Virus record (IMG/VR): IMGVR_UViG_3300005980_000007
Span: 1-40,797 of that record
Reading direction: 5' to 3' (one strand)
DNA length: 40,797 nt
Origin: a virus
Taxonomy: Duplodnaviria > Caudoviricetes
In this document: piece after piece, positions 1-40,797 of the stretch
How positions within the stretch are numbered: position 1 is the first letter of the stretch
Layout: every line of letters starts with the position of its first letter
The notes under the pieces: generated by a model
What the model was told of the DNA's origin: nothing
Seen by the model: the letters and a program-made list of their open reading frames with translations, nothing else
Databases searched by the model: none
Program-made: the position numbers and the translations under genes

Positions 1-74
1 GGCAAATAGAACAACAAAATGAAAATCGGGATAAGCAGGACGCGTAGAACGGTGATCAGATTAGGGATATTCAT
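1..74 (-). CDS. pgsA: Host CDP-diacylglycerol--glycerol-3-phosphate 3-phosphatidyltransferase, 5' end only (runs off window)
   Basis: ATG at 74 reads MNIPNLITVLRVLLIPIFILLFYL, the typical PgsA N-terminus; it sits downstream of uvrC once the prophage is removed. Confidence 0.93.
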   Translation of the reverse strand, partial: MNIPNLITVLRVLLIPIFILLFYL

Positions 75-99
75 CGGCACAACTGGCTACGAGGTGAGA

Positions 100-113
100 A
101 GGCATTCTACTCG
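100..113. repeat. att core, pgsA-side junction (AGGCATTCTACTCG)
   Basis: Exact copy at 40678..40691; similarity extends imperfectly to AG[A/T]AGGCATTCTACTCG[G/C]TG. Confidence 0.93.
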
Positions 114-134
114 GTGATGAGGCCGGAAAGCCCC

Positions 135-163
135 ATTCTATGGGCATTCGCTGGGCATGTCTA
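135..163 (-). promoter_or_regulatory. Predicted sigma70 promoter in the phage att arm, facing outwards to pgsA
   Basis: Minus strand TAGACA (163..158), 17-nt spacer, TAGAAT (140..135); each hexamer is 5/6 to consensus. Confidence 0.65.
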
Positions 164-207
164 ACCGAGTTTCTAACAGTGTTCTAACACGAGTCTAACA
201 CTCTGAC
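160..207. repeat. TCTAAC repeat array, putative integrase arm-type / recombination accessory sites
   Basis: TCTAAC at 160, 172, 183, 194 and TCTGAC at 202; the 18-mer TCTAACAGTGTTCTAACA (172..189) recurs at 40584..40601. Confidence 0.7.
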
Positions 208-404
208 AGCTCCCATGGGACCAACTTACAGAGGCGTGCAGGCCTGCGACAAGGACCCCAGGCGCACCCATGCGATAAGGCTCAGGCGCGCTGTGAGCTG
301 GCGAGCAGCTAACGAGAGGGGCCACGGGGGGAACTGGCGGCGTAGAACAGTTGAGGTGGTCATTCAGATTTTTCTGTCAGATTCTCAAAGGGACCATCAA
401 GAGG

Positions 405-593
405 TCATTCAGCACACCCGCCAGTCACTATAACGCAGACCACGTTACCGAGGCTTTCCACTAATGGCCCTCCTTTAGTAAGCCCGAGAGTCACTAAGAG
501 CAACGCAAGGAATCTGTAGGTGGCCCGGTGCGTCGCCAGAGCCTTAACGACAGCCACAAAGGTCTGCCAGCGGGTAGTCATTACTGTGATCAT
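405..593 (-). CDS. gp19.5-like small hydrophobic protein
   Basis: Last gene, downstream of a phage promoter; ATYRFLALLLVTLG segment resembles T7-family gp19.5; GGAGG RBS upstream. Confidence 0.7.
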   Translation of the reverse strand: MITVMTTRWQTFVAVVKALATHRATYRFLALLLVTLGLTKGGPLVESLGNVVCVIVTGGCAE

Positions 594-700
594 GCTTCAG
601 CCTCCTTTGAGCTGGTTAAAGAGAAGGTGGTTGATGGTGATAGCCACCACCCAAACAGGAGGTCTCAGAGGCATCTCTAAGAAGTAACTTTAAGCCTCCC

Positions 701-723
701 TATGGTTATAGTGGGTGCTTTTG
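701..723 (-). promoter_or_regulatory. Phage RNAP promoter (phiOR-like) CAAAAGCACCCACTATA|ACCATA
   Basis: Member of a nine-copy 23-bp motif; lies between terminase and gp19.5 as T7 phiOR does. Confidence 0.85.
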
Positions 724-774
724 GAGCCCTTGCAGGACGTGGCCTGTAGCCCTGGTCAAATAGGCACCAAACCG

Positions 775-799
775 AAAATAAGGGACCCGAAGGCCCCTT
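775..799 (-). terminator. Hairpin terminator after terminase gene
   Basis: Minus strand AAGGGGCC-TTCG-GGTCCCTT followed by ATTTT, just after the gp19 stop. Confidence 0.6.
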
Positions 800-806
800 T
801 AAGTAG

Positions 807-2558
807 TCACCACCCCATATAGTTGGTGGTCGTTCCGTCTGTTTCGTACTGCATCATCACGTCACCAATCATCATCTGCCGGTGATCCTCGAATCCCACA
901 AGCGGGTCTTCCATGTGATGCATTAGGTACTCTTCCAGCATCTCCGAGGCTCCCGCCTCAGAATCCTTCTCCATGGCCTCTGTGAAGAACTGAACGCCGA
1001 TTGCCAGGGCATCGAGTCGATCATCATGGGCAAGTGAGCCCCGGTCCTTGGTGATCCTGGAGAGCTGATAGAAGCCGCTGTACTTGATGTCAGTCGTACC
1101 GTCGATGTTCAGCGCAGTCTCGTAGTCCCGCGCAATGACATCCTCGGAGACCACCAGCTTGTGGCTACCCAGTACAGGCTCCAGAACGTCACAGATGCGT
1201 AGCTCTTTCTGTCCCTTTGACTTGACCTCAGTGACTGCACAACGGTGTGTACGGGTCATCACAGGGCTGAACAGCTTCACGTACATACCATCACCGAAGT
1301 TACCCTCAATGATCACTTCGTTGACCTTGAAGCGCTTGCCGATGTCTGCCAGGGCCTGCAAGGTCTTGTCATCGTAGCCACCACGGAACCCGCCCCAGTC
1401 CATCAGGAAGATGTAGCCGTTGAGCATGTAGAGGACGGCGTAGCCAGTCTCATCCTTACCGCGACCGCTCGGGTCGATCACAAGTATCTTCGCGGAGTAC
1501 GGTGCAGACGCTTGGCCTACAGTCTCGTAGCGGTGGAAGCGATCCCCCTTGAGGCCCACGTTAGGCAAGCCCTTGGCTTCGTTGTTACCGTTCGGCAACC
1601 ACTGCAAGGTCGTAGGGGCTGTATCGAGGCTGAAGCGCCCCACGATGAAGTCACGCAGTTTCAGAGGGTACTTCTCGGCATCGCTCAGGTTCGGGTTAAG
1701 CATGAACTGAAGAGCGAAGCCACCCTTTCCGTATGACAGCTCACGCTCACGCAAGTCAGTGTCATCGAATCGAACAGGGTCTGTAGGTTTCCAGTAAAGG
1801 GTCCCGTCAGCTTCCAGCTCGTTCGCAATCATTGGTGCCAAACGATGGCCGTAGCTCTCACGGTCTTTCTGGTCTTTCGGGTATCTCGCAGGCCAGATGG
1901 TGGTCACATAGCCACGGTTTTCCAGCTCACGATAAAGAGTCATCTCAGTTTGGGGAGTACCCAAGTAGATGATGGTAGATGCTTCACCCGGCTTCAGGAT
2001 CGCATCGAATTCCTTCACGAGTTCGCCCAGGTGATCCCTTGCGGACTGCGTAGCGGAGTTGTTCGGAACCTCAACGTCATCCGCGATAAGGATGTCAGCA
2101 CGGGAGCCCGCCAGTTGGCCGGTGATACCCACAGACTTCACAGAGGGCGAGTGGTCTGGCTTGGCCGGTCCCACATCGAAACTCAAGGAGCTATCCCGCT
2201 GCCCAGTCCCTGTCTTCAGTTCTGCAAGGAACGGTAGGAGGTCGATGATTCTCTTGATGAAAATAGAGTTGGCGTCTGCCCGTTCCTTCGAGGCCGACAC
2301 GATGAGGAACTTGAGCTGTGGGTTGTTCCACAACTTCCAGACCACAAAGGCACACGTAATGAAGGACTTGCCGATGCCCCGGAAGGCTTGCAGGATGAAC
2401 CTTCGCTGCTTTCCGTCACTTAGGGTACGTGCCATGTCGATCTGGCACTTGGTAGGTTTAGGGAGGTTTAGAGCGCGCCACAGGACAAACAAAAAGGCCA
2501 CAAAGGACCTTTTCATTAACGCTATGTCCTGCTCGCCAGTGCGAACAGTTCGGGTCAC
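807..2558 (-). CDS. gp19: Terminase large subunit (gp19)
   Basis: Walker A AFRGIGKS, Walker B ILIADDVE, nuclease motifs [12 protein letters not shown] and HDDRLDALA; GTG start overlaps upstream stop (GTGA). Confidence 0.97.
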
Positions 2559-2683
2559 TCAGGATCACCCGGCCACTTCACCTGTTTAGCGCGCTCTCGA
2601 ATCTGTGCCAATGCGGCTTGTTCTGCACCATATTTAGCTTGTTCTTTTTTCTTGTCGCGGCACTCCTTGAGATTAATGACCAT
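2555..2683 (-). CDS. Small 42-aa protein ([42 protein letters not shown]), not in the ORF track
   Basis: Fills the gap exactly: ATG directly after the i-spanin stop (TGAATG) and stop overlapping the terminase start (GTGA). Confidence 0.6.
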
Positions 2684-3136
2684 TCATTTACTCCTTTGTA
2701 GTTCTTTAATTGCTCCTTGCAGGCCCGTTACTTGGGCGTCACATCGCTGGGCTTGCTCGATAAGGAATCGAGAAGTGTCTTCTGATAAGTCGGCGTAACC
2801 ATCAGGGACGGGTCTACCTGCACTTGTGACTGAACGCACGGTTGCATCGGCAAGTTTGACCCGCAGGCTGATACCGTCATTACGCAACCTACCAATAACC
2901 CCGTCAGCCAAAGCCGACTGGTCTTTAAGGTACGCTTGCCATTGCAAAGAAATATCCGCCAAAGCCTTTTGAGATAGTTCACGTTCTTCCTCCTGTTTCT
3001 GCCTGTAGACTAAAGCTGTCTCAGCGTCCTCTTTAAGGTGTTTCTGGTCAGAGTCGTGATAGCCCTTGAAGTAAATCCCAAGGGCTACCAGACAGGCACA
3101 CAGAAGCCCCAAGAGAACCTTGGTAAGGGTTGTCAT
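2684..3136 (-). CDS. gp18.5: Rz-like i-spanin (gp18.5)
   Basis: N-terminal TM helix, coiled-coil body, C-terminal DAQVTGLQ, position after gp18. Confidence 0.9.
   Translation of the reverse strand: MTTLTKVLLGLLCACLVALGIYFKGYHDSDQKHLKEDAETALVYRQKQEEERELSQKALADISLQWQAYLKDQSALADGVIGRLRNDGISLRVKLADATVRSVTSAGRPVPDGYADLSEDTSRFLIEQAQRCDAQVTGLQGAIKELQRSK
2728..2982 (-). CDS. gp18.7: Rz1-like o-spanin lipoprotein (gp18.7) nested in gp18.5; start uncertain
   Basis: Alternate frame within Rz; hydrophobic signal with lipobox VSAC; VDPSLMVTP resembles T7 gp18.7. Confidence 0.85.
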   Translation of the reverse strand: MNYLKRLWRIFLCNGKRTLKTSRLWLTGLLVGCVMTVSACGSNLPMQPCVQSQVQVDPSLMVTPTYQKTLLDSLSSKPSDVTPK

Positions 3137-3148
3137 GGTTGTGGCTCC

Positions 3149-3406
3149 TTAGTGTTGAGTTGCTGGACCGTAAAGTTCTTCGTCGGTCAACTCAGGGACT
3201 TCCGCAAGCGCGGACGCCAAGTCACCCAGTAGGGACTCATCAGGTTGCAACTTAGCGATAGTGAACTTGTGACGGTCGAGATACTTGCCGATGGCGTTGT
3301 ATAGCTGAGGGGTTCGTAGCTCGGGACTCTTCAAGTCGCGCAAAAGATTCTTACCGGTCTCTGTGTCGATTGCCTCAAGTAGTTGTTCAAGAATAGATTG
3401 CGACAT
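3149..3406 (-). CDS. gp18: Terminase small subunit (gp18)
   Basis: RTPQLYNAIGKYLDRHKFTIAKLQPD motif; start moved to ATG 3406 overlapping the holin stop (TAATG). Confidence 0.93.
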   Translation of the reverse strand: MSQSILEQLLEAIDTETGKNLLRDLKSPELRTPQLYNAIGKYLDRHKFTIAKLQPDESLLGDLASALAEVPELTDEELYGPATQH

Positions 3407-3609
3407 TAACCCTCCTGTTTTGTTTGGACCCCCTTCACAGTCTTGTAGATCAAGACGGCGCATTGAGTTAGCGAGTAGATAATGGCCGCTGCATAGAACC
3501 AGTCGGACATTGTTAAACCAGCAAAACGGCTTGCTACATCAGCACCAGCCGCAGCTACAACAGGAGTGGCGCGAACCACCCCTTGTGTAAAATCAATTTC
3601 AAGACTCAT
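3406..3609 (-). CDS. gp17.5: Class II holin (gp17.5)
   Basis: 67 aa, MSLEIDF..VVRATPVV..GLTMSDWFYAAAIIY; follows the tail fibre. Confidence 0.92.
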   Translation of the reverse strand: MSLEIDFTQGVVRATPVVAAAGADVASRFAGLTMSDWFYAAAIIYSLTQCAVLIYKTVKGVQTKQEG

Positions 3610-3620
3610 TAAGCACTCCT

Positions 3621-5393
3621 TTAGGCAATGGTAAGTTTGAAGATGAACACACGCCGAATCCCATACTGATTATTAGGTTTGCCAGCCTTCACAGTGATGC
3701 GCCGCCCGCCTTCAGTAAGGGTAAACAGCATTGCCCCACCGCTATCAAACTGCACGTTGTGTTCTTCGGTTGCAGACTCACCAAAAGGAATACAGTTGGT
3801 TGTCGAATAAAACTTGGCGCCGCCGTAAATCTCGAACATGTAGAAGTCACCGGACTGTAAAGGCTCGCGGAGATAAAACTGAGAACCCGGCGCCCCTTGG
3901 TCGCCTACACCGCCAACTGTGTCCACACCACGCTCCCATATTACCGAGGGGGTGTTACGCAGGCGCGTGCCAGGAGTGACGCGACTAAGCGCTCCATAAA
4001 GACTTCCTCCAGTCATCCATTCGGCGCGGATGTCCGCATTAGGCGGGATGGTAGCTTGAGGCAGGCTAATAGAGCCTCCCACGCTAATATCGGTGGCCGT
4101 GTTGACCTTGCCGTTAGGCTCCACGGTCATACCCACTGTGGTTCGACCGGCGCGGAGCCGGATTACCTGATCAATGCCCGCGTAGATTACTCCGCGATTC
4201 CCGCTCGGACCGTCAAACCATAAGTGAGCGTTCCCCGAGTCAGCAGGAGACACAGAGAAGAACGAGCCAGAGTTTGCGGTGATGGTGCCGGATACAGCAA
4301 AGTTGCCGTAGCCTGACAGGCTCGTCAGGGCAGTGCCTAAGTTGTCCCGGACGTACATCACACCGTTGTTCGAGTAATTGAAATTCATGTACTTTTGGTC
4401 GGTCAGCGCACTGCCTTCCTGCTGAATGAACAAGGAGGTGTGGATGTGATGAGGACCTTTGAAGATCGTCTTCACGCCCTGCACGAACTCAATAGTTCCC
4501 ATGAACTCGTTGGCGTTACCCAGCTTGTTTGCTTCACTTGCTGCACGATTAGCCTCAAGCGCCGCACGATAGGCATCATCGTAGGACAGACTTGCAGAGT
4601 GGGCGCTTGCAGATGCACTGGCAGCGCTCTTGCGGGAGTAGTGCAGGGACGAGTAGAGACCTGTTTCCACGAGTTGGCCTTCCGGCATCATAGCGTAAGC
4701 CCTGGAGAGGCTCGCGTTGGCCACTGCGATGTCCTTAGAATCCTTAGCGGCACCTTGAGATGCAGCAGCCTGGCCCGCAGCGGCCTGAGAGGCCGTAGCG
4801 TGTCTATCGGATTCGTTTGCCATCTGCTCAGAACGTGCGGACGAGTTGGTGGAGTTTTCCGCATGAAACGCCGCCGCGTTAGCCATCAGCTCAGAGCGGT
4901 TAGCTTGGTTCAACGCCGAGGCGCCCCATGCTTTATCTTGCCGCAAGGTAACAGCGTCACCATCCAACACGGCATCTGCAAGGTTCACAAGGCGCCGACC
5001 ACGGGCATCCAAATCACCATCGTTGTTCACCGCAATGGTGTCCGCAGTCAGGTCACGGGCTTCTTCAGCAATGTGCAGCGATTGAACCTGTGAGGTGTTC
5101 AAATCGTAGGCACGAAGAATCGACCCATCGGCAAAGTCAACGAGGCGATCAGTTGCCGAAGTAACCCGGCGAATCTCTATGCTTGTGAATTGATCACCCG
5201 GCCCCCACGCCTTTGTAGTCGTGATATTGGTACGGGAAGTAAACCGGTAGTCGGAGTTAAGCGTGAGGGTCTGCCGTGTTTTACCAATAAGGGTCACGGC
5301 GATGAACTTACGAGCCAAATACTCGAATGGAATTGTAAAGTCCTTTTGCGCACCATTGAGGGGATACGTAAGGACTGTCTTTGGAGCGGCCAT
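3621..5393 (-). CDS. gp17: Tail fibre (gp17), 590 aa
   Basis: T7 gp17 anchor (FTIPFEYLARKFIAVTLIG..RLVDFADGSILRAYDLN), Ala-rich shaft, beta-rich distal part; start reassigned to ATG 5393 after AAGGAGG. Confidence 0.95.
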   Translation of the reverse strand: MAAPKTVLTYPLNGAQKDFTIPFEYLARKFIAVTLIGKTRQTLTLNSDYRFTSRTNITTTKAWGPGDQFTSIEIRRVTSATDRLVDFADGSILRAYDLNTSQVQSLHIAEEARDLTADTIAVNNDGDLDARGRRLVNLADAVLDGDAVTLRQDKAWGASALNQANRSELMANAAAFHAENSTNSSARSEQMANESDRHATASQAAAGQAAASQGAAKDSKDIAVANASLSRAYAMMPEGQLVETGLYSSLHYSRKSAASASASAHSASLSYDDAYRAALEANRAASEANKLGNANEFMGTIEFVQGVKTIFKGPHHIHTSLFIQQEGSALTDQKYMNFNYSNNGVMYVRDNLGTALTSLSGYGNFAVSGTITANSGSFFSVSPADSGNAHLWFDGPSGNRGVIYAGIDQVIRLRAGRTTVGMTVEPNGKVNTATDISVGGSISLPQATIPPNADIRAEWMTGGSLYGALSRVTPGTRLRNTPSVIWERGVDTVGGVGDQGAPGSQFYLREPLQSGDFYMFEIYGGAKFYSTTNCIPFGESATEEHNVQFDSGGAMLFTLTEGGRRITVKAGKPNNQYGIRRVFIFKLTIA

Positions 5394-5443
5394 TAAGTCC
5401 TCCTTGTGAGTTATGAATATGAGAAAGCAGACTCGTGGTGACA

Positions 5444-5466
5444 TCTGCTTATAGTGGGGGCTTTTA
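5444..5466 (-). promoter_or_regulatory. Phage RNAP promoter (phi17-like) TAAAAGCCCCCACTATA|AGCAGA
   Basis: Consensus motif directly upstream of the tail fibre gene. Confidence 0.85.
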
Positions 5467-8400
5467 GCGAATCTCTACGCCCTGCCCTTCCATCATCATG
5501 AGCAAGAGCTTTTGAGACACAGGGTCATTCGGCACGAGTCCACGAAGGCCATTGAATACACCAGTCATGTATTCCTGATCGGCTCTACGGGAGTCCGTAC
5601 CAGCAGCGCCCATAGAGTTGAAACCCATCTGATACCCGCTTGCCACAGTCCCAATTGCTGGAACCTGTTCGGATACCCGGCCAAGGAACCCAGTGAACCC
5701 TTCAGACTTCGTGGGGGAGTACTTCATGGCACCTTGAGGGCGTTGTTCTTTGGGGCCCCGTGGGAGAATCGAAGAGCGCACAGCCGCCGCCTGATCGAAG
5801 CCCAAAGGCGCCGCTACGATGTTCACCAGCCCCAAAGGCGCACCGATGTGTGAGCTACGGGACAAAGCCGCATAGGCCAACATCTTGGGGTCCAGGGACT
5901 GCTGTAGGAACTTCTCACGCTGGTCTTTTGGCATCCCCGCTGCTTGGCTGTACTTCATCGCTACGTAGCCCGAAACGGCCAGTCCCGTAGAGAGAACCGC
6001 CTGCATGGTCTGGTCGATTGCACGACCGTTCTTCGTTGCATCGTGGTAGCCACGGATGAGCCGGGAGTTGACTGAACGCATGGTGAAGTTCTTGAACTGC
6101 ATCGCCATCTTGACGCCCGCACCGTATGCCTCGGTGTCTACCGAAGACAGCTTGTGTGGCCGTAGGATCGTCTCATCTGCAATCTTGTCTCCCATACGCC
6201 ACAGGTCCATGGTCCGAGGGTCACGCTGAAAGGCTGCTCTATCGGTGATCTTGTAGGACCCGTCAGGCTGCTTCTTCACGTAGGTCTTAATCAGGTCTTT
6301 CATTCCCGCGAACTGCTCGGGGGTGATAGACATAGACTTCAGGCGGGTGTCCTCAAAGAGCTTCGAGGCCCGACCGTCCACCACATGATTCACGAAGTCC
6401 GAGAGGACCCCGGAACGCCCTGCATCCGCGATGTAGTTAGACGACTCTGTGAGGAACTTGGTGAACGGTGATCGAGCTGACAGCTCCTGTGTGGTGTACT
6501 TCACAGAGCCCACAACCTGGGCAAGCATAGGGTTTGTTTCTGCCTGCTCTCGGAGACGCTGGATGATGTCCTGGCGGGTTGGCCGAATGTGGTTATCCAG
6601 CTCCCGACCGAAGACCATAGAGTGCATGTCTGCAAGGTCCTTTGCCTTGATCTTGGAGCCCCAGGCGGTCATCTCCTTGAGCAGCGGGACGCCCTTCAGG
6701 AGCATCCGTGTGTGCCCTTTAGTCACCATTGCGGCAACCTCAGTTATTGACTGCACGCCCATGTAGGCGTTCTTGGCGAAGAAGCTCATGTCTGCCAAGG
6801 CACGGGAAGCGGTTGCAAGGGCGCCTTCGGGGTCTCTTCGGGCACGGCCTGTCAGAATATTGAGCGCATCCTGCAACGCCTTCACTTCCTGCGACGTTCC
6901 CTTCCCCTTCTGGACCCCTGCAATCTGAGCCTTGAGTTCCTTCGTAGTTTTCCCCGTGGCCCCCATGATCCCAATGTCACCGTTCACACGGCGGTCATAG
7001 CTTGGGGTGATGCGCGCCAGGTCAAACTCACGCAGGTCATTCACAGAGAACTGTGAGCCATCACTAAGGGGCACCGCCATGTCCGAATCGAACAGGTGAC
7101 GGCCTTCGAGGAAATTGTTGTTCTCCACGCCGACCAGACCTTCGGCGCTATTGTCGATGAGCGTTGCACGGTCGAACTGGTCCGAGTGGCTAATGCCGTA
7201 TGCCTTGTTGCTGGCATACAGTTCAACAGCGGCGGGAAGGTCCTTGTCTTCCAGTACGCGCCCTTCGGCAATCGCAAGCTCCTTCAGATGAGTGTCCACC
7301 CGAGTCTTTACGTGAGGCCGTGCAGCGTAGGAAGACAACCACGACTCCTTAATGGCATCGCGCAGACCATCCGCCCCACCGAAGCGTTGGATGTTCAGGT
7401 TCTTCGCGGCTGAGCTGTAGACGTTCGGGATGTACGAGCCAGCGTGACGAGTCCCCGAAAGAACCGCTCGGGCGTTCCTGTTGCCGAACTGGGCAGGCGC
7501 TGCAAGGTATTCAGCCTTACGGTCGTAGTGAGCCTTAACGGTGCCCATCAGCTTCTTCTCACCGGCTGTGAGCTGCGCCGCCTTGGAACCCGAAAGGTCC
7601 TCAGTGGCCTCAGCGACACGCCTGAAAGCACGCTCAATGTGAGCTTGCCGACCGCCGTCAGTCATCGCATAGCTTGGGTCCTTGATGGCCTCAAGAACTT
7701 CATCGGAGATCTTATTGTAGGTCACATGGTCCTGCCCCTTGATGCGCTCAATGATGTCCGAGGCGGTAGCCCCAAACTTACCGTTAGAGCCGCTGATGGT
7801 CCCCGTAGGCGACCGGAATAGCTGATTGCCGATAGCGAGAATCTCAGGGTTCTCCGAGCGGTTCAGCGTGTAGCCAATCTCGGTGAATCCACCCATCGTC
7901 ACACCACGGGCTGCACGGTCGTCAGGCATCACCTCCATGGCGTCCTGTAGGGTCTTAGGGTTCAGTGGATTGTCAGCAGACAGGATTGAACCGTCCTGCA
8001 AGCGCACTGCCCCAGGCTCGTTCGGGTGGTCGACATAGCTCACCCCAAAGGCTTCCTTGGGTTCCTCGCCGGCCAGCCACGGGAAGCGTGAAGGATCGTC
8101 CTGACCCAACTGGCGAGCGGTCTCACGGGCCTCCAAGCGAATGCTCGGACCAGCGAAGTCGTTCAGGTCGGGTTCCATATCAGGATGCAGGTCAAAGCGC
8201 TCATTCGGTAAGGCGGACTCACCGTGTCGCGCAAGGATCGATTCAAGGTCAGCGTCTGGAACATCTAAGCGGGGAGCCTCACGCGGTGCAGCCCTCAGCG
8301 CCTTATCAAACAGAGCAGTAGCCCCGGCACCGAACAATGCGCCACCTACGAGAGCCGTCCCGTAATGGCCCTCAATGCCTGTGATGTTTTCACGTAGACC

Positions 8401-9513
8401 CTCAGAGGCCACAGCAGCAGCCCCCGAGTACATCGCACCTTGAGCAACCCGAGAGATGAGACGCGCCCCGGTTGCCCCTGGAATAGGCGTGTAGGTCAGC
8501 GGGTCCAGACCGGCCCCCGCAAACCCACCGACGATCTGAGCGCCTGTCCCTGCGTTCCCAATACGTTGTTCATACGCCATGTTCTCCTTTGCCATCGCAA
8601 TGGCGTTCGGGAGATTGGCCCGTTTGCCCTTGGCGTAGTCCTGCACGAAGCTGAAGTATTGAGGGTCCACACCCTCCTTACGAATCATGTCGTAATCGTC
8701 AGCGGTCCACTGAGAGGTATCGCTTGGGCTCACCCAGCCCAGCGGGTCATGGTCTTCCTGTGTCGCGTACCGGAACAGAGAGGCCATCGGTGAGGTAGCC
8801 AGGGAGGCCGCTGTGGCATCACCTGTGCCCTCGAAGGTGCCCTTTGCGGGCTTCCCAATGTGGTTCTCAAGGGTAATGAAGTCCTGCTGAGTCTGAGGGG
8901 CTGTGCCACCTTCCAGATTCATATTGCCCAACTGAGGGAGGTCCTGACCCACACGGACCTTAGAGCCTGCCGTCACACCCCGAGTAGCATCCTCAAAGCT
9001 GACGGCTTGGGCCTTTGGGTTGATGCCGGGATTGGTCACTCCTTGGGCATCGAACCATTGACGGGAAGGCGAATCACCGGACACGTCCAGCAGCTTGCGC
9101 ATGTAGTTCTGGCCCTCGGGACTGATCTTGGTGAAGTCACCTTGATCCAGTGCGGCCAACTGAGGGGAGCCCAAACGGCCCTGGCCTTGGTTGTATGCCA
9201 AAGCGGCCTTCAGCAAGTCACCCTGATAGGCGCCTTTGAGGTCCTTGAGGTGACGGCCAATCGCTGGGACTGCCTTCTGTGGGTCCATACGGTCTTCAGG
9301 GGTCATCAGACCGTAAGCCTTACCAGTCAGCTCTGTGAACTGTCCGAGACCCAAAGGGCCTGTAGGGGACTTGGCGTTGTTGTTAAAGCTCGACTCGTTG
9401 TAGATGAGCTTGTGCATGAACTCGTAGGGGATTTCATTACGGTCAGCCTCTTGTCGAATCATGGCGTCGTAGGGTGTCCCCTTGGCCTTCACAGATTCAT
9501 AGTCGTTACTCAT
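5464..9513 (-). CDS. gp16: Internal virion protein D (gp16) with N-terminal lytic transglycosylase
   Basis: 1349 aa; SLT motifs ESSFN, GLGQF, AYNQG; synteny. Confidence 0.95.
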   Translation of the reverse strand: MSNDYESVKAKGTPYDAMIRQEADRNEIPYEFMHKLIYNESSFNNNAKSPTGPLGLGQFTELTGKAYGLMTPEDRMDPQKAVPAIGRHLKDLKGAYQGDLLKAALAYNQGQGRLGSPQLAALDQGDFTKISPEGQNYMRKLLDVSGDSPSRQWFDAQGVTNPGINPKAQAVSFEDATRGVTAGSKVRVGQDLPQLGNMNLEGGTAPQTQQDFITLENHIGKPAKGTFEGTGDATAASLATSPMASLFRYATQEDHDPLGWVSPSDTSQWTADDYDMIRKEGVDPQYFSFVQDYAKGKRANLPNAIAMAKENMAYEQRIGNAGTGAQIVGGFAGAGLDPLTYTPIPGATGARLISRVAQGAMYSGAAAVASEGLRENITGIEGHYGTALVGGALFGAGATALFDKALRAAPREAPRLDVPDADLESILARHGESALPNERFDLHPDMEPDLNDFAGPSIRLEARETARQLGQDDPSRFPWLAGEEPKEAFGVSYVDHPNEPGAVRLQDGSILSADNPLNPKTLQDAMEVMPDDRAARGVTMGGFTEIGYTLNRSENPEILAIGNQLFRSPTGTISGSNGKFGATASDIIERIKGQDHVTYNKISDEVLEAIKDPSYAMTDGGRQAHIERAFRRVAEATEDLSGSKAAQLTAGEKKLMGTVKAHYDRKAEYLAAPAQFGNRNARAVLSGTRHAGSYIPNVYSSAAKNLNIQRFGGADGLRDAIKESWLSSYAARPHVKTRVDTHLKELAIAEGRVLEDKDLPAAVELYASNKAYGISHSDQFDRATLIDNSAEGLVGVENNNFLEGRHLFDSDMAVPLSDGSQFSVNDLREFDLARITPSYDRRVNGDIGIMGATGKTTKELKAQIAGVQKGKGTSQEVKALQDALNILTGRARRDPEGALATASRALADMSFFAKNAYMGVQSITEVAAMVTKGHTRMLLKGVPLLKEMTAWGSKIKAKDLADMHSMVFGRELDNHIRPTRQDIIQRLREQAETNPMLAQVVGSVKYTTQELSARSPFTKFLTESSNYIADAGRSGVLSDFVNHVVDGRASKLFEDTRLKSMSITPEQFAGMKDLIKTYVKKQPDGSYKITDRAAFQRDPRTMDLWRMGDKIADETILRPHKLSSVDTEAYGAGVKMAMQFKNFTMRSVNSRLIRGYHDATKNGRAIDQTMQAVLSTGLAVSGYVAMKYSQAAGMPKDQREKFLQQSLDPKMLAYAALSRSSHIGAPLGLVNIVAAPLGFDQAAAVRSSILPRGPKEQRPQGAMKYSPTKSEGFTGFLGRVSEQVPAIGTVASGYQMGFNSMGAAGTDSRRADQEYMTGVFNGLRGLVPNDPVSQKLLLMMMEGQGVEIR

Positions 9514-9533
9514 AGAGGTCTCCTTTATTCAGG

Positions 9534-11738
9534 TCATTGTTTGCGGGCACCTCCGAGGATGTACCGGTCGTGTAGCTCTTGATCTTTCTGCGCAGACTTC
9601 ACGTTCTTGTCGAAGGCCGCTTGTTTCTGCTGTGCAGCACGATCCCGTGCAAGGTTCCCGAGGGCATCCTTACTGAGTCGGAGTCGTCGCCCCGTAAGGG
9701 ACTGGATGATGATGTTGCCTTGGGTTGCAGTGACGGTTAGGCCACCCGCACCCCAGTCGGCGTCTTTACGCAGGTTCTGCATGGTCTCGTCGATGATCGA
9801 CTTGCCGGTCTCCCATGAAGTGACATCGTTTACGTCCGTCATGAGGTCCCGTTTACTGACCATCCCGTGGAAGCTGTTAGAGCTGAAGGTGCCCTTGTCG
9901 TCGGTGAATGACACAGCGGTTTTCTTCAGGTACTCCGAGACGGCACTTGCTGCTTCGTTGGAATCACCAGACCGCAATGTCACCGCATCGAATACCTGAC
10001 GGGCTTGGCTCTCGAATTGTCCAGGGATGAACTTCAGTTCCTTGTATCCGCTGTCGTTCTTGACGGAAGACCACTGCTCATCCCTAAATTTCGATTCGTC
10101 CTTGCTGAGGCCCTTTTTGGACTTCTCAGCGTCGATCAGAATCTGTGGATCGATGCCCGACTCTGCCGAATACCGAAGTTTCTCAAGGAGGCCCGCTTGA
10201 TCCGGGAAGAGCTGAGCAATGGTTGAAGGATCTTGCTGATAGGCAGCTTGCAGCTCCTTCAGGCGAGGCATGTCCGCAGTCGGCTCAGGGTTAAGCAAAG
10301 CGCCCTGCCACTCCCGAGAGGCGTCCGTTAAGAGGGTCTTGAAGTTCTCTTGAAACGGCCCCTTGTCGTAGTCAGCCCGAAGCAATGCAGCCTTCATTGC
10401 GGACTTGTTCTCTTCGGGGATGGACAAGGCGTTGATCTGATTCAGCTTGTTGGCTGCATAGGTCGCCATGTCACTCTCTTTGAACTCCCCGGTACTGTCA
10501 TTCACTGGGAGGAACTTAGGGGATACAGCGACGTTCTCCTGACTCATTCGGCGCGCGTAAGCGTCTTCGATTACAGCCTGTCGGTTGTCTGCCTGGGCAG
10601 CTTGTTGCAACTTCAAGAGACCCGCCTGTGAGTCCTGGGCCACCTTGGCAATCATCTGCTTCTTCGCGTCGATCAGCTTTTGACGTTGAGGCGTCATCTG
10701 CTCCCCCGTCTGAATCCAATCGTTCCCCTGCTCAAGTTTATTGAGAGCCTGCCAACCTGCCGCTGGGTCCACTTGATGCACTGCATTGGCAAGGCCAAGC
10801 TCGAACTCTTCGTTTCGCTTTGAGTTGCGCGTGTAGGTGGACGTAGCGGCCTTCATCTTCAGGTTGTCCATCATCTCAGGACCCAACAAGTCCGCGACCT
10901 TCCGCTGGCCCCCGTAGACGTTGATCGTCTTGTCTCCCAAGTTATCCAGCAGCGTCACGCCGCCGTCCTTCTCTACAGCCGAAGAGGCCACTCGCTGAAG
11001 AGCCTGAACCGCGTGGCCGTCACTCGGGAACACGCCGGTCTTGAGGTTATTATTGAAGTAGCTCGCAAAGTGTTCCGCGCTTGCAGGGTTTCCCAGGATC
11101 TTCGGGTCATCCAACATAGGCTGAAGGTCAGCTTGGGTCTCAAGTACCGCTTGGGTCTCAAGGTTCTTGGAGAGGTACTGTGAGTGCAGGTCGTAGACGG
11201 CAGCGTTGCGCTGAGTGATGTCCGCATTGAAACCTTGCTGGTACATGGTGTCATTAGGATCAATACCTGCCATCTCAGCGTAGTTCTTGGACTTCTGCTC
11301 CATGCGAGTTTGGCGCCACTCATCCAGCTCCTTACGGGATCGGAAAGACCCCTTCTGGATTTCCGTCTGGACCTCGTTATCCACCTCGTAGGCAGCGTTA
11401 CGGCCCGACTTGAGGCGCAGTTGCTGCATAGCGTCTGGATCATCTGCATAGAGCAAAGTCCCCTCCCCGATTGCCTGGCGCCGCTGCTCAGGGGTCAGCT
11501 TTCGGATAATCTCGTTTGAGCGCTCGTCTGCCTGAGACTTTCGGTTCTGCTCGTAGGAAGCAAAGGAATCCCCACCAGCTTTCACGAAGTTCCGCATGGC
11601 ATCCCCAAGGGAGGTGTCCAAGACGGGCTTAGCGATTCGTGCAGCCTGATAGCCTGTACCAGACCCCGCTCGGAAGCCTTGACGGCCCGCTGTTGTTTGG
11701 GCTGATTGGCCCAGTGCTTGTGCAATTTCATTAGCCAT
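9534..11738 (-). CDS. gp15: Internal virion protein C (gp15)
   Basis: ADERSNEIIRKLTPEQRR..GTLLY.DDP.AM motif; size and synteny. Confidence 0.94.
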   Translation of the reverse strand: MANEIAQALGQSAQTTAGRQGFRAGSGTGYQAARIAKPVLDTSLGDAMRNFVKAGGDSFASYEQNRKSQADERSNEIIRKLTPEQRRQAIGEGTLLYADDPDAMQQLRLKSGRNAAYEVDNEVQTEIQKGSFRSRKELDEWRQTRMEQKSKNYAEMAGIDPNDTMYQQGFNADITQRNAAVYDLHSQYLSKNLETQAVLETQADLQPMLDDPKILGNPASAEHFASYFNNNLKTGVFPSDGHAVQALQRVASSAVEKDGGVTLLDNLGDKTINVYGGQRKVADLLGPEMMDNLKMKAATSTYTRNSKRNEEFELGLANAVHQVDPAAGWQALNKLEQGNDWIQTGEQMTPQRQKLIDAKKQMIAKVAQDSQAGLLKLQQAAQADNRQAVIEDAYARRMSQENVAVSPKFLPVNDSTGEFKESDMATYAANKLNQINALSIPEENKSAMKAALLRADYDKGPFQENFKTLLTDASREWQGALLNPEPTADMPRLKELQAAYQQDPSTIAQLFPDQAGLLEKLRYSAESGIDPQILIDAEKSKKGLSKDESKFRDEQWSSVKNDSGYKELKFIPGQFESQARQVFDAVTLRSGDSNEAASAVSEYLKKTAVSFTDDKGTFSSNSFHGMVSKRDLMTDVNDVTSWETGKSIIDETMQNLRKDADWGAGGLTVTATQGNIIIQSLTGRRLRLSKDALGNLARDRAAQQKQAAFDKNVKSAQKDQELHDRYILGGARKQ

Positions 11739-12304
11739 TACGCTGTCTTACCTCCCGCTGGTGTCGTTGAGGCGCCCTTACCGAACTTGCCACCAGATGC
11801 CGTATAGGCACTGCCACCAGCCGATACGATATTCAGGGCGTTGGCGATGTTGTTCACCTTGTAGTTATTGCCACCTGCACCACGTACAGCAGCCTTAGAG
11901 TTCTCAGAGCTGCCCACACGATTCGCAAAGATCGACTGATAGTCACGCTCGTAGTTTTCAGTGATGTTCATCTTCTGCGCCGATGCATCATTGGCTACAG
12001 AGTTCTTGATCCGGTCCATGGAGTTGCCCGCAAGACCCGATTCGCCTACAGCAGCGTTGATGGTCCCTTGGTTACGAAGGGCCTGTAGGTTCACCTCAGT
12101 GAGCTGACGGCGGGCCTCATCGTGTTTATCCACGGTTGCAAGTTTCTGATCGTTCTCCGCGAAGTTCGCTTGCTTAACGATTTCGTTTTGAGACTTACGT
12201 TCGTTGTCTGTCATCTGGCCTTTAGCCTTGGCCCCCTCCGATGCACTCATTGCTGCACCAGCCACGGCGACAACCGCCAGACCGATGCTTACGGGTTCGC
12301 ACAT
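11738..12304 (-). CDS. gp14: Internal virion protein B (gp14)
   Basis: MCEPVS start, GTINAAVGESGLAGNSMDRI, ENYERDYQSIF. Confidence 0.92.
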   Translation of the reverse strand: MCEPVSIGLAVVAVAGAAMSASEGAKAKGQMTDNERKSQNEIVKQANFAENDQKLATVDKHDEARRQLTEVNLQALRNQGTINAAVGESGLAGNSMDRIKNSVANDASAQKMNITENYERDYQSIFANRVGSSENSKAAVRGAGGNNYKVNNIANALNIVSAGGSAYTASGGKFGKGASTTPAGGKTA

Positions 12305-12316
12305 AGCGCCGCCCTC

Positions 12317-12754
12317 CTATAGCCAGAATTGTTTAAAGGCAAATCCGGCAGGTGACATAAAGATGCCCTCGTTGAAGGAGGCTCCCAGCTTTGTCAGCAA
12401 GCGGATGTGTGCGTGGTTGTCCACAGAAACCCAGTTGGTTTTAGGACTCGGTGAGCGCTGCTTGACCCAATCAAGGTTCGCTTTAAGCAGGCGGTAAAAT
12501 TGGAAGCGTTCGGCTGGGGTCAGCATGTGGACCACATTGGTCGTCACGAACCAGATACCCAGCGCGGTATGCCCGCCTACTGCCAAGACCAGGGAGCCCA
12601 CGACGATTGCCTGGGCGTGTTCATCAATTGCTTCCGGGAGAACATCGCGGGGGTCTCTACCGGCTTTCATACAGTGAAACTCTTGAAGGTCCGAGGCGCA
12701 AAGGTCAGCAGCAGCAGCCTTTAAGTGGGCCTCAGTGGCCTTGATCAGTCGCAT
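12317..12754 (-). CDS. gp13: Internal virion / assembly protein A (gp13)
   Basis: Synteny; NWVSVDNHAHIRLLTKLGASF matches the family C-terminus. Confidence 0.85.
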   Translation of the reverse strand: MRLIKATEAHLKAAAADLCASDLQEFHCMKAGRDPRDVLPEAIDEHAQAIVVGSLVLAVGGHTALGIWFVTTNVVHMLTPAERFQFYRLLKANLDWVKQRSPSPKTNWVSVDNHAHIRLLTKLGASFNEGIFMSPAGFAFKQFWL

Positions 12755-12781
12755 AGATTCCTCCTTGTATTTGTTATCTCC

Positions 12782-15166
12782 TTACACGCCACTTGACCGG
12801 CGCATGTAGTTACCCTCCCAACCGCATCCGATGATGTTCAGAGGGACTGGTGCATAGGACGAAAGGGTTACGCTTTGAGCCTTGGCGTTGCCCGTGACTG
12901 GGAACTTGAATTGCCCTGTACCCAACGTGAGCCCGCCAAGAGTTGCTTCTGTGCCCAGGCGCCCACCTGCCATCACGTACACGAACTGTGTGGACCCATT
13001 GTTCACGTTGATTTCAAAGGCGCCCGAATTGTCGTAGTTCACCCATGCTCGCCGTAGCTGAAGACGCCCGATGTCCTCGGTATTGGTCGTACCGTCATCT
13101 GCTGTTTGCTTGATGAGGAACTTTGAGAACTCGTATTGAAAGCCGTATTCATGACCAACGATGAAAGTCGTACCCATGCGATTCCCGACTAACTTAATCC
13201 GGTCGTCCACATTCCAGTTGTCCGAGGTGTGGCGCTCTAAGACGCCCTGTGGGTCCAGGGTGTAGAACACTGAAAGGTGATCAGGAACACCGCCATAGAT
13301 GTCGCTCAGGCTCGCATAGGTCTCATTCCGGTCCTCGTCATACCGCGTAGGTGTCATCAGCTTCTTCATGTCCATGTAGGCCCGATAAGGCTCCTGCATG
13401 TAGTCCACGGTGTCTGCTGTGAACTCGATGCGCTCCAGGCACATACCAACACCTGCACGCTCATTCAGCAGGTACATATACGAACCAATACAGTCAGCCG
13501 CCAGGACCCGGTTGGTAATACCGAATTCCCAATGTGACCACGACTGCTGTACCAGCTCTTCCTTGAGGTAGAGGAACTTGTAGATGTAGACCTTGTTTTC
13601 TTCGGAATCCGAAAGGACGGAAACGAAGTTCTCAGTACCTGACCCGTGGATGTGATAGACCACGTTTTGCAGATAGCTTGGAACGTGCGAAGAGATGTCT
13701 TCTGCTGACTTAACGTCGCTCACATCCTGCACCGCGTAGTACCGCTTGAGGCTCGTATAGGCTGCTCTCGGTGCAGCGAAGTAAACACCCCGCCCAATCC
13801 CAAAAGGCCGTGCCCCATCGCTCACATCGAACTCTGTGGTTAGGTCCAACTGGGCCGTCTTGGTCGACATGATCCCCTGAGAGGACAGAACGAACTGGGC
13901 CTGATCGGACCACAACAGCAACTGTTCGGAGAACGGTACGGCGTACTTTAGGATGCTCACCCGGTTGTGGCTGATAGCTACGTCAATAGGGTCGTCGTCA
14001 CTAAGCGAGCTGACAGAGGCCGGGAAGAAGTTGAAATACTTCGAGGTCCTGGACATCACAACGTTTTCACCCGAGAGGAAACCTAAGCGGTTCCTGAAGA
14101 AGAAAATGTCGTTAATGGTCGCCTCTACAAACGAGGGCATGGGGTTCGTTAAGTCGTCCCCACAGGTTCTGTCAGGCCACGTTAAGGCTTTCCAGTCAAA
14201 CTGACCGTCAGCCGCTCGGACCAGGGCATGAGGCATAGACGTTGGTTCAAACCCGGTAATGATCCCCGGCTTGACAGTCTCCTTCCACACCTGCCCCGCT
14301 GAGTCATACCGAACCCAATAGTTATCCCCGGTGCGTGATGCCTCCCCTGTGATTTCCACGAGGTATCCGTCAATGCACTGAGCGGGCAACTTGGCGAACG
14401 TCTGGACCTGATAGATGAACGAGTTGAGCAGTTGGTTTGCGTAGCCGTCCTCGGTCTTCACGGTCTTAATGTCGTTCCCAGCGGCTGTCACAATGATCCA
14501 GCCTTGGCCCGCCTGTGCGGTGATCCCGCGAGAAGCGCCGTTAGTGTTGATCTGTGCGGCCATCTGAGTAGCGATGTAACCGGCATCCGTCTGCTCCACC
14601 TGGGGCGGGGTAGTCACCACAGAGTCACCCACGGGCATCTTCAGGATTGCCATCTGGACATCGTTGATGTGTATCTTCAGGGTTCGGCCGTATTGACCGC
14701 CTCTGACGTTGATTACACAGCGCCTCGTCATAGAACCGTAGTCGGCATGGGTCAGCGTGCTTTTCATTGCTGTCAGCTTGTTGCGGTTGGTAACGAACGT
14801 GTAGTCAGCGACGGTGATTAAGCGCAGGTCATTCCGTGGATGCTCACAGTTGGCATAACCGTTGTAGCCCCGGACGGTGTAGCGGTTCCCCTTGAGGTCC
14901 GCAACTTCAACGCCCTGCCCCGTGAACACCATAAAATACTGTTCGGATGCATCACGGTTCACGAGGTGGATTAGAGGCTTCGCGCCAAACATACCCACGG
15001 CACCCAAGCGCTTCACAAAGGTCGTCGGTGCGCGCTTCTGTAGACCTTCAGTTTCTGAAGACCATCCATTGATTTGTACCTTACCTTGGTTACTGAAGCG
15101 CAGAATGTCCGGCTGTTGCGATATACCTCCTTTAAGGTTCTTAACACTTTGGGAAACAAGACCCAT
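12782..15166 (-). CDS. gp12: Tail tubular protein B / nozzle (gp12)
   Basis: LVSQSVKNLKGGISQQPDILRF start; NDIFFFRNRLGFLSGENV; 794 aa. Confidence 0.97.
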   Translation of the reverse strand: MGLVSQSVKNLKGGISQQPDILRFSNQGKVQINGWSSETEGLQKRAPTTFVKRLGAVGMFGAKPLIHLVNRDASEQYFMVFTGQGVEVADLKGNRYTVRGYNGYANCEHPRNDLRLITVADYTFVTNRNKLTAMKSTLTHADYGSMTRRCVINVRGGQYGRTLKIHINDVQMAILKMPVGDSVVTTPPQVEQTDAGYIATQMAAQINTNGASRGITAQAGQGWIIVTAAGNDIKTVKTEDGYANQLLNSFIYQVQTFAKLPAQCIDGYLVEITGEASRTGDNYWVRYDSAGQVWKETVKPGIITGFEPTSMPHALVRAADGQFDWKALTWPDRTCGDDLTNPMPSFVEATINDIFFFRNRLGFLSGENVVMSRTSKYFNFFPASVSSLSDDDPIDVAISHNRVSILKYAVPFSEQLLLWSDQAQFVLSSQGIMSTKTAQLDLTTEFDVSDGARPFGIGRGVYFAAPRAAYTSLKRYYAVQDVSDVKSAEDISSHVPSYLQNVVYHIHGSGTENFVSVLSDSEENKVYIYKFLYLKEELVQQSWSHWEFGITNRVLAADCIGSYMYLLNERAGVGMCLERIEFTADTVDYMQEPYRAYMDMKKLMTPTRYDEDRNETYASLSDIYGGVPDHLSVFYTLDPQGVLERHTSDNWNVDDRIKLVGNRMGTTFIVGHEYGFQYEFSKFLIKQTADDGTTNTEDIGRLQLRRAWVNYDNSGAFEINVNNGSTQFVYVMAGGRLGTEATLGGLTLGTGQFKFPVTGNAKAQSVTLSSYAPVPLNIIGCGWEGNYMRRSSGV

Positions 15167-15190
15167 GTAGTGACCTCCTTGTTATTGGAA

Positions 15191-15769
15191 TTAACGGGAG
15201 ATTCGGCCACCAGTCCATGCGTCACCATCGAGCATGTTGTAGTTACCATAATCAAGTTCGTACTCCTGGCATTCAGCCCAGGCGGCTGCCTCCTGCTCCT
15301 GTAAAGAGCCCTCAATCTCACCGGCCCCAAAGAACCGAATATTGAAACGCCGGGAGGCCTTAGCGACGATGTAAGAGCGAAAACACTCAGGCATCTCTTG
15401 GTATTCCCGAAGGCGAACCAGGGCCACAGTTATGGGTGCCGTAAACACATCGCTCTTCGCTGTACGGTCGTATAGAAACCCACTGCGGTTTGAATAGTTT
15501 CCGGTGGTGATCTTTAGATAATCGCCGAGATAGTTAATGAGCCCCGAGAAAGTATCAGGGGTTAACGTTGCATCCTCTTCGATATTGAAAGCCCAGCCTT
15601 TAGACTGGACTTCACGATTTACCTGATTGAGTAAGCGACGACAGTTAGCCACATCAGCGTTAGGGTCCCCTTCCAGGGAACTAACAGGCGACTCGCCAAT
15701 AGCTGCAAGCATGTCATTAACTGCTGACAGCTCATCGTCGGACTCAATGAATGATTCAAGGCTTGCCAT
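15191..15769 (-). CDS. gp11: Tail tubular protein A / adaptor (gp11)
   Basis: [36 protein letters not shown]. Confidence 0.96.
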
Positions 15770-15800
15770 TAGGCCCTCCTGAAGTTATGTGCAAGAAACA

Positions 15801-15843
15801 AAAAGCCCCTCGAACCCTTTAAGAAAACGGGATGAGGGGCTTT
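15801..15843 (-). terminator. Tphi-like terminator after capsid genes
   Basis: Minus strand AAAGCCCCTC...GAGGGGCTTT followed by TTGTTT, between gp10B and gp11. Confidence 0.8.
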
Positions 15844-15851
15844 AGGTGGTT

Positions 15852-16130
15852 TTAGGAAGCAGCAGGCACAGTCACTGCGCAGCTCTTAGAGAAAGAGCCA
15901 TCTACAGTTGTGCATGTAATCCCAGCGGTTCCTTGAGCAACGGCCGTAACGACTCCCGCAGAACTCACAGTAGCCACAGCTTCATTGCTGGACTTCCATG
16001 TGACAGAAGTATTAGTGGCCTCAGCAGGCGCAACGGTAGCCGTCAGAGACTTAGAGTTTCCGATTTGGAGAGTCATAGTCGCTTGGCTAAGCGTTACGCC
16101 AGTTACTGAGGTCAGGCCGCTGTGAAAACC
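15852..16130 (-). CDS. gp10B: Ig-like (Big_2-type) C-terminal extension of minor capsid protein gp10B, reached by -1 frameshift (predicted fusion 429 aa)
   Basis: Slippery G-GTT-TTC at 16130..16124; the -1 frame reads FHSGLTSVTGVTLSQATMTLQIG... without a stop into the ORF at 15852..16076. Confidence 0.85.
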   Translation of the reverse strand, partial: GFHSGLTSVTGVTLSQATMTLQIGNSKSLTATVAPAEATNTSVTWKSSNEAVATVSSAGVVTAVAQGTAGITCTTVDGSFSKSCAVTVPAAS

Positions 16131-17140
16131 AGTGCGCCAGCAGCTTCAGGACGCAGGCCACCGTGACCCATCGCGTAGCGACCAATGATCTGATCAGCCT
16201 GGAATTCAGGACGGCGGGCACGCTCCAGAGCCATATCTTTCAGCTTCACGGTGCCCACAGCCGAACGGTGGTTGAACAAAGCGACCACGTTATCCAGAGC
16301 TACCTGTACGTCACCGCCAGTTGTCTCAGGGAACGAGTGCTTACGGTTGGTGCCTTGACGGTCATCACCTGCACCGCCCTCAGTCAGGTGTGGTACTTCG
16401 ATGATCTCGAAGCCCATCACGTTCTTGATGTTGCCAGTTTCAGGATCGGTCAGCGCCGAGAAGTTGGCAGCGTTAGGCAGCAGTGCGGCCAAGATAGCGC
16501 TGTAGTATTCAGGCTTGGTATAGACCTTACGATCTTGAGCGGGCACATAGTTCCGGGTCAGTTTCGCACGGGCAACAGTAAGACCTTTCAGGATCGCTTT
16601 ACCCAGTGCCTCGGCGTCAGCTTCCAGAGTGGCCTTAGAGCCGATCTTCAGAACGGTCGCAGTGCCCAGGCCTTCGATGTTCTCGTTAGCAGCCGCTGGC
16701 AGGTTGCACAGCTTCGCCATCTCGGCCAATACGGCACCGTCAGCAGCGATAGCCAGAGCCTCACCCAGTTGAGCCGAATACTCAGCGCCGACATCGTAGT
16801 GGTTCATGGCGTTCTCAATATCGAAGATCAGAACGTCCGAAGCCAGCAGGCCGTCGATGGTGATTACTTTCTCAGCATGTTTGATGTCGCCGCGCTTATC
16901 GTCCAGGCTCTCACCTGCCGCAAGGTAGTAACCAGCAGTGCGGCCCATAACAGGGAACGAAGCGGACTTACCGTTTTGAATGGTGCGGACCATGTGTTTA
17001 TCCATGGTTACTGCACGACGCATGAAAGCAGTCAGAACTTCGCCACCGAAAACCTTTAGAAAGTTAGCAAGTTTGTCGGCATCGGTACTACCCTTACCTT
17101 GGTTCTTACCAATCTGTTGACCACCTTTTGCGTTTGCCAT
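16112..17140 (-). CDS. gp10A: Major capsid protein (gp10A)
   Basis: FLKVFGGEVLTAF..GKSASFPVMGRT..YAMGHGGLRPEAAGALVF. Confidence 0.98.
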   Translation of the reverse strand: MANAKGGQQIGKNQGKGSTDADKLANFLKVFGGEVLTAFMRRAVTMDKHMVRTIQNGKSASFPVMGRTAGYYLAAGESLDDKRGDIKHAEKVITIDGLLASDVLIFDIENAMNHYDVGAEYSAQLGEALAIAADGAVLAEMAKLCNLPAAANENIEGLGTATVLKIGSKATLEADAEALGKAILKGLTVARAKLTRNYVPAQDRKVYTKPEYYSAILAALLPNAANFSALTDPETGNIKNVMGFEIIEVPHLTEGGAGDDRQGTNRKHSFPETTGGDVQVALDNVVALFNHRSAVGTVKLKDMALERARRPEFQADQIIGRYAMGHGGLRPEAAGALVFTAA

Positions 17141-17208
17141 TTATAGTTCTCCTTATGCAGTTATCTCCGGGCACAGAAAGGCCTTCAGACGGATGTCCGA
17201 AAGTATCT

Positions 17209-17231
17209 TTCTGTTATAGTGGGGGTTTTAA
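17209..17231 (-). promoter_or_regulatory. Phage RNAP promoter (phi10-like) TTAAAACCCCCACTATA|ACAGAA
   Basis: Consensus motif upstream of capsid gene, followed by a 5' hairpin and TAAGGAG RBS. Confidence 0.88.
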
Positions 17232-17241
17232 ATCAGAGGCC

Positions 17242-18156
17242 TTACCAAGAGGCGGCAAGTACCTTATTACGAACTTCTTGAGTGTACTTAGCGTCTCGAC
17301 CATAGCGAGAATCGCCCATCGCTTTAACCATCTCAGTTTGAGACGCAAAGCCTTCAACTTGCTGTGCAGGGGTACGACCGGCAGGAGCAGCATTGCGGCG
17401 ATTCAAAGTTCGCTCTGGCTGCTTACCGAACTTCTTTGCCTGACTTGCCATGCCCAGGTTGATTACCGTTTGAACGGTGTTCAGGTCCCGGCGCTCAATG
17501 GCGTCATACAGCGAGTCCATAGACTTCGGAGAGTTGGCTTTCAGGTGGGCCACAACGCGGTCGAACTGTTCCTTGCCGCCTGCATACGCCACGATCTTGG
17601 AGACGTAGGCTTCTGCTACAGCTTCCTGCCCCTTCATGAACGAGTTGACGAAACCAGCCGAATAGCCAGCTTTAGCCAACTGCGCATACGAGTCGTCCGA
17701 GAGTTTCCCGTCAGCTTCGTATTCGTCTTCGATACGAGCCGCTACGTCAGCAGGGAGACCCGCTTTGATTGCCTGGGCGCGCATCTCATCGAAGCCCGTG
17801 GAGTATTCCTCAAGCTGCTGAGAGGCTTCGGTCAGTTCTTCATCAGGATCGCCAAGGGGCGTAAAGCCATCCTCACCCTGTTCGGGCTCAGCGCCGTCCG
17901 ACTCATCTTCACTTTCGGTGCCCTCTTCGTCTTCGCTGGCTTCCTCAGTGGACTCTTCGGTTTGCTCTTCAGAGTCATCCGCAAGGTCAATCGAGGTGTC
18001 GCCGTCACGGGTAGCCACGTCCAGGGCCAACATGTTCTGAGCGTGTTCAGCAGGATCGCTGGAAGACATCACAGCGCTATTCACGCCGAAGGACGCATAG
18101 ACGTCAGCGGATTGGTAAACGTGGCCCACGGCCAGAGCCAGCATGTTGAATCGCAT
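17242..18156 (-). CDS. gp9: Capsid scaffolding protein (gp9)
   Basis: ADVYASFGVNSAVM..HAQNMLALDVATRDGDTSI; acidic; synteny. Confidence 0.95.
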   Translation of the reverse strand: MRFNMLALAVGHVYQSADVYASFGVNSAVMSSSDPAEHAQNMLALDVATRDGDTSIDLADDSEEQTEESTEEASEDEEGTESEDESDGAEPEQGEDGFTPLGDPDEELTEASQQLEEYSTGFDEMRAQAIKAGLPADVAARIEDEYEADGKLSDDSYAQLAKAGYSAGFVNSFMKGQEAVAEAYVSKIVAYAGGKEQFDRVVAHLKANSPKSMDSLYDAIERRDLNTVQTVINLGMASQAKKFGKQPERTLNRRNAAPAGRTPAQQVEGFASQTEMVKAMGDSRYGRDAKYTQEVRNKVLAASW

Positions 18157-18190
18157 AGGGTCTCCTTAAATGTATTTTTGAGGTGTTCTG

Positions 18191-19816
18191 TCAGGCCCCG
18201 ATAGGGCCCGCTTGAATGCCAGCGGTGTTCATGGCTGACTGCATGTTTTCCGGGCTTGCGGTTGCTTGCGCAGCCACACCCGCGCCGAGACCTTGAGCAG
18301 CAGCCTGACCGCCTTGGGCGACCATCTGTTCGGCTTGGCGTTTGGCCTTGTCGGCGTCCGTGAGCAGGAGCCCAGCAGTGTCCATACCAATGGCGTTGGC
18401 GAGGCGAATCTTGAGGTTGCTCATGTTGATGTCAGGGTCTTGCATGAGCGGCGCAATCGCTTGCAGGCCATTGAAGAACTGAGTCAACTTGTCGAGGTCC
18501 TGCCCACGGCCAAGTGCTTCCAGCCCAGTGCTTACAGTTGGCTCTACGGCCTCCTTGGGCATGTCGGGAATCTGAGAGGTGGCTTGAAGCTGGTTCAGCA
18601 AAATCCGCACAAGCGGCAACTGAAGCTCCTGGGAGAGGATCGAATAGACCCCGCCAAGAGTGTCCTCAAGCTCGCTTGCCACATACCGAATCTCTTCAGC
18701 AGTCACACGCTCACCCGAACGCTGCACGGCTGAGTTCAGCATGAAGACATAGGCCAAGCGGCCTTCAATGGCATCCGCGACAGACTTAGCGACTGTGAAG
18801 TCAGCTGTCTTTTCGAGCTGCAAGAACTCGATATCAGCCTTACGGCCTGCAACGAAGTCGCCTGTCTGTGCCTTGGTCAACCGCCGCACTTGGGTCATCC
18901 CGTTAGGGTTCACCAAGCCCACGACCTTCGAGGCGATCATTGAAAACTTGATCATGGATTCGTGAAGGTTCTCCAGGGACGTTAAGTCGCCCAGGTATTC
19001 CTCACAGTGGGAACGGCCATAGTTTTCACCGTCCCGCTTGGTCCATCTCACAGCGATCCATGGAACCGCATCGGGTGGGTATTGCCCATCAGTGCCGTCC
19101 ACTTCCTCACCGTCCACTTCCTGATAGCTCAAGAAGTCGCCTGACTCATCGTCAAGGTAAACGTGTGTGTAGACCTCCACTTCTTCATCGGGCTTTTTGT
19201 CGCCAGAATCCGAGAGGGAGTTACGGACATCTTCAGGAAGGGCCGCGTAGGCCACCTTGTCCAACGTGACAATCTGCAAGACGTTCCCGAAGGAGTCCCG
19301 CTGAACCACATAGGAACTCAGGGGATAGAGCTTCATCGGGTTGTAGCCCGTAGAGCTTGCGTCCGGCTGTGGTAGGTGAAGGCATCCATTGCCTGCCAGG
19401 GCCAACTGTCGAATCAGCTCAAAGAGCGTCACCCGGTAGCTGTTGGCTTCCATGAAAGACATCATGATCCGCTCAACCATACCCAAGCCTTGATCCACGA
19501 TTGCCAGTTGCTCAGGGTCAGTGACCAGTTGCTTTGCCTGCCACTCGGACACCTTCAGCTTCATCCAGCTTTGCAGCGGGAACAGAGCGAGCATCACCTT
19601 GGCGGACAAGTTGTTAAGACCACGGGCACCCACTGCCTGCCACGGTGTGGTGTAGTCAGTCGAGGCGTTATCCGAGGTCTTTGGGAACAGCGAGGGTATT
19701 GTTACTTTCGCGCAGTTTTCAGCGCGGGTCTCGTAGGGAACACGGTCATTCTTCAAGCGGTCATAGACTGCCTTCGCCGATTCTTCTCCAAGCCCTGTGC
19801 GAGCCGTAGAGGCCAT
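18191..19816 (-). CDS. gp8: Portal / head-tail connector (gp8)
   Basis: TPWQAVGARGLNNLS, ERVTAEEIRYVASELEDTLGGVYS. Confidence 0.97.
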   Translation of the reverse strand: MASTARTGLGEESAKAVYDRLKNDRVPYETRAENCAKVTIPSLFPKTSDNASTDYTTPWQAVGARGLNNLSAKVMLALFPLQSWMKLKVSEWQAKQLVTDPEQLAIVDQGLGMVERIMMSFMEANSYRVTLFELIRQLALAGNGCLHLPQPDASSTGYNPMKLYPLSSYVVQRDSFGNVLQIVTLDKVAYAALPEDVRNSLSDSGDKKPDEEVEVYTHVYLDDESGDFLSYQEVDGEEVDGTDGQYPPDAVPWIAVRWTKRDGENYGRSHCEEYLGDLTSLENLHESMIKFSMIASKVVGLVNPNGMTQVRRLTKAQTGDFVAGRKADIEFLQLEKTADFTVAKSVADAIEGRLAYVFMLNSAVQRSGERVTAEEIRYVASELEDTLGGVYSILSQELQLPLVRILLNQLQATSQIPDMPKEAVEPTVSTGLEALGRGQDLDKLTQFFNGLQAIAPLMQDPDINMSNLKIRLANAIGMDTAGLLLTDADKAKRQAEQMVAQGGQAAAQGLGAGVAAQATASPENMQSAMNTAGIQAGPIGA

Positions 19817-19826
19817 ATAGACCTCC

Positions 19827-20096
19827 TTAGATGTTCAGACCGGTCCCCTGGCTGCGTGATACGGAAAGGGATCGTTTACCCTTCGCCTTGGCGGCTCGTT
19901 TTGCTGCTTCGCTATCGCCATCTTCGCCAGTCTGCGTGTCCTCTTTAGGAGCTTCGACTTGAGCAGCGGCTACGGGAGCTGGCGCCTCAACAGCAGCGGC
20001 TACGGGAGCTGGGTCTTTAGGCTTATCACTACCGCCACCAACCAAGCCTCCTGTTAACTTTGAAACCTTCTTGAAAGCCTTCTTGAAAAAACCCAT
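19827..20096 (-). CDS. gp7.3: Virion/tail assembly protein gp7.3-like
   Basis: Start reassigned to MGFFKKAFKK (ATG 20096, AAGGAGG RBS); C-terminal GKRSLSVSRSQGTGLNI. Confidence 0.88.
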   Translation of the reverse strand: MGFFKKAFKKVSKLTGGLVGGGSDKPKDPAPVAAAVEAPAPVAAAQVEAPKEDTQTGEDGDSEAAKRAAKAKGKRSLSVSRSQGTGLNI

Positions 20097-20115
20097 TAGT
20101 TCCTCCTTGTAGTTA

Positions 20116-20388
20116 TTAACCTCGTTTAAGGGCTCGTTTAACGGATGAACTTGAAGATGCCTTCTTGGCAAGTCCGGTGTCCTTTGCGACAGCAGCGGCT
20201 GGAGTACCATCACCCTGCTCTTCCTTTTTGACCTTCAAGTCTTTAATGCCATCGGTTGTTTCCGGCTTATCACCATCGCTCCCATCACCAAACTCGACAC
20301 CTTTAGGTGGCTCTTCCATTACGGGGGCTGGGGCAGCGATAGTTGACGGGTCGACCTTTGGCTGTTTGGCTTTTGCTGAGAAGCACAT
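20116..20388 (-). CDS. gp6.7: Virion protein gp6.7-like
   Basis: MCFSAK..PAP..EEPPKGVEFG; synteny. Confidence 0.85.
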   Translation of the reverse strand: MCFSAKAKQPKVDPSTIAAPAPVMEEPPKGVEFGDGSDGDKPETTDGIKDLKVKKEEQGDGTPAAAVAKDTGLAKKASSSSSVKRALKRG

Positions 20389-20399
20389 AGAACCTCCTG

Positions 20400-20648
20400 T
20401 CAGTCTTCTTCGGTTGGAGTGTTCCGCTGCTCCTGCATCAATTCGATAATCTCAGTGACAGCAGTCATGCCCTCAAGGAACCCGCCAATGAATGACTCGG
20501 AGTAACCCGCCTTACGGAGGTCCTCAAGTACACCAGTACGGATTAGATAAGAAGCATTGCAGCGGACGTTAAGGTATTGCGCGGAAGCATTCGGAATATC
20601 GGGGATGTTTTCAGGATCACTGATTACCGCTTGAATATCATTTAACAC
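20400..20648 (-). CDS. gp6.5: gp6.5-like protein
   Basis: PENIPDIPNASAQYLNVRCNASY..GYSESFIGGF; first gene after a late promoter. Confidence 0.85.
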   Translation of the reverse strand: MLNDIQAVISDPENIPDIPNASAQYLNVRCNASYLIRTGVLEDLRKAGYSESFIGGFLEGMTAVTEIIELMQEQRNTPTEED

Positions 20649-20713
20649 AAGAGTTACACCTCCTTATCGGAGACGAAAAGATGCCTTTAAGAAGACAGAA
20701 ACTTTCAGTCTCC

Positions 20714-20736
20714 TATGGTTATAGTGGGTGCTTTAA
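20714..20736 (-). promoter_or_regulatory. Phage RNAP promoter (phi6.5-like) TTAAAGCACCCACTATA|ACCATA
   Basis: Consensus motif; followed by an imperfect hairpin resembling an RNase III site. Confidence 0.87.
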
Positions 20737-20807
20737 AGTCGAATCAGAAACACGCCGAGCAACACGCCGAAAGTGAGGCCCGTAAAGAACACCTCTACGG
20801 TTTCCAT
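20733..20807 (-). CDS. Possible 24-aa membrane peptide at the gp6.3 position (METVEVFFTGLTFGVLLGVFLIRL)
   Basis: Fills the gap between gp6 and the promoter; a single hydrophobic helix; RBS is weak. Confidence 0.4.
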   Translation of the reverse strand: METVEVFFTGLTFGVLLGVFLIRL

Positions 20808-21673
20808 AAGATCGGCTTCTTGTTCTCGTGGTCCCAGTCAGACCAGCGCAGGATTCGCGCGACCTGGGCCTGTTGCAAAAGCTCAGCCTCAGTCATGTCC
20901 TTTGATGCAGCTAACGAGACCATGCAGTCCCACAGCGTTTCCATCTCGGAGGGGGCACGGGAAGCCCAGTAGGCAACCTCTTCACCCTTCCGTGGGCCGG
21001 ACTTCATGACCTTTGTAGCCGCGTAGAAGAACAGCGGAGAATCCAAGAACTCTTCGGCGACTACAGGACCCACACCGGGAATGCCAGAGTAGCCATCTGT
21101 CACGTCGCCTATGAGGGTCTGGTACATGTGATAACGATCCGCCTGGGCTTCGCTGTTGCGCATCATCTTGCCCTTAGTGAGCCACATGAACATGCCGGGG
21201 ACCGTATTGAAGTCCTTGTCGCAACTTGCGGAGACCACAGCGACACAGCCAGCAAGGGCCGGGTTAGTCATCAAGATCCCGCAAACGTCATCACCCTCAA
21301 CGCCATCCCAGCGGAAAGCGTTGTCACCGTAGTGCTGCATGCAGGCCTCGACAAACGCCGGGTAGCCCACAGGCTTACGCTTGCCTTTACGGTTCGCTTT
21401 GTAGGTCTGCAAGACCTCTTTACGGAAGTTGTCAGAGCCCGAGATGATGCACAGCGGCACCAGCTCAAAGGGCTTCTTGTTCTTCTTGCGGATGTCCGCT
21501 TCGATGCTCGCCAAGATGGACTTAATGGTCCCGCCCAGGATGCCCCGAGCTTTCGCGTGGTCGCACTCAAGGGACCAAATGTCATCACCCCAGTCCTGCT
21601 CACGCTCGCTTACGGTCATTGCCTCGAAGATCAGGAAGTCCATGTCGAGAGCCACGCCGATACGAGCGGTCAT
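20795..21673 (-). CDS. gp6: 5'-3' exonuclease (gp6)
   Basis: NFRKEVLQTYKANRKGKRKPVGY, EGDDVCGI, SCDKDF, GDVTDGYSGIPG. Confidence 0.96.
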   Translation of the reverse strand: MTARIGVALDMDFLIFEAMTVSEREQDWGDDIWSLECDHAKARGILGGTIKSILASIEADIRKKNKKPFELVPLCIISGSDNFRKEVLQTYKANRKGKRKPVGYPAFVEACMQHYGDNAFRWDGVEGDDVCGILMTNPALAGCVAVVSASCDKDFNTVPGMFMWLTKGKMMRNSEAQADRYHMYQTLIGDVTDGYSGIPGVGPVVAEEFLDSPLFFYAATKVMKSGPRKGEEVAYWASRAPSEMETLWDCMVSLAASKDMTEAELLQQAQVARILRWSDWDHENKKPILWKP

Positions 21674-21879
21674 TTAGCACCTCCATGTTTCTGCAAGAAC
21701 AACTGACCCGCTGTCGTCAGCGACCAGACGCCCATGTTTCGTCCGTCAGTGGACACACACGAGATGTGGCCCCGTGATGCTGCCTCAGATACGCCGTGGG
21801 CATTCTTTCGGTAGAAGTCGGATTGGAACGTGCGGGCTTCCTTTTTGATGGCGTAGAGCATCCGAATGTATTCACCCAT
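21670..21879 (-). CDS. gp5.7: gp5.7-like protein
   Basis: TFQSDFYRKNA..VSEAASRGHISC.STDGRN.GVW motif. Confidence 0.9.
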   Translation of the reverse strand: MGEYIRMLYAIKKEARTFQSDFYRKNAHGVSEAASRGHISCVSTDGRNMGVWSLTTAGQLFLQKHGGAK

Positions 21880-22166
21880 CAGGACACCACTTGGGTCTGC
21901 ACTGGGCTCATGCGGGTAATGTTCAACTCCCCAAACAGCGAGGCCAGTTCACTGCGCATATTTTCCCGAATGCCAGCCTTGGTTAGGAGCAACGCCATCT
22001 CTTCATCAGTAGCTTCAAGAGCCTTTTTGACCAGAGCTTCCTTACCCAGCACTACTTCATTGGTGGCGAGGCCGATACGTAAGCCCTCCCGAATTTCAGA
22101 GAGGTCATTAGATGAGTAAACAACGCGGGTCGTGAAGGTATGTTGCAGGTTCAGTGTGATAGCCAT
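21879..22166 (-). CDS. gp5.5: gp5.5-like protein (nucleoid-silencer antagonist in T7)
   Basis: Position between gp5 and gp5.7, size, MAIT start and C-terminal SP motif; sequence is divergent. Confidence 0.65.
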   Translation of the reverse strand: MAITLNLQHTFTTRVVYSSNDLSEIREGLRIGLATNEVVLGKEALVKKALEATDEEMALLLTKAGIRENMRSELASLFGELNITRMSPVQTQVVS

Positions 22167-22186
22167 AGGGCCTCCTTAATTATTGG

Positions 22187-24334
22187 TTAGTGACATTCGC
22201 GCCAAGTCGGTCCGATCTTTCCTTCCGTATCGAGGACACAGCGGAAGCCGAAGGACTCGCCTACATTGCGAATGGCTTGCTGAGCAGCGGCCACACAGAC
22301 CTCCCCAATCTCTTGGGTGCGTGCAGCAATCTGTAATTCGTCGTGGACCCATGCCATGAAGCAGAAGTCGCCGTCCCATCCGTGGATGAACCCGTGGTCT
22401 TCCATAAGGAGCCTTTCGGTTTCCACGACCCACGCCTTGCAGATGAGCGCACCGGCCGACTGAAGGAGCGTGTTTAGGGCACTGTGAGGTGAGCGGACGT
22501 GAATCTTTCGGCCATCCAGGCCCTTGATCCAACGGCGCTTCCACTTGATGTCAAACTTGCGAAGGGCTTGGTTCCACTTCTGGTCTGAGATTAGGGATTC
22601 TTCAAGGGCTTCGCGGAGAGACTTGATAACGGGCGTACCTTCCAAGAAGGCTTTCTTCAGCTCTTTACCGCGTTTCGCACCACCCCCAACGATTGATCCG
22701 ATCTTGGCGTCACCGGCCCCGTAAAGGAACGCATAGATGAACGTCTTCGCCATGTCCCGCCAACGGTCGTGGTCGTGATTGGACTTGTCGCGGATGGTTG
22801 CCTGACAGATGCCAGCAGCCACGCCGTTAGCCCAATGCACGTCACCGTTAAGCACCTGATCGGCGTAAGCACCATCGTCGTACTTGGCCCCAAAGTGCCC
22901 CAGGCAGCGCAGCTCAAGACCCGAAGCGTCCACGCCAACCTGTACGCAGTTCTCCCAGCCCTTGAAGCGCTTCTGAGCGAAGACAGCACCGAACAAAGCA
23001 CGGCATTCAGGCCCATAAGGACTCTTGGCGCTGGGGACCTGGCCCATGTTCGGATAGCTGTGAGTTGCGCGACCTGTGACAGCCCCATTGGGGTTGATAG
23101 AGCCGTGCATTGAGCCGTCCGAATGGACCAGTCGCATCCATGCGTTATCACCTTCGGCCAACATCCCGATTCTCTTTTGGATCATCAGGTAGTCGCGCAC
23201 CAGGGCGATGCAGGCTTGGGCGTCCGGGTCAGCAACGGTCACGCCTTCAAGGGTCTCGTCGTCAACCTTTGGGGCGCCCTTGTCCGTGAACTCAGTCGGT
23301 TCCCATCCAGCGTCTTTGAGGACCTTGATGAGGTGCGCGCCGGATGCAGGATTGAACGTCACGAACTCGACAGGCGTGTATGGGGCACCCGCAAAGGTCT
23401 CCCGTGTGTCCTTCTTCTTGCCGTCTTTGAGGTAAACACCGCCGACCTTTGGGTACTTGACCCGAGGCATTGGGCGACCGTCAGACCACTTCGCAATGGC
23501 CTTACCTGTCTTGGGGTTTACGAACAGCTCATTGCCGCCCTTGGGTTGATACCAAGAGCCAAACGTCTTAATGAGCTTCACCAAGAGGTCAGAGCGCTGG
23601 CCTGCAAGATCCGCGTAGAGCCTTTCAGCCCCGTCAGAGTCGAACGGGAAACCGTTGCGCTCCATCTGAGCCAGAGCCCACGCAGTGTCATGCTCAAGGT
23701 GAACCGCACGGATTGACTGCATCCAGTGTTCGCCATTAGGAGCGAGCCCACTGGGGAAGTAGTACGGGTCGGACATCAACTTGGTAACGAGCTTGGTCGT
23801 GACTACAACGTCCTGAACGCAGTAGTCCTGCATGGCCTTTGACCAGTTCTTCCATTCGAGACCCGGCGTGTACACGGTGCCATCTGCAAGGCACTGGGCC
23901 TTAAAGTCGGTCGTGTATTCCCCTTTCATCTCGCCTAAGCGATAACCCCAGGCTTCCAACGCATGCGACCCAAAGCGATTGCCTGGGAGTCGCCCAGTAC
24001 GCAGAAGGCCACCGTCTGTGTCTCTAAGATTCGCGTGGATCAGTCGGGACAGGACAAGGGTGTCCATGACCTTCTTGCGTGGGATGTTGAGGCGCTTACC
24101 GAAGTACTGACGCTTCAGCTTGTCGAGGACGGGGATGTCGTACTTGATCCCGTTATGGAAGACCACGAGCCCGTCAGGCTTAGCCGCTTCGGCCTCAAGC
24201 TGGGCGATGTATTCCTTGAGCTGGTCGGGGCCGAACTCGAAGACTTCACCAGTGAAATAATCCTTGCTGACCCCACAGTGAAACTTGCTGACGTTCTCAA
24301 GGAGTCCGTCCGTCTCAATGTCAGAAGTCAGCAT
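22187..24334 (-). CDS. gp5: Family A DNA polymerase (gp5) with thioredoxin-binding insertion
   Basis: Exo DIETDGLL and HNGIKYD; pol motifs DASGLELRCL, AKTFIYAFLYGAG, WVHDELQ; TBD from FGSWYQPKGG to GAPYTPVE. Confidence 0.98.
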   Translation of the reverse strand: MLTSDIETDGLLENVSKFHCGVSKDYFTGEVFEFGPDQLKEYIAQLEAEAAKPDGLVVFHNGIKYDIPVLDKLKRQYFGKRLNIPRKKVMDTLVLSRLIHANLRDTDGGLLRTGRLPGNRFGSHALEAWGYRLGEMKGEYTTDFKAQCLADGTVYTPGLEWKNWSKAMQDYCVQDVVVTTKLVTKLMSDPYYFPSGLAPNGEHWMQSIRAVHLEHDTAWALAQMERNGFPFDSDGAERLYADLAGQRSDLLVKLIKTFGSWYQPKGGNELFVNPKTGKAIAKWSDGRPMPRVKYPKVGGVYLKDGKKKDTRETFAGAPYTPVEFVTFNPASGAHLIKVLKDAGWEPTEFTDKGAPKVDDETLEGVTVADPDAQACIALVRDYLMIQKRIGMLAEGDNAWMRLVHSDGSMHGSINPNGAVTGRATHSYPNMGQVPSAKSPYGPECRALFGAVFAQKRFKGWENCVQVGVDASGLELRCLGHFGAKYDDGAYADQVLNGDVHWANGVAAGICQATIRDKSNHDHDRWRDMAKTFIYAFLYGAGDAKIGSIVGGGAKRGKELKKAFLEGTPVIKSLREALEESLISDQKWNQALRKFDIKWKRRWIKGLDGRKIHVRSPHSALNTLLQSAGALICKAWVVETERLLMEDHGFIHGWDGDFCFMAWVHDELQIAARTQEIGEVCVAAAQQAIRNVGESFGFRCVLDTEGKIGPTWRECH

Positions 24335-24761
24335 TGGACGCTACCTTGATGCAGCTCAGCGGCAGCCATAGCCCCTTGGGCGAAGAGCTGGCCGGGAACG
24401 CATCGAAGTGAACAACCCAGCCAGTGAAGCCGTTTATTCTCTTCGACTTTTCAGACCCTTCCTCAATCCACTCCGTGGACAAGGCAGTGAAGCGCATGTA
24501 GCGGTGCGTGTAAGCGTTCAGAAAATGCCCAGGAGGCAGAGAAATAACATTGAATGTGGCCCCTGCGCGTACCGGGCAATTACGTTTCTCAGGAGGCGTA
24601 AGCAGTTCGGTGAGCTGCTCTTTGAACAACTCCAGCTCACTTTTGGTAGGAGCCTCCCAGCGTGTGGGAATGTTGCTTCCATAGCTGTATCCAAGAGATT
24701 CCAGCAGGGCCACTGCCTGCTCACCTTTACGCAGATGGGCACGTACTTTTTGATTGTCCAC
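24321..24761 (-). CDS. Hypothetical phage protein
   Basis: GGAGG RBS before GTG; tiles between neighbours on the coding strand. Confidence 0.7.
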   Translation of the reverse strand: MDNQKVRAHLRKGEQAVALLESLGYSYGSNIPTRWEAPTKSELELFKEQLTELLTPPEKRNCPVRAGATFNVISLPPGHFLNAYTHRYMRFTALSTEWIEEGSEKSKRINGFTGWVVHFDAFPASSSPKGLWLPLSCIKVASNADF

Positions 24762-24860
24762 AGTGAATCCTCCAAACGATTAATTGGTGATGGGTGAGGG
24801 TCTTACTTAAGGTTGACTGAAAGGTCCCCAAACGAACGTGTGGAGACCCTTGGATCACTC

Positions 24861-25055
24861 TTAGATGAGAGCGGAAACCTTGGCGGCTTCTTCGGTCAGG
24901 CGCTTGCTCTCCTTGGCCGCGTCGAGGGCTTCAGCAGCCGCCTTTGCGCTGGCCTTAACGAGGAAGTCGGCTTGAGCCTTCTTGGCGTTTGCGGCCTTGG
25001 TCATTGCAGCGGCCAGTTTCTTCAGAGCGAATTTGTACAGTTTGATAATGGTCAT
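24861..25055 (-). CDS. gp4.3-like Ala/Lys-rich small protein
   Basis: AAGGAG RBS; position after gp4; helical composition. Confidence 0.65.
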   Translation of the reverse strand: MTIIKLYKFALKKLAAAMTKAANAKKAQADFLVKASAKAAAEALDAAKESKRLTEEAAKVSALI

Positions 25056-25075
25056 AGGGTTTCTCCTTGAGTGGG

Positions 25076-27308
<2,233 letters not shown>

Positions 27309-27388
27309 AAGTAATCCTCCTAAGTTAAGAGGTGAATTTGCTGTTAAAGCGAACCAATTAGGCACGCCTTACAGTTGCTTGATGGGTA

Positions 27389-27835
27389 TTACGCAGGGGT
27401 TCTCTTAAATGCCCATTCAGCCACGTCAAAGGACGGGCAGGCTTTGCCAGAGTCGAGGTCTCTATGGCCTTTAAGAGTGGCGTTCGGATACAGCGGCACA
27501 AGGGCTTCCCATACCAAAAGGTCCAGGGCTTTCCATTGAGCATCCGTGAAGTTGTTCTGAGGCTTCAACTTGTCGTCAACGCCTCCTACAAGACACACTC
27601 CAACAGACTCTGAGTTGTGCCCTTTAACGTGGGACCCTACGACATCGTGAGGACGGCCGATTTCCACGGTGCCATCTCTACGGATGATGTAGTGATAGCC
27701 AACGTCAAGCCAGCCTTGCTGTACATGCCACTGACGAATCTCACGCAAGCCAATGTCCATAGAAGGACGTGTAGCCGCGCAATGAAGAACGATAAGGTTT
27801 GTCACCTCCCGCTGTTTGAATTGGACACGAGCCAT
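27389..27835 (-). CDS. gp3.5: N-acetylmuramoyl-L-alanine amidase / RNAP inhibitor (gp3.5)
   Basis: HCAAT, GWLDVGYHY, GHRDL, KACPSF. Confidence 0.97.
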   Translation of the reverse strand: MARVQFKQREVTNLIVLHCAATRPSMDIGLREIRQWHVQQGWLDVGYHYIIRRDGTVEIGRPHDVVGSHVKGHNSESVGVCLVGGVDDKLKPQNNFTDAQWKALDLLVWEALVPLYPNATLKGHRDLDSGKACPSFDVAEWAFKRTPA

Positions 27836-27838
27836 TAG

Positions 27839-28288
27839 TTACGCTCCTTTCTCTTTCAGAATTCCGTCAGGAATCTGCTTTTTCTTCTCCTTCATCCAAG
27901 CCAGTGGGACCAGCTTGTCTGCGAATTGAATATTGTGTTTCTCACACCACGCCCCGTAAGTTGTGGGTGAGCCCTTATAGAGCTTCGCCTTGCTCGATGA
28001 GAAGACCAATCGAATATCAAGCTGAGGATATTGTTCTCGCAGTAGCAGATGCTTTTTGCGGTCTTCAACTTCCCATATGCCCTTACACTCAATGATGATG
28101 CCGTTCCCCAGGATGAAGTCCGGGAGATACTTAGCGACTCGTGCAGGGATCGTGTAGTTAATCCAATGCTGCTCAAAGGTGTAAGGGATACCGTGCTTGT
28201 CCATCAGTTCGCTATTCTTCTCTTCCAGACCTGACCGGAAGGAACTTGCAGCCCTTCGGGGTCCGGCGTAGCGGCCTAATGCAGCCAC
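27839..28288 (-). CDS. gp3: Endonuclease I, Holliday junction resolvase (gp3)
   Basis: FRSGLEEK, YLPDF, IECKG, DRKKHLL. Confidence 0.97.
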   Translation of the reverse strand: MAALGRYAGPRRAASSFRSGLEEKNSELMDKHGIPYTFEQHWINYTIPARVAKYLPDFILGNGIIIECKGIWEVEDRKKHLLLREQYPQLDIRLVFSSSKAKLYKGSPTTYGAWCEKHNIQFADKLVPLAWMKEKKKQIPDGILKEKGA

Positions 28289-28290
28289 GG

Positions 28291-28983
28291 TTAGAAGTCG
28301 CCGTCGTTGTCTGGGATTTCCTCGTCAGCGTGACCGCGAGAGCCGGACTCTTCGCCCTCTTCCCATTCACTGGAATCATCAGCGGAGTAGCCGCCCTCTT
28401 CCACATCATCAGCCCAGTCGTTGCCGCCCTCGAACTCTTTCAGGTTCAGCAGCATTACACTGTCGATTTGCAGCTTCACGGAAGCACCGGCCACAGCGGT
28501 CCAGCCATACGGGAACAGAGTGAACTTCACTTTCAACTCAGAGCCGCCAGCAATGGCCGGTACGTTGTCGATGCGCTTACCTTTGGAATCGACCACCTTC
28601 AGGGGAATCGCTTTGTTCTCCTGGGTGTTCTTGTCGATGTACGAGGCGTAACCCTTGATCTTGAAGGTCACAGTGCCGTCGCCGTTATCCACGAAAGGCA
28701 TATCGCCCTCGTAGGGCAGCAGAGGCTTCTTACCGCGAGGAACCGCTGGTGGGTTCTTTTCGTGTTCGGCCAAGAGCTTCTTATAGTTGGCTTCGTGCGC
28801 CTGAACGATCTTGTCGATCAGGGGCTGAGCCTCACGGGAAGGAACGGTGTGGTCAACCTTCCAGAGACCACGGGGATTGCCGAAGCCCTTTTCTGGATTG
28901 CCGTAGTCCGGCTTTTGAAGGGCGCAGTACGGTTCTGCGATCCCTTTAGGAGTGGTGAGAATTTCTTTACGTGGACCTGCCAT
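28291..28983 (-). CDS. gp2.5: Single-stranded DNA-binding protein (gp2.5)
   Basis: KPDYGN..GFGNPRG; acidic tail ending DGDF. Confidence 0.97.
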   Translation of the reverse strand: MAGPRKEILTTPKGIAEPYCALQKPDYGNPEKGFGNPRGLWKVDHTVPSREAQPLIDKIVQAHEANYKKLLAEHEKNPPAVPRGKKPLLPYEGDMPFVDNGDGTVTFKIKGYASYIDKNTQENKAIPLKVVDSKGKRIDNVPAIAGGSELKVKFTLFPYGWTAVAGASVKLQIDSVMLLNLKEFEGGNDWADDVEEGGYSADDSSEWEEGEESGSRGHADEEIPDNDGDF

Positions 28984-29064
28984 AGTTATGGGTCTCCTTG
29001 TTGTGTCTGAATTGAAGGCGCAGGAGTCCGCTCAAGACATTTAAAGTCTCAAGTGAATAGTCCG

Positions 29065-29087
29065 TGTGCTTTAAGTGGGTGTTTAAA
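29065..29087 (-). promoter_or_regulatory. Phage RNAP promoter (phi2.5-like) TTTAAACACCCACTTAA|AGCACA
   Basis: Consensus motif upstream of SSB, followed by a long imperfect hairpin. Confidence 0.85.
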
Positions 29088-29089
29088 AC

Positions 29090-29449
29090 TTACGAGAAGC
29101 TCGGTTGAATAACCTTGCGGGATTCGCTTTGCAGTTCTTCACGACTAATAGCCATGGAGATTTCTTGTGCTGGCGACTTGCGCACCGAGCGATATACCGA
29201 ATAGACCACATGGACAAAGTGTTCCTTCAAGAACGACTTTTTGAATCTCCATACGTCATGTCTGAAGTGTGCATGACTTTCGGCACCCGCAAGCTCCAAC
29301 AAAGTCAGCTCGACCAGCTCCTGTTGCTTTACGGTCATTAGGCGTTCGTAGAGAACACCAGCAAGGCCCGACTGCCGGACATGGCTGAAGTTGTTCAGGT
29401 GCAGGAAGCCGTCAGGCTTTGCCCGACCGTTGCCCTGTGAGAGGTTCAC
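29090..29449 (-). CDS. Hypothetical phage protein
   Basis: GTG start overlaps the gp2 stop (GTGA); fills the gap to the promoter. Confidence 0.7.
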   Translation of the reverse strand: MNLSQGNGRAKPDGFLHLNNFSHVRQSGLAGVLYERLMTVKQQELVELTLLELAGAESHAHFRHDVWRFKKSFLKEHFVHVVYSVYRSVRKSPAQEISMAISREELQSESRKVIQPSFS

Positions 29450-29637
29450 AGAGTCACCCCAAAGCGATCCACATTCGGAGCGACCATAGGACGGATACGG
29501 GTTACACGGGCGCCACTGCTAAACCGGGCCTCAGCAGATGCCCATGCAGCGTCCATACTGACCGCGTAGATAGTTACCTCGTCTACGTGATCGTCAATTT
29601 CTACTGTTGCCTTAAAGGTCTTATGTGCGAGTTCCAC
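29446..29637 (-). CDS. gp2: Host RNA polymerase inhibitor (gp2)
   Basis: FKATVE..EVTIYAVSMDAA..AEARF..VTRIRP mirrors T7 gp2; start reassigned to GTG 29637 after AAGGAG. Confidence 0.88.
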   Translation of the reverse strand: MELAHKTFKATVEIDDHVDEVTIYAVSMDAAWASAEARFSSGARVTRIRPMVAPNVDRFGVTL

Positions 29638-30305
29638 TATTTGATTACTCCTTGTTCTTTGAGTTGATCCAACATCGCCCACGGCTCGCCCAGTCGATTC
29701 ACCACAAGGGCGTCGAAGGGATGGGCCATTAGTGCAATGTCGGAGATGTGATAAGGCTGATCGTCTACGCCTGGAATGAACCAATCGCGGACTATTCGGA
29801 TTGTCTTAACGGAAGGCGCATAAAGCAGCCCTTCGTATTCGTTGATCATTCGCATGTCAGTGACCACAACATGGTCGTAAGTACCGGCTTCGAGTGCCTT
29901 GCGAACTTCGATCATGCCCAAGTCAAACCAGACGTTAGGCTTACCGAGGAATTCACGGTGGTATTGAGTCCCGAAGGTCTGCAAGTGCCAGCGTAAAGAG
30001 CGAGGCTTTTGAAAGTCTTCACGACTCTCCATACGGGACTTCAGGAAATCCGTATAAGCGGAACGCTCCAGCTCTTCGATGGCCATACCTGGGCACGGCT
30101 TGTCCTTAGCAGAACTGTGCATGTCACGTTCAAACATGACCGCCAGCCCTTTACGGCGACCGGCCAGTTCTTCGGCGCACATTCGTTTAAGGACATCCGC
30201 AAAAGCCACACGAAAAACTTTGCGGCCCTCAGATTCCAGCAGACTAATCAAAGTATCCTTACCGGACTTCCCTCGAATACTGTTAAGACACAGGAGATCA
30301 GTCAT
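29637..30305 (-). CDS. Deoxynucleoside monophosphate kinase (P-loop type)
   Basis: GKSGKDT P-loop, AFADVLK, RWHLQTFGT, VVTDMR.INE. Confidence 0.8.
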   Translation of the reverse strand: MTDLLCLNSIRGKSGKDTLISLLESEGRKVFRVAFADVLKRMCAEELAGRRKGLAVMFERDMHSSAKDKPCPGMAIEELERSAYTDFLKSRMESREDFQKPRSLRWHLQTFGTQYHREFLGKPNVWFDLGMIEVRKALEAGTYDHVVVTDMRMINEYEGLLYAPSVKTIRIVRDWFIPGVDDQPYHISDIALMAHPFDALVVNRLGEPWAMLDQLKEQGVIK

Positions 30306-30495
30306 TCACGTATTCCTTTACTTTCTGCCAGATGTCCAACAGACGATTCTTTATGCGAACCCACAGAGCCTCTTTAGGCTTCGGTGTCGATGTATGGCGC
30401 TGGGAGCGCTGAGAAGTAAAAAGTGCAGCGTTATATGCACGATCATTTGCGGACTGAGCCAAACGATAGGCGAACGCAGGCGTGGAGCGAGACAT
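30298..30495 (-). CDS. Hypothetical phage protein
   Basis: AAGGAGG RBS; overlaps start of next gene. Confidence 0.7.
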   Translation of the reverse strand: MSRSTPAFAYRLAQSANDRAYNAALFTSQRSQRHTSTPKPKEALWVRIKNRLLDIWQKVKEYVND

Positions 30496-30530
30496 AGAAG
30501 TCCTCCTTGATATTTTACGTATTGGGTTAA

Positions 30531-31526
30531 TTACTCTTTGATTGTTGGCTCAGAGATGCCACGGAAAGAATCAAAAGATGGGTGACGCAAAGAACCGTCC
30601 GGGTATCGCTCCATGAAAGTGACGCGAACTGTGTGGCCGTGGTAGGGGTTCAGGTAGTCGGCATACGAGCGTTCCTCTTGATGTTCCGTAACCTTGGCCG
30701 TGAACTCTTCCATGAGTGCCTTACTGATCTTGCAGGCATTCACAACATGGCCGGACTCAAGAAGAACCTCGAAGCCAATCACCTTGCCTTCATTAGCCAG
30801 CCCAGGAGTTCCCCAAACGAGACCAACGACCTTGCCGTCTTCGTTGTCATCGGGAACCATCTTCCACATACCGGATTGCTTAGAGCGCTTCCAGATACCG
30901 TTAGGGTCTTTAAGCACCAAGCCCTCAAGTTTGCATTTGCGCACCGCCGCATAGAATCTATCAACGGCCTTCATAGTGAAGCAGTCACGGGACTTGACGA
31001 CCGACCACGCAATCTCCGGGAAGCGCGCTTGCAGCAGCTTCACTTGATGCTCAATGTGGTACTTCATGACACTGTGGGTCACGTCATAGTCTTGGCCCGA
31101 ACGGACCATAGACATTGGCACAATGCCGAACACGATTACTTTCAGGCGACTCAGGTCGATAGGCTGGTGGCGGCGAAGAGTCCCGGCGATGTCTTTACAC
31201 GGTAGGTCATCAATACGCAGCTCAGCGTCCAGCATGAACCCTTCAGGGAACAAAGCATCGTCTAACTCGAAGAACTTTAACCAACGAGGATCAAGAGCTA
31301 AAGGAAGCTGATCATTAAACGCAGGAAACTCTTTACCTTCCCGGCTCAACCAATGGACTCGATGCACAGAACCAAAAGGCTCAACACAAAGGTTCAAACG
31401 GACACCATCCTCTTTAACATCAGCAATCAAATAGGATTCATCAAGAATCTTAGTGACGGCTTTCGTATTGAAGTTGACTGGTCGGTGTGGGCTGGTTTCG
31501 AGGATTACACTTTGAACCTTGCTCAT
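30531..31526 (-). CDS. gp1.3: ATP-dependent DNA ligase (gp1.3)
   Basis: KEDGVR adenylation motif, LDAEL, EGLVLKD, GSLRHPSF. Confidence 0.96.
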   Translation of the reverse strand: MSKVQSVILETSPHRPVNFNTKAVTKILDESYLIADVKEDGVRLNLCVEPFGSVHRVHWLSREGKEFPAFNDQLPLALDPRWLKFFELDDALFPEGFMLDAELRIDDLPCKDIAGTLRRHQPIDLSRLKVIVFGIVPMSMVRSGQDYDVTHSVMKYHIEHQVKLLQARFPEIAWSVVKSRDCFTMKAVDRFYAAVRKCKLEGLVLKDPNGIWKRSKQSGMWKMVPDDNEDGKVVGLVWGTPGLANEGKVIGFEVLLESGHVVNACKISKALMEEFTAKVTEHQEERSYADYLNPYHGHTVRVTFMERYPDGSLRHPSFDSFRGISEPTIKE

Positions 31527-31798
31527 TAATTAGCTTCCTTGCCGGTCAGCATTTGGACTTTCGTGAAGGTCGTTGCGAACGCTCGGCGCACTCGCATCTC
31601 TACGGTGTCGTTGAGAAACTTCGCGTACTGATAGCAGCGTTTTGCGTCCGTAGTTGCCGTAATGAAACGAAGAGAACGTAACTCGCGCTTATCGACCAGT
31701 TGCCGAGTGGTGGTCTTAGCGTCCTCGACAGTCAGCGTGGTGTCGAAACAAAAGGTCTTCTTATCGAGAGCCGAATAGGAGGTCTTTACGTTGATCAT
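31526..31798 (-). CDS. Hypothetical phage protein
   Basis: Coupled at both ends (ATGA and TAATG overlaps). Confidence 0.75.
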   Translation of the reverse strand: MINVKTSYSALDKKTFCFDTTLTVEDAKTTTRQLVDKRELRSLRFITATTDAKRCYQYAKFLNDTVEMRVRRAFATTFTKVQMLTGKEAN

Positions 31799-31938
31799 TC
31801 TGCGCTCTCCCAGTTATGGCGGGCTTGGCGCTGCACTTTATTCAACTTGCCGCGACGGACCCGTACAGCTTCCATCTCGTCATCAGTGCGGCGTTTGGAA
31901 GTGCGGGCGTTGCGTTCAATTGTCTTAGTGGATTGCAT
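31795..31938 (-). CDS. gp1.1: gp1.1-like small basic protein
   Basis: RRGKLNKVQR..WE; start reassigned to ATG 31938 (AGGAG RBS), downstream of tandem promoters. Confidence 0.75.
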   Translation of the reverse strand: MQSTKTIERNARTSKRRTDDEMEAVRVRRGKLNKVQRQARHNWESAE

Positions 31939-31974
31939 AGCGGAAAGAACTCCTAAAATGTTGGGAAGGTTGGT

Positions 31975-31997
31975 TGTGCTTTTAGTGGGTGTTTTAA
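31975..31997 (-). promoter_or_regulatory. Phage RNAP promoter (phi1.1B-like) TTAAAACACCCACTAAA|AGCACA
   Basis: Consensus motif, tandem with 32056..32078. Confidence 0.85.
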
Positions 31998-32010
31998 ATC
32001 GCACAGACAA

Positions 32011-32054
32011 AGAAAAACCTCAGAGAGACCGGTTAAATCTCAATGAGGTTTTCG
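32011..32054 (-). other. Long hairpin between the tandem promoters (RNase III site or early terminator)
   Basis: AAAACCTCA-TT-GAGA...TCTC-TC-TGAGGTTTT followed by TCTTT. Confidence 0.55.
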
Positions 32055-32055
32055 T

Positions 32056-32078
32056 TGTGCTTTGAGTGGGTGTTTTAA
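32056..32078 (-). promoter_or_regulatory. Phage RNAP promoter (phi1.1A-like) TTAAAACACCCACTCAA|AGCACA
   Basis: Consensus motif immediately after the RNAP stop. Confidence 0.85.
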
Positions 32079-32084
32079 GCGGGA

Positions 32085-34778
32085 CTATGCAAAAGCAAAC
32101 TGGCTCTCAAGGATCTTGGTGATGTCAAGGGTCCCCTTCTGTGGAATCGGCGGCATCTTTTCAAGCTGGCTCTCGTGCAGTTGCTCCATGAACTGCTGAC
32201 GGAAGTCCTCCAAGACATCGTTCTCTGTGTACGTCTCAACCATCGCTTCGCGCACAGCCCTGAACATCGCTCCGGCCTTCGCTGGGATGGTCCCGAAGCT
32301 GTCGTGAATCAACGCGAAGAACTCCACGCCGTAGCACTCGGAAGCCTTAACGACTGTCTTGCGCAGGTGGGACCCATCCTGACTGTGTACGAAGTTCGGA
32401 GAGATACCCGATTCCTGTTTGGCCCCGTCGATTTCGTTGGAATCCCGAACATTGATCGTTGAGCGCAAGCGAGCAGCACCCAGGAAGATCAGGTCGACCC
32501 GGCGTTGCACAGGCACCATGTATTCCTGCCACACAGGGAACCCGTCAGGCGTCACCCAGTACACAGGCATGCAAGGCTTCAGGATTTCGGGCTCGGGGTT
32601 CTTCTTGGTCTTCTTTGTGGCGGTCACTTCAGTAGCCAGCAGCTTTGCAGCCTTTTGGAGCCACAACATGGCCTCAACGGCCTTAACTACAACCAAGCTC
32701 ACAGAATCCCAAATGAGGTTCGCCATATACCGGGCACATTGCTGTGCATCAGGGAACCACTGTTCACCGTCACCAGCGTCAAGAGCTGGCTGGATGATGT
32801 CTTCACGTACTTGGTCGGTGAACCCAAAAGCCTTGGAGCCATACGCCAGAGTCATTACGGAACGCTTAGTCACCTTCCGGCTGATCCCGTAGCCCATCCA
32901 ACCAGCGGCCATTGAGCGAGTACCCAACACGCGGCGTTCTGTAATCTCACCGGTCTTCTTGTTCGTCACCACTTCGGTGCTGTCTTCCGCGCCTTCAAGC
33001 ATGTCCCGTTTGACCGCCTCAATGACTTCCTCAGCAACCAAGCGGTAGATGTCCTGAACCTCATCCGAAGGCAACAAGTTCACAGCACGACCACCCCGCT
33101 CGTCTCTGAGCATCGCGGAGAAGTGCTGAATACCAGAGCAAGACCCATCGAATGCGATAGGCAGTGCCGACTCCCACAGCTCACCGTGTTCAACCACACC
33201 GGCCCACTCGAAGCAGAACGCCAGGAAGCAGAAAGGGCTATCCATCTTGGTCCACTCAGGCTGGCCCAGTGGGTCCCGAGCAATCTCAAGGATCAGCTCT
33301 TCGTTGTCCTCTACCCACTTCGTGCGCTGTCCAAAGTCGACCTTATCGACCCCTGCACAGTTGGCCCCGTGGATCTTCAGCCACTCAATACCGTCCTTGC
33401 CGACAGGCTCCGCAATGGAAGCCATCAGGAGGCCCTTGGTCAGGTCGTTGCCTTGTGGATTGAACGATGGGATGGCGTAAACACGGCCCCGCCAGTCGAG
33501 GTTGTACGGGAAGTAAATGGCCTCGTATTCAGAGAACTTTGTGGCCTGCTCTAAGATGAACTCATAGGACAGACGGCGGCTCACTCGGGCCCGGTCCTTG
33601 CGGTACACAGTCGAAGCGGCTTTCTTCCAGGCCTTGAGGACCTCGGGGTCTTCGTCAATGTTCGCAGGCTTGACCGGTAAGGCTTCCTTGTCGGCTGTAG
33701 GAAACTTGTCGATTGGAACATGCTTCCACTGCATCACCTCCTTGGCGACTTCGAGGACCTTTGCGTTCACCTTCCAAGCGGACGCCTGGGCGATGTTCAC
33801 GGCCTTGTAGACCTCGGGCATCGACACGTCCTTGTAGCGCTGTAGAGCCTTCTTTGAGCGGACCCGAATCAACGGCACAGGCTTACGCCCCTTCGCCCAG
33901 TAGCCACCACCAATCATTCCGGTCCACTCGCGCGGCGGTACGATCATTGGTTGGTAACGCGGAGTAATCTCGGCCAGCGCATATGCACGATTGCATAGCT
34001 TTTCGGCCCACTCAGGGGTTAGGTAGATGAACTCGCCGTCTAACTTTGCGTTGCCTGCGTGTTCCCGCTTCATCTCGACCAACTGAGTCGACTCAATGAG
34101 CAGCTCCAGGAGCTTCACGCCAATATGAAAGGTGACGTAGTTGTCCAGTGAGTCCCAGGAGGTCCACTTAGTGGTCAGCTCATTAGCGGCCATCATGTGA
34201 GCCTCGACCTTCTCCATGAACTTAACTTTGTAGGTGTGGCCGTTGCGCTTGTTGAGTGCTGGGCGGATACGCTTGTTGAAGTGTTCCGCCTCCTGCTCGC
34301 GGATACGGCCAAATCGGGCCTCTTCCTCAACCGCCTTACCGAGGGATACTGAAACCTGCTGAACACTCAGCGGCCCCTTTTTGGCGACCATATTAAGAAC
34401 TGTCTTGACGGTAATTGCCGCGACGTTCTCAGCCTTGACCAATTGCAGATAAGGCAGGCCAATATTCTTTCGCTTCACCTTATTCACTTGATGCTCAACC
34501 CAGTCTTCGAAAGCCTTAGCCATCAGGGGAATCAGTGAGGCCAGCACAGGCTTAGCTGTGGCGTTGTCCGCGAACTCATTACGATCAATAGAACGATCAA
34601 GGACTTTCTTAAAGTGATCTTCACCAAGCGTGTAGGCTTCATGCTCAAGACTTAACTGAGCCGCCGCAAGGTCAGGGCCGTAGATATTAGAAAGGGTCTC
34701 ATAGGCCCATGAAGAAACATCAGTGATTGCGCTAAAGTCGTGCTTCGTTAGTTGTATGGTTTGGCTTTCTGCGGACAC
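32085..34778 (-). CDS. gp1: Single-subunit DNA-directed RNA polymerase (gp1)
   Basis: DWRGRVY, FDGSCSGIQHF, RKVTKRSVMTLAYG, PNFVHSQDGSHL, IHDSF, C-terminal FAFA; catalytic motifs intact. Confidence 0.99.
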   Translation of the reverse strand: MSAESQTIQLTKHDFSAITDVSSWAYETLSNIYGPDLAAAQLSLEHEAYTLGEDHFKKVLDRSIDRNEFADNATAKPVLASLIPLMAKAFEDWVEHQVNKVKRKNIGLPYLQLVKAENVAAITVKTVLNMVAKKGPLSVQQVSVSLGKAVEEEARFGRIREQEAEHFNKRIRPALNKRNGHTYKVKFMEKVEAHMMAANELTTKWTSWDSLDNYVTFHIGVKLLELLIESTQLVEMKREHAGNAKLDGEFIYLTPEWAEKLCNRAYALAEITPRYQPMIVPPREWTGMIGGGYWAKGRKPVPLIRVRSKKALQRYKDVSMPEVYKAVNIAQASAWKVNAKVLEVAKEVMQWKHVPIDKFPTADKEALPVKPANIDEDPEVLKAWKKAASTVYRKDRARVSRRLSYEFILEQATKFSEYEAIYFPYNLDWRGRVYAIPSFNPQGNDLTKGLLMASIAEPVGKDGIEWLKIHGANCAGVDKVDFGQRTKWVEDNEELILEIARDPLGQPEWTKMDSPFCFLAFCFEWAGVVEHGELWESALPIAFDGSCSGIQHFSAMLRDERGGRAVNLLPSDEVQDIYRLVAEEVIEAVKRDMLEGAEDSTEVVTNKKTGEITERRVLGTRSMAAGWMGYGISRKVTKRSVMTLAYGSKAFGFTDQVREDIIQPALDAGDGEQWFPDAQQCARYMANLIWDSVSLVVVKAVEAMLWLQKAAKLLATEVTATKKTKKNPEPEILKPCMPVYWVTPDGFPVWQEYMVPVQRRVDLIFLGAARLRSTINVRDSNEIDGAKQESGISPNFVHSQDGSHLRKTVVKASECYGVEFFALIHDSFGTIPAKAGAMFRAVREAMVETYTENDVLEDFRQQFMEQLHESQLEKMPPIPQKGTLDITKILESQFAFA

Positions 34779-34925
34779 AAGAATCCCTTAGAGGCCACTT
34801 GGGCCTCCAATAAAGTTATGGAAGTTGGTTAGTTGGGTGATTTACTGAATTGAGGGCGTAGAGGGTCCTTAGAGGGGACTTAAAGAAGTCTCTAAGTTAA
34901 AGGCTCATAGAGTGGGAACAGCAGG

Positions 34926-34948
34926 GCTGCTTTTAGTGGGTGTTTAAA
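34926..34948 (-). promoter_or_regulatory. Phage RNAP promoter upstream of the RNAP gene, TTTAAACACCCACTAAA|AGCAGC
   Basis: Consensus motif about 150 nt upstream of the gp1 start. Confidence 0.85.
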
Positions 34949-34963
34949 CCCGAGGACGAATCG

Positions 34964-35233
34964 TTACACGGAAGCAACCTCTATCCGACCAGTTATTTCG
35001 CTTACTAAGTAGATAAACTCCTTGACCTCACCATCTGTGGAAGCGAAGCGTGTCTCTTGGGTGATTGTCAGGAACTCACTATTGAGCGCGTAACGAAGTT
35101 CGGACACCCACTGGCCGCAGGGACCTCGGCCTAACGCGAACTCGCAGCGCTCATGGTCATAAGTCATTTTTCCATCCTCGCAAACACGTGGAACCTGGGA
35201 GTAGAAGCGGATTCGGCTGATGGGCTTCTTCAT
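34964..35233 (-). CDS. Hypothetical early protein
   Basis: ATGA overlap with the Bro-N gene stop; fills the gap. Confidence 0.7.
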   Translation of the reverse strand: MKKPISRIRFYSQVPRVCEDGKMTYDHERCEFALGRGPCGQWVSELRYALNSEFLTITQETRFASTDGEVKEFIYLVSEITGRIEVASV

Positions 35234-36093
35234 TTCGTAAAATGCTCATTCAGGGCTTTGTCGAGCGCAGACAGATACCCGGCTTGGTTCATGTGTTTCT
35301 TTAAGAACTCCAGTGGGAACCGTGCCCATGGGCGCTTGGCTGACCCTTGCGACAGCTCTGTCTGGAGCTTCCGATGGTCCGTGGCATCCCACAGGTCCAA
35401 TAAGGCAGCTTCGAGTTTCACCGTGACAGTCGGCTTCAGCTTGTCCGCTACAGGAACGCTCAGCCCCTTCAGGTCACACAGCTTGATAAGTAGCTTGCGG
35501 TCGAAGTGACGCCATACGAACTCGGTGTGTACTTCAGGGCACAGGTAGGTGCTTACAGATGCTGGGGCACTCTCAGACACAAGAAGAGGGCGAGCCATCA
35601 GGATTTCAAGCAGAGATTTCAGCTCCCCGACTTCGCCTCTGAGGGTCTTCAGCTCATCCATGACGCCCTGTGCGATTGGGTTCGTGGAATCCTCAGCGTT
35701 GTACTTACCGGTCTTGCGGATGGTCGGTAGGACTTCTTCAGTAACCCACTTACGGAATGGCAGAGTTGCCGGTGATTTGGCGCGCAAGAGCATTCCGTAC
35801 AGCTCAGGCTCTGTGAACATGACTGTGTTTTTGCGGATTCGCTTGGCGTTCTCATCCATGGGCAGGGCAATGGTGGAACAATCTTCTACCAGTGCTTCCA
35901 ACGAGCGACCGTCCTTCAGCTTCTGCCGAGCATGGTAGATAGAGCTTTTCGGGTCCTTTAGGCCAGCGCATCGCGCCACCTGAGTCCCTAAGAACAACAG
36001 ATCGTGGTCAGGGTGCCCGGTCAGTACGTCCAGCTCGATCCCCATGAAGTTGCGCTTTTCGAATTGCATTACGGCAGGCGTAGTAGTAGCCAT
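35230..36093 (-). CDS. Bro-N domain protein (antirepressor-like)
   Basis: FLGTQVARCAG, MFTEPELYGMLLRAKSP, FRKWVTEEVLPTIRKTGKY, then a coiled coil. Confidence 0.9.
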   Translation of the reverse strand: MATTTPAVMQFEKRNFMGIELDVLTGHPDHDLLFLGTQVARCAGLKDPKSSIYHARQKLKDGRSLEALVEDCSTIALPMDENAKRIRKNTVMFTEPELYGMLLRAKSPATLPFRKWVTEEVLPTIRKTGKYNAEDSTNPIAQGVMDELKTLRGEVGELKSLLEILMARPLLVSESAPASVSTYLCPEVHTEFVWRHFDRKLLIKLCDLKGLSVPVADKLKPTVTVKLEAALLDLWDATDHRKLQTELSQGSAKRPWARFPLEFLKKHMNQAGYLSALDKALNEHFTK

Positions 36094-36178
36094 GTGACAT
36101 ATCTCGCTTTAAGTTCTTGATAAATGGTGTTATTAATCGCAATGCTGGGCGTAGTCCTTGCCCTATCTATGCAGGCAG

Positions 36179-36895
36179 CTACTTCACTTCGCTCCAATGC
36201 ACTAACAGATTCCTTTCCCCGCTCGTTACGGGCATCCCGTAGTGCCTGTGCGCTTTCCCGTTGAAGAACATCGCGTGTCCTACAGGCAACTGAGGGACCA
36301 CTATGTTTTCGCTGAAAGGCCCGGTATGAACTAACGTCCCACCGCCTGTATGAGTTGCTGTTAGAGCAACTACCAACGTCACGTCTGAATCTTTATCGTT
36401 ATGCCAGTGGCCTCTTGGGGTGTTCTCAACGGTGTACTGAGCGGCCTGGATGGTCTTGAGGACGCTCGGGTCCTGCCCCATCAGAACCTTTGCCAAAGGG
36501 ATTCCCGCGTTTGCCCATAGGCTGTGCAAGCAATCAAAGAGAGGGCGGCACTCAGTCAGAAAGGTGACTTCAGGAATCTGCGCCTCTTCGGGTTCATCGT
36601 CGTTCACGCTGTACGCCATGCAATCCAGCTCAAGCATTAGGTCCTTGCAGAAACCCTCAGAGAGGTATGGGAACGAGTAGACCCCGTGGCCGTAAGACGT
36701 GACGATTCCCAAGGCGCCTGTCCAGTCTGACGCCGCGATGTAATCCTCCAGGCTTATCGGGTGCTGGTCCTCAGCGTAATCGGCCATGTCCTTGATGGTG
36801 TCAAGAACGTCCCGAAGGTCCTTGTGGTACTTGTCCATAGATGGGTAGGCCGTGAGAGCCCTACTCACTACGTGGTTCTGTCCTTGATGCTGCAT
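36179..36895 (-). CDS. 2OG-Fe(II) dioxygenase (lysyl/prolyl hydroxylase-like), 238 aa
   Basis: H-x-D (HND), TLVVAL..GGGT, distal His (HYG), 2OG-binding Arg (GERNLLV); start reassigned to ATG 36895 after AAGGAG. Confidence 0.88.
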   Translation of the reverse strand: MQHQGQNHVVSRALTAYPSMDKYHKDLRDVLDTIKDMADYAEDQHPISLEDYIAASDWTGALGIVTSYGHGVYSFPYLSEGFCKDLMLELDCMAYSVNDDEPEEAQIPEVTFLTECRPLFDCLHSLWANAGIPLAKVLMGQDPSVLKTIQAAQYTVENTPRGHWHNDKDSDVTLVVALTATHTGGGTLVHTGPFSENIVVPQLPVGHAMFFNGKAHRHYGMPVTSGERNLLVHWSEVK

Positions 36896-37027
36896 TGGCG
36901 TGTATCTCCTTCTCGCAATATATAACCCTCCATCGAGCCAGCTCTGAGGGCGCGCATGTTCGTACAAGATATGCATGCATGCAATATAAATATGCATTAA
37001 TGCATAGACTTAGATAAAAGATGCATG

Positions 37028-37453
37028 TCAGAGAGTGAGTGCGGGTCGGTTCAGCCTCTCACCCAGCCAGCCCCGAAGGGTGTCCCACAGGCCCACAGAC
37101 CAGGCTTTACGTGCCCTCTCCGCCTCCTGGGCGTCCAGAATGGTATCCAGAGGATGCTGTGGGAGCCGGTACAGAGCGGCGTGGAGTCCAGAGAACTCAC
37201 GTTCGTCCTCACGGGCCCAGTGGAACAGAGCGGCCTTTAAGAGGTGGTGCCCGACCTCCTGCATGGTGTCTGTAAGGAACTGGAAGTAGAGGCGCCCGTG
37301 GTCGTCCCGCTTGATGTCCACACGAAGCCACAAGCGGCCATTGCGGTTTGGTACGTACTGCGCAAGGCCTGTCTTTATGGCGTCTTGCATCGCGCCCAGG
37401 ATCTTGTTGGCGACTGCTGCGGACGTGAAGTTGGTCAGGTTGTAAATAGTCAT
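37028..37453 (-). CDS. Hypothetical early protein
   Basis: AAGGA RBS; coding strand; no recognised motif. Confidence 0.75.
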   Translation of the reverse strand: MTIYNLTNFTSAAVANKILGAMQDAIKTGLAQYVPNRNGRLWLRVDIKRDDHGRLYFQFLTDTMQEVGHHLLKAALFHWAREDEREFSGLHAALYRLPQHPLDTILDAQEAERARKAWSVGLWDTLRGWLGERLNRPALTL

Positions 37454-37527
37454 GGCGTCGAGGTTCCTTTAGGGGCTCTTTGGGAGTGGAGCCCTTTCGT
37501 GTTCTTTAGGGTTTGGGTGTTACTGAA

Positions 37528-37767
37528 TTAGTCGCGGGTGATGCGGCCTTGGAGCAGCATGTAATCGGCTGTGCCTGGGACCTTTTCTTTGCTGGTGTCG
37601 CACTCCCATGGGACGCTGTAGACAGCGCTGAGGCGGTCGCAGACATCCTGTAGGCCCAGCGTTTCCAGGGCGGCAATCGTCAAGTGATTGCGCAGCAACA
37701 TAGTGAGTGCGCGGTGTTCCTCGTTGCTCAGTTCGAAAGTGTTCATCCGGTCTGCCCTCCTGGGCAT
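37528..37767 (-). CDS. Hypothetical early protein (may start at MNTF, downstream of AGGAGG)
   Basis: Coding strand, fills gap. Confidence 0.65.
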   Translation of the reverse strand: MPRRADRMNTFELSNEEHRALTMLLRNHLTIAALETLGLQDVCDRLSAVYSVPWECDTSKEKVPGTADYMLLQGRITRD

Positions 37768-37794
37768 TCTTAAAGGTGGCTGTGGCTTACTGAG

Positions 37795-38043
37795 TTACAC
37801 GCGGGACCGGTGGGAGGCGCAGACAGCGACCCAGTGACCATCAGGAGTGCCCCCGATGTGCCAGGTGTCAGCACGATCCCAGGCGAGTTTCTTAACGAGG
37901 GCCTTAACGGCTGCCTTTACGTTCCCTTCCGAATCCAGGTCGTGGTCATAGCCCAAAGTGATGGAACCAGCAGCGGCTGTTGCCTTGAAGCGGGAACATT
38001 TGGTGTTGGTAGCTGGCAGGTACTTGATGGTGATTGCTTGCAT
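37795..38043 (-). CDS. First early gene, hypothetical protein
   Basis: TAAGGA RBS just downstream of host and phage promoters. Confidence 0.75.
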   Translation of the reverse strand: MQAITIKYLPATNTKCSRFKATAAAGSITLGYDHDLDSEGNVKAAVKALVKKLAWDRADTWHIGGTPDGHWVAVCASHRSRV

Positions 38044-38076
38044 GATGGTGATGTCCTTAAGTGGTCGATTACGTGC

Positions 38077-38099
38077 TGCGCTTTAAGTGGGTGTTTTAA
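38077..38099 (-). promoter_or_regulatory. Phage RNAP promoter (phiOL-like) TTAAAACACCCACTTAA|AGCGCA
   Basis: Consensus motif at the head of the early region. Confidence 0.85.
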
Positions 38100-38104
38100 A
38101 CACA

Positions 38105-38209
38105 TACTCACAAAAAGCGTATATCTATTCAAAGCCTTACGGCATGTGACGCCTTGATGTGACGTAATCTACGCACAAAAAGCGCATACGTCAACGCACA
38201 AAAAGCGTA
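38105..38209. promoter_or_regulatory. Three 17-bp operator-like sites, consensus TACGC-ACAAAAA-GCGTA (38105..38121, 38170..38186, 38193..38209)
   Basis: TACTCACAAAAAGCGTA, TACGCACAAAAAGCGCA, AACGCACAAAAAGCGTA; each is one mismatch from consensus, with dyad arms. Confidence 0.8.
38166..38194 (-). promoter_or_regulatory. Host sigma70 early promoter
   Basis: TTGACG (38194..38189), 17-nt spacer, TAGATT (38171..38166), upstream of the first early gene. Confidence 0.75.
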
Positions 38210-38225
38210 GATGTGGCGGAAAACG

Positions 38226-38263
38226 AAAAAAACCCGGCGAATCCTTTATGGACTCAACCGGGC
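38226..38263 (-). terminator. Intrinsic terminator closing the integrase operon
   Basis: CCCGG-TTGAGTCC-ATAAA-GGATTCG-CCGGG followed by TTTTTTT. Confidence 0.85.
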
Positions 38264-38278
38264 TTCAGTGTGGCGCTG

Positions 38279-38614
38279 TTAGTAAATAGGATTCTGCCTA
38301 AGCAGCGTCATTAGGGCGCGGCGCGTTTCAATGTGAGAGACCTTCAAGGACATCGCAAGGCAAAGCCAAGACCCAAAGTATATGCAGTCCTGACTTCGCC
38401 CGTAGGCATCCTTATACTGACCGTGATGGGCTACAGCCGTACTGCCAGCAAACCAAAAACCAGTAGGCTTTTCGACAAGCACGCCAGCCTCGGATAGCTC
38501 AACCAATGCAGCCCGAAAAGTCCGTATCAAGTCAGCGTGAGACCTGGGGCGAGTTGTCACCGGCCCCATCTGGAGAATCTCATAGGTGGACGTGAAGAGC
38601 TTTGGTGATTCCAT
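38279..38614 (-). CDS. 111-aa protein with a possible winged-helix N-terminus
   Basis: TAGGA RBS; YEILQMGPVTT..TFRAALVELSEAGVLVEKPTGFW pattern; fold call is tentative. Confidence 0.6.
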   Translation of the reverse strand: MESPKLFTSTYEILQMGPVTTRPRSHADLIRTFRAALVELSEAGVLVEKPTGFWFAGSTAVAHHGQYKDAYGRSQDCIYFGSWLCLAMSLKVSHIETRRALMTLLRQNPIY

Positions 38615-38617
38615 GAA

Positions 38618-38728
38618 TCAAAATCCTAATAGAGCCGTCACCTTTGGGAACGCTTGGACAAACTTGATGATCCCGTAGAGAACGGCGGCACTGAGGACCC
38701 ATGCGGCGACTGTTAACGCTCGGTCCAT
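38618..38728 (-). CDS. 36-aa membrane peptide (MDRALTVAAWVLSAAVLYGIIKFVQAFPKVTALLGF), not in the ORF track
   Basis: AAGGA RBS; 3-nt gaps to both neighbours; one hydrophobic helix. Confidence 0.65.
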   Translation of the reverse strand: MDRALTVAAWVLSAAVLYGIIKFVQAFPKVTALLGF

Positions 38729-38731
38729 GGG

Positions 38732-39127
38732 TCAATCCTTTGTGTTGAGTGTGAATGCTTGGGCTGCACCGCTCAAGACGTACCAGCAGTTACGGTTAAG
38801 GCCGGACTCTTTCGTGATCTTCACGCCTGTAATGCCATCAGCGCCTTGAGCGTATGCGGCCACCTTCAAGTCGATAAGCACACTGGCTTCCGTAGGTGAT
38901 TCCTCCACAAAGCTCCTATGGCACCGTCCAGCAGACACAGTGGTCAGTGGTTCAGCACCAGCAGGAAGAGCTTCGTAGACCTTCACTGTACGCACTGCCT
39001 CCCGCTGGTCCTTTAGGCTCGCGTAAGACTGCTCATTGCCGACTTGGAGATTCGAAGAGTGACTACCACAGCCAGCCAGGAGCAAAAGACCAAGCGCACC
39101 CGCAACACCAACATAACCACAGCGCAT
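38732..39127 (-). CDS. RcsF-like lipoprotein, 131 aa
   Basis: Start reassigned to ATG 39127 (AGGGAG RBS); signal peptide with lipobox LAGC; mature pattern VKVYE..VSAGRC..AYAQGADGI..NCW..GAAQAF. Confidence 0.7.
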   Translation of the reverse strand: MRCGYVGVAGALGLLLLAGCGSHSSNLQVGNEQSYASLKDQREAVRTVKVYEALPAGAEPLTTVSAGRCHRSFVEESPTEASVLIDLKVAAYAQGADGITGVKITKESGLNRNCWYVLSGAAQAFTLNTKD

Positions 39128-39178
39128 CACATGAAGCTCCCTTTTAGAAAGCCGCACATGATACATCAGCAAGAGCCT

Positions 39179-40630
39179 TTAACTATCAGCCAAGGCCGAC
39201 TTGAGGGCCTCGCCTAACCTGCTCACCTGTACCGCACTGCCTGCCCCGTAGAGGTCGAACGTAATGGACCCTGAGCTATGTCCTAAGATTTCCTGAGCGG
39301 TCCCCAATGGGACTTCAGCCGCCTTTAAGGCACCTGCAAGGTGGTGCCTCAATGAGTGGAAGGACTGGCCTGTCTTCGTCTCTATTTTCAAGACTTCGCG
39401 TATACGCTGGTTAAGTGCCGCTGTGAAAGCTGGCGCGGTGTGCAGGAACAGACGGCCGTTAGCCGCCTCTGCGTAAGCCTTAAGAGCCTCTAAGTCGACC
39501 CCGAACGCATCCACCAAGGGCACCTTACGGGCGCTGAATTTGTTCTTCAGGGTCTTTCCGCCGTTGGTGTTGATGTCCATCACCAGCACACCATCAAGAC
39601 CCTTCAATATGTCATCTGAGGTCAGTTGCTGGATCTCCCCGACACGAGCCCCGGTGATCACTCCAAGAGTCAGCGCCCAACGGTGCCATGAGTCCCCAGG
39701 TAGGCTATTAGCGTGAGCCATAAGTGCCTGTGCCTGATCCCGCGTGAAGGCTGTGCGCTCGCTCTCAGTCCCTTTCAGTATCTGGAGCTTCTTGCAGAAG
39801 GCCTGTTTGATATGGCCGTTATCAACTGCCCAACTGAGGATCGTAGTTAGCTGCGTGATGATCTTGTTAACCGTCACGGCCTTCCGGCCCTCTTTCAGGC
39901 TCTCACGGGCCGCGATCAGATCAGCCCTTGAGTGTGTCGCCATATCTTTATCACCCAGGACACCGATCAGAGTTTCACAGCACGTCTTCACGCTTCTCAT
40001 GCTGGACTCTTTGAGGTCTTCCCGGCGTTCATCCATGTACAGAGCTGCAAGAGCTTCAAAGGTCACGGCAGGTCCGCCTTGAGGCTTCGTGGCGGTGGTG
40101 GCGGTAGACACTGTTTGAGTCAGGGACTCACTAACGGGCCCCACAGAGTCAAGCTCTTCGATAAGCCCCCTGATAGGACCCAAGAAGCCATCAGCTCTCC
40201 GCTCACCGGCAGTCATTAGGCGCCTCCCAAAGTCCACAGCCAGAGTCTGCGGGACGCTCAGTGGCTCAGTGGCTGCTATCTCGTTCAGGTCTGCCAGGAC
40301 ATCCGTATATATCCGTGCAGGCCCGCCCAGCTCATCCCACACAGAACGTGTCTGTATGACTGACTCCGCGATGTCTCTAAGGTTGGCTTTAAGCTCATCC
40401 CATGATGCATCGGGTCTATCGAGGTGGAAGGCTCTAAGGGTCTTTAGGAGGTGTGCAGCGGTAGCCAATGCGGTTTGCCTGTGTGTCGTCTTGAGGGAGA
40501 GCGTTAGGGACTGTTTGGAGCCCATAGGACGGACTCGGAGAGTGTATCGACCCTCCCTCCTGTACAGATAAGGACAGGCAAGGTCTAACAGTGTTCTAAC
40601 AGTTTGGCTCTTTTGGATGGTGGTTAGCAT
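39179..40630 (-). CDS. int: Tyrosine integrase (483 aa from ATG 40630; frame open up to TTG 40675)
   Basis: TGARVGEI (R), LKNKFSARKVP (K), FHSLRH (H-x-x-R), LGHS (H), DLYG (Y); adjacent to att. Confidence 0.95.
   Translation of the reverse strand: MLTTIQKSQTVRTLLDLACPYLYRREGRYTLRVRPMGSKQSLTLSLKTTHRQTALATAAHLLKTLRAFHLDRPDASWDELKANLRDIAESVIQTRSVWDELGGPARIYTDVLADLNEIAATEPLSVPQTLAVDFGRRLMTAGERRADGFLGPIRGLIEELDSVGPVSESLTQTVSTATTATKPQGGPAVTFEALAALYMDERREDLKESSMRSVKTCCETLIGVLGDKDMATHSRADLIAARESLKEGRKAVTVNKIITQLTTILSWAVDNGHIKQAFCKKLQILKGTESERTAFTRDQAQALMAHANSLPGDSWHRWALTLGVITGARVGEIQQLTSDDILKGLDGVLVMDINTNGGKTLKNKFSARKVPLVDAFGVDLEALKAYAEAANGRLFLHTAPAFTAALNQRIREVLKIETKTGQSFHSLRHHLAGALKAAEVPLGTAQEILGHSSGSITFDLYGAGSAVQVSRLGEALKSALADS
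40584..40601. repeat. Second copy of TCTAACAGTGTTCTAACA, putative arm-type site within the 5' end of int
   Basis: Identical to 172..189, same orientation. Confidence 0.7.
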
Positions 40631-40677
40631 GGTCAAACCCCTGGATTCATTGGGTAAGACCTCATGTGTCACCAAGT

Positions 40678-40691
40678 AGGCATTCTACTCG
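40678..40691. repeat. att core, uvrC-side junction; contains the uvrC stop codon
   Basis: Identical to 100..113. Confidence 0.93.
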
Positions 40692-40797
40692 CTGTGCAGA
40701 TTTGCATAAATCAACTCAGCGAGCTTTTTACTGATACCGGGTGCTTTGGCTATTTCGTCAATGCTGGCACGGGAGAGCTCTTGCAAGCCACCAAAAT
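40685..40797 (-). CDS. uvrC: Host excinuclease ABC subunit C, 3' end only
   Basis: Reads [36 protein letters not shown], the UvrC C-terminal HhH region. Confidence 0.92.

Follow-up and report, generated by a model that had tools for sequence, protein, structure and literature searches.

A T7-type Pseudomonas prophage at the uvrC stop codon with a candidate Rha-like immunity repressor at its early promoter

The Agrobacterium/Rhizobium phage Pasto, reportedly described by Boeckman in 2022, is said to be T7-like and to carry a tyrosine integrase. Phage vB_PaeM-G11 (OQ622254), the basis of the proposed genus Fildesvirus and placed in Studiervirinae by its database record, is a prophage that was released after UV and forms plaques (PMC10142737); an inducible, integrase-bearing prophage of the Fildesvirus group with a 14-bp att duplication is thus already in print, since 2023. 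In the available part of that report, a 111-aa ORF of G11 is given as hypothetical, and no repressor is named. T7-like prophages have also been reported in 78 Pseudomonas genomes by a study which, in its accessible sections, only proposes how T7-like lysogeny is maintained, namely, by a MarR model, with no stable lysogens obtained (PMC10134795).

The window analyzed here (the whole stretch of DNA, 40,797 nucleotides) resembles G11 in gene order, with the integrase, a lipoprotein and a 111-aa ORF at the left end, as well as in the 14-bp att duplication and the layout of promoter and repeats. The two align over 37,278 bases at 95%, for a whole-genome similarity of ~87%, our own blastn estimate rather than a VIRIDIC value; this exceeds the at least 70% that delimits the proposed genus and falls short of the at least 95% that delimits a species. 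The RNA polymerase (RNAP) is 99.8% and the terminase 99.3% identical to those of G11, and most core proteins reach 97-100%. The differences lie in the integrase (49%), the att core (CGTATTCTGTCAGA in G11), the immunity region, including the 111-aa protein (38%) and different repeats, the tail-fibre tip (79%) and an extra Bro-N gene in the window. We consider it likely that the window is an intact Fildesvirus-group prophage, inserted at the uvrC stop codon and silenced by the 111-aa Rha-like protein, with predicted binding at three repeats around the early promoter. The candidate repressor/operator module (38107-38614), missed in the first reading of the sequence, is the most informative part of the element.

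The lytic part of the prophage is laid out as follows.

356..386, minus strand: motif conserved ahead of the terminal repeat in gh-1, T7 and 3MF5
405..3609, minus strand: holin, small terminase, Rz with an embedded Rz1-like frame, large terminase, gp19.5-like gene
3621..20648, minus strand: virion genes 6.5-17 (portal, scaffold, capsid, Ig-domain ORF, tail tubes, internal proteins, tail fibre)
20795..32010, minus strand: DNA metabolism block, comprising ligase, dNMP kinase, gp2, gp2.5, gp3, gp3.5, nucleotidyltransferase, gp4, gp5, gp5.5/5.7 and gp6
32085..34778, minus strand: phage RNAP, with a phage promoter ahead of it near 34949
35230..36093, minus strand: Bro-N antirepressor-like gene, without a counterpart in G11

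Full-length syntenic homologues were found for 28 of the 37 T7 genes tested, and genes 1.1 and 5.5 and the embedded Rz1-like frame were detected by other means. The original prediction spoke of the entire T7 lytic gene set; this holds for the essential genes, all of which are present at full length, and not for 0.3, 0.7, 1.2, 1.7, 4.5 and 5.9, for which no homologues were found. All nine phage promoter-like sites are on the minus strand, and the left end of the virion is predicted, by analogy, near 356. The early-placed single-subunit RNAP, the T7 gene order, gp2, the gp3.5 amidase and the thioredoxin-binding insert of gp5, which aligns with a short deletion, are those of Studiervirinae. The RNAP is 57% identical to that of T7, 67% to that of gh-1 and 34% to that of Pasto, and in a quick tree of 25 rows, with deep forks open and long outgroup branches, it groups with T7, K1F and gh-1, apart from phiKMV and Pasto. 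These comparisons support the earlier reading of the window, from sequence, as a temperate phage within the core T7 lineage, of the Studiervirinae type.

At both ends, the phage genes give way to host DNA through the following elements.

1..74, minus strand: 5' end of host pgsA (MNIPNLITVLRV...), found in the same form behind uvrC in 28 of 30 Pseudomonas loci
100..113: att core at the junction with the pgsA side
135..163, minus strand: predicted sigma70 promoter, TAGACA-17-TAGAAT
160..200: four TCTAAC repeats, probably arm-type sites of the integrase
39179..40630, minus strand: tyrosine integrase, 483 aa (Pfam PF00589 and alignment)
40584..40601: a pair of TCTAAC repeats that share 18 identical bp with 172-189 and are probably arm-type sites
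40678..40691: att core at the junction with the uvrC side, with the uvrC stop codon
40692..40797, minus strand: 3' end of host uvrC, which matches Pseudomonas genomes

The 14-bp core, AGGCATTCTACTCG, has exactly two copies in the window, at 100-113 and 40678-40691. The C-terminus of UvrC is encoded by the right flank, with the TAG stop inside the core, and the start of PgsA by the left flank; we take the flanking genes to be uvrC and pgsA from their recognizable peptides, and the match to the conserved gacA-uvrC-pgsA region backs these names. The 106-bp flank is matched in 294 of 301 Pseudomonas genomes (best, 98%), and among the 30 nearest loci, 28 have the pgsA start 44-45 nt past the uvrC end motif. 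Two of these 30 loci, in the isolate genomes G153 and G030, carry the decayed remains of T7-like elements at this uvrC stop codon, and in G153, the uvrC-side core is shortened to 10 bp. Contigs of run X1, a possible source of the window, cross attR (depth 18.2) and attL (depth 16.6), with contig 84-376 spanning the pgsA-side core and contig 35941-40707 the uvrC-side core, and the empty attB was found in the same run. Both the duplicated core with its uvrC and pgsA flanks and the insertion at the 3' end of a protein-coding gene, as initially proposed, are thereby borne out. Together, the catalytic residues of the integrase, the duplicated core and the flanks that rejoin into an empty site identify a tyrosine-integrase prophage. 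In the literature, we found no precedent for an integrase attB at uvrC/pgsA.

Given that the host flanks span only about 100 bp each and that the record is a metagenomic viral contig, a free T7-like phage could have been fused to host uvrC-pgsA through the shared 14-mer during assembly. This explanation is largely refuted, and we regard it as very improbable: both junctions are found on separate 31-mer-based X1 contigs at the depth of the phage body, related integrases are located at the identical base in the two isolate genomes, and arm-like repeats lie on both sides of the core.

The integrase frame spans 498 aa, with the likely start at ATG 40630, and retains R344, K377, H440, R443, H466 and Y476 (numbered in the 498-aa frame), and the enzyme, as previously read, is intact; these residues are invariant in 20 aligned homologues, except for the H443+1 context. 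A query with the single integrase recovered no related loci in genomes or viral contigs, but an alignment query did find some. Ends of protein-coding genes are the usual targets of this integrase family, and no tRNA adjoins the close integrases. Similar TCTAAC repeats adjoin the integrase in 3MF5, and elements with other integrases have different repeats. The enzyme would recombine within ~10 bp (TAGAATGCCT), leaving uvrC unchanged. The predicted promoter at 135..163 faces host pgsA in the prophage and would face the integrase gene across attP; a similar outward element is present at the same end in G11, G153, G361 and G335. Integration would leave the phage promoter of the integrase gene facing pgsA, separated from the integrase gene, which itself would come under gacA-uvrC read-through.

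The prophage is probably still inducible, as originally suggested, judging from the release of its sister G11 and from contig geometry in run X2. There, a contig with a 98.6%-identical integrase runs on for 15 non-host letters beyond the core, and two phage-left contigs begin exactly at the core, the arrangement expected if attP and attL coexist. The attP junction of this integration module is therefore probably present in X2, as read from contig ends; runs X7-X24, with small word shares, were left out of the contig evidence. A recently domesticated, cryptic prophage with genes not yet eroded is a distinctly unlikely alternative, favored by junctions as deep as the phage body in X1 (16.6-18.3), by the lack of an attP among the X1 matches listed, by the decay of both other elements at the uvrC site, and by our failure to identify an excisionase in the element, but contradicted by the full length of every essential gene, by the virions made from the near-identical G11 backbone and by the probable attP in X2. 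As for the trigger, a LexA box was considered and rejected (the best site has 10 mismatches of 20 in the window and 7 in G11), no peptidase domain was found that would explain induction, and the literature yielded no precedent for a mitomycin-induced T7-like phage of KT2440.

The region between the integrase and the early genes contains the candidate switch.

38107..38123, minus strand: candidate operator 3, adjoining a phage promoter at about 38100
38166..38194, minus strand: sigma70 early promoter, TTGACG-17-TAGATT, with the spacer filled by candidate operator 2 (38172-38188)
38195..38211, minus strand: candidate operator 1, abutting the -35 box
38224..38266, minus strand: intrinsic terminator separating the integration/immunity genes from the early promoter
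38279..38614, minus strand: 111-aa Rha-like protein, candidate immunity repressor
38618..38728, minus strand: 36-aa hydrophobic ORF, also in L063, L088, L092 and G335
38732..39127, minus strand: RcsF-like lipoprotein, 96% identical to G11 ORF2
39158..39163, minus strand: TATCAT hexamer just past the stop codon of the integrase gene, a candidate -10 box of the lipoprotein-repressor unit

The 111-aa gene directly precedes the terminator and the early promoter in nine elements. The TATCAT hexamer is exact in six of nine elements and has a variant form in three. In the window, the terminator is predicted at -23.6 kcal/mol (z -5.6), with none of 200 shuffles equally stable. The three 17-bp repeats that flank or overlap the early promoter rank 1-3 genome-wide, with candidate operator 3 first, when scored with a matrix trained on seven relatives, the window excluded. 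In all eight elements compared, the highest site scores come from the matrix of the element's own protein group; groups A and C consist of two elements each, and the margin for L065 is narrow (10.8 vs 9.8 bits). Since the window RNAP is 99.8% identical to that of a group-B element and only 71% to that of the other group-A element, repeat type follows protein type independently of the backbone; given that the gene and the repeats are adjacent, this co-segregation might also stem from linkage alone. A search allowing three mismatches was equalled by 6 of 100 shuffles, so that we rely on the clustering and the leave-out matrix, and a sigma70 scan of 31.5-40.8 kb yielded 2 sites vs 5.5 expected, so that a consensus match alone is no evidence.

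The 111-aa protein is predicted by AlphaFold with a pLDDT of 85. Its best viral fold matches (BFVD) are "regulatory protein" and antirepressor entries, with TM 0.54-0.61 at the maximal match probability. Compared with 20 Pfam Rha domains, its profile reaches 69% with E 4e-5, and 40 column shuffles reach at most 3%; this comparison leaves out two wrong-strand rows, and the 22-row version gave 45%. None of the nine members and neither of two distant homologues passed the cut-off of PF09669, and no other Pfam or PHROG family reached threshold. Searches of solved structures detected no relative (no PDB Foldseek match at E up to 0.001; best VIA-align Z, 4.1), ESM Atlas gave no usable lead, and PADLOC matched none of nine proteins. 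A PadR/MarR winged-helix identity was rejected, the matches being too weak (TM about 0.23). Across the window, no cI-type HTH_3 match was found, none of the 54 ORFs had a MarR-like Pfam or PHROG match, and MarR_2 (PF12802) had no match in the genome at E up to 1, with a positive control in 14 of 14 genomes. The 111-aa gene was found in only 1 of 50,697 phage records (G11), and a search with the repressor alignment recovered three metagenome loci, one of which (L109) is the same sequence, and no viral contigs.

Rha-family proteins are usually annotated as antirepressors. The prophage could thus be real and inducible, with its silence due to a host DNA-binding protein at the repeats, or to the terminator and weak expression alone, and with the Rha-like gene acting as an accessory regulator or antirepressor. 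The antirepressor labels of the fold neighbours, the occurrence of distant homologues in non-phage islands, and 17-bit matrix matches near the early promoter of Warsawvirus 3MF5 and phTUNSm, which have no detectable Rha-like gene, all point this way. We nevertheless consider this unlikely, with the repeats differing between sister phages in step with the 111-aa protein, with the 111-aa gene located before the terminator together with the integrase while the Bro-N antirepressor lies in the lytic operon, and with no 111-aa gene detected by HMM search in T7, gh-1 or other lytic relatives.

Under the preferred model of repression by the 111-aa protein, the lipoprotein-small ORF-repressor unit would be transcribed from its own promoter and end at the terminator, and the repressor on operators 1-3 would block the sigma70 early promoter, leaving no phage RNAP and, as proposed, all nine phage promoters off. 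Upon loss of repression, RNAP would be made and would amplify its own synthesis through the promoters at about 38100 and 34949; the phage would then excise, replicate in the T7 manner and be packaged from the end near 356. The RcsF-like lipoprotein possibly contributes to superinfection exclusion or has an envelope function. More broadly, there is about an even chance that Pseudomonas core-T7 phages have a switch of their own (a stand-alone Rha-fold repressor, three operators and a single early promoter), unrelated to cI, MarR and ribbon-helix-helix, with three or more immunity types that are exchanged independently of both the integrase and the backbone, and with integration as a promoter exchange that gives the integrase promoter to a downstream host gene (pgsA, efp). 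We found no earlier description of a switch with the 111-aa Rha-like protein in the portions of the literature available, and no precedent for a Rha-family repressor with operators in lysogeny.

If this model is correct, a Rha-type domain gains a function, and the switch becomes relevant to the possible loss of a module of this kind in lytic T7 relatives. The entry of T7-type DNA depends on transcription, as established for T7; a repressed early promoter must therefore still permit full entry and circularisation. The inducible sister G11, which can be cultured, and the natural variants of repressor and operators open the question to tests that need just one small gene and a promoter of 110 bp. 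Furthermore, phages that share 65-80% identity with biocontrol Ghunaviruses can be temperate and have no repressor recognised by annotation tools.

Compared with known systems, the window shares with Pseudomonas phage LUZ100 and with Pasto a T7-like layout, a tyrosine integrase, a phage promoter before the RNAP gene and the proposed repression of RNAP. In the accessible sections on LUZ100/Pasto, however, a short integrase lies next to tRNA-Leu and shares a transcript with a MarR-like regulator, in phages distant from T7 (PMC10134795), whereas in the window no MarR match was found, the 483-aa integrase belongs to another family and targets a protein gene, and the candidate operators are on a sigma70 promoter. 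Warsawvirus vB_PsyP_3MF5, phTUNSm/v and the G135 prophage are likewise Studiervirinae with the same integrase family (40-41%) and similar TCTAAC repeats, but their integrase is at the right end in the opposite orientation, their RNAPs are 59-63% identical, and no Rha-like gene was detected in them by tblastn or HMM. The lytic Ghunavirus gh-1/phiPSA2 and T7 share the gene order, gp2, gp3.5, the thioredoxin-binding gp5 and the pre-terminal-repeat motif, but lack the integrase, the 111-aa gene and the repeat cluster (best single scores, 8.6 and 11.8 bits). With the Rha family (PF09669), the helix "H..v.R.i", the "Y.D..gR" hairpin and the closing helices align, and the predicted fold is similar. 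Rha proteins, however, are mostly N-terminal domains of antirepressor-labelled proteins, whereas the window protein is a stand-alone domain, below the Pfam threshold, that we propose as the primary repressor.

The original prediction, that a T7-type prophage occupies the stop codon of Pseudomonas uvrC, was borne out by a duplicated core, uvrC and pgsA flanks, an integrase, T7 genes and junction contigs. The record is one viral contig of 40,797 bases, which contains exactly two copies of the 14-mer AGGCATTCTACTCG, at 100-113 and 40678-40691; outside the two copies lie the start of pgsA on one side and the end of uvrC on the other, with the uvrC stop codon within the core. The minus strand encodes every phage gene, in the order integrase, short early block, RNA polymerase (RNAP), replication, virion and lysis genes. 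The catalytic set of the integrase is complete, and 28 of the 37 T7 genes tested have a syntenic homologue in the window, whereas for genes 0.3, 0.7, 1.2, 1.7, 4.5 and 5.9 no homologue was found. T7 gp5 aligns end to end with its counterpart, thioredoxin-binding insert included. All nine phage-promoter-like sites are on the coding strand. After the capsid stop codon, an unannotated 74-aa Ig-like ORF (15852-16112; 99% in the sister phage vB_PaeM-G11, hereafter G11) resembles the T7 gp10B frameshift extension; G11 virions show a 43-55 kDa band, given without explanation in the accessible part of their description (PMC10142737). The gp7.3-like gene (19962-20011) contains a 20-bp direct repeat with copies 30 bases apart.

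Contigs over both host-phage junctions were found in sequencing run X1, possibly the source of the window: single contigs span the uvrC junction, at a depth of 18.2, and the pgsA junction, at 16.6, the phage body having a depth of 14-18 and host contigs 136. The empty site is also visible in X1, in loose contig ends, its contig having a depth of ~96 as estimated from bin sums. This pattern is consistent with a quiescent prophage carried by a minority of the hosts, depth not being equivalent to the share of cells. Run X2 belongs to another study; there, a contig that shows 20 differences over 1,468 bases extends 15 non-host letters beyond the core, and two phage-left contigs start exactly at the core; judged by their ends, these contigs are what a 31-mer assembly would yield if attP and attL coexist.

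Two features lie close to the pgsA-side end:
163-135, sigma70-like promoter (predicted), directed outward toward pgsA
386-364, motif that precedes the terminal repeat in the phages gh-1, T7 and 3MF5

Across attP, the promoter would face the integrase gene; the ends of G11 and of the elements in the Pseudomonas genomes G153, G335 and G361 carry similar promoter-like elements. According to the accessible part of a preprint (bioRxiv 10.1101/774711), the conserved operon gacA-uvrC-pgsA yields transcripts across the uvrC-pgsA junction, and in P. syringae pgsA levels are maintained despite an upstream insertion, so that either this promoter or another within the core region is needed at the site. 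A likely integrase arm-type site, the innermost TCTAAC repeat, overlaps the -35 box and could allow the integrase to limit its own promoter. The motif at 386-364 places the virion left end near 356, ~245 bases before attP, and circularisation through the terminal repeats would probably be required for integration.

The suggested survey of the uvrC-pgsA interval covered the 30 Pseudomonas loci nearest to the flank, out of 294 matches, and recovered insertions at the identical base in two of them, G153 and G030. The former holds a 4.6-kb remnant with fragments of integrase, RNAP, holin and terminase, and its duplication, shortened to 10 bp (TAGAATGCCT), restricts where the crossover can lie. The latter holds a truncated integrase (61% identical) with a gp19.5 homologue; there (L162 1342-4820), after the remnant at uvrC come pgsA and gp19.5 in inverted orientation, which suggests a local inversion during decay. 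We found no description of a uvrC attachment site in print. The integrase family is present in 46 of 401 Pseudomonas genomes (including G376), mostly without the RNAP, and in the 30 loci listed the integrase adjoins protein-gene ends (that of uvrC in 1), so that a protein-gene target is typical of the family. In islands of this family without T7 RNAP (L005-L015, L202-L231), a Bro-N, RcsF-like lipoprotein or Ig-domain gene often follows; these islands are possibly satellites of these phages.

The printed model for lysogeny of T7-like phages, as given in the accessible parts of two papers (PMC10134795, PMC9145550), is MarR-based; in the window, neither a MarR_2 nor an HTH_3 domain could be detected. 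Judged from sequence, a 111-aa gene and its adjoining repeats form a testable candidate for the lysogeny switch:
38279..38614, minus strand, 111-aa gene (candidate Rha-like repressor)
38107-38123, 38172-38188 and 38195-38211, three 17-bp repeats (candidate operators)

The order is integrase, lipoprotein, 36-aa hydrophobic ORF, 111-aa gene, strong terminator and sigma70 promoter, with one repeat against the -35 box, one in the promoter spacer and one ~40 bp downstream beside a phage promoter. Gene, terminator and promoter recur in this order in nine elements, eight of which have the repeats; these are not clearly present in the deleted element of G232. With a matrix built from seven relatives, the three sites of the window rank 1-3 over both strands of the 40.8 kb (16.9, 12.9 and 12.7 bits; next, 11.0). 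The proteins fall into three groups, namely the window with G335 (75% identity), G11 with the elements L063, L065 and L088 (53-72%), and L092 with G361 (63%), with 35-47% identity between groups. For all eight elements, the leave-one-out matrix that gives the repeats their highest score is that of their own protein group, and the groups are independent of the backbone, the window RNAP being 99.8% identical to that of G11, 92.5% to G361 and 71% to G335. Against a repressor and its operators, such co-variation can arise from linkage alone, two of the three groups have only two members, and Warsawvirus phages have 17-bit single sites and no detectable gene of the 111-aa type. Nor was there a LexA box or protease domain to account for induction, or an identified excisionase. 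Among the Warsawvirus phages, operator-like sites lie near the early promoter of 3MF5/phTUNSm (L002 644-660) and upstream of the phTUNSm integrase (L003 near 39890), with no Rha-like gene.

The candidate repressor gene itself is present in 1 of 50,697 phage records, that of G11, and in 6 of 401 Pseudomonas genomes (three prophages, strong; three islands, weak). Its predicted structure (pLDDT 85) matches viral "regulatory" and antirepressor proteins, and its profile gave a 69% match to Pfam Rha domains, with shuffles at 3% or less; by these comparisons, the protein appears Rha-like and is not a Pfam Rha member. None of the literature listings describes a Rha-like repressor for temperate T7-like phages, a point on which subscription papers and the G11 supplements may bear. 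Islands with a distant homologue of the 111-aa protein (L191 1477-3307, L192 724-2882 and L193) resemble T7-promoter islands: L191 has a T7 gp2.5-type SSB and L192 a KilA-N gene, and the phage-promoter motif of the window's clade is present just downstream in both L192 and L193.

A quick RNAP tree of 25 rows places the window, among Studiervirinae, in a clade of 11 rows (support 99) whose members are integrated or carry an integrase, the deeper forks of the tree being unsettled. Such an RNAP occurs in 5 of 401 Pseudomonas genomes: G335 and G361 have complete prophages at the 3' end of a gene, which we take to be earP, upstream of efp; the element of G232 is deleted, and that of G135 is Warsawvirus-like; the fifth is G153.

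Between the window and G11, RNAP identity is 99.7-99.8% (next records, 66%) and overall similarity ~87%, which places the two in the same genus as different species. The differences are concentrated in modules: the integrase is 49% identical and the att core different, the 111-aa ORF is at 38%, the tail-fibre tip differs, and a Bro-N gene is present in the window and absent from G11. As a swapped host-range module, the tail fibre (3621-5444) diverges at ~4300-4890, the genes on either side keeping 98-99% identity. The interval between gp19.5 and the pre-terminal-repeat motif is a cargo slot, with a related accessory ORF in G11 (40022-40546) and G153 (L129-L130), other ORFs in G335 and G232, and none in the window. 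As far as the accessible part of its description goes (PMC10142737), UV released phage G11 from Pseudomonas sp. D3, with no uninduced control in that account, and the phage plaques on strain G11; its chromosomal copy is bounded by a 14-bp repeat, and the genus Fildesvirus is proposed. Temperate T7-like phages are established in the accessible parts of PMC10134795 and PMC9145550. The prophage was correctly observed, and the lifestyle claimed for it has already been published for the sister phage; the additions here are a new attachment site and, for phages of the core T7 lineage, a concrete and testable candidate lysogeny switch.

What the first reader, a model, noticed from the sequence alone, without database searches (positions are those of the whole stretch)
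38077..38209. Lambda-style triple operator over both host and phage early promoters, with no classical CI gene
Seen: three 17-bp TACGC-N7-GCGTA sites. Two are 23 bp apart, one filling the spacer and one abutting the -35 of TTGACG-17-TAGATT; the third lies 5 bp upstream of the first phage-RNAP promoter. No divergent cI-like HTH/peptidase ORF or LexA box (CTGT-N8-ACAG) was seen here. Inference: a cooperative repressor switch that shuts off both polymerases' entry to the lytic cascade, run by a non-canonical phage protein or a host factor. This is the best candidate for an undescribed lysogeny control system.
Basis: partly seen in the sequence, partly recalled or inferred. Interest (0 to 1): 0.85.

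Follow-up and report, generated by a model that had tools for sequence, protein, structure and literature searches.

The report
Rha-fold repressor candidate, T7-like prophage
Three near-identical 17-base sites cover and follow the single predicted host-type early promoter of a virus integrated in a Pseudomonas chromosome, the layout recurs in related viruses, and the sites are likely bound by a small neighbouring protein predicted to have the fold of the poorly understood Rha family, which would be a new kind of dormancy repressor.

Summary
The three sites are real (38105-21, 38170-86, 38193-209), but each has one mismatch to the stated motif and all share the core ACAAAAA; 0 of 100 shuffles give such a triple. 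The window is an integrated T7-like prophage close to vB_PaeM-G11. The same layout over the sigma70-like promoter recurs in 4 of 5 relatives (two sites in the fifth), so these are likely operators. 'Lambda-style' and 'both polymerases' are not supported: there is no divergent promoter or gene, the phage promoter follows site 3 only in this window, and a second phage promoter before the RNAP gene has no site. Four of five relatives carry an SOS-like box at a second upstream element, decayed here, suggesting induction by bypass. Binding is untested, and a covariation test did not single out the ORF. The scan earlier found MarR- and RHH-type versions on other DNA; my nine answered-topic paper searches showed no Rha-type one.

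The parts
38193..38209 (.). Site O1, imperfect 17-bp palindrome overlapping the first 2 bases of the -35
38170..38186 (.). Site O2, fills 15 of 17 spacer bases and 2 bases of the -10; 23 bp from O1
38105..38121 (.). Site O3, 65 bp downstream of O2 (62-66 bp in the four relatives with O2), inside the predicted early leader
38166..38194 (-). Sigma70-like early promoter TTGACG-17-TAGATT, the only 9/12 match on the - strand from 34500 to the window end; conserved in 5 of 5 relatives
38077..38099 (-). Phage RNAP-type promoter; at this place only in the window
38229..38266 (-). Intrinsic terminator-like hairpin with T run between orf111 and O1
   Evidence: z -4.9, 0 of 200 shuffles
38279..38614 (-). 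orf111, candidate repressor; predicted Rha-like fold and homodimer
38618..38728 (-). 36-aa hydrophobic ORF, conserved in 3 of 5 relatives by tblastn
38732..39127 (-). Lipoprotein, 96% identical to G11 ORF2, which its authors annotate as RcsF-like
39179..40630 (-). Tyrosine integrase
40678..40691 (.). 14-bp att core copy at the uvrC stop; partner at 100-113 before pgsA
100..113 (.). 14-bp att core copy upstream of host pgsA
37795..38043 (-). First early gene (82 aa, phrog_3199), also in an integrase-less relative
36970..37006 (.). Second element: two tandem 16-bp palindromes of type TATGCA-N4-TGCATA upstream of the 2OG oxygenase gene; first copy exact in 3 of 5 relatives, 1 mismatch in a fourth
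36953..36968 (.). Decayed counterpart (4 of 8 core mismatches) of the SOS-like box found at this offset in 4 of 5 relatives
35230..36093 (-). Bro-N protein (PHROG 'anti-repressor'); absent by tblastn from the five relatives that carry orf111
34932..34948 (-). Phage-type promoter in front of the RNAP gene, no operator-like site nearby
32085..34778 (-). T7-like RNA polymerase, 99.8% identical to G11

Best explanation
The three sites are likely operators for orf111, a predicted Rha-fold homodimer encoded just upstream, which would keep the prophage dormant by blocking the predicted host-polymerase early promoter. Shown: the sites, their fixed register on the promoter in relatives, and orf111's fixed place as the last gene of the integrase run, before a terminator. 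Inferred: the integrase-lipoprotein-orf111 run is transcribed in the lysogen; dimers on O1 and O2 occlude sigma70; O3, about six helical turns downstream, adds a roadblock or loop; the terminator insulates the early region. Because the phage RNAP has an unguarded promoter before its own gene, the switch would work by denying the first RNAP molecules, not by repressing the phage polymerase. orf111 has no recognisable self-cleaving domain, so induction would have to come from a bypass (the second element, LexA-gated in relatives) or an antirepressor (Bro-N in this window); this step is the weakest.
For: Layout conserved: O1-O2 23 bp in 4 of 5 relatives, O2-O3 62-66 bp; the fifth keeps O1 and O3. 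Leave-one-phage-out matrix ranks the window's sites 1, 4, 3 of 81,562 positions; L001 1,2,3; L010 2,1,3; L012 1,2,4; L003 1,15,7; L014 4 and 2. orf111 homologs sit directly before the terminator in all five. Seven RNAP loci without orf111 have only scattered hits (best 6.0-11.9 bits); 0 of 5 of them tested carry an integrase. Model pLDDT 85 and 90; Foldseek best TMq 0.60-0.61, E about 1e-3, to viral 'regulatory/antirepressor' models; 4 of 4 hit-bearing phage records checked carry PF09669 matches in frames of fitting length. hhalign against 12 Rha domains: probability 52.7, E 1.4e-4, 83 columns; 149 column shuffles reached at most 3.6. Homodimer score 0.66 against best control 0.00 (mark reached by 20 of 30 solved pairs and 1 of 23 single chains; runs agree in at least 92% of contacts; pLDDT at least 84); the interface (36-45, 56-59, 83-111) leaves the N-terminal RSH-motif region free. 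All three window sites differ from the relatives' sites at the same two positions (T at 1 vs A in 13 of 14; T at 6 vs A/G in 14 of 14), and the window's orf111 falls in a separate clade, 100/99, 40% identical to G11's while RNAP is 100%. G11 is a shown temperate, UV-induced phage (PMC10142737).
Against: No binding or expression data. Mantel test over six phages: orf111 identity vs site similarity rho 0.46, p 0.085; the 2OG gene did better (rho 0.59, p 0.0125), so covariation is not shown; the two-position shift is a single contrast, and the whole 37.5-40.6 kb region is diverged from G11 (70-76% DNA). Pfam PF09669 is not reached: no hit for orf111, E 0.1 at best for 2 of 21 homologs. The five top Foldseek hits were not verified as Rha. 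A P22-only Rha set gave probability 22 over 25 columns. Rha proteins are described as antirepressors or inhibitors, not repressors (PMC4936722). The last two bases of O1 and O2 are promoter bases and O3 was picked by the matrix, which inflates ranks; leave-one-out scores of the window (9.6-15.7) and L003 (7.0-14.6) overlap the background. No promoter for orf111 was found by consensus scan. L014 lacks O2. No host genome could be scanned.
Confidence: 0.6

Rival explanations
1. A host transcription factor binds the sites and ties the early promoter to host state; orf111 does something else (for example exclusion, with the lipoprotein).
For: Site similarity across phages did not track orf111 better than a neighbouring gene. 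Half-sites stay similar across phages whose orf111 are 36-75% identical.
Against: Concerted two-position change in all three window sites is hard to square with one conserved host protein; sites were seen only in phages with orf111 and integrase; they are not LexA-type.
Confidence: 0.15
2. orf111 binds the sites but acts Cro-like during lytic growth, turning early transcription down, while dormancy is held by something else.
For: No operator upstream of orf111 and no divergent promoter, so no visible bistable circuit. Rha genes of P22 and phi80 are lytic-phase genes (PMC4936722). G11 forms clear plaques on its indicator host.
Against: orf111 lies in the integrase run and was not found in integrase-less relatives that share the early genes.
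Confidence: 0.12
3. Another phage protein (integrase N-terminus, the 82-aa, 72-aa or 141-aa early proteins, Bro-N) binds the sites.
For: None of the small early proteins has a known family; 2OG-gene identity tracked site similarity best.
Against: The 82-aa and 141-aa genes occur in integrase-less phages without sites; the 72-aa and Bro-N genes are missing from relatives that have the sites; integrase identity does not track the sites (rho -0.07) and a different repeat family flanks the att cores.
Confidence: 0.08
4. The repeats are promoter architecture or local duplications without a binding protein.
For: O1 and O2 share bases with the -35 and -10; near identity of the window's copies could come from duplication.
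Against: O3 lies outside the promoter yet keeps sequence and spacing in 5 of 5 relatives; dyad symmetry is kept while the middle varies.
Confidence: 0.05

Closest known systems
MarR-based lysogeny module of temperate T7-like phages (LUZ100, PMC10134795, section 12 and passages read; it cites Boeckman et al. 2022, not held)
   Same: T7-like genome with tyrosine integrase and a small co-directional regulator upstream of the RNAP gene; repression proposed to deny RNAP expression; phage promoter before the RNAP gene forms a positive loop.
   Different: There the regulator is MarR-like, upstream of the integrase, and proposed to bind at the promoter before RNAP. Here it is downstream of the integrase, looks Rha-like, and the sites cover the host-type early promoter, with none at the promoter before RNAP.
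Pseudomonas phage vB_PaeM-G11 / proposed genus Fildesvirus (PMC10142737, passages read)
   Same: Same gene order, RNAP 99.8% identical, integrase, lipoprotein, 111-aa ORF3, same three-site promoter.
   Different: In the passages seen ORF3 is 'hypothetical' and no lysogeny repressor or operator is named. Different att core; no Bro-N gene; phage promoter upstream of the terminator; SOS-like box better kept.
Rha family (PF09669; P22 and phi80 Rha; descriptions from PMC4936722 and PMC8951638, passages read)
   Same: Similar predicted fold, N-terminal 'R-H-x-x-hydrophobic-R' helix and the D-x-x-G-R hairpin align.
   Different: Below the Pfam cut-off; single 111-aa domain with an extra hairpin; proposed here as a site-specific repressor, whereas the passages seen call Rha an antirepressor or a regulator of unknown action.
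Lambda/P22 OR triple operator (P22 annotation seen; lambda details recalled)
   Same: Three short palindromes, two closely spaced over a sigma70 promoter.
   Different: No divergent PRM, no CI or Cro family gene, third site is downstream in the transcribed leader, all genes on one strand.

Membership tests
Lambda-type CI/Cro switch | Three tandem palindromic operators over the early promoter | tested here: met
   Three sites, two over the promoter at 23 bp; third is 65 bp downstream
Lambda-type CI/Cro switch | Divergent promoter and repressor gene sharing the operators | tested here: not met
   No conserved opposite-strand ORF in six phages; the one + strand promoter match lies inside orf111
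Lambda-type CI/Cro switch | HTH plus S24 peptidase repressor | tested here: not met
   No such Pfam or PHROG family among the ORFs scanned
Lambda-type CI/Cro switch | Cooperative binding and bistability | not testable with these tools
   Needs binding and reporter assays
MarR-type module of temperate T7-like phages (LUZ100) | Regulator in one co-directional run with the integrase | tested here: met
   int, lipoprotein, 36-aa ORF, orf111 with gaps of 51, 3 and 3 bp, then a terminator; co-transcription itself untested
MarR-type module of temperate T7-like phages (LUZ100) | MarR-family regulator | tested here: inconclusive
   No MarR Pfam hit in 21 homologs; winged-helix rows in PDB Foldseek have TM under 0.3
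MarR-type module of temperate T7-like phages (LUZ100) | Binding sites flank the promoter directly upstream of the RNAP gene | tested here: not met
   No site within 4 mismatches near 34932-34948; none among top-ranked sites in relatives; one loose match 30 bp inside the RNAP gene of L012
Rha family (PF09669) | Score above Pfam gathering cut-off | tested here: not met
   No hit for orf111; E 0.1 at best in 2 of 21 homologs
Rha family (PF09669) | Rha-like fold | tested here: met
   Foldseek TMq up to 0.61, E about 1e-3; PF09669 found in 4 of 4 hit-bearing records checked, matched by frame length, not accession; predicted models on both sides
Rha family (PF09669) | Profile-profile homology over the domain | tested here: inconclusive
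   Probability 52.7 over 83 columns, far above 149 shuffles, but 22 with a P22-only set
Rha family (PF09669) | DNA binding | not testable with these tools
   Needs EMSA or footprint
LexA-controlled prophage induction | SOS box at a promoter feeding an antirepressor or lytic activator | tested here: inconclusive
   1-mismatch box at the same offset and top-scoring in its locus in 4 of 5 relatives; decayed in the window; no promoter consensus identified there

The most novel reading that the evidence does not exclude
This phage group uses a stand-alone Rha-fold homodimer as its immunity repressor on a defined 17-bp operator, which would give the Rha domain its first cognate binding site as far as my searches reach, and is induced not by inactivating that repressor but through a second, LexA-gated entry upstream of the RNAP gene: a two-lock switch with one phage lock and one host lock.
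Probability: 0.3. Interest if true: 0.85.

Novelty: new variant of a known kind. Interest (0 to 1): 0.62.

Why it matters
How T7-like phages hold lysogeny is open: the MarR model for LUZ100 is a hypothesis and no stable lysogen was obtained there (PMC10134795). G11 has a real lysogen and indicator host, so this cassette can be tested directly. The Rha domain is common in phages and routinely annotated 'antirepressor'; a cognate operator would give it a testable biochemical function. It also warns that T7-like phages without CI or MarR annotation can still be temperate, which matters when screening phages for use.

Tried and rejected
Integrase and first early gene as single-protein queries found no loci; alignment A1 found none in viral contigs and one spurious Elusimicrobia match in genomes; L004 is a 16-residue match and was dropped. 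L002 is identical to the window and L008, L011, L046-L050, L052, L053, L055, L059 repeat contigs already counted, leaving five relatives. The pattern was mis-spaced by one base; its 15 loci had no match to the window's genes. Of 8 loci from the corrected pattern, 4 were known relatives and 4 unrelated (three resemble ordinary divergent switches). One search used a Rha alignment that held a wrong-strand row and lacked three real rows (probability 0.7); redone. PDB searches gave no clear match (Foldseek no E under 0.001; VIA best Z 4.1-4.3; sequence), which does not show a new fold. The Atlas nucleotidyltransferase hint rests on a glycine motif not kept in homologs and was rejected. My local Rha HMM did not pick orf111 out of 500 six-frame segments (E 4.2). 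No RNA holder was listed; contigs laid covered O3 and the phage promoter in one run but not orf111, no evidence on expression. No Pseudomonas host genome was reachable, so the host-motif scan was not run. PMC3806817 (passages and section 11) shows working T7 operators placed downstream of the start, but did not directly test repression from -23 upstream, so I use it only as context. Ten paper searches (one search was on T7 promoter engineering) listed no Rha-type lysogeny repressor; most subscription papers, including Boeckman 2022, are not held, and no supplements were read.

Full report
Context. The window is a whole T7-like prophage with all recognised genes on the - strand, between the end of host uvrC and the start of pgsA, bounded by a 14-bp repeat at 100-113 and 40678-40691. 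Its nearest named relative is Pseudomonas phage vB_PaeM-G11 (RNAP 99.8% identical), which was UV-induced from a lysogen and plaques on another strain (PMC10142737, passages).

The observation. No site matches TACGC-N7-GCGTA exactly. Three match with one mismatch and share an identical middle, so they are both palindromes and direct repeats; nothing else in the window is within 4 mismatches of their consensus. A triple like this occurred in 0 of 100 shuffles. O1 overlaps the -35 of TTGACG-17-TAGATT by 2 bp, O2 spans the spacer into the -10, O3 lies 65 bp further down and 5 bp before a phage-type promoter. A strong hairpin with a T run lies just upstream of O1.

Relatives. An RNAP search gave 25 viral loci; five held an orf111 homolog, four distinct, which with G11 makes five relatives. 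All five keep the promoter. Four keep all three sites, with O1-O2 at 23 bp and O2-O3 at 62-66 bp; L014 keeps O1 and O3 only. A matrix trained without each phage ranks its own sites at or near the top of its locus (window 1, 4, 3 of 81,562; weakest L003 1, 15, 7 of 32,484). Caveats: two bases of O1 and O2 belong to the promoter, O3 was chosen by score within a 80-bp range, and the weaker scores overlap background. Seven RNAP loci without orf111 had only scattered hits; five of them were tested for an integrase and had none.

Both polymerases? Not supported. The phage promoter follows O3 only in the window; it is at -85 to -94, before the terminator, in four relatives and at +414 in L014. O3 therefore keeps register with the host-type promoter. 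In the window O3 lies at about -23 to -39 of the inferred phage start, outside the 17-bp promoter. A second phage promoter 147-176 bp before the RNAP gene (window, L001, L012, L014; not detected in L003, L010) has no site beside it in the window, so any RNAP made could amplify itself; the control point is the first host-made transcript (inference).

The candidate repressor. orf111 (38279-38614) is the last gene of the run integrase, lipoprotein, 36-aa ORF, orf111 and ends 13 bp before the hairpin. It has no Pfam, PHROG or NCBIfam hit and a small family (8 and 12 hits in two searches, three of the 12 being long spurious matches left out of alignment A2). Models reach pLDDT 85 and 90. Foldseek on viral models returns 'regulatory protein' and 'antirepressor' entries, best TMq 0.61 at E 9e-4; in four phage records holding such hits PF09669 (Rha) matches lie in frames of fitting length, while the top five hits stayed unverified. 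Profile comparison with 12 Rha domains gave probability 52.7 over 83 columns against at most 3.6 in 149 shuffles; a P22-only set gave 22, and a first attempt with a faulty alignment gave 0.7. The Pfam cut-off is not met. So it works like a Rha-fold protein by prediction but is not filed as a PF09669 member. Two copies scored 0.66 against 0.00 for the best of three controls (mark reached by 20 of 30 solved pairs and 1 of 23 single chains; contacts agree at least 92%; pLDDT at least 84), pairing through C-terminal helices and leaving the conserved R24-H26-R31 region free, as a palindrome binder would need. This supports but does not show dimerisation.

Covariation. All three window sites carry T at positions 1 and 6 where the 14 sites of relatives carry A (13 of 14) and A/G (14 of 14), and the window's orf111 belongs to a separate clade, 40% identical to G11's against 100% for RNAP and 96% for the lipoprotein. 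This is one contrast in a generally diverged region. A Mantel test did not single out orf111 (rho 0.46, p 0.085; 2OG gene 0.59, p 0.0125). Loci for other window-clade proteins could not be fetched.

Expression and induction. No consensus promoter for orf111 was found. The run is co-directional with host uvrC, and the att core holds a -10-like TAGAAT whose upstream half changes on integration; either could drive it (untested idea). No site lies upstream of orf111, so no autoregulation is visible. Upstream of the 2OG gene lies a second element: tandem TATGCA-N4-TGCATA-type palindromes in the window and four relatives, followed 39-41 bp after the first by a 1-mismatch SOS-type box that is the best such box of its locus in all four; L003 lacks the element and the window's box has 4 of 8 core mismatches (scoring used a recalled consensus). 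With G11's UV induction this suggests a LexA-gated bypass towards the RNAP gene, though no promoter consensus was identified there. The window instead has a Bro-N gene after the 2OG gene.

Comparison. The general scheme, a small regulator beside the integrase that withholds RNAP, is proposed for LUZ100 with a MarR protein (PMC10134795, section 12). Earlier notes of this scan report MarR- and RHH-type versions on other DNA (unchecked). The lambda likeness is limited to site number and spacing. The passages seen on Rha call it an antirepressor or a regulator of unknown action; ten searches of the open library listed no Rha-type lysogeny repressor, but Boeckman et al. 2022 and most subscription papers could not be read, and supplements were not opened.

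Verdict. Real, conserved, likely operators; likely repressor orf111 (0.6); new variant of a known kind; interest 0.62.

Noticed in passing
window 36953-37006; L001, L010, L012, L014: Second conserved element: tandem TATGCA-N4-TGCATA-type palindromes followed by an SOS-type box in four relatives, decayed in the window; the binder of the palindrome is unknown.
   Followed up: partly
window 100-113 and 40678-40691: The att core overlaps the uvrC stop and holds a -10-like TAGAAT; integration swaps the sequence upstream of it, so the promoter of the integrase-orf111 run and of essential pgsA could change on integration.
   Followed up: partly
window 160-200 and 40584-40601: Six copies of a 7-bp repeat flank the att cores, two inside the integrase gene; likely integrase arm sites.
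   Followed up: no
L017 3976-4420; L018: An integrase-less T7-like phage has three SOS-box-like sites, two directly against TTGACT hexamers of early promoter-like sequences; L018 shares two.
   Followed up: no
window 38618-39127: Lipoprotein (RcsF-like in the G11 annotation) and a 36-aa hydrophobic ORF between integrase and orf111; candidates for superinfection exclusion or lysogenic conversion.
   Followed up: no
window 35230-36093; L009: Bro-N gene present in the window (after the 2OG gene) and in L009 (before it) but not in the five orf111 relatives; one metagenome contig shows a 15-bp deletion near its start.
   Followed up: no
window 37471-37496: Long hairpin between early genes, scored as terminator-like on the + strand; may be an RNase III-type processing site of the early transcript (interpretation recalled from T7).
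   Followed up: no
L054, L056, L057: Unrelated phage contigs have similar 17-bp sites in the same register on a TTGAC promoter between divergent genes, so the geometry is a general solution.
   Followed up: no
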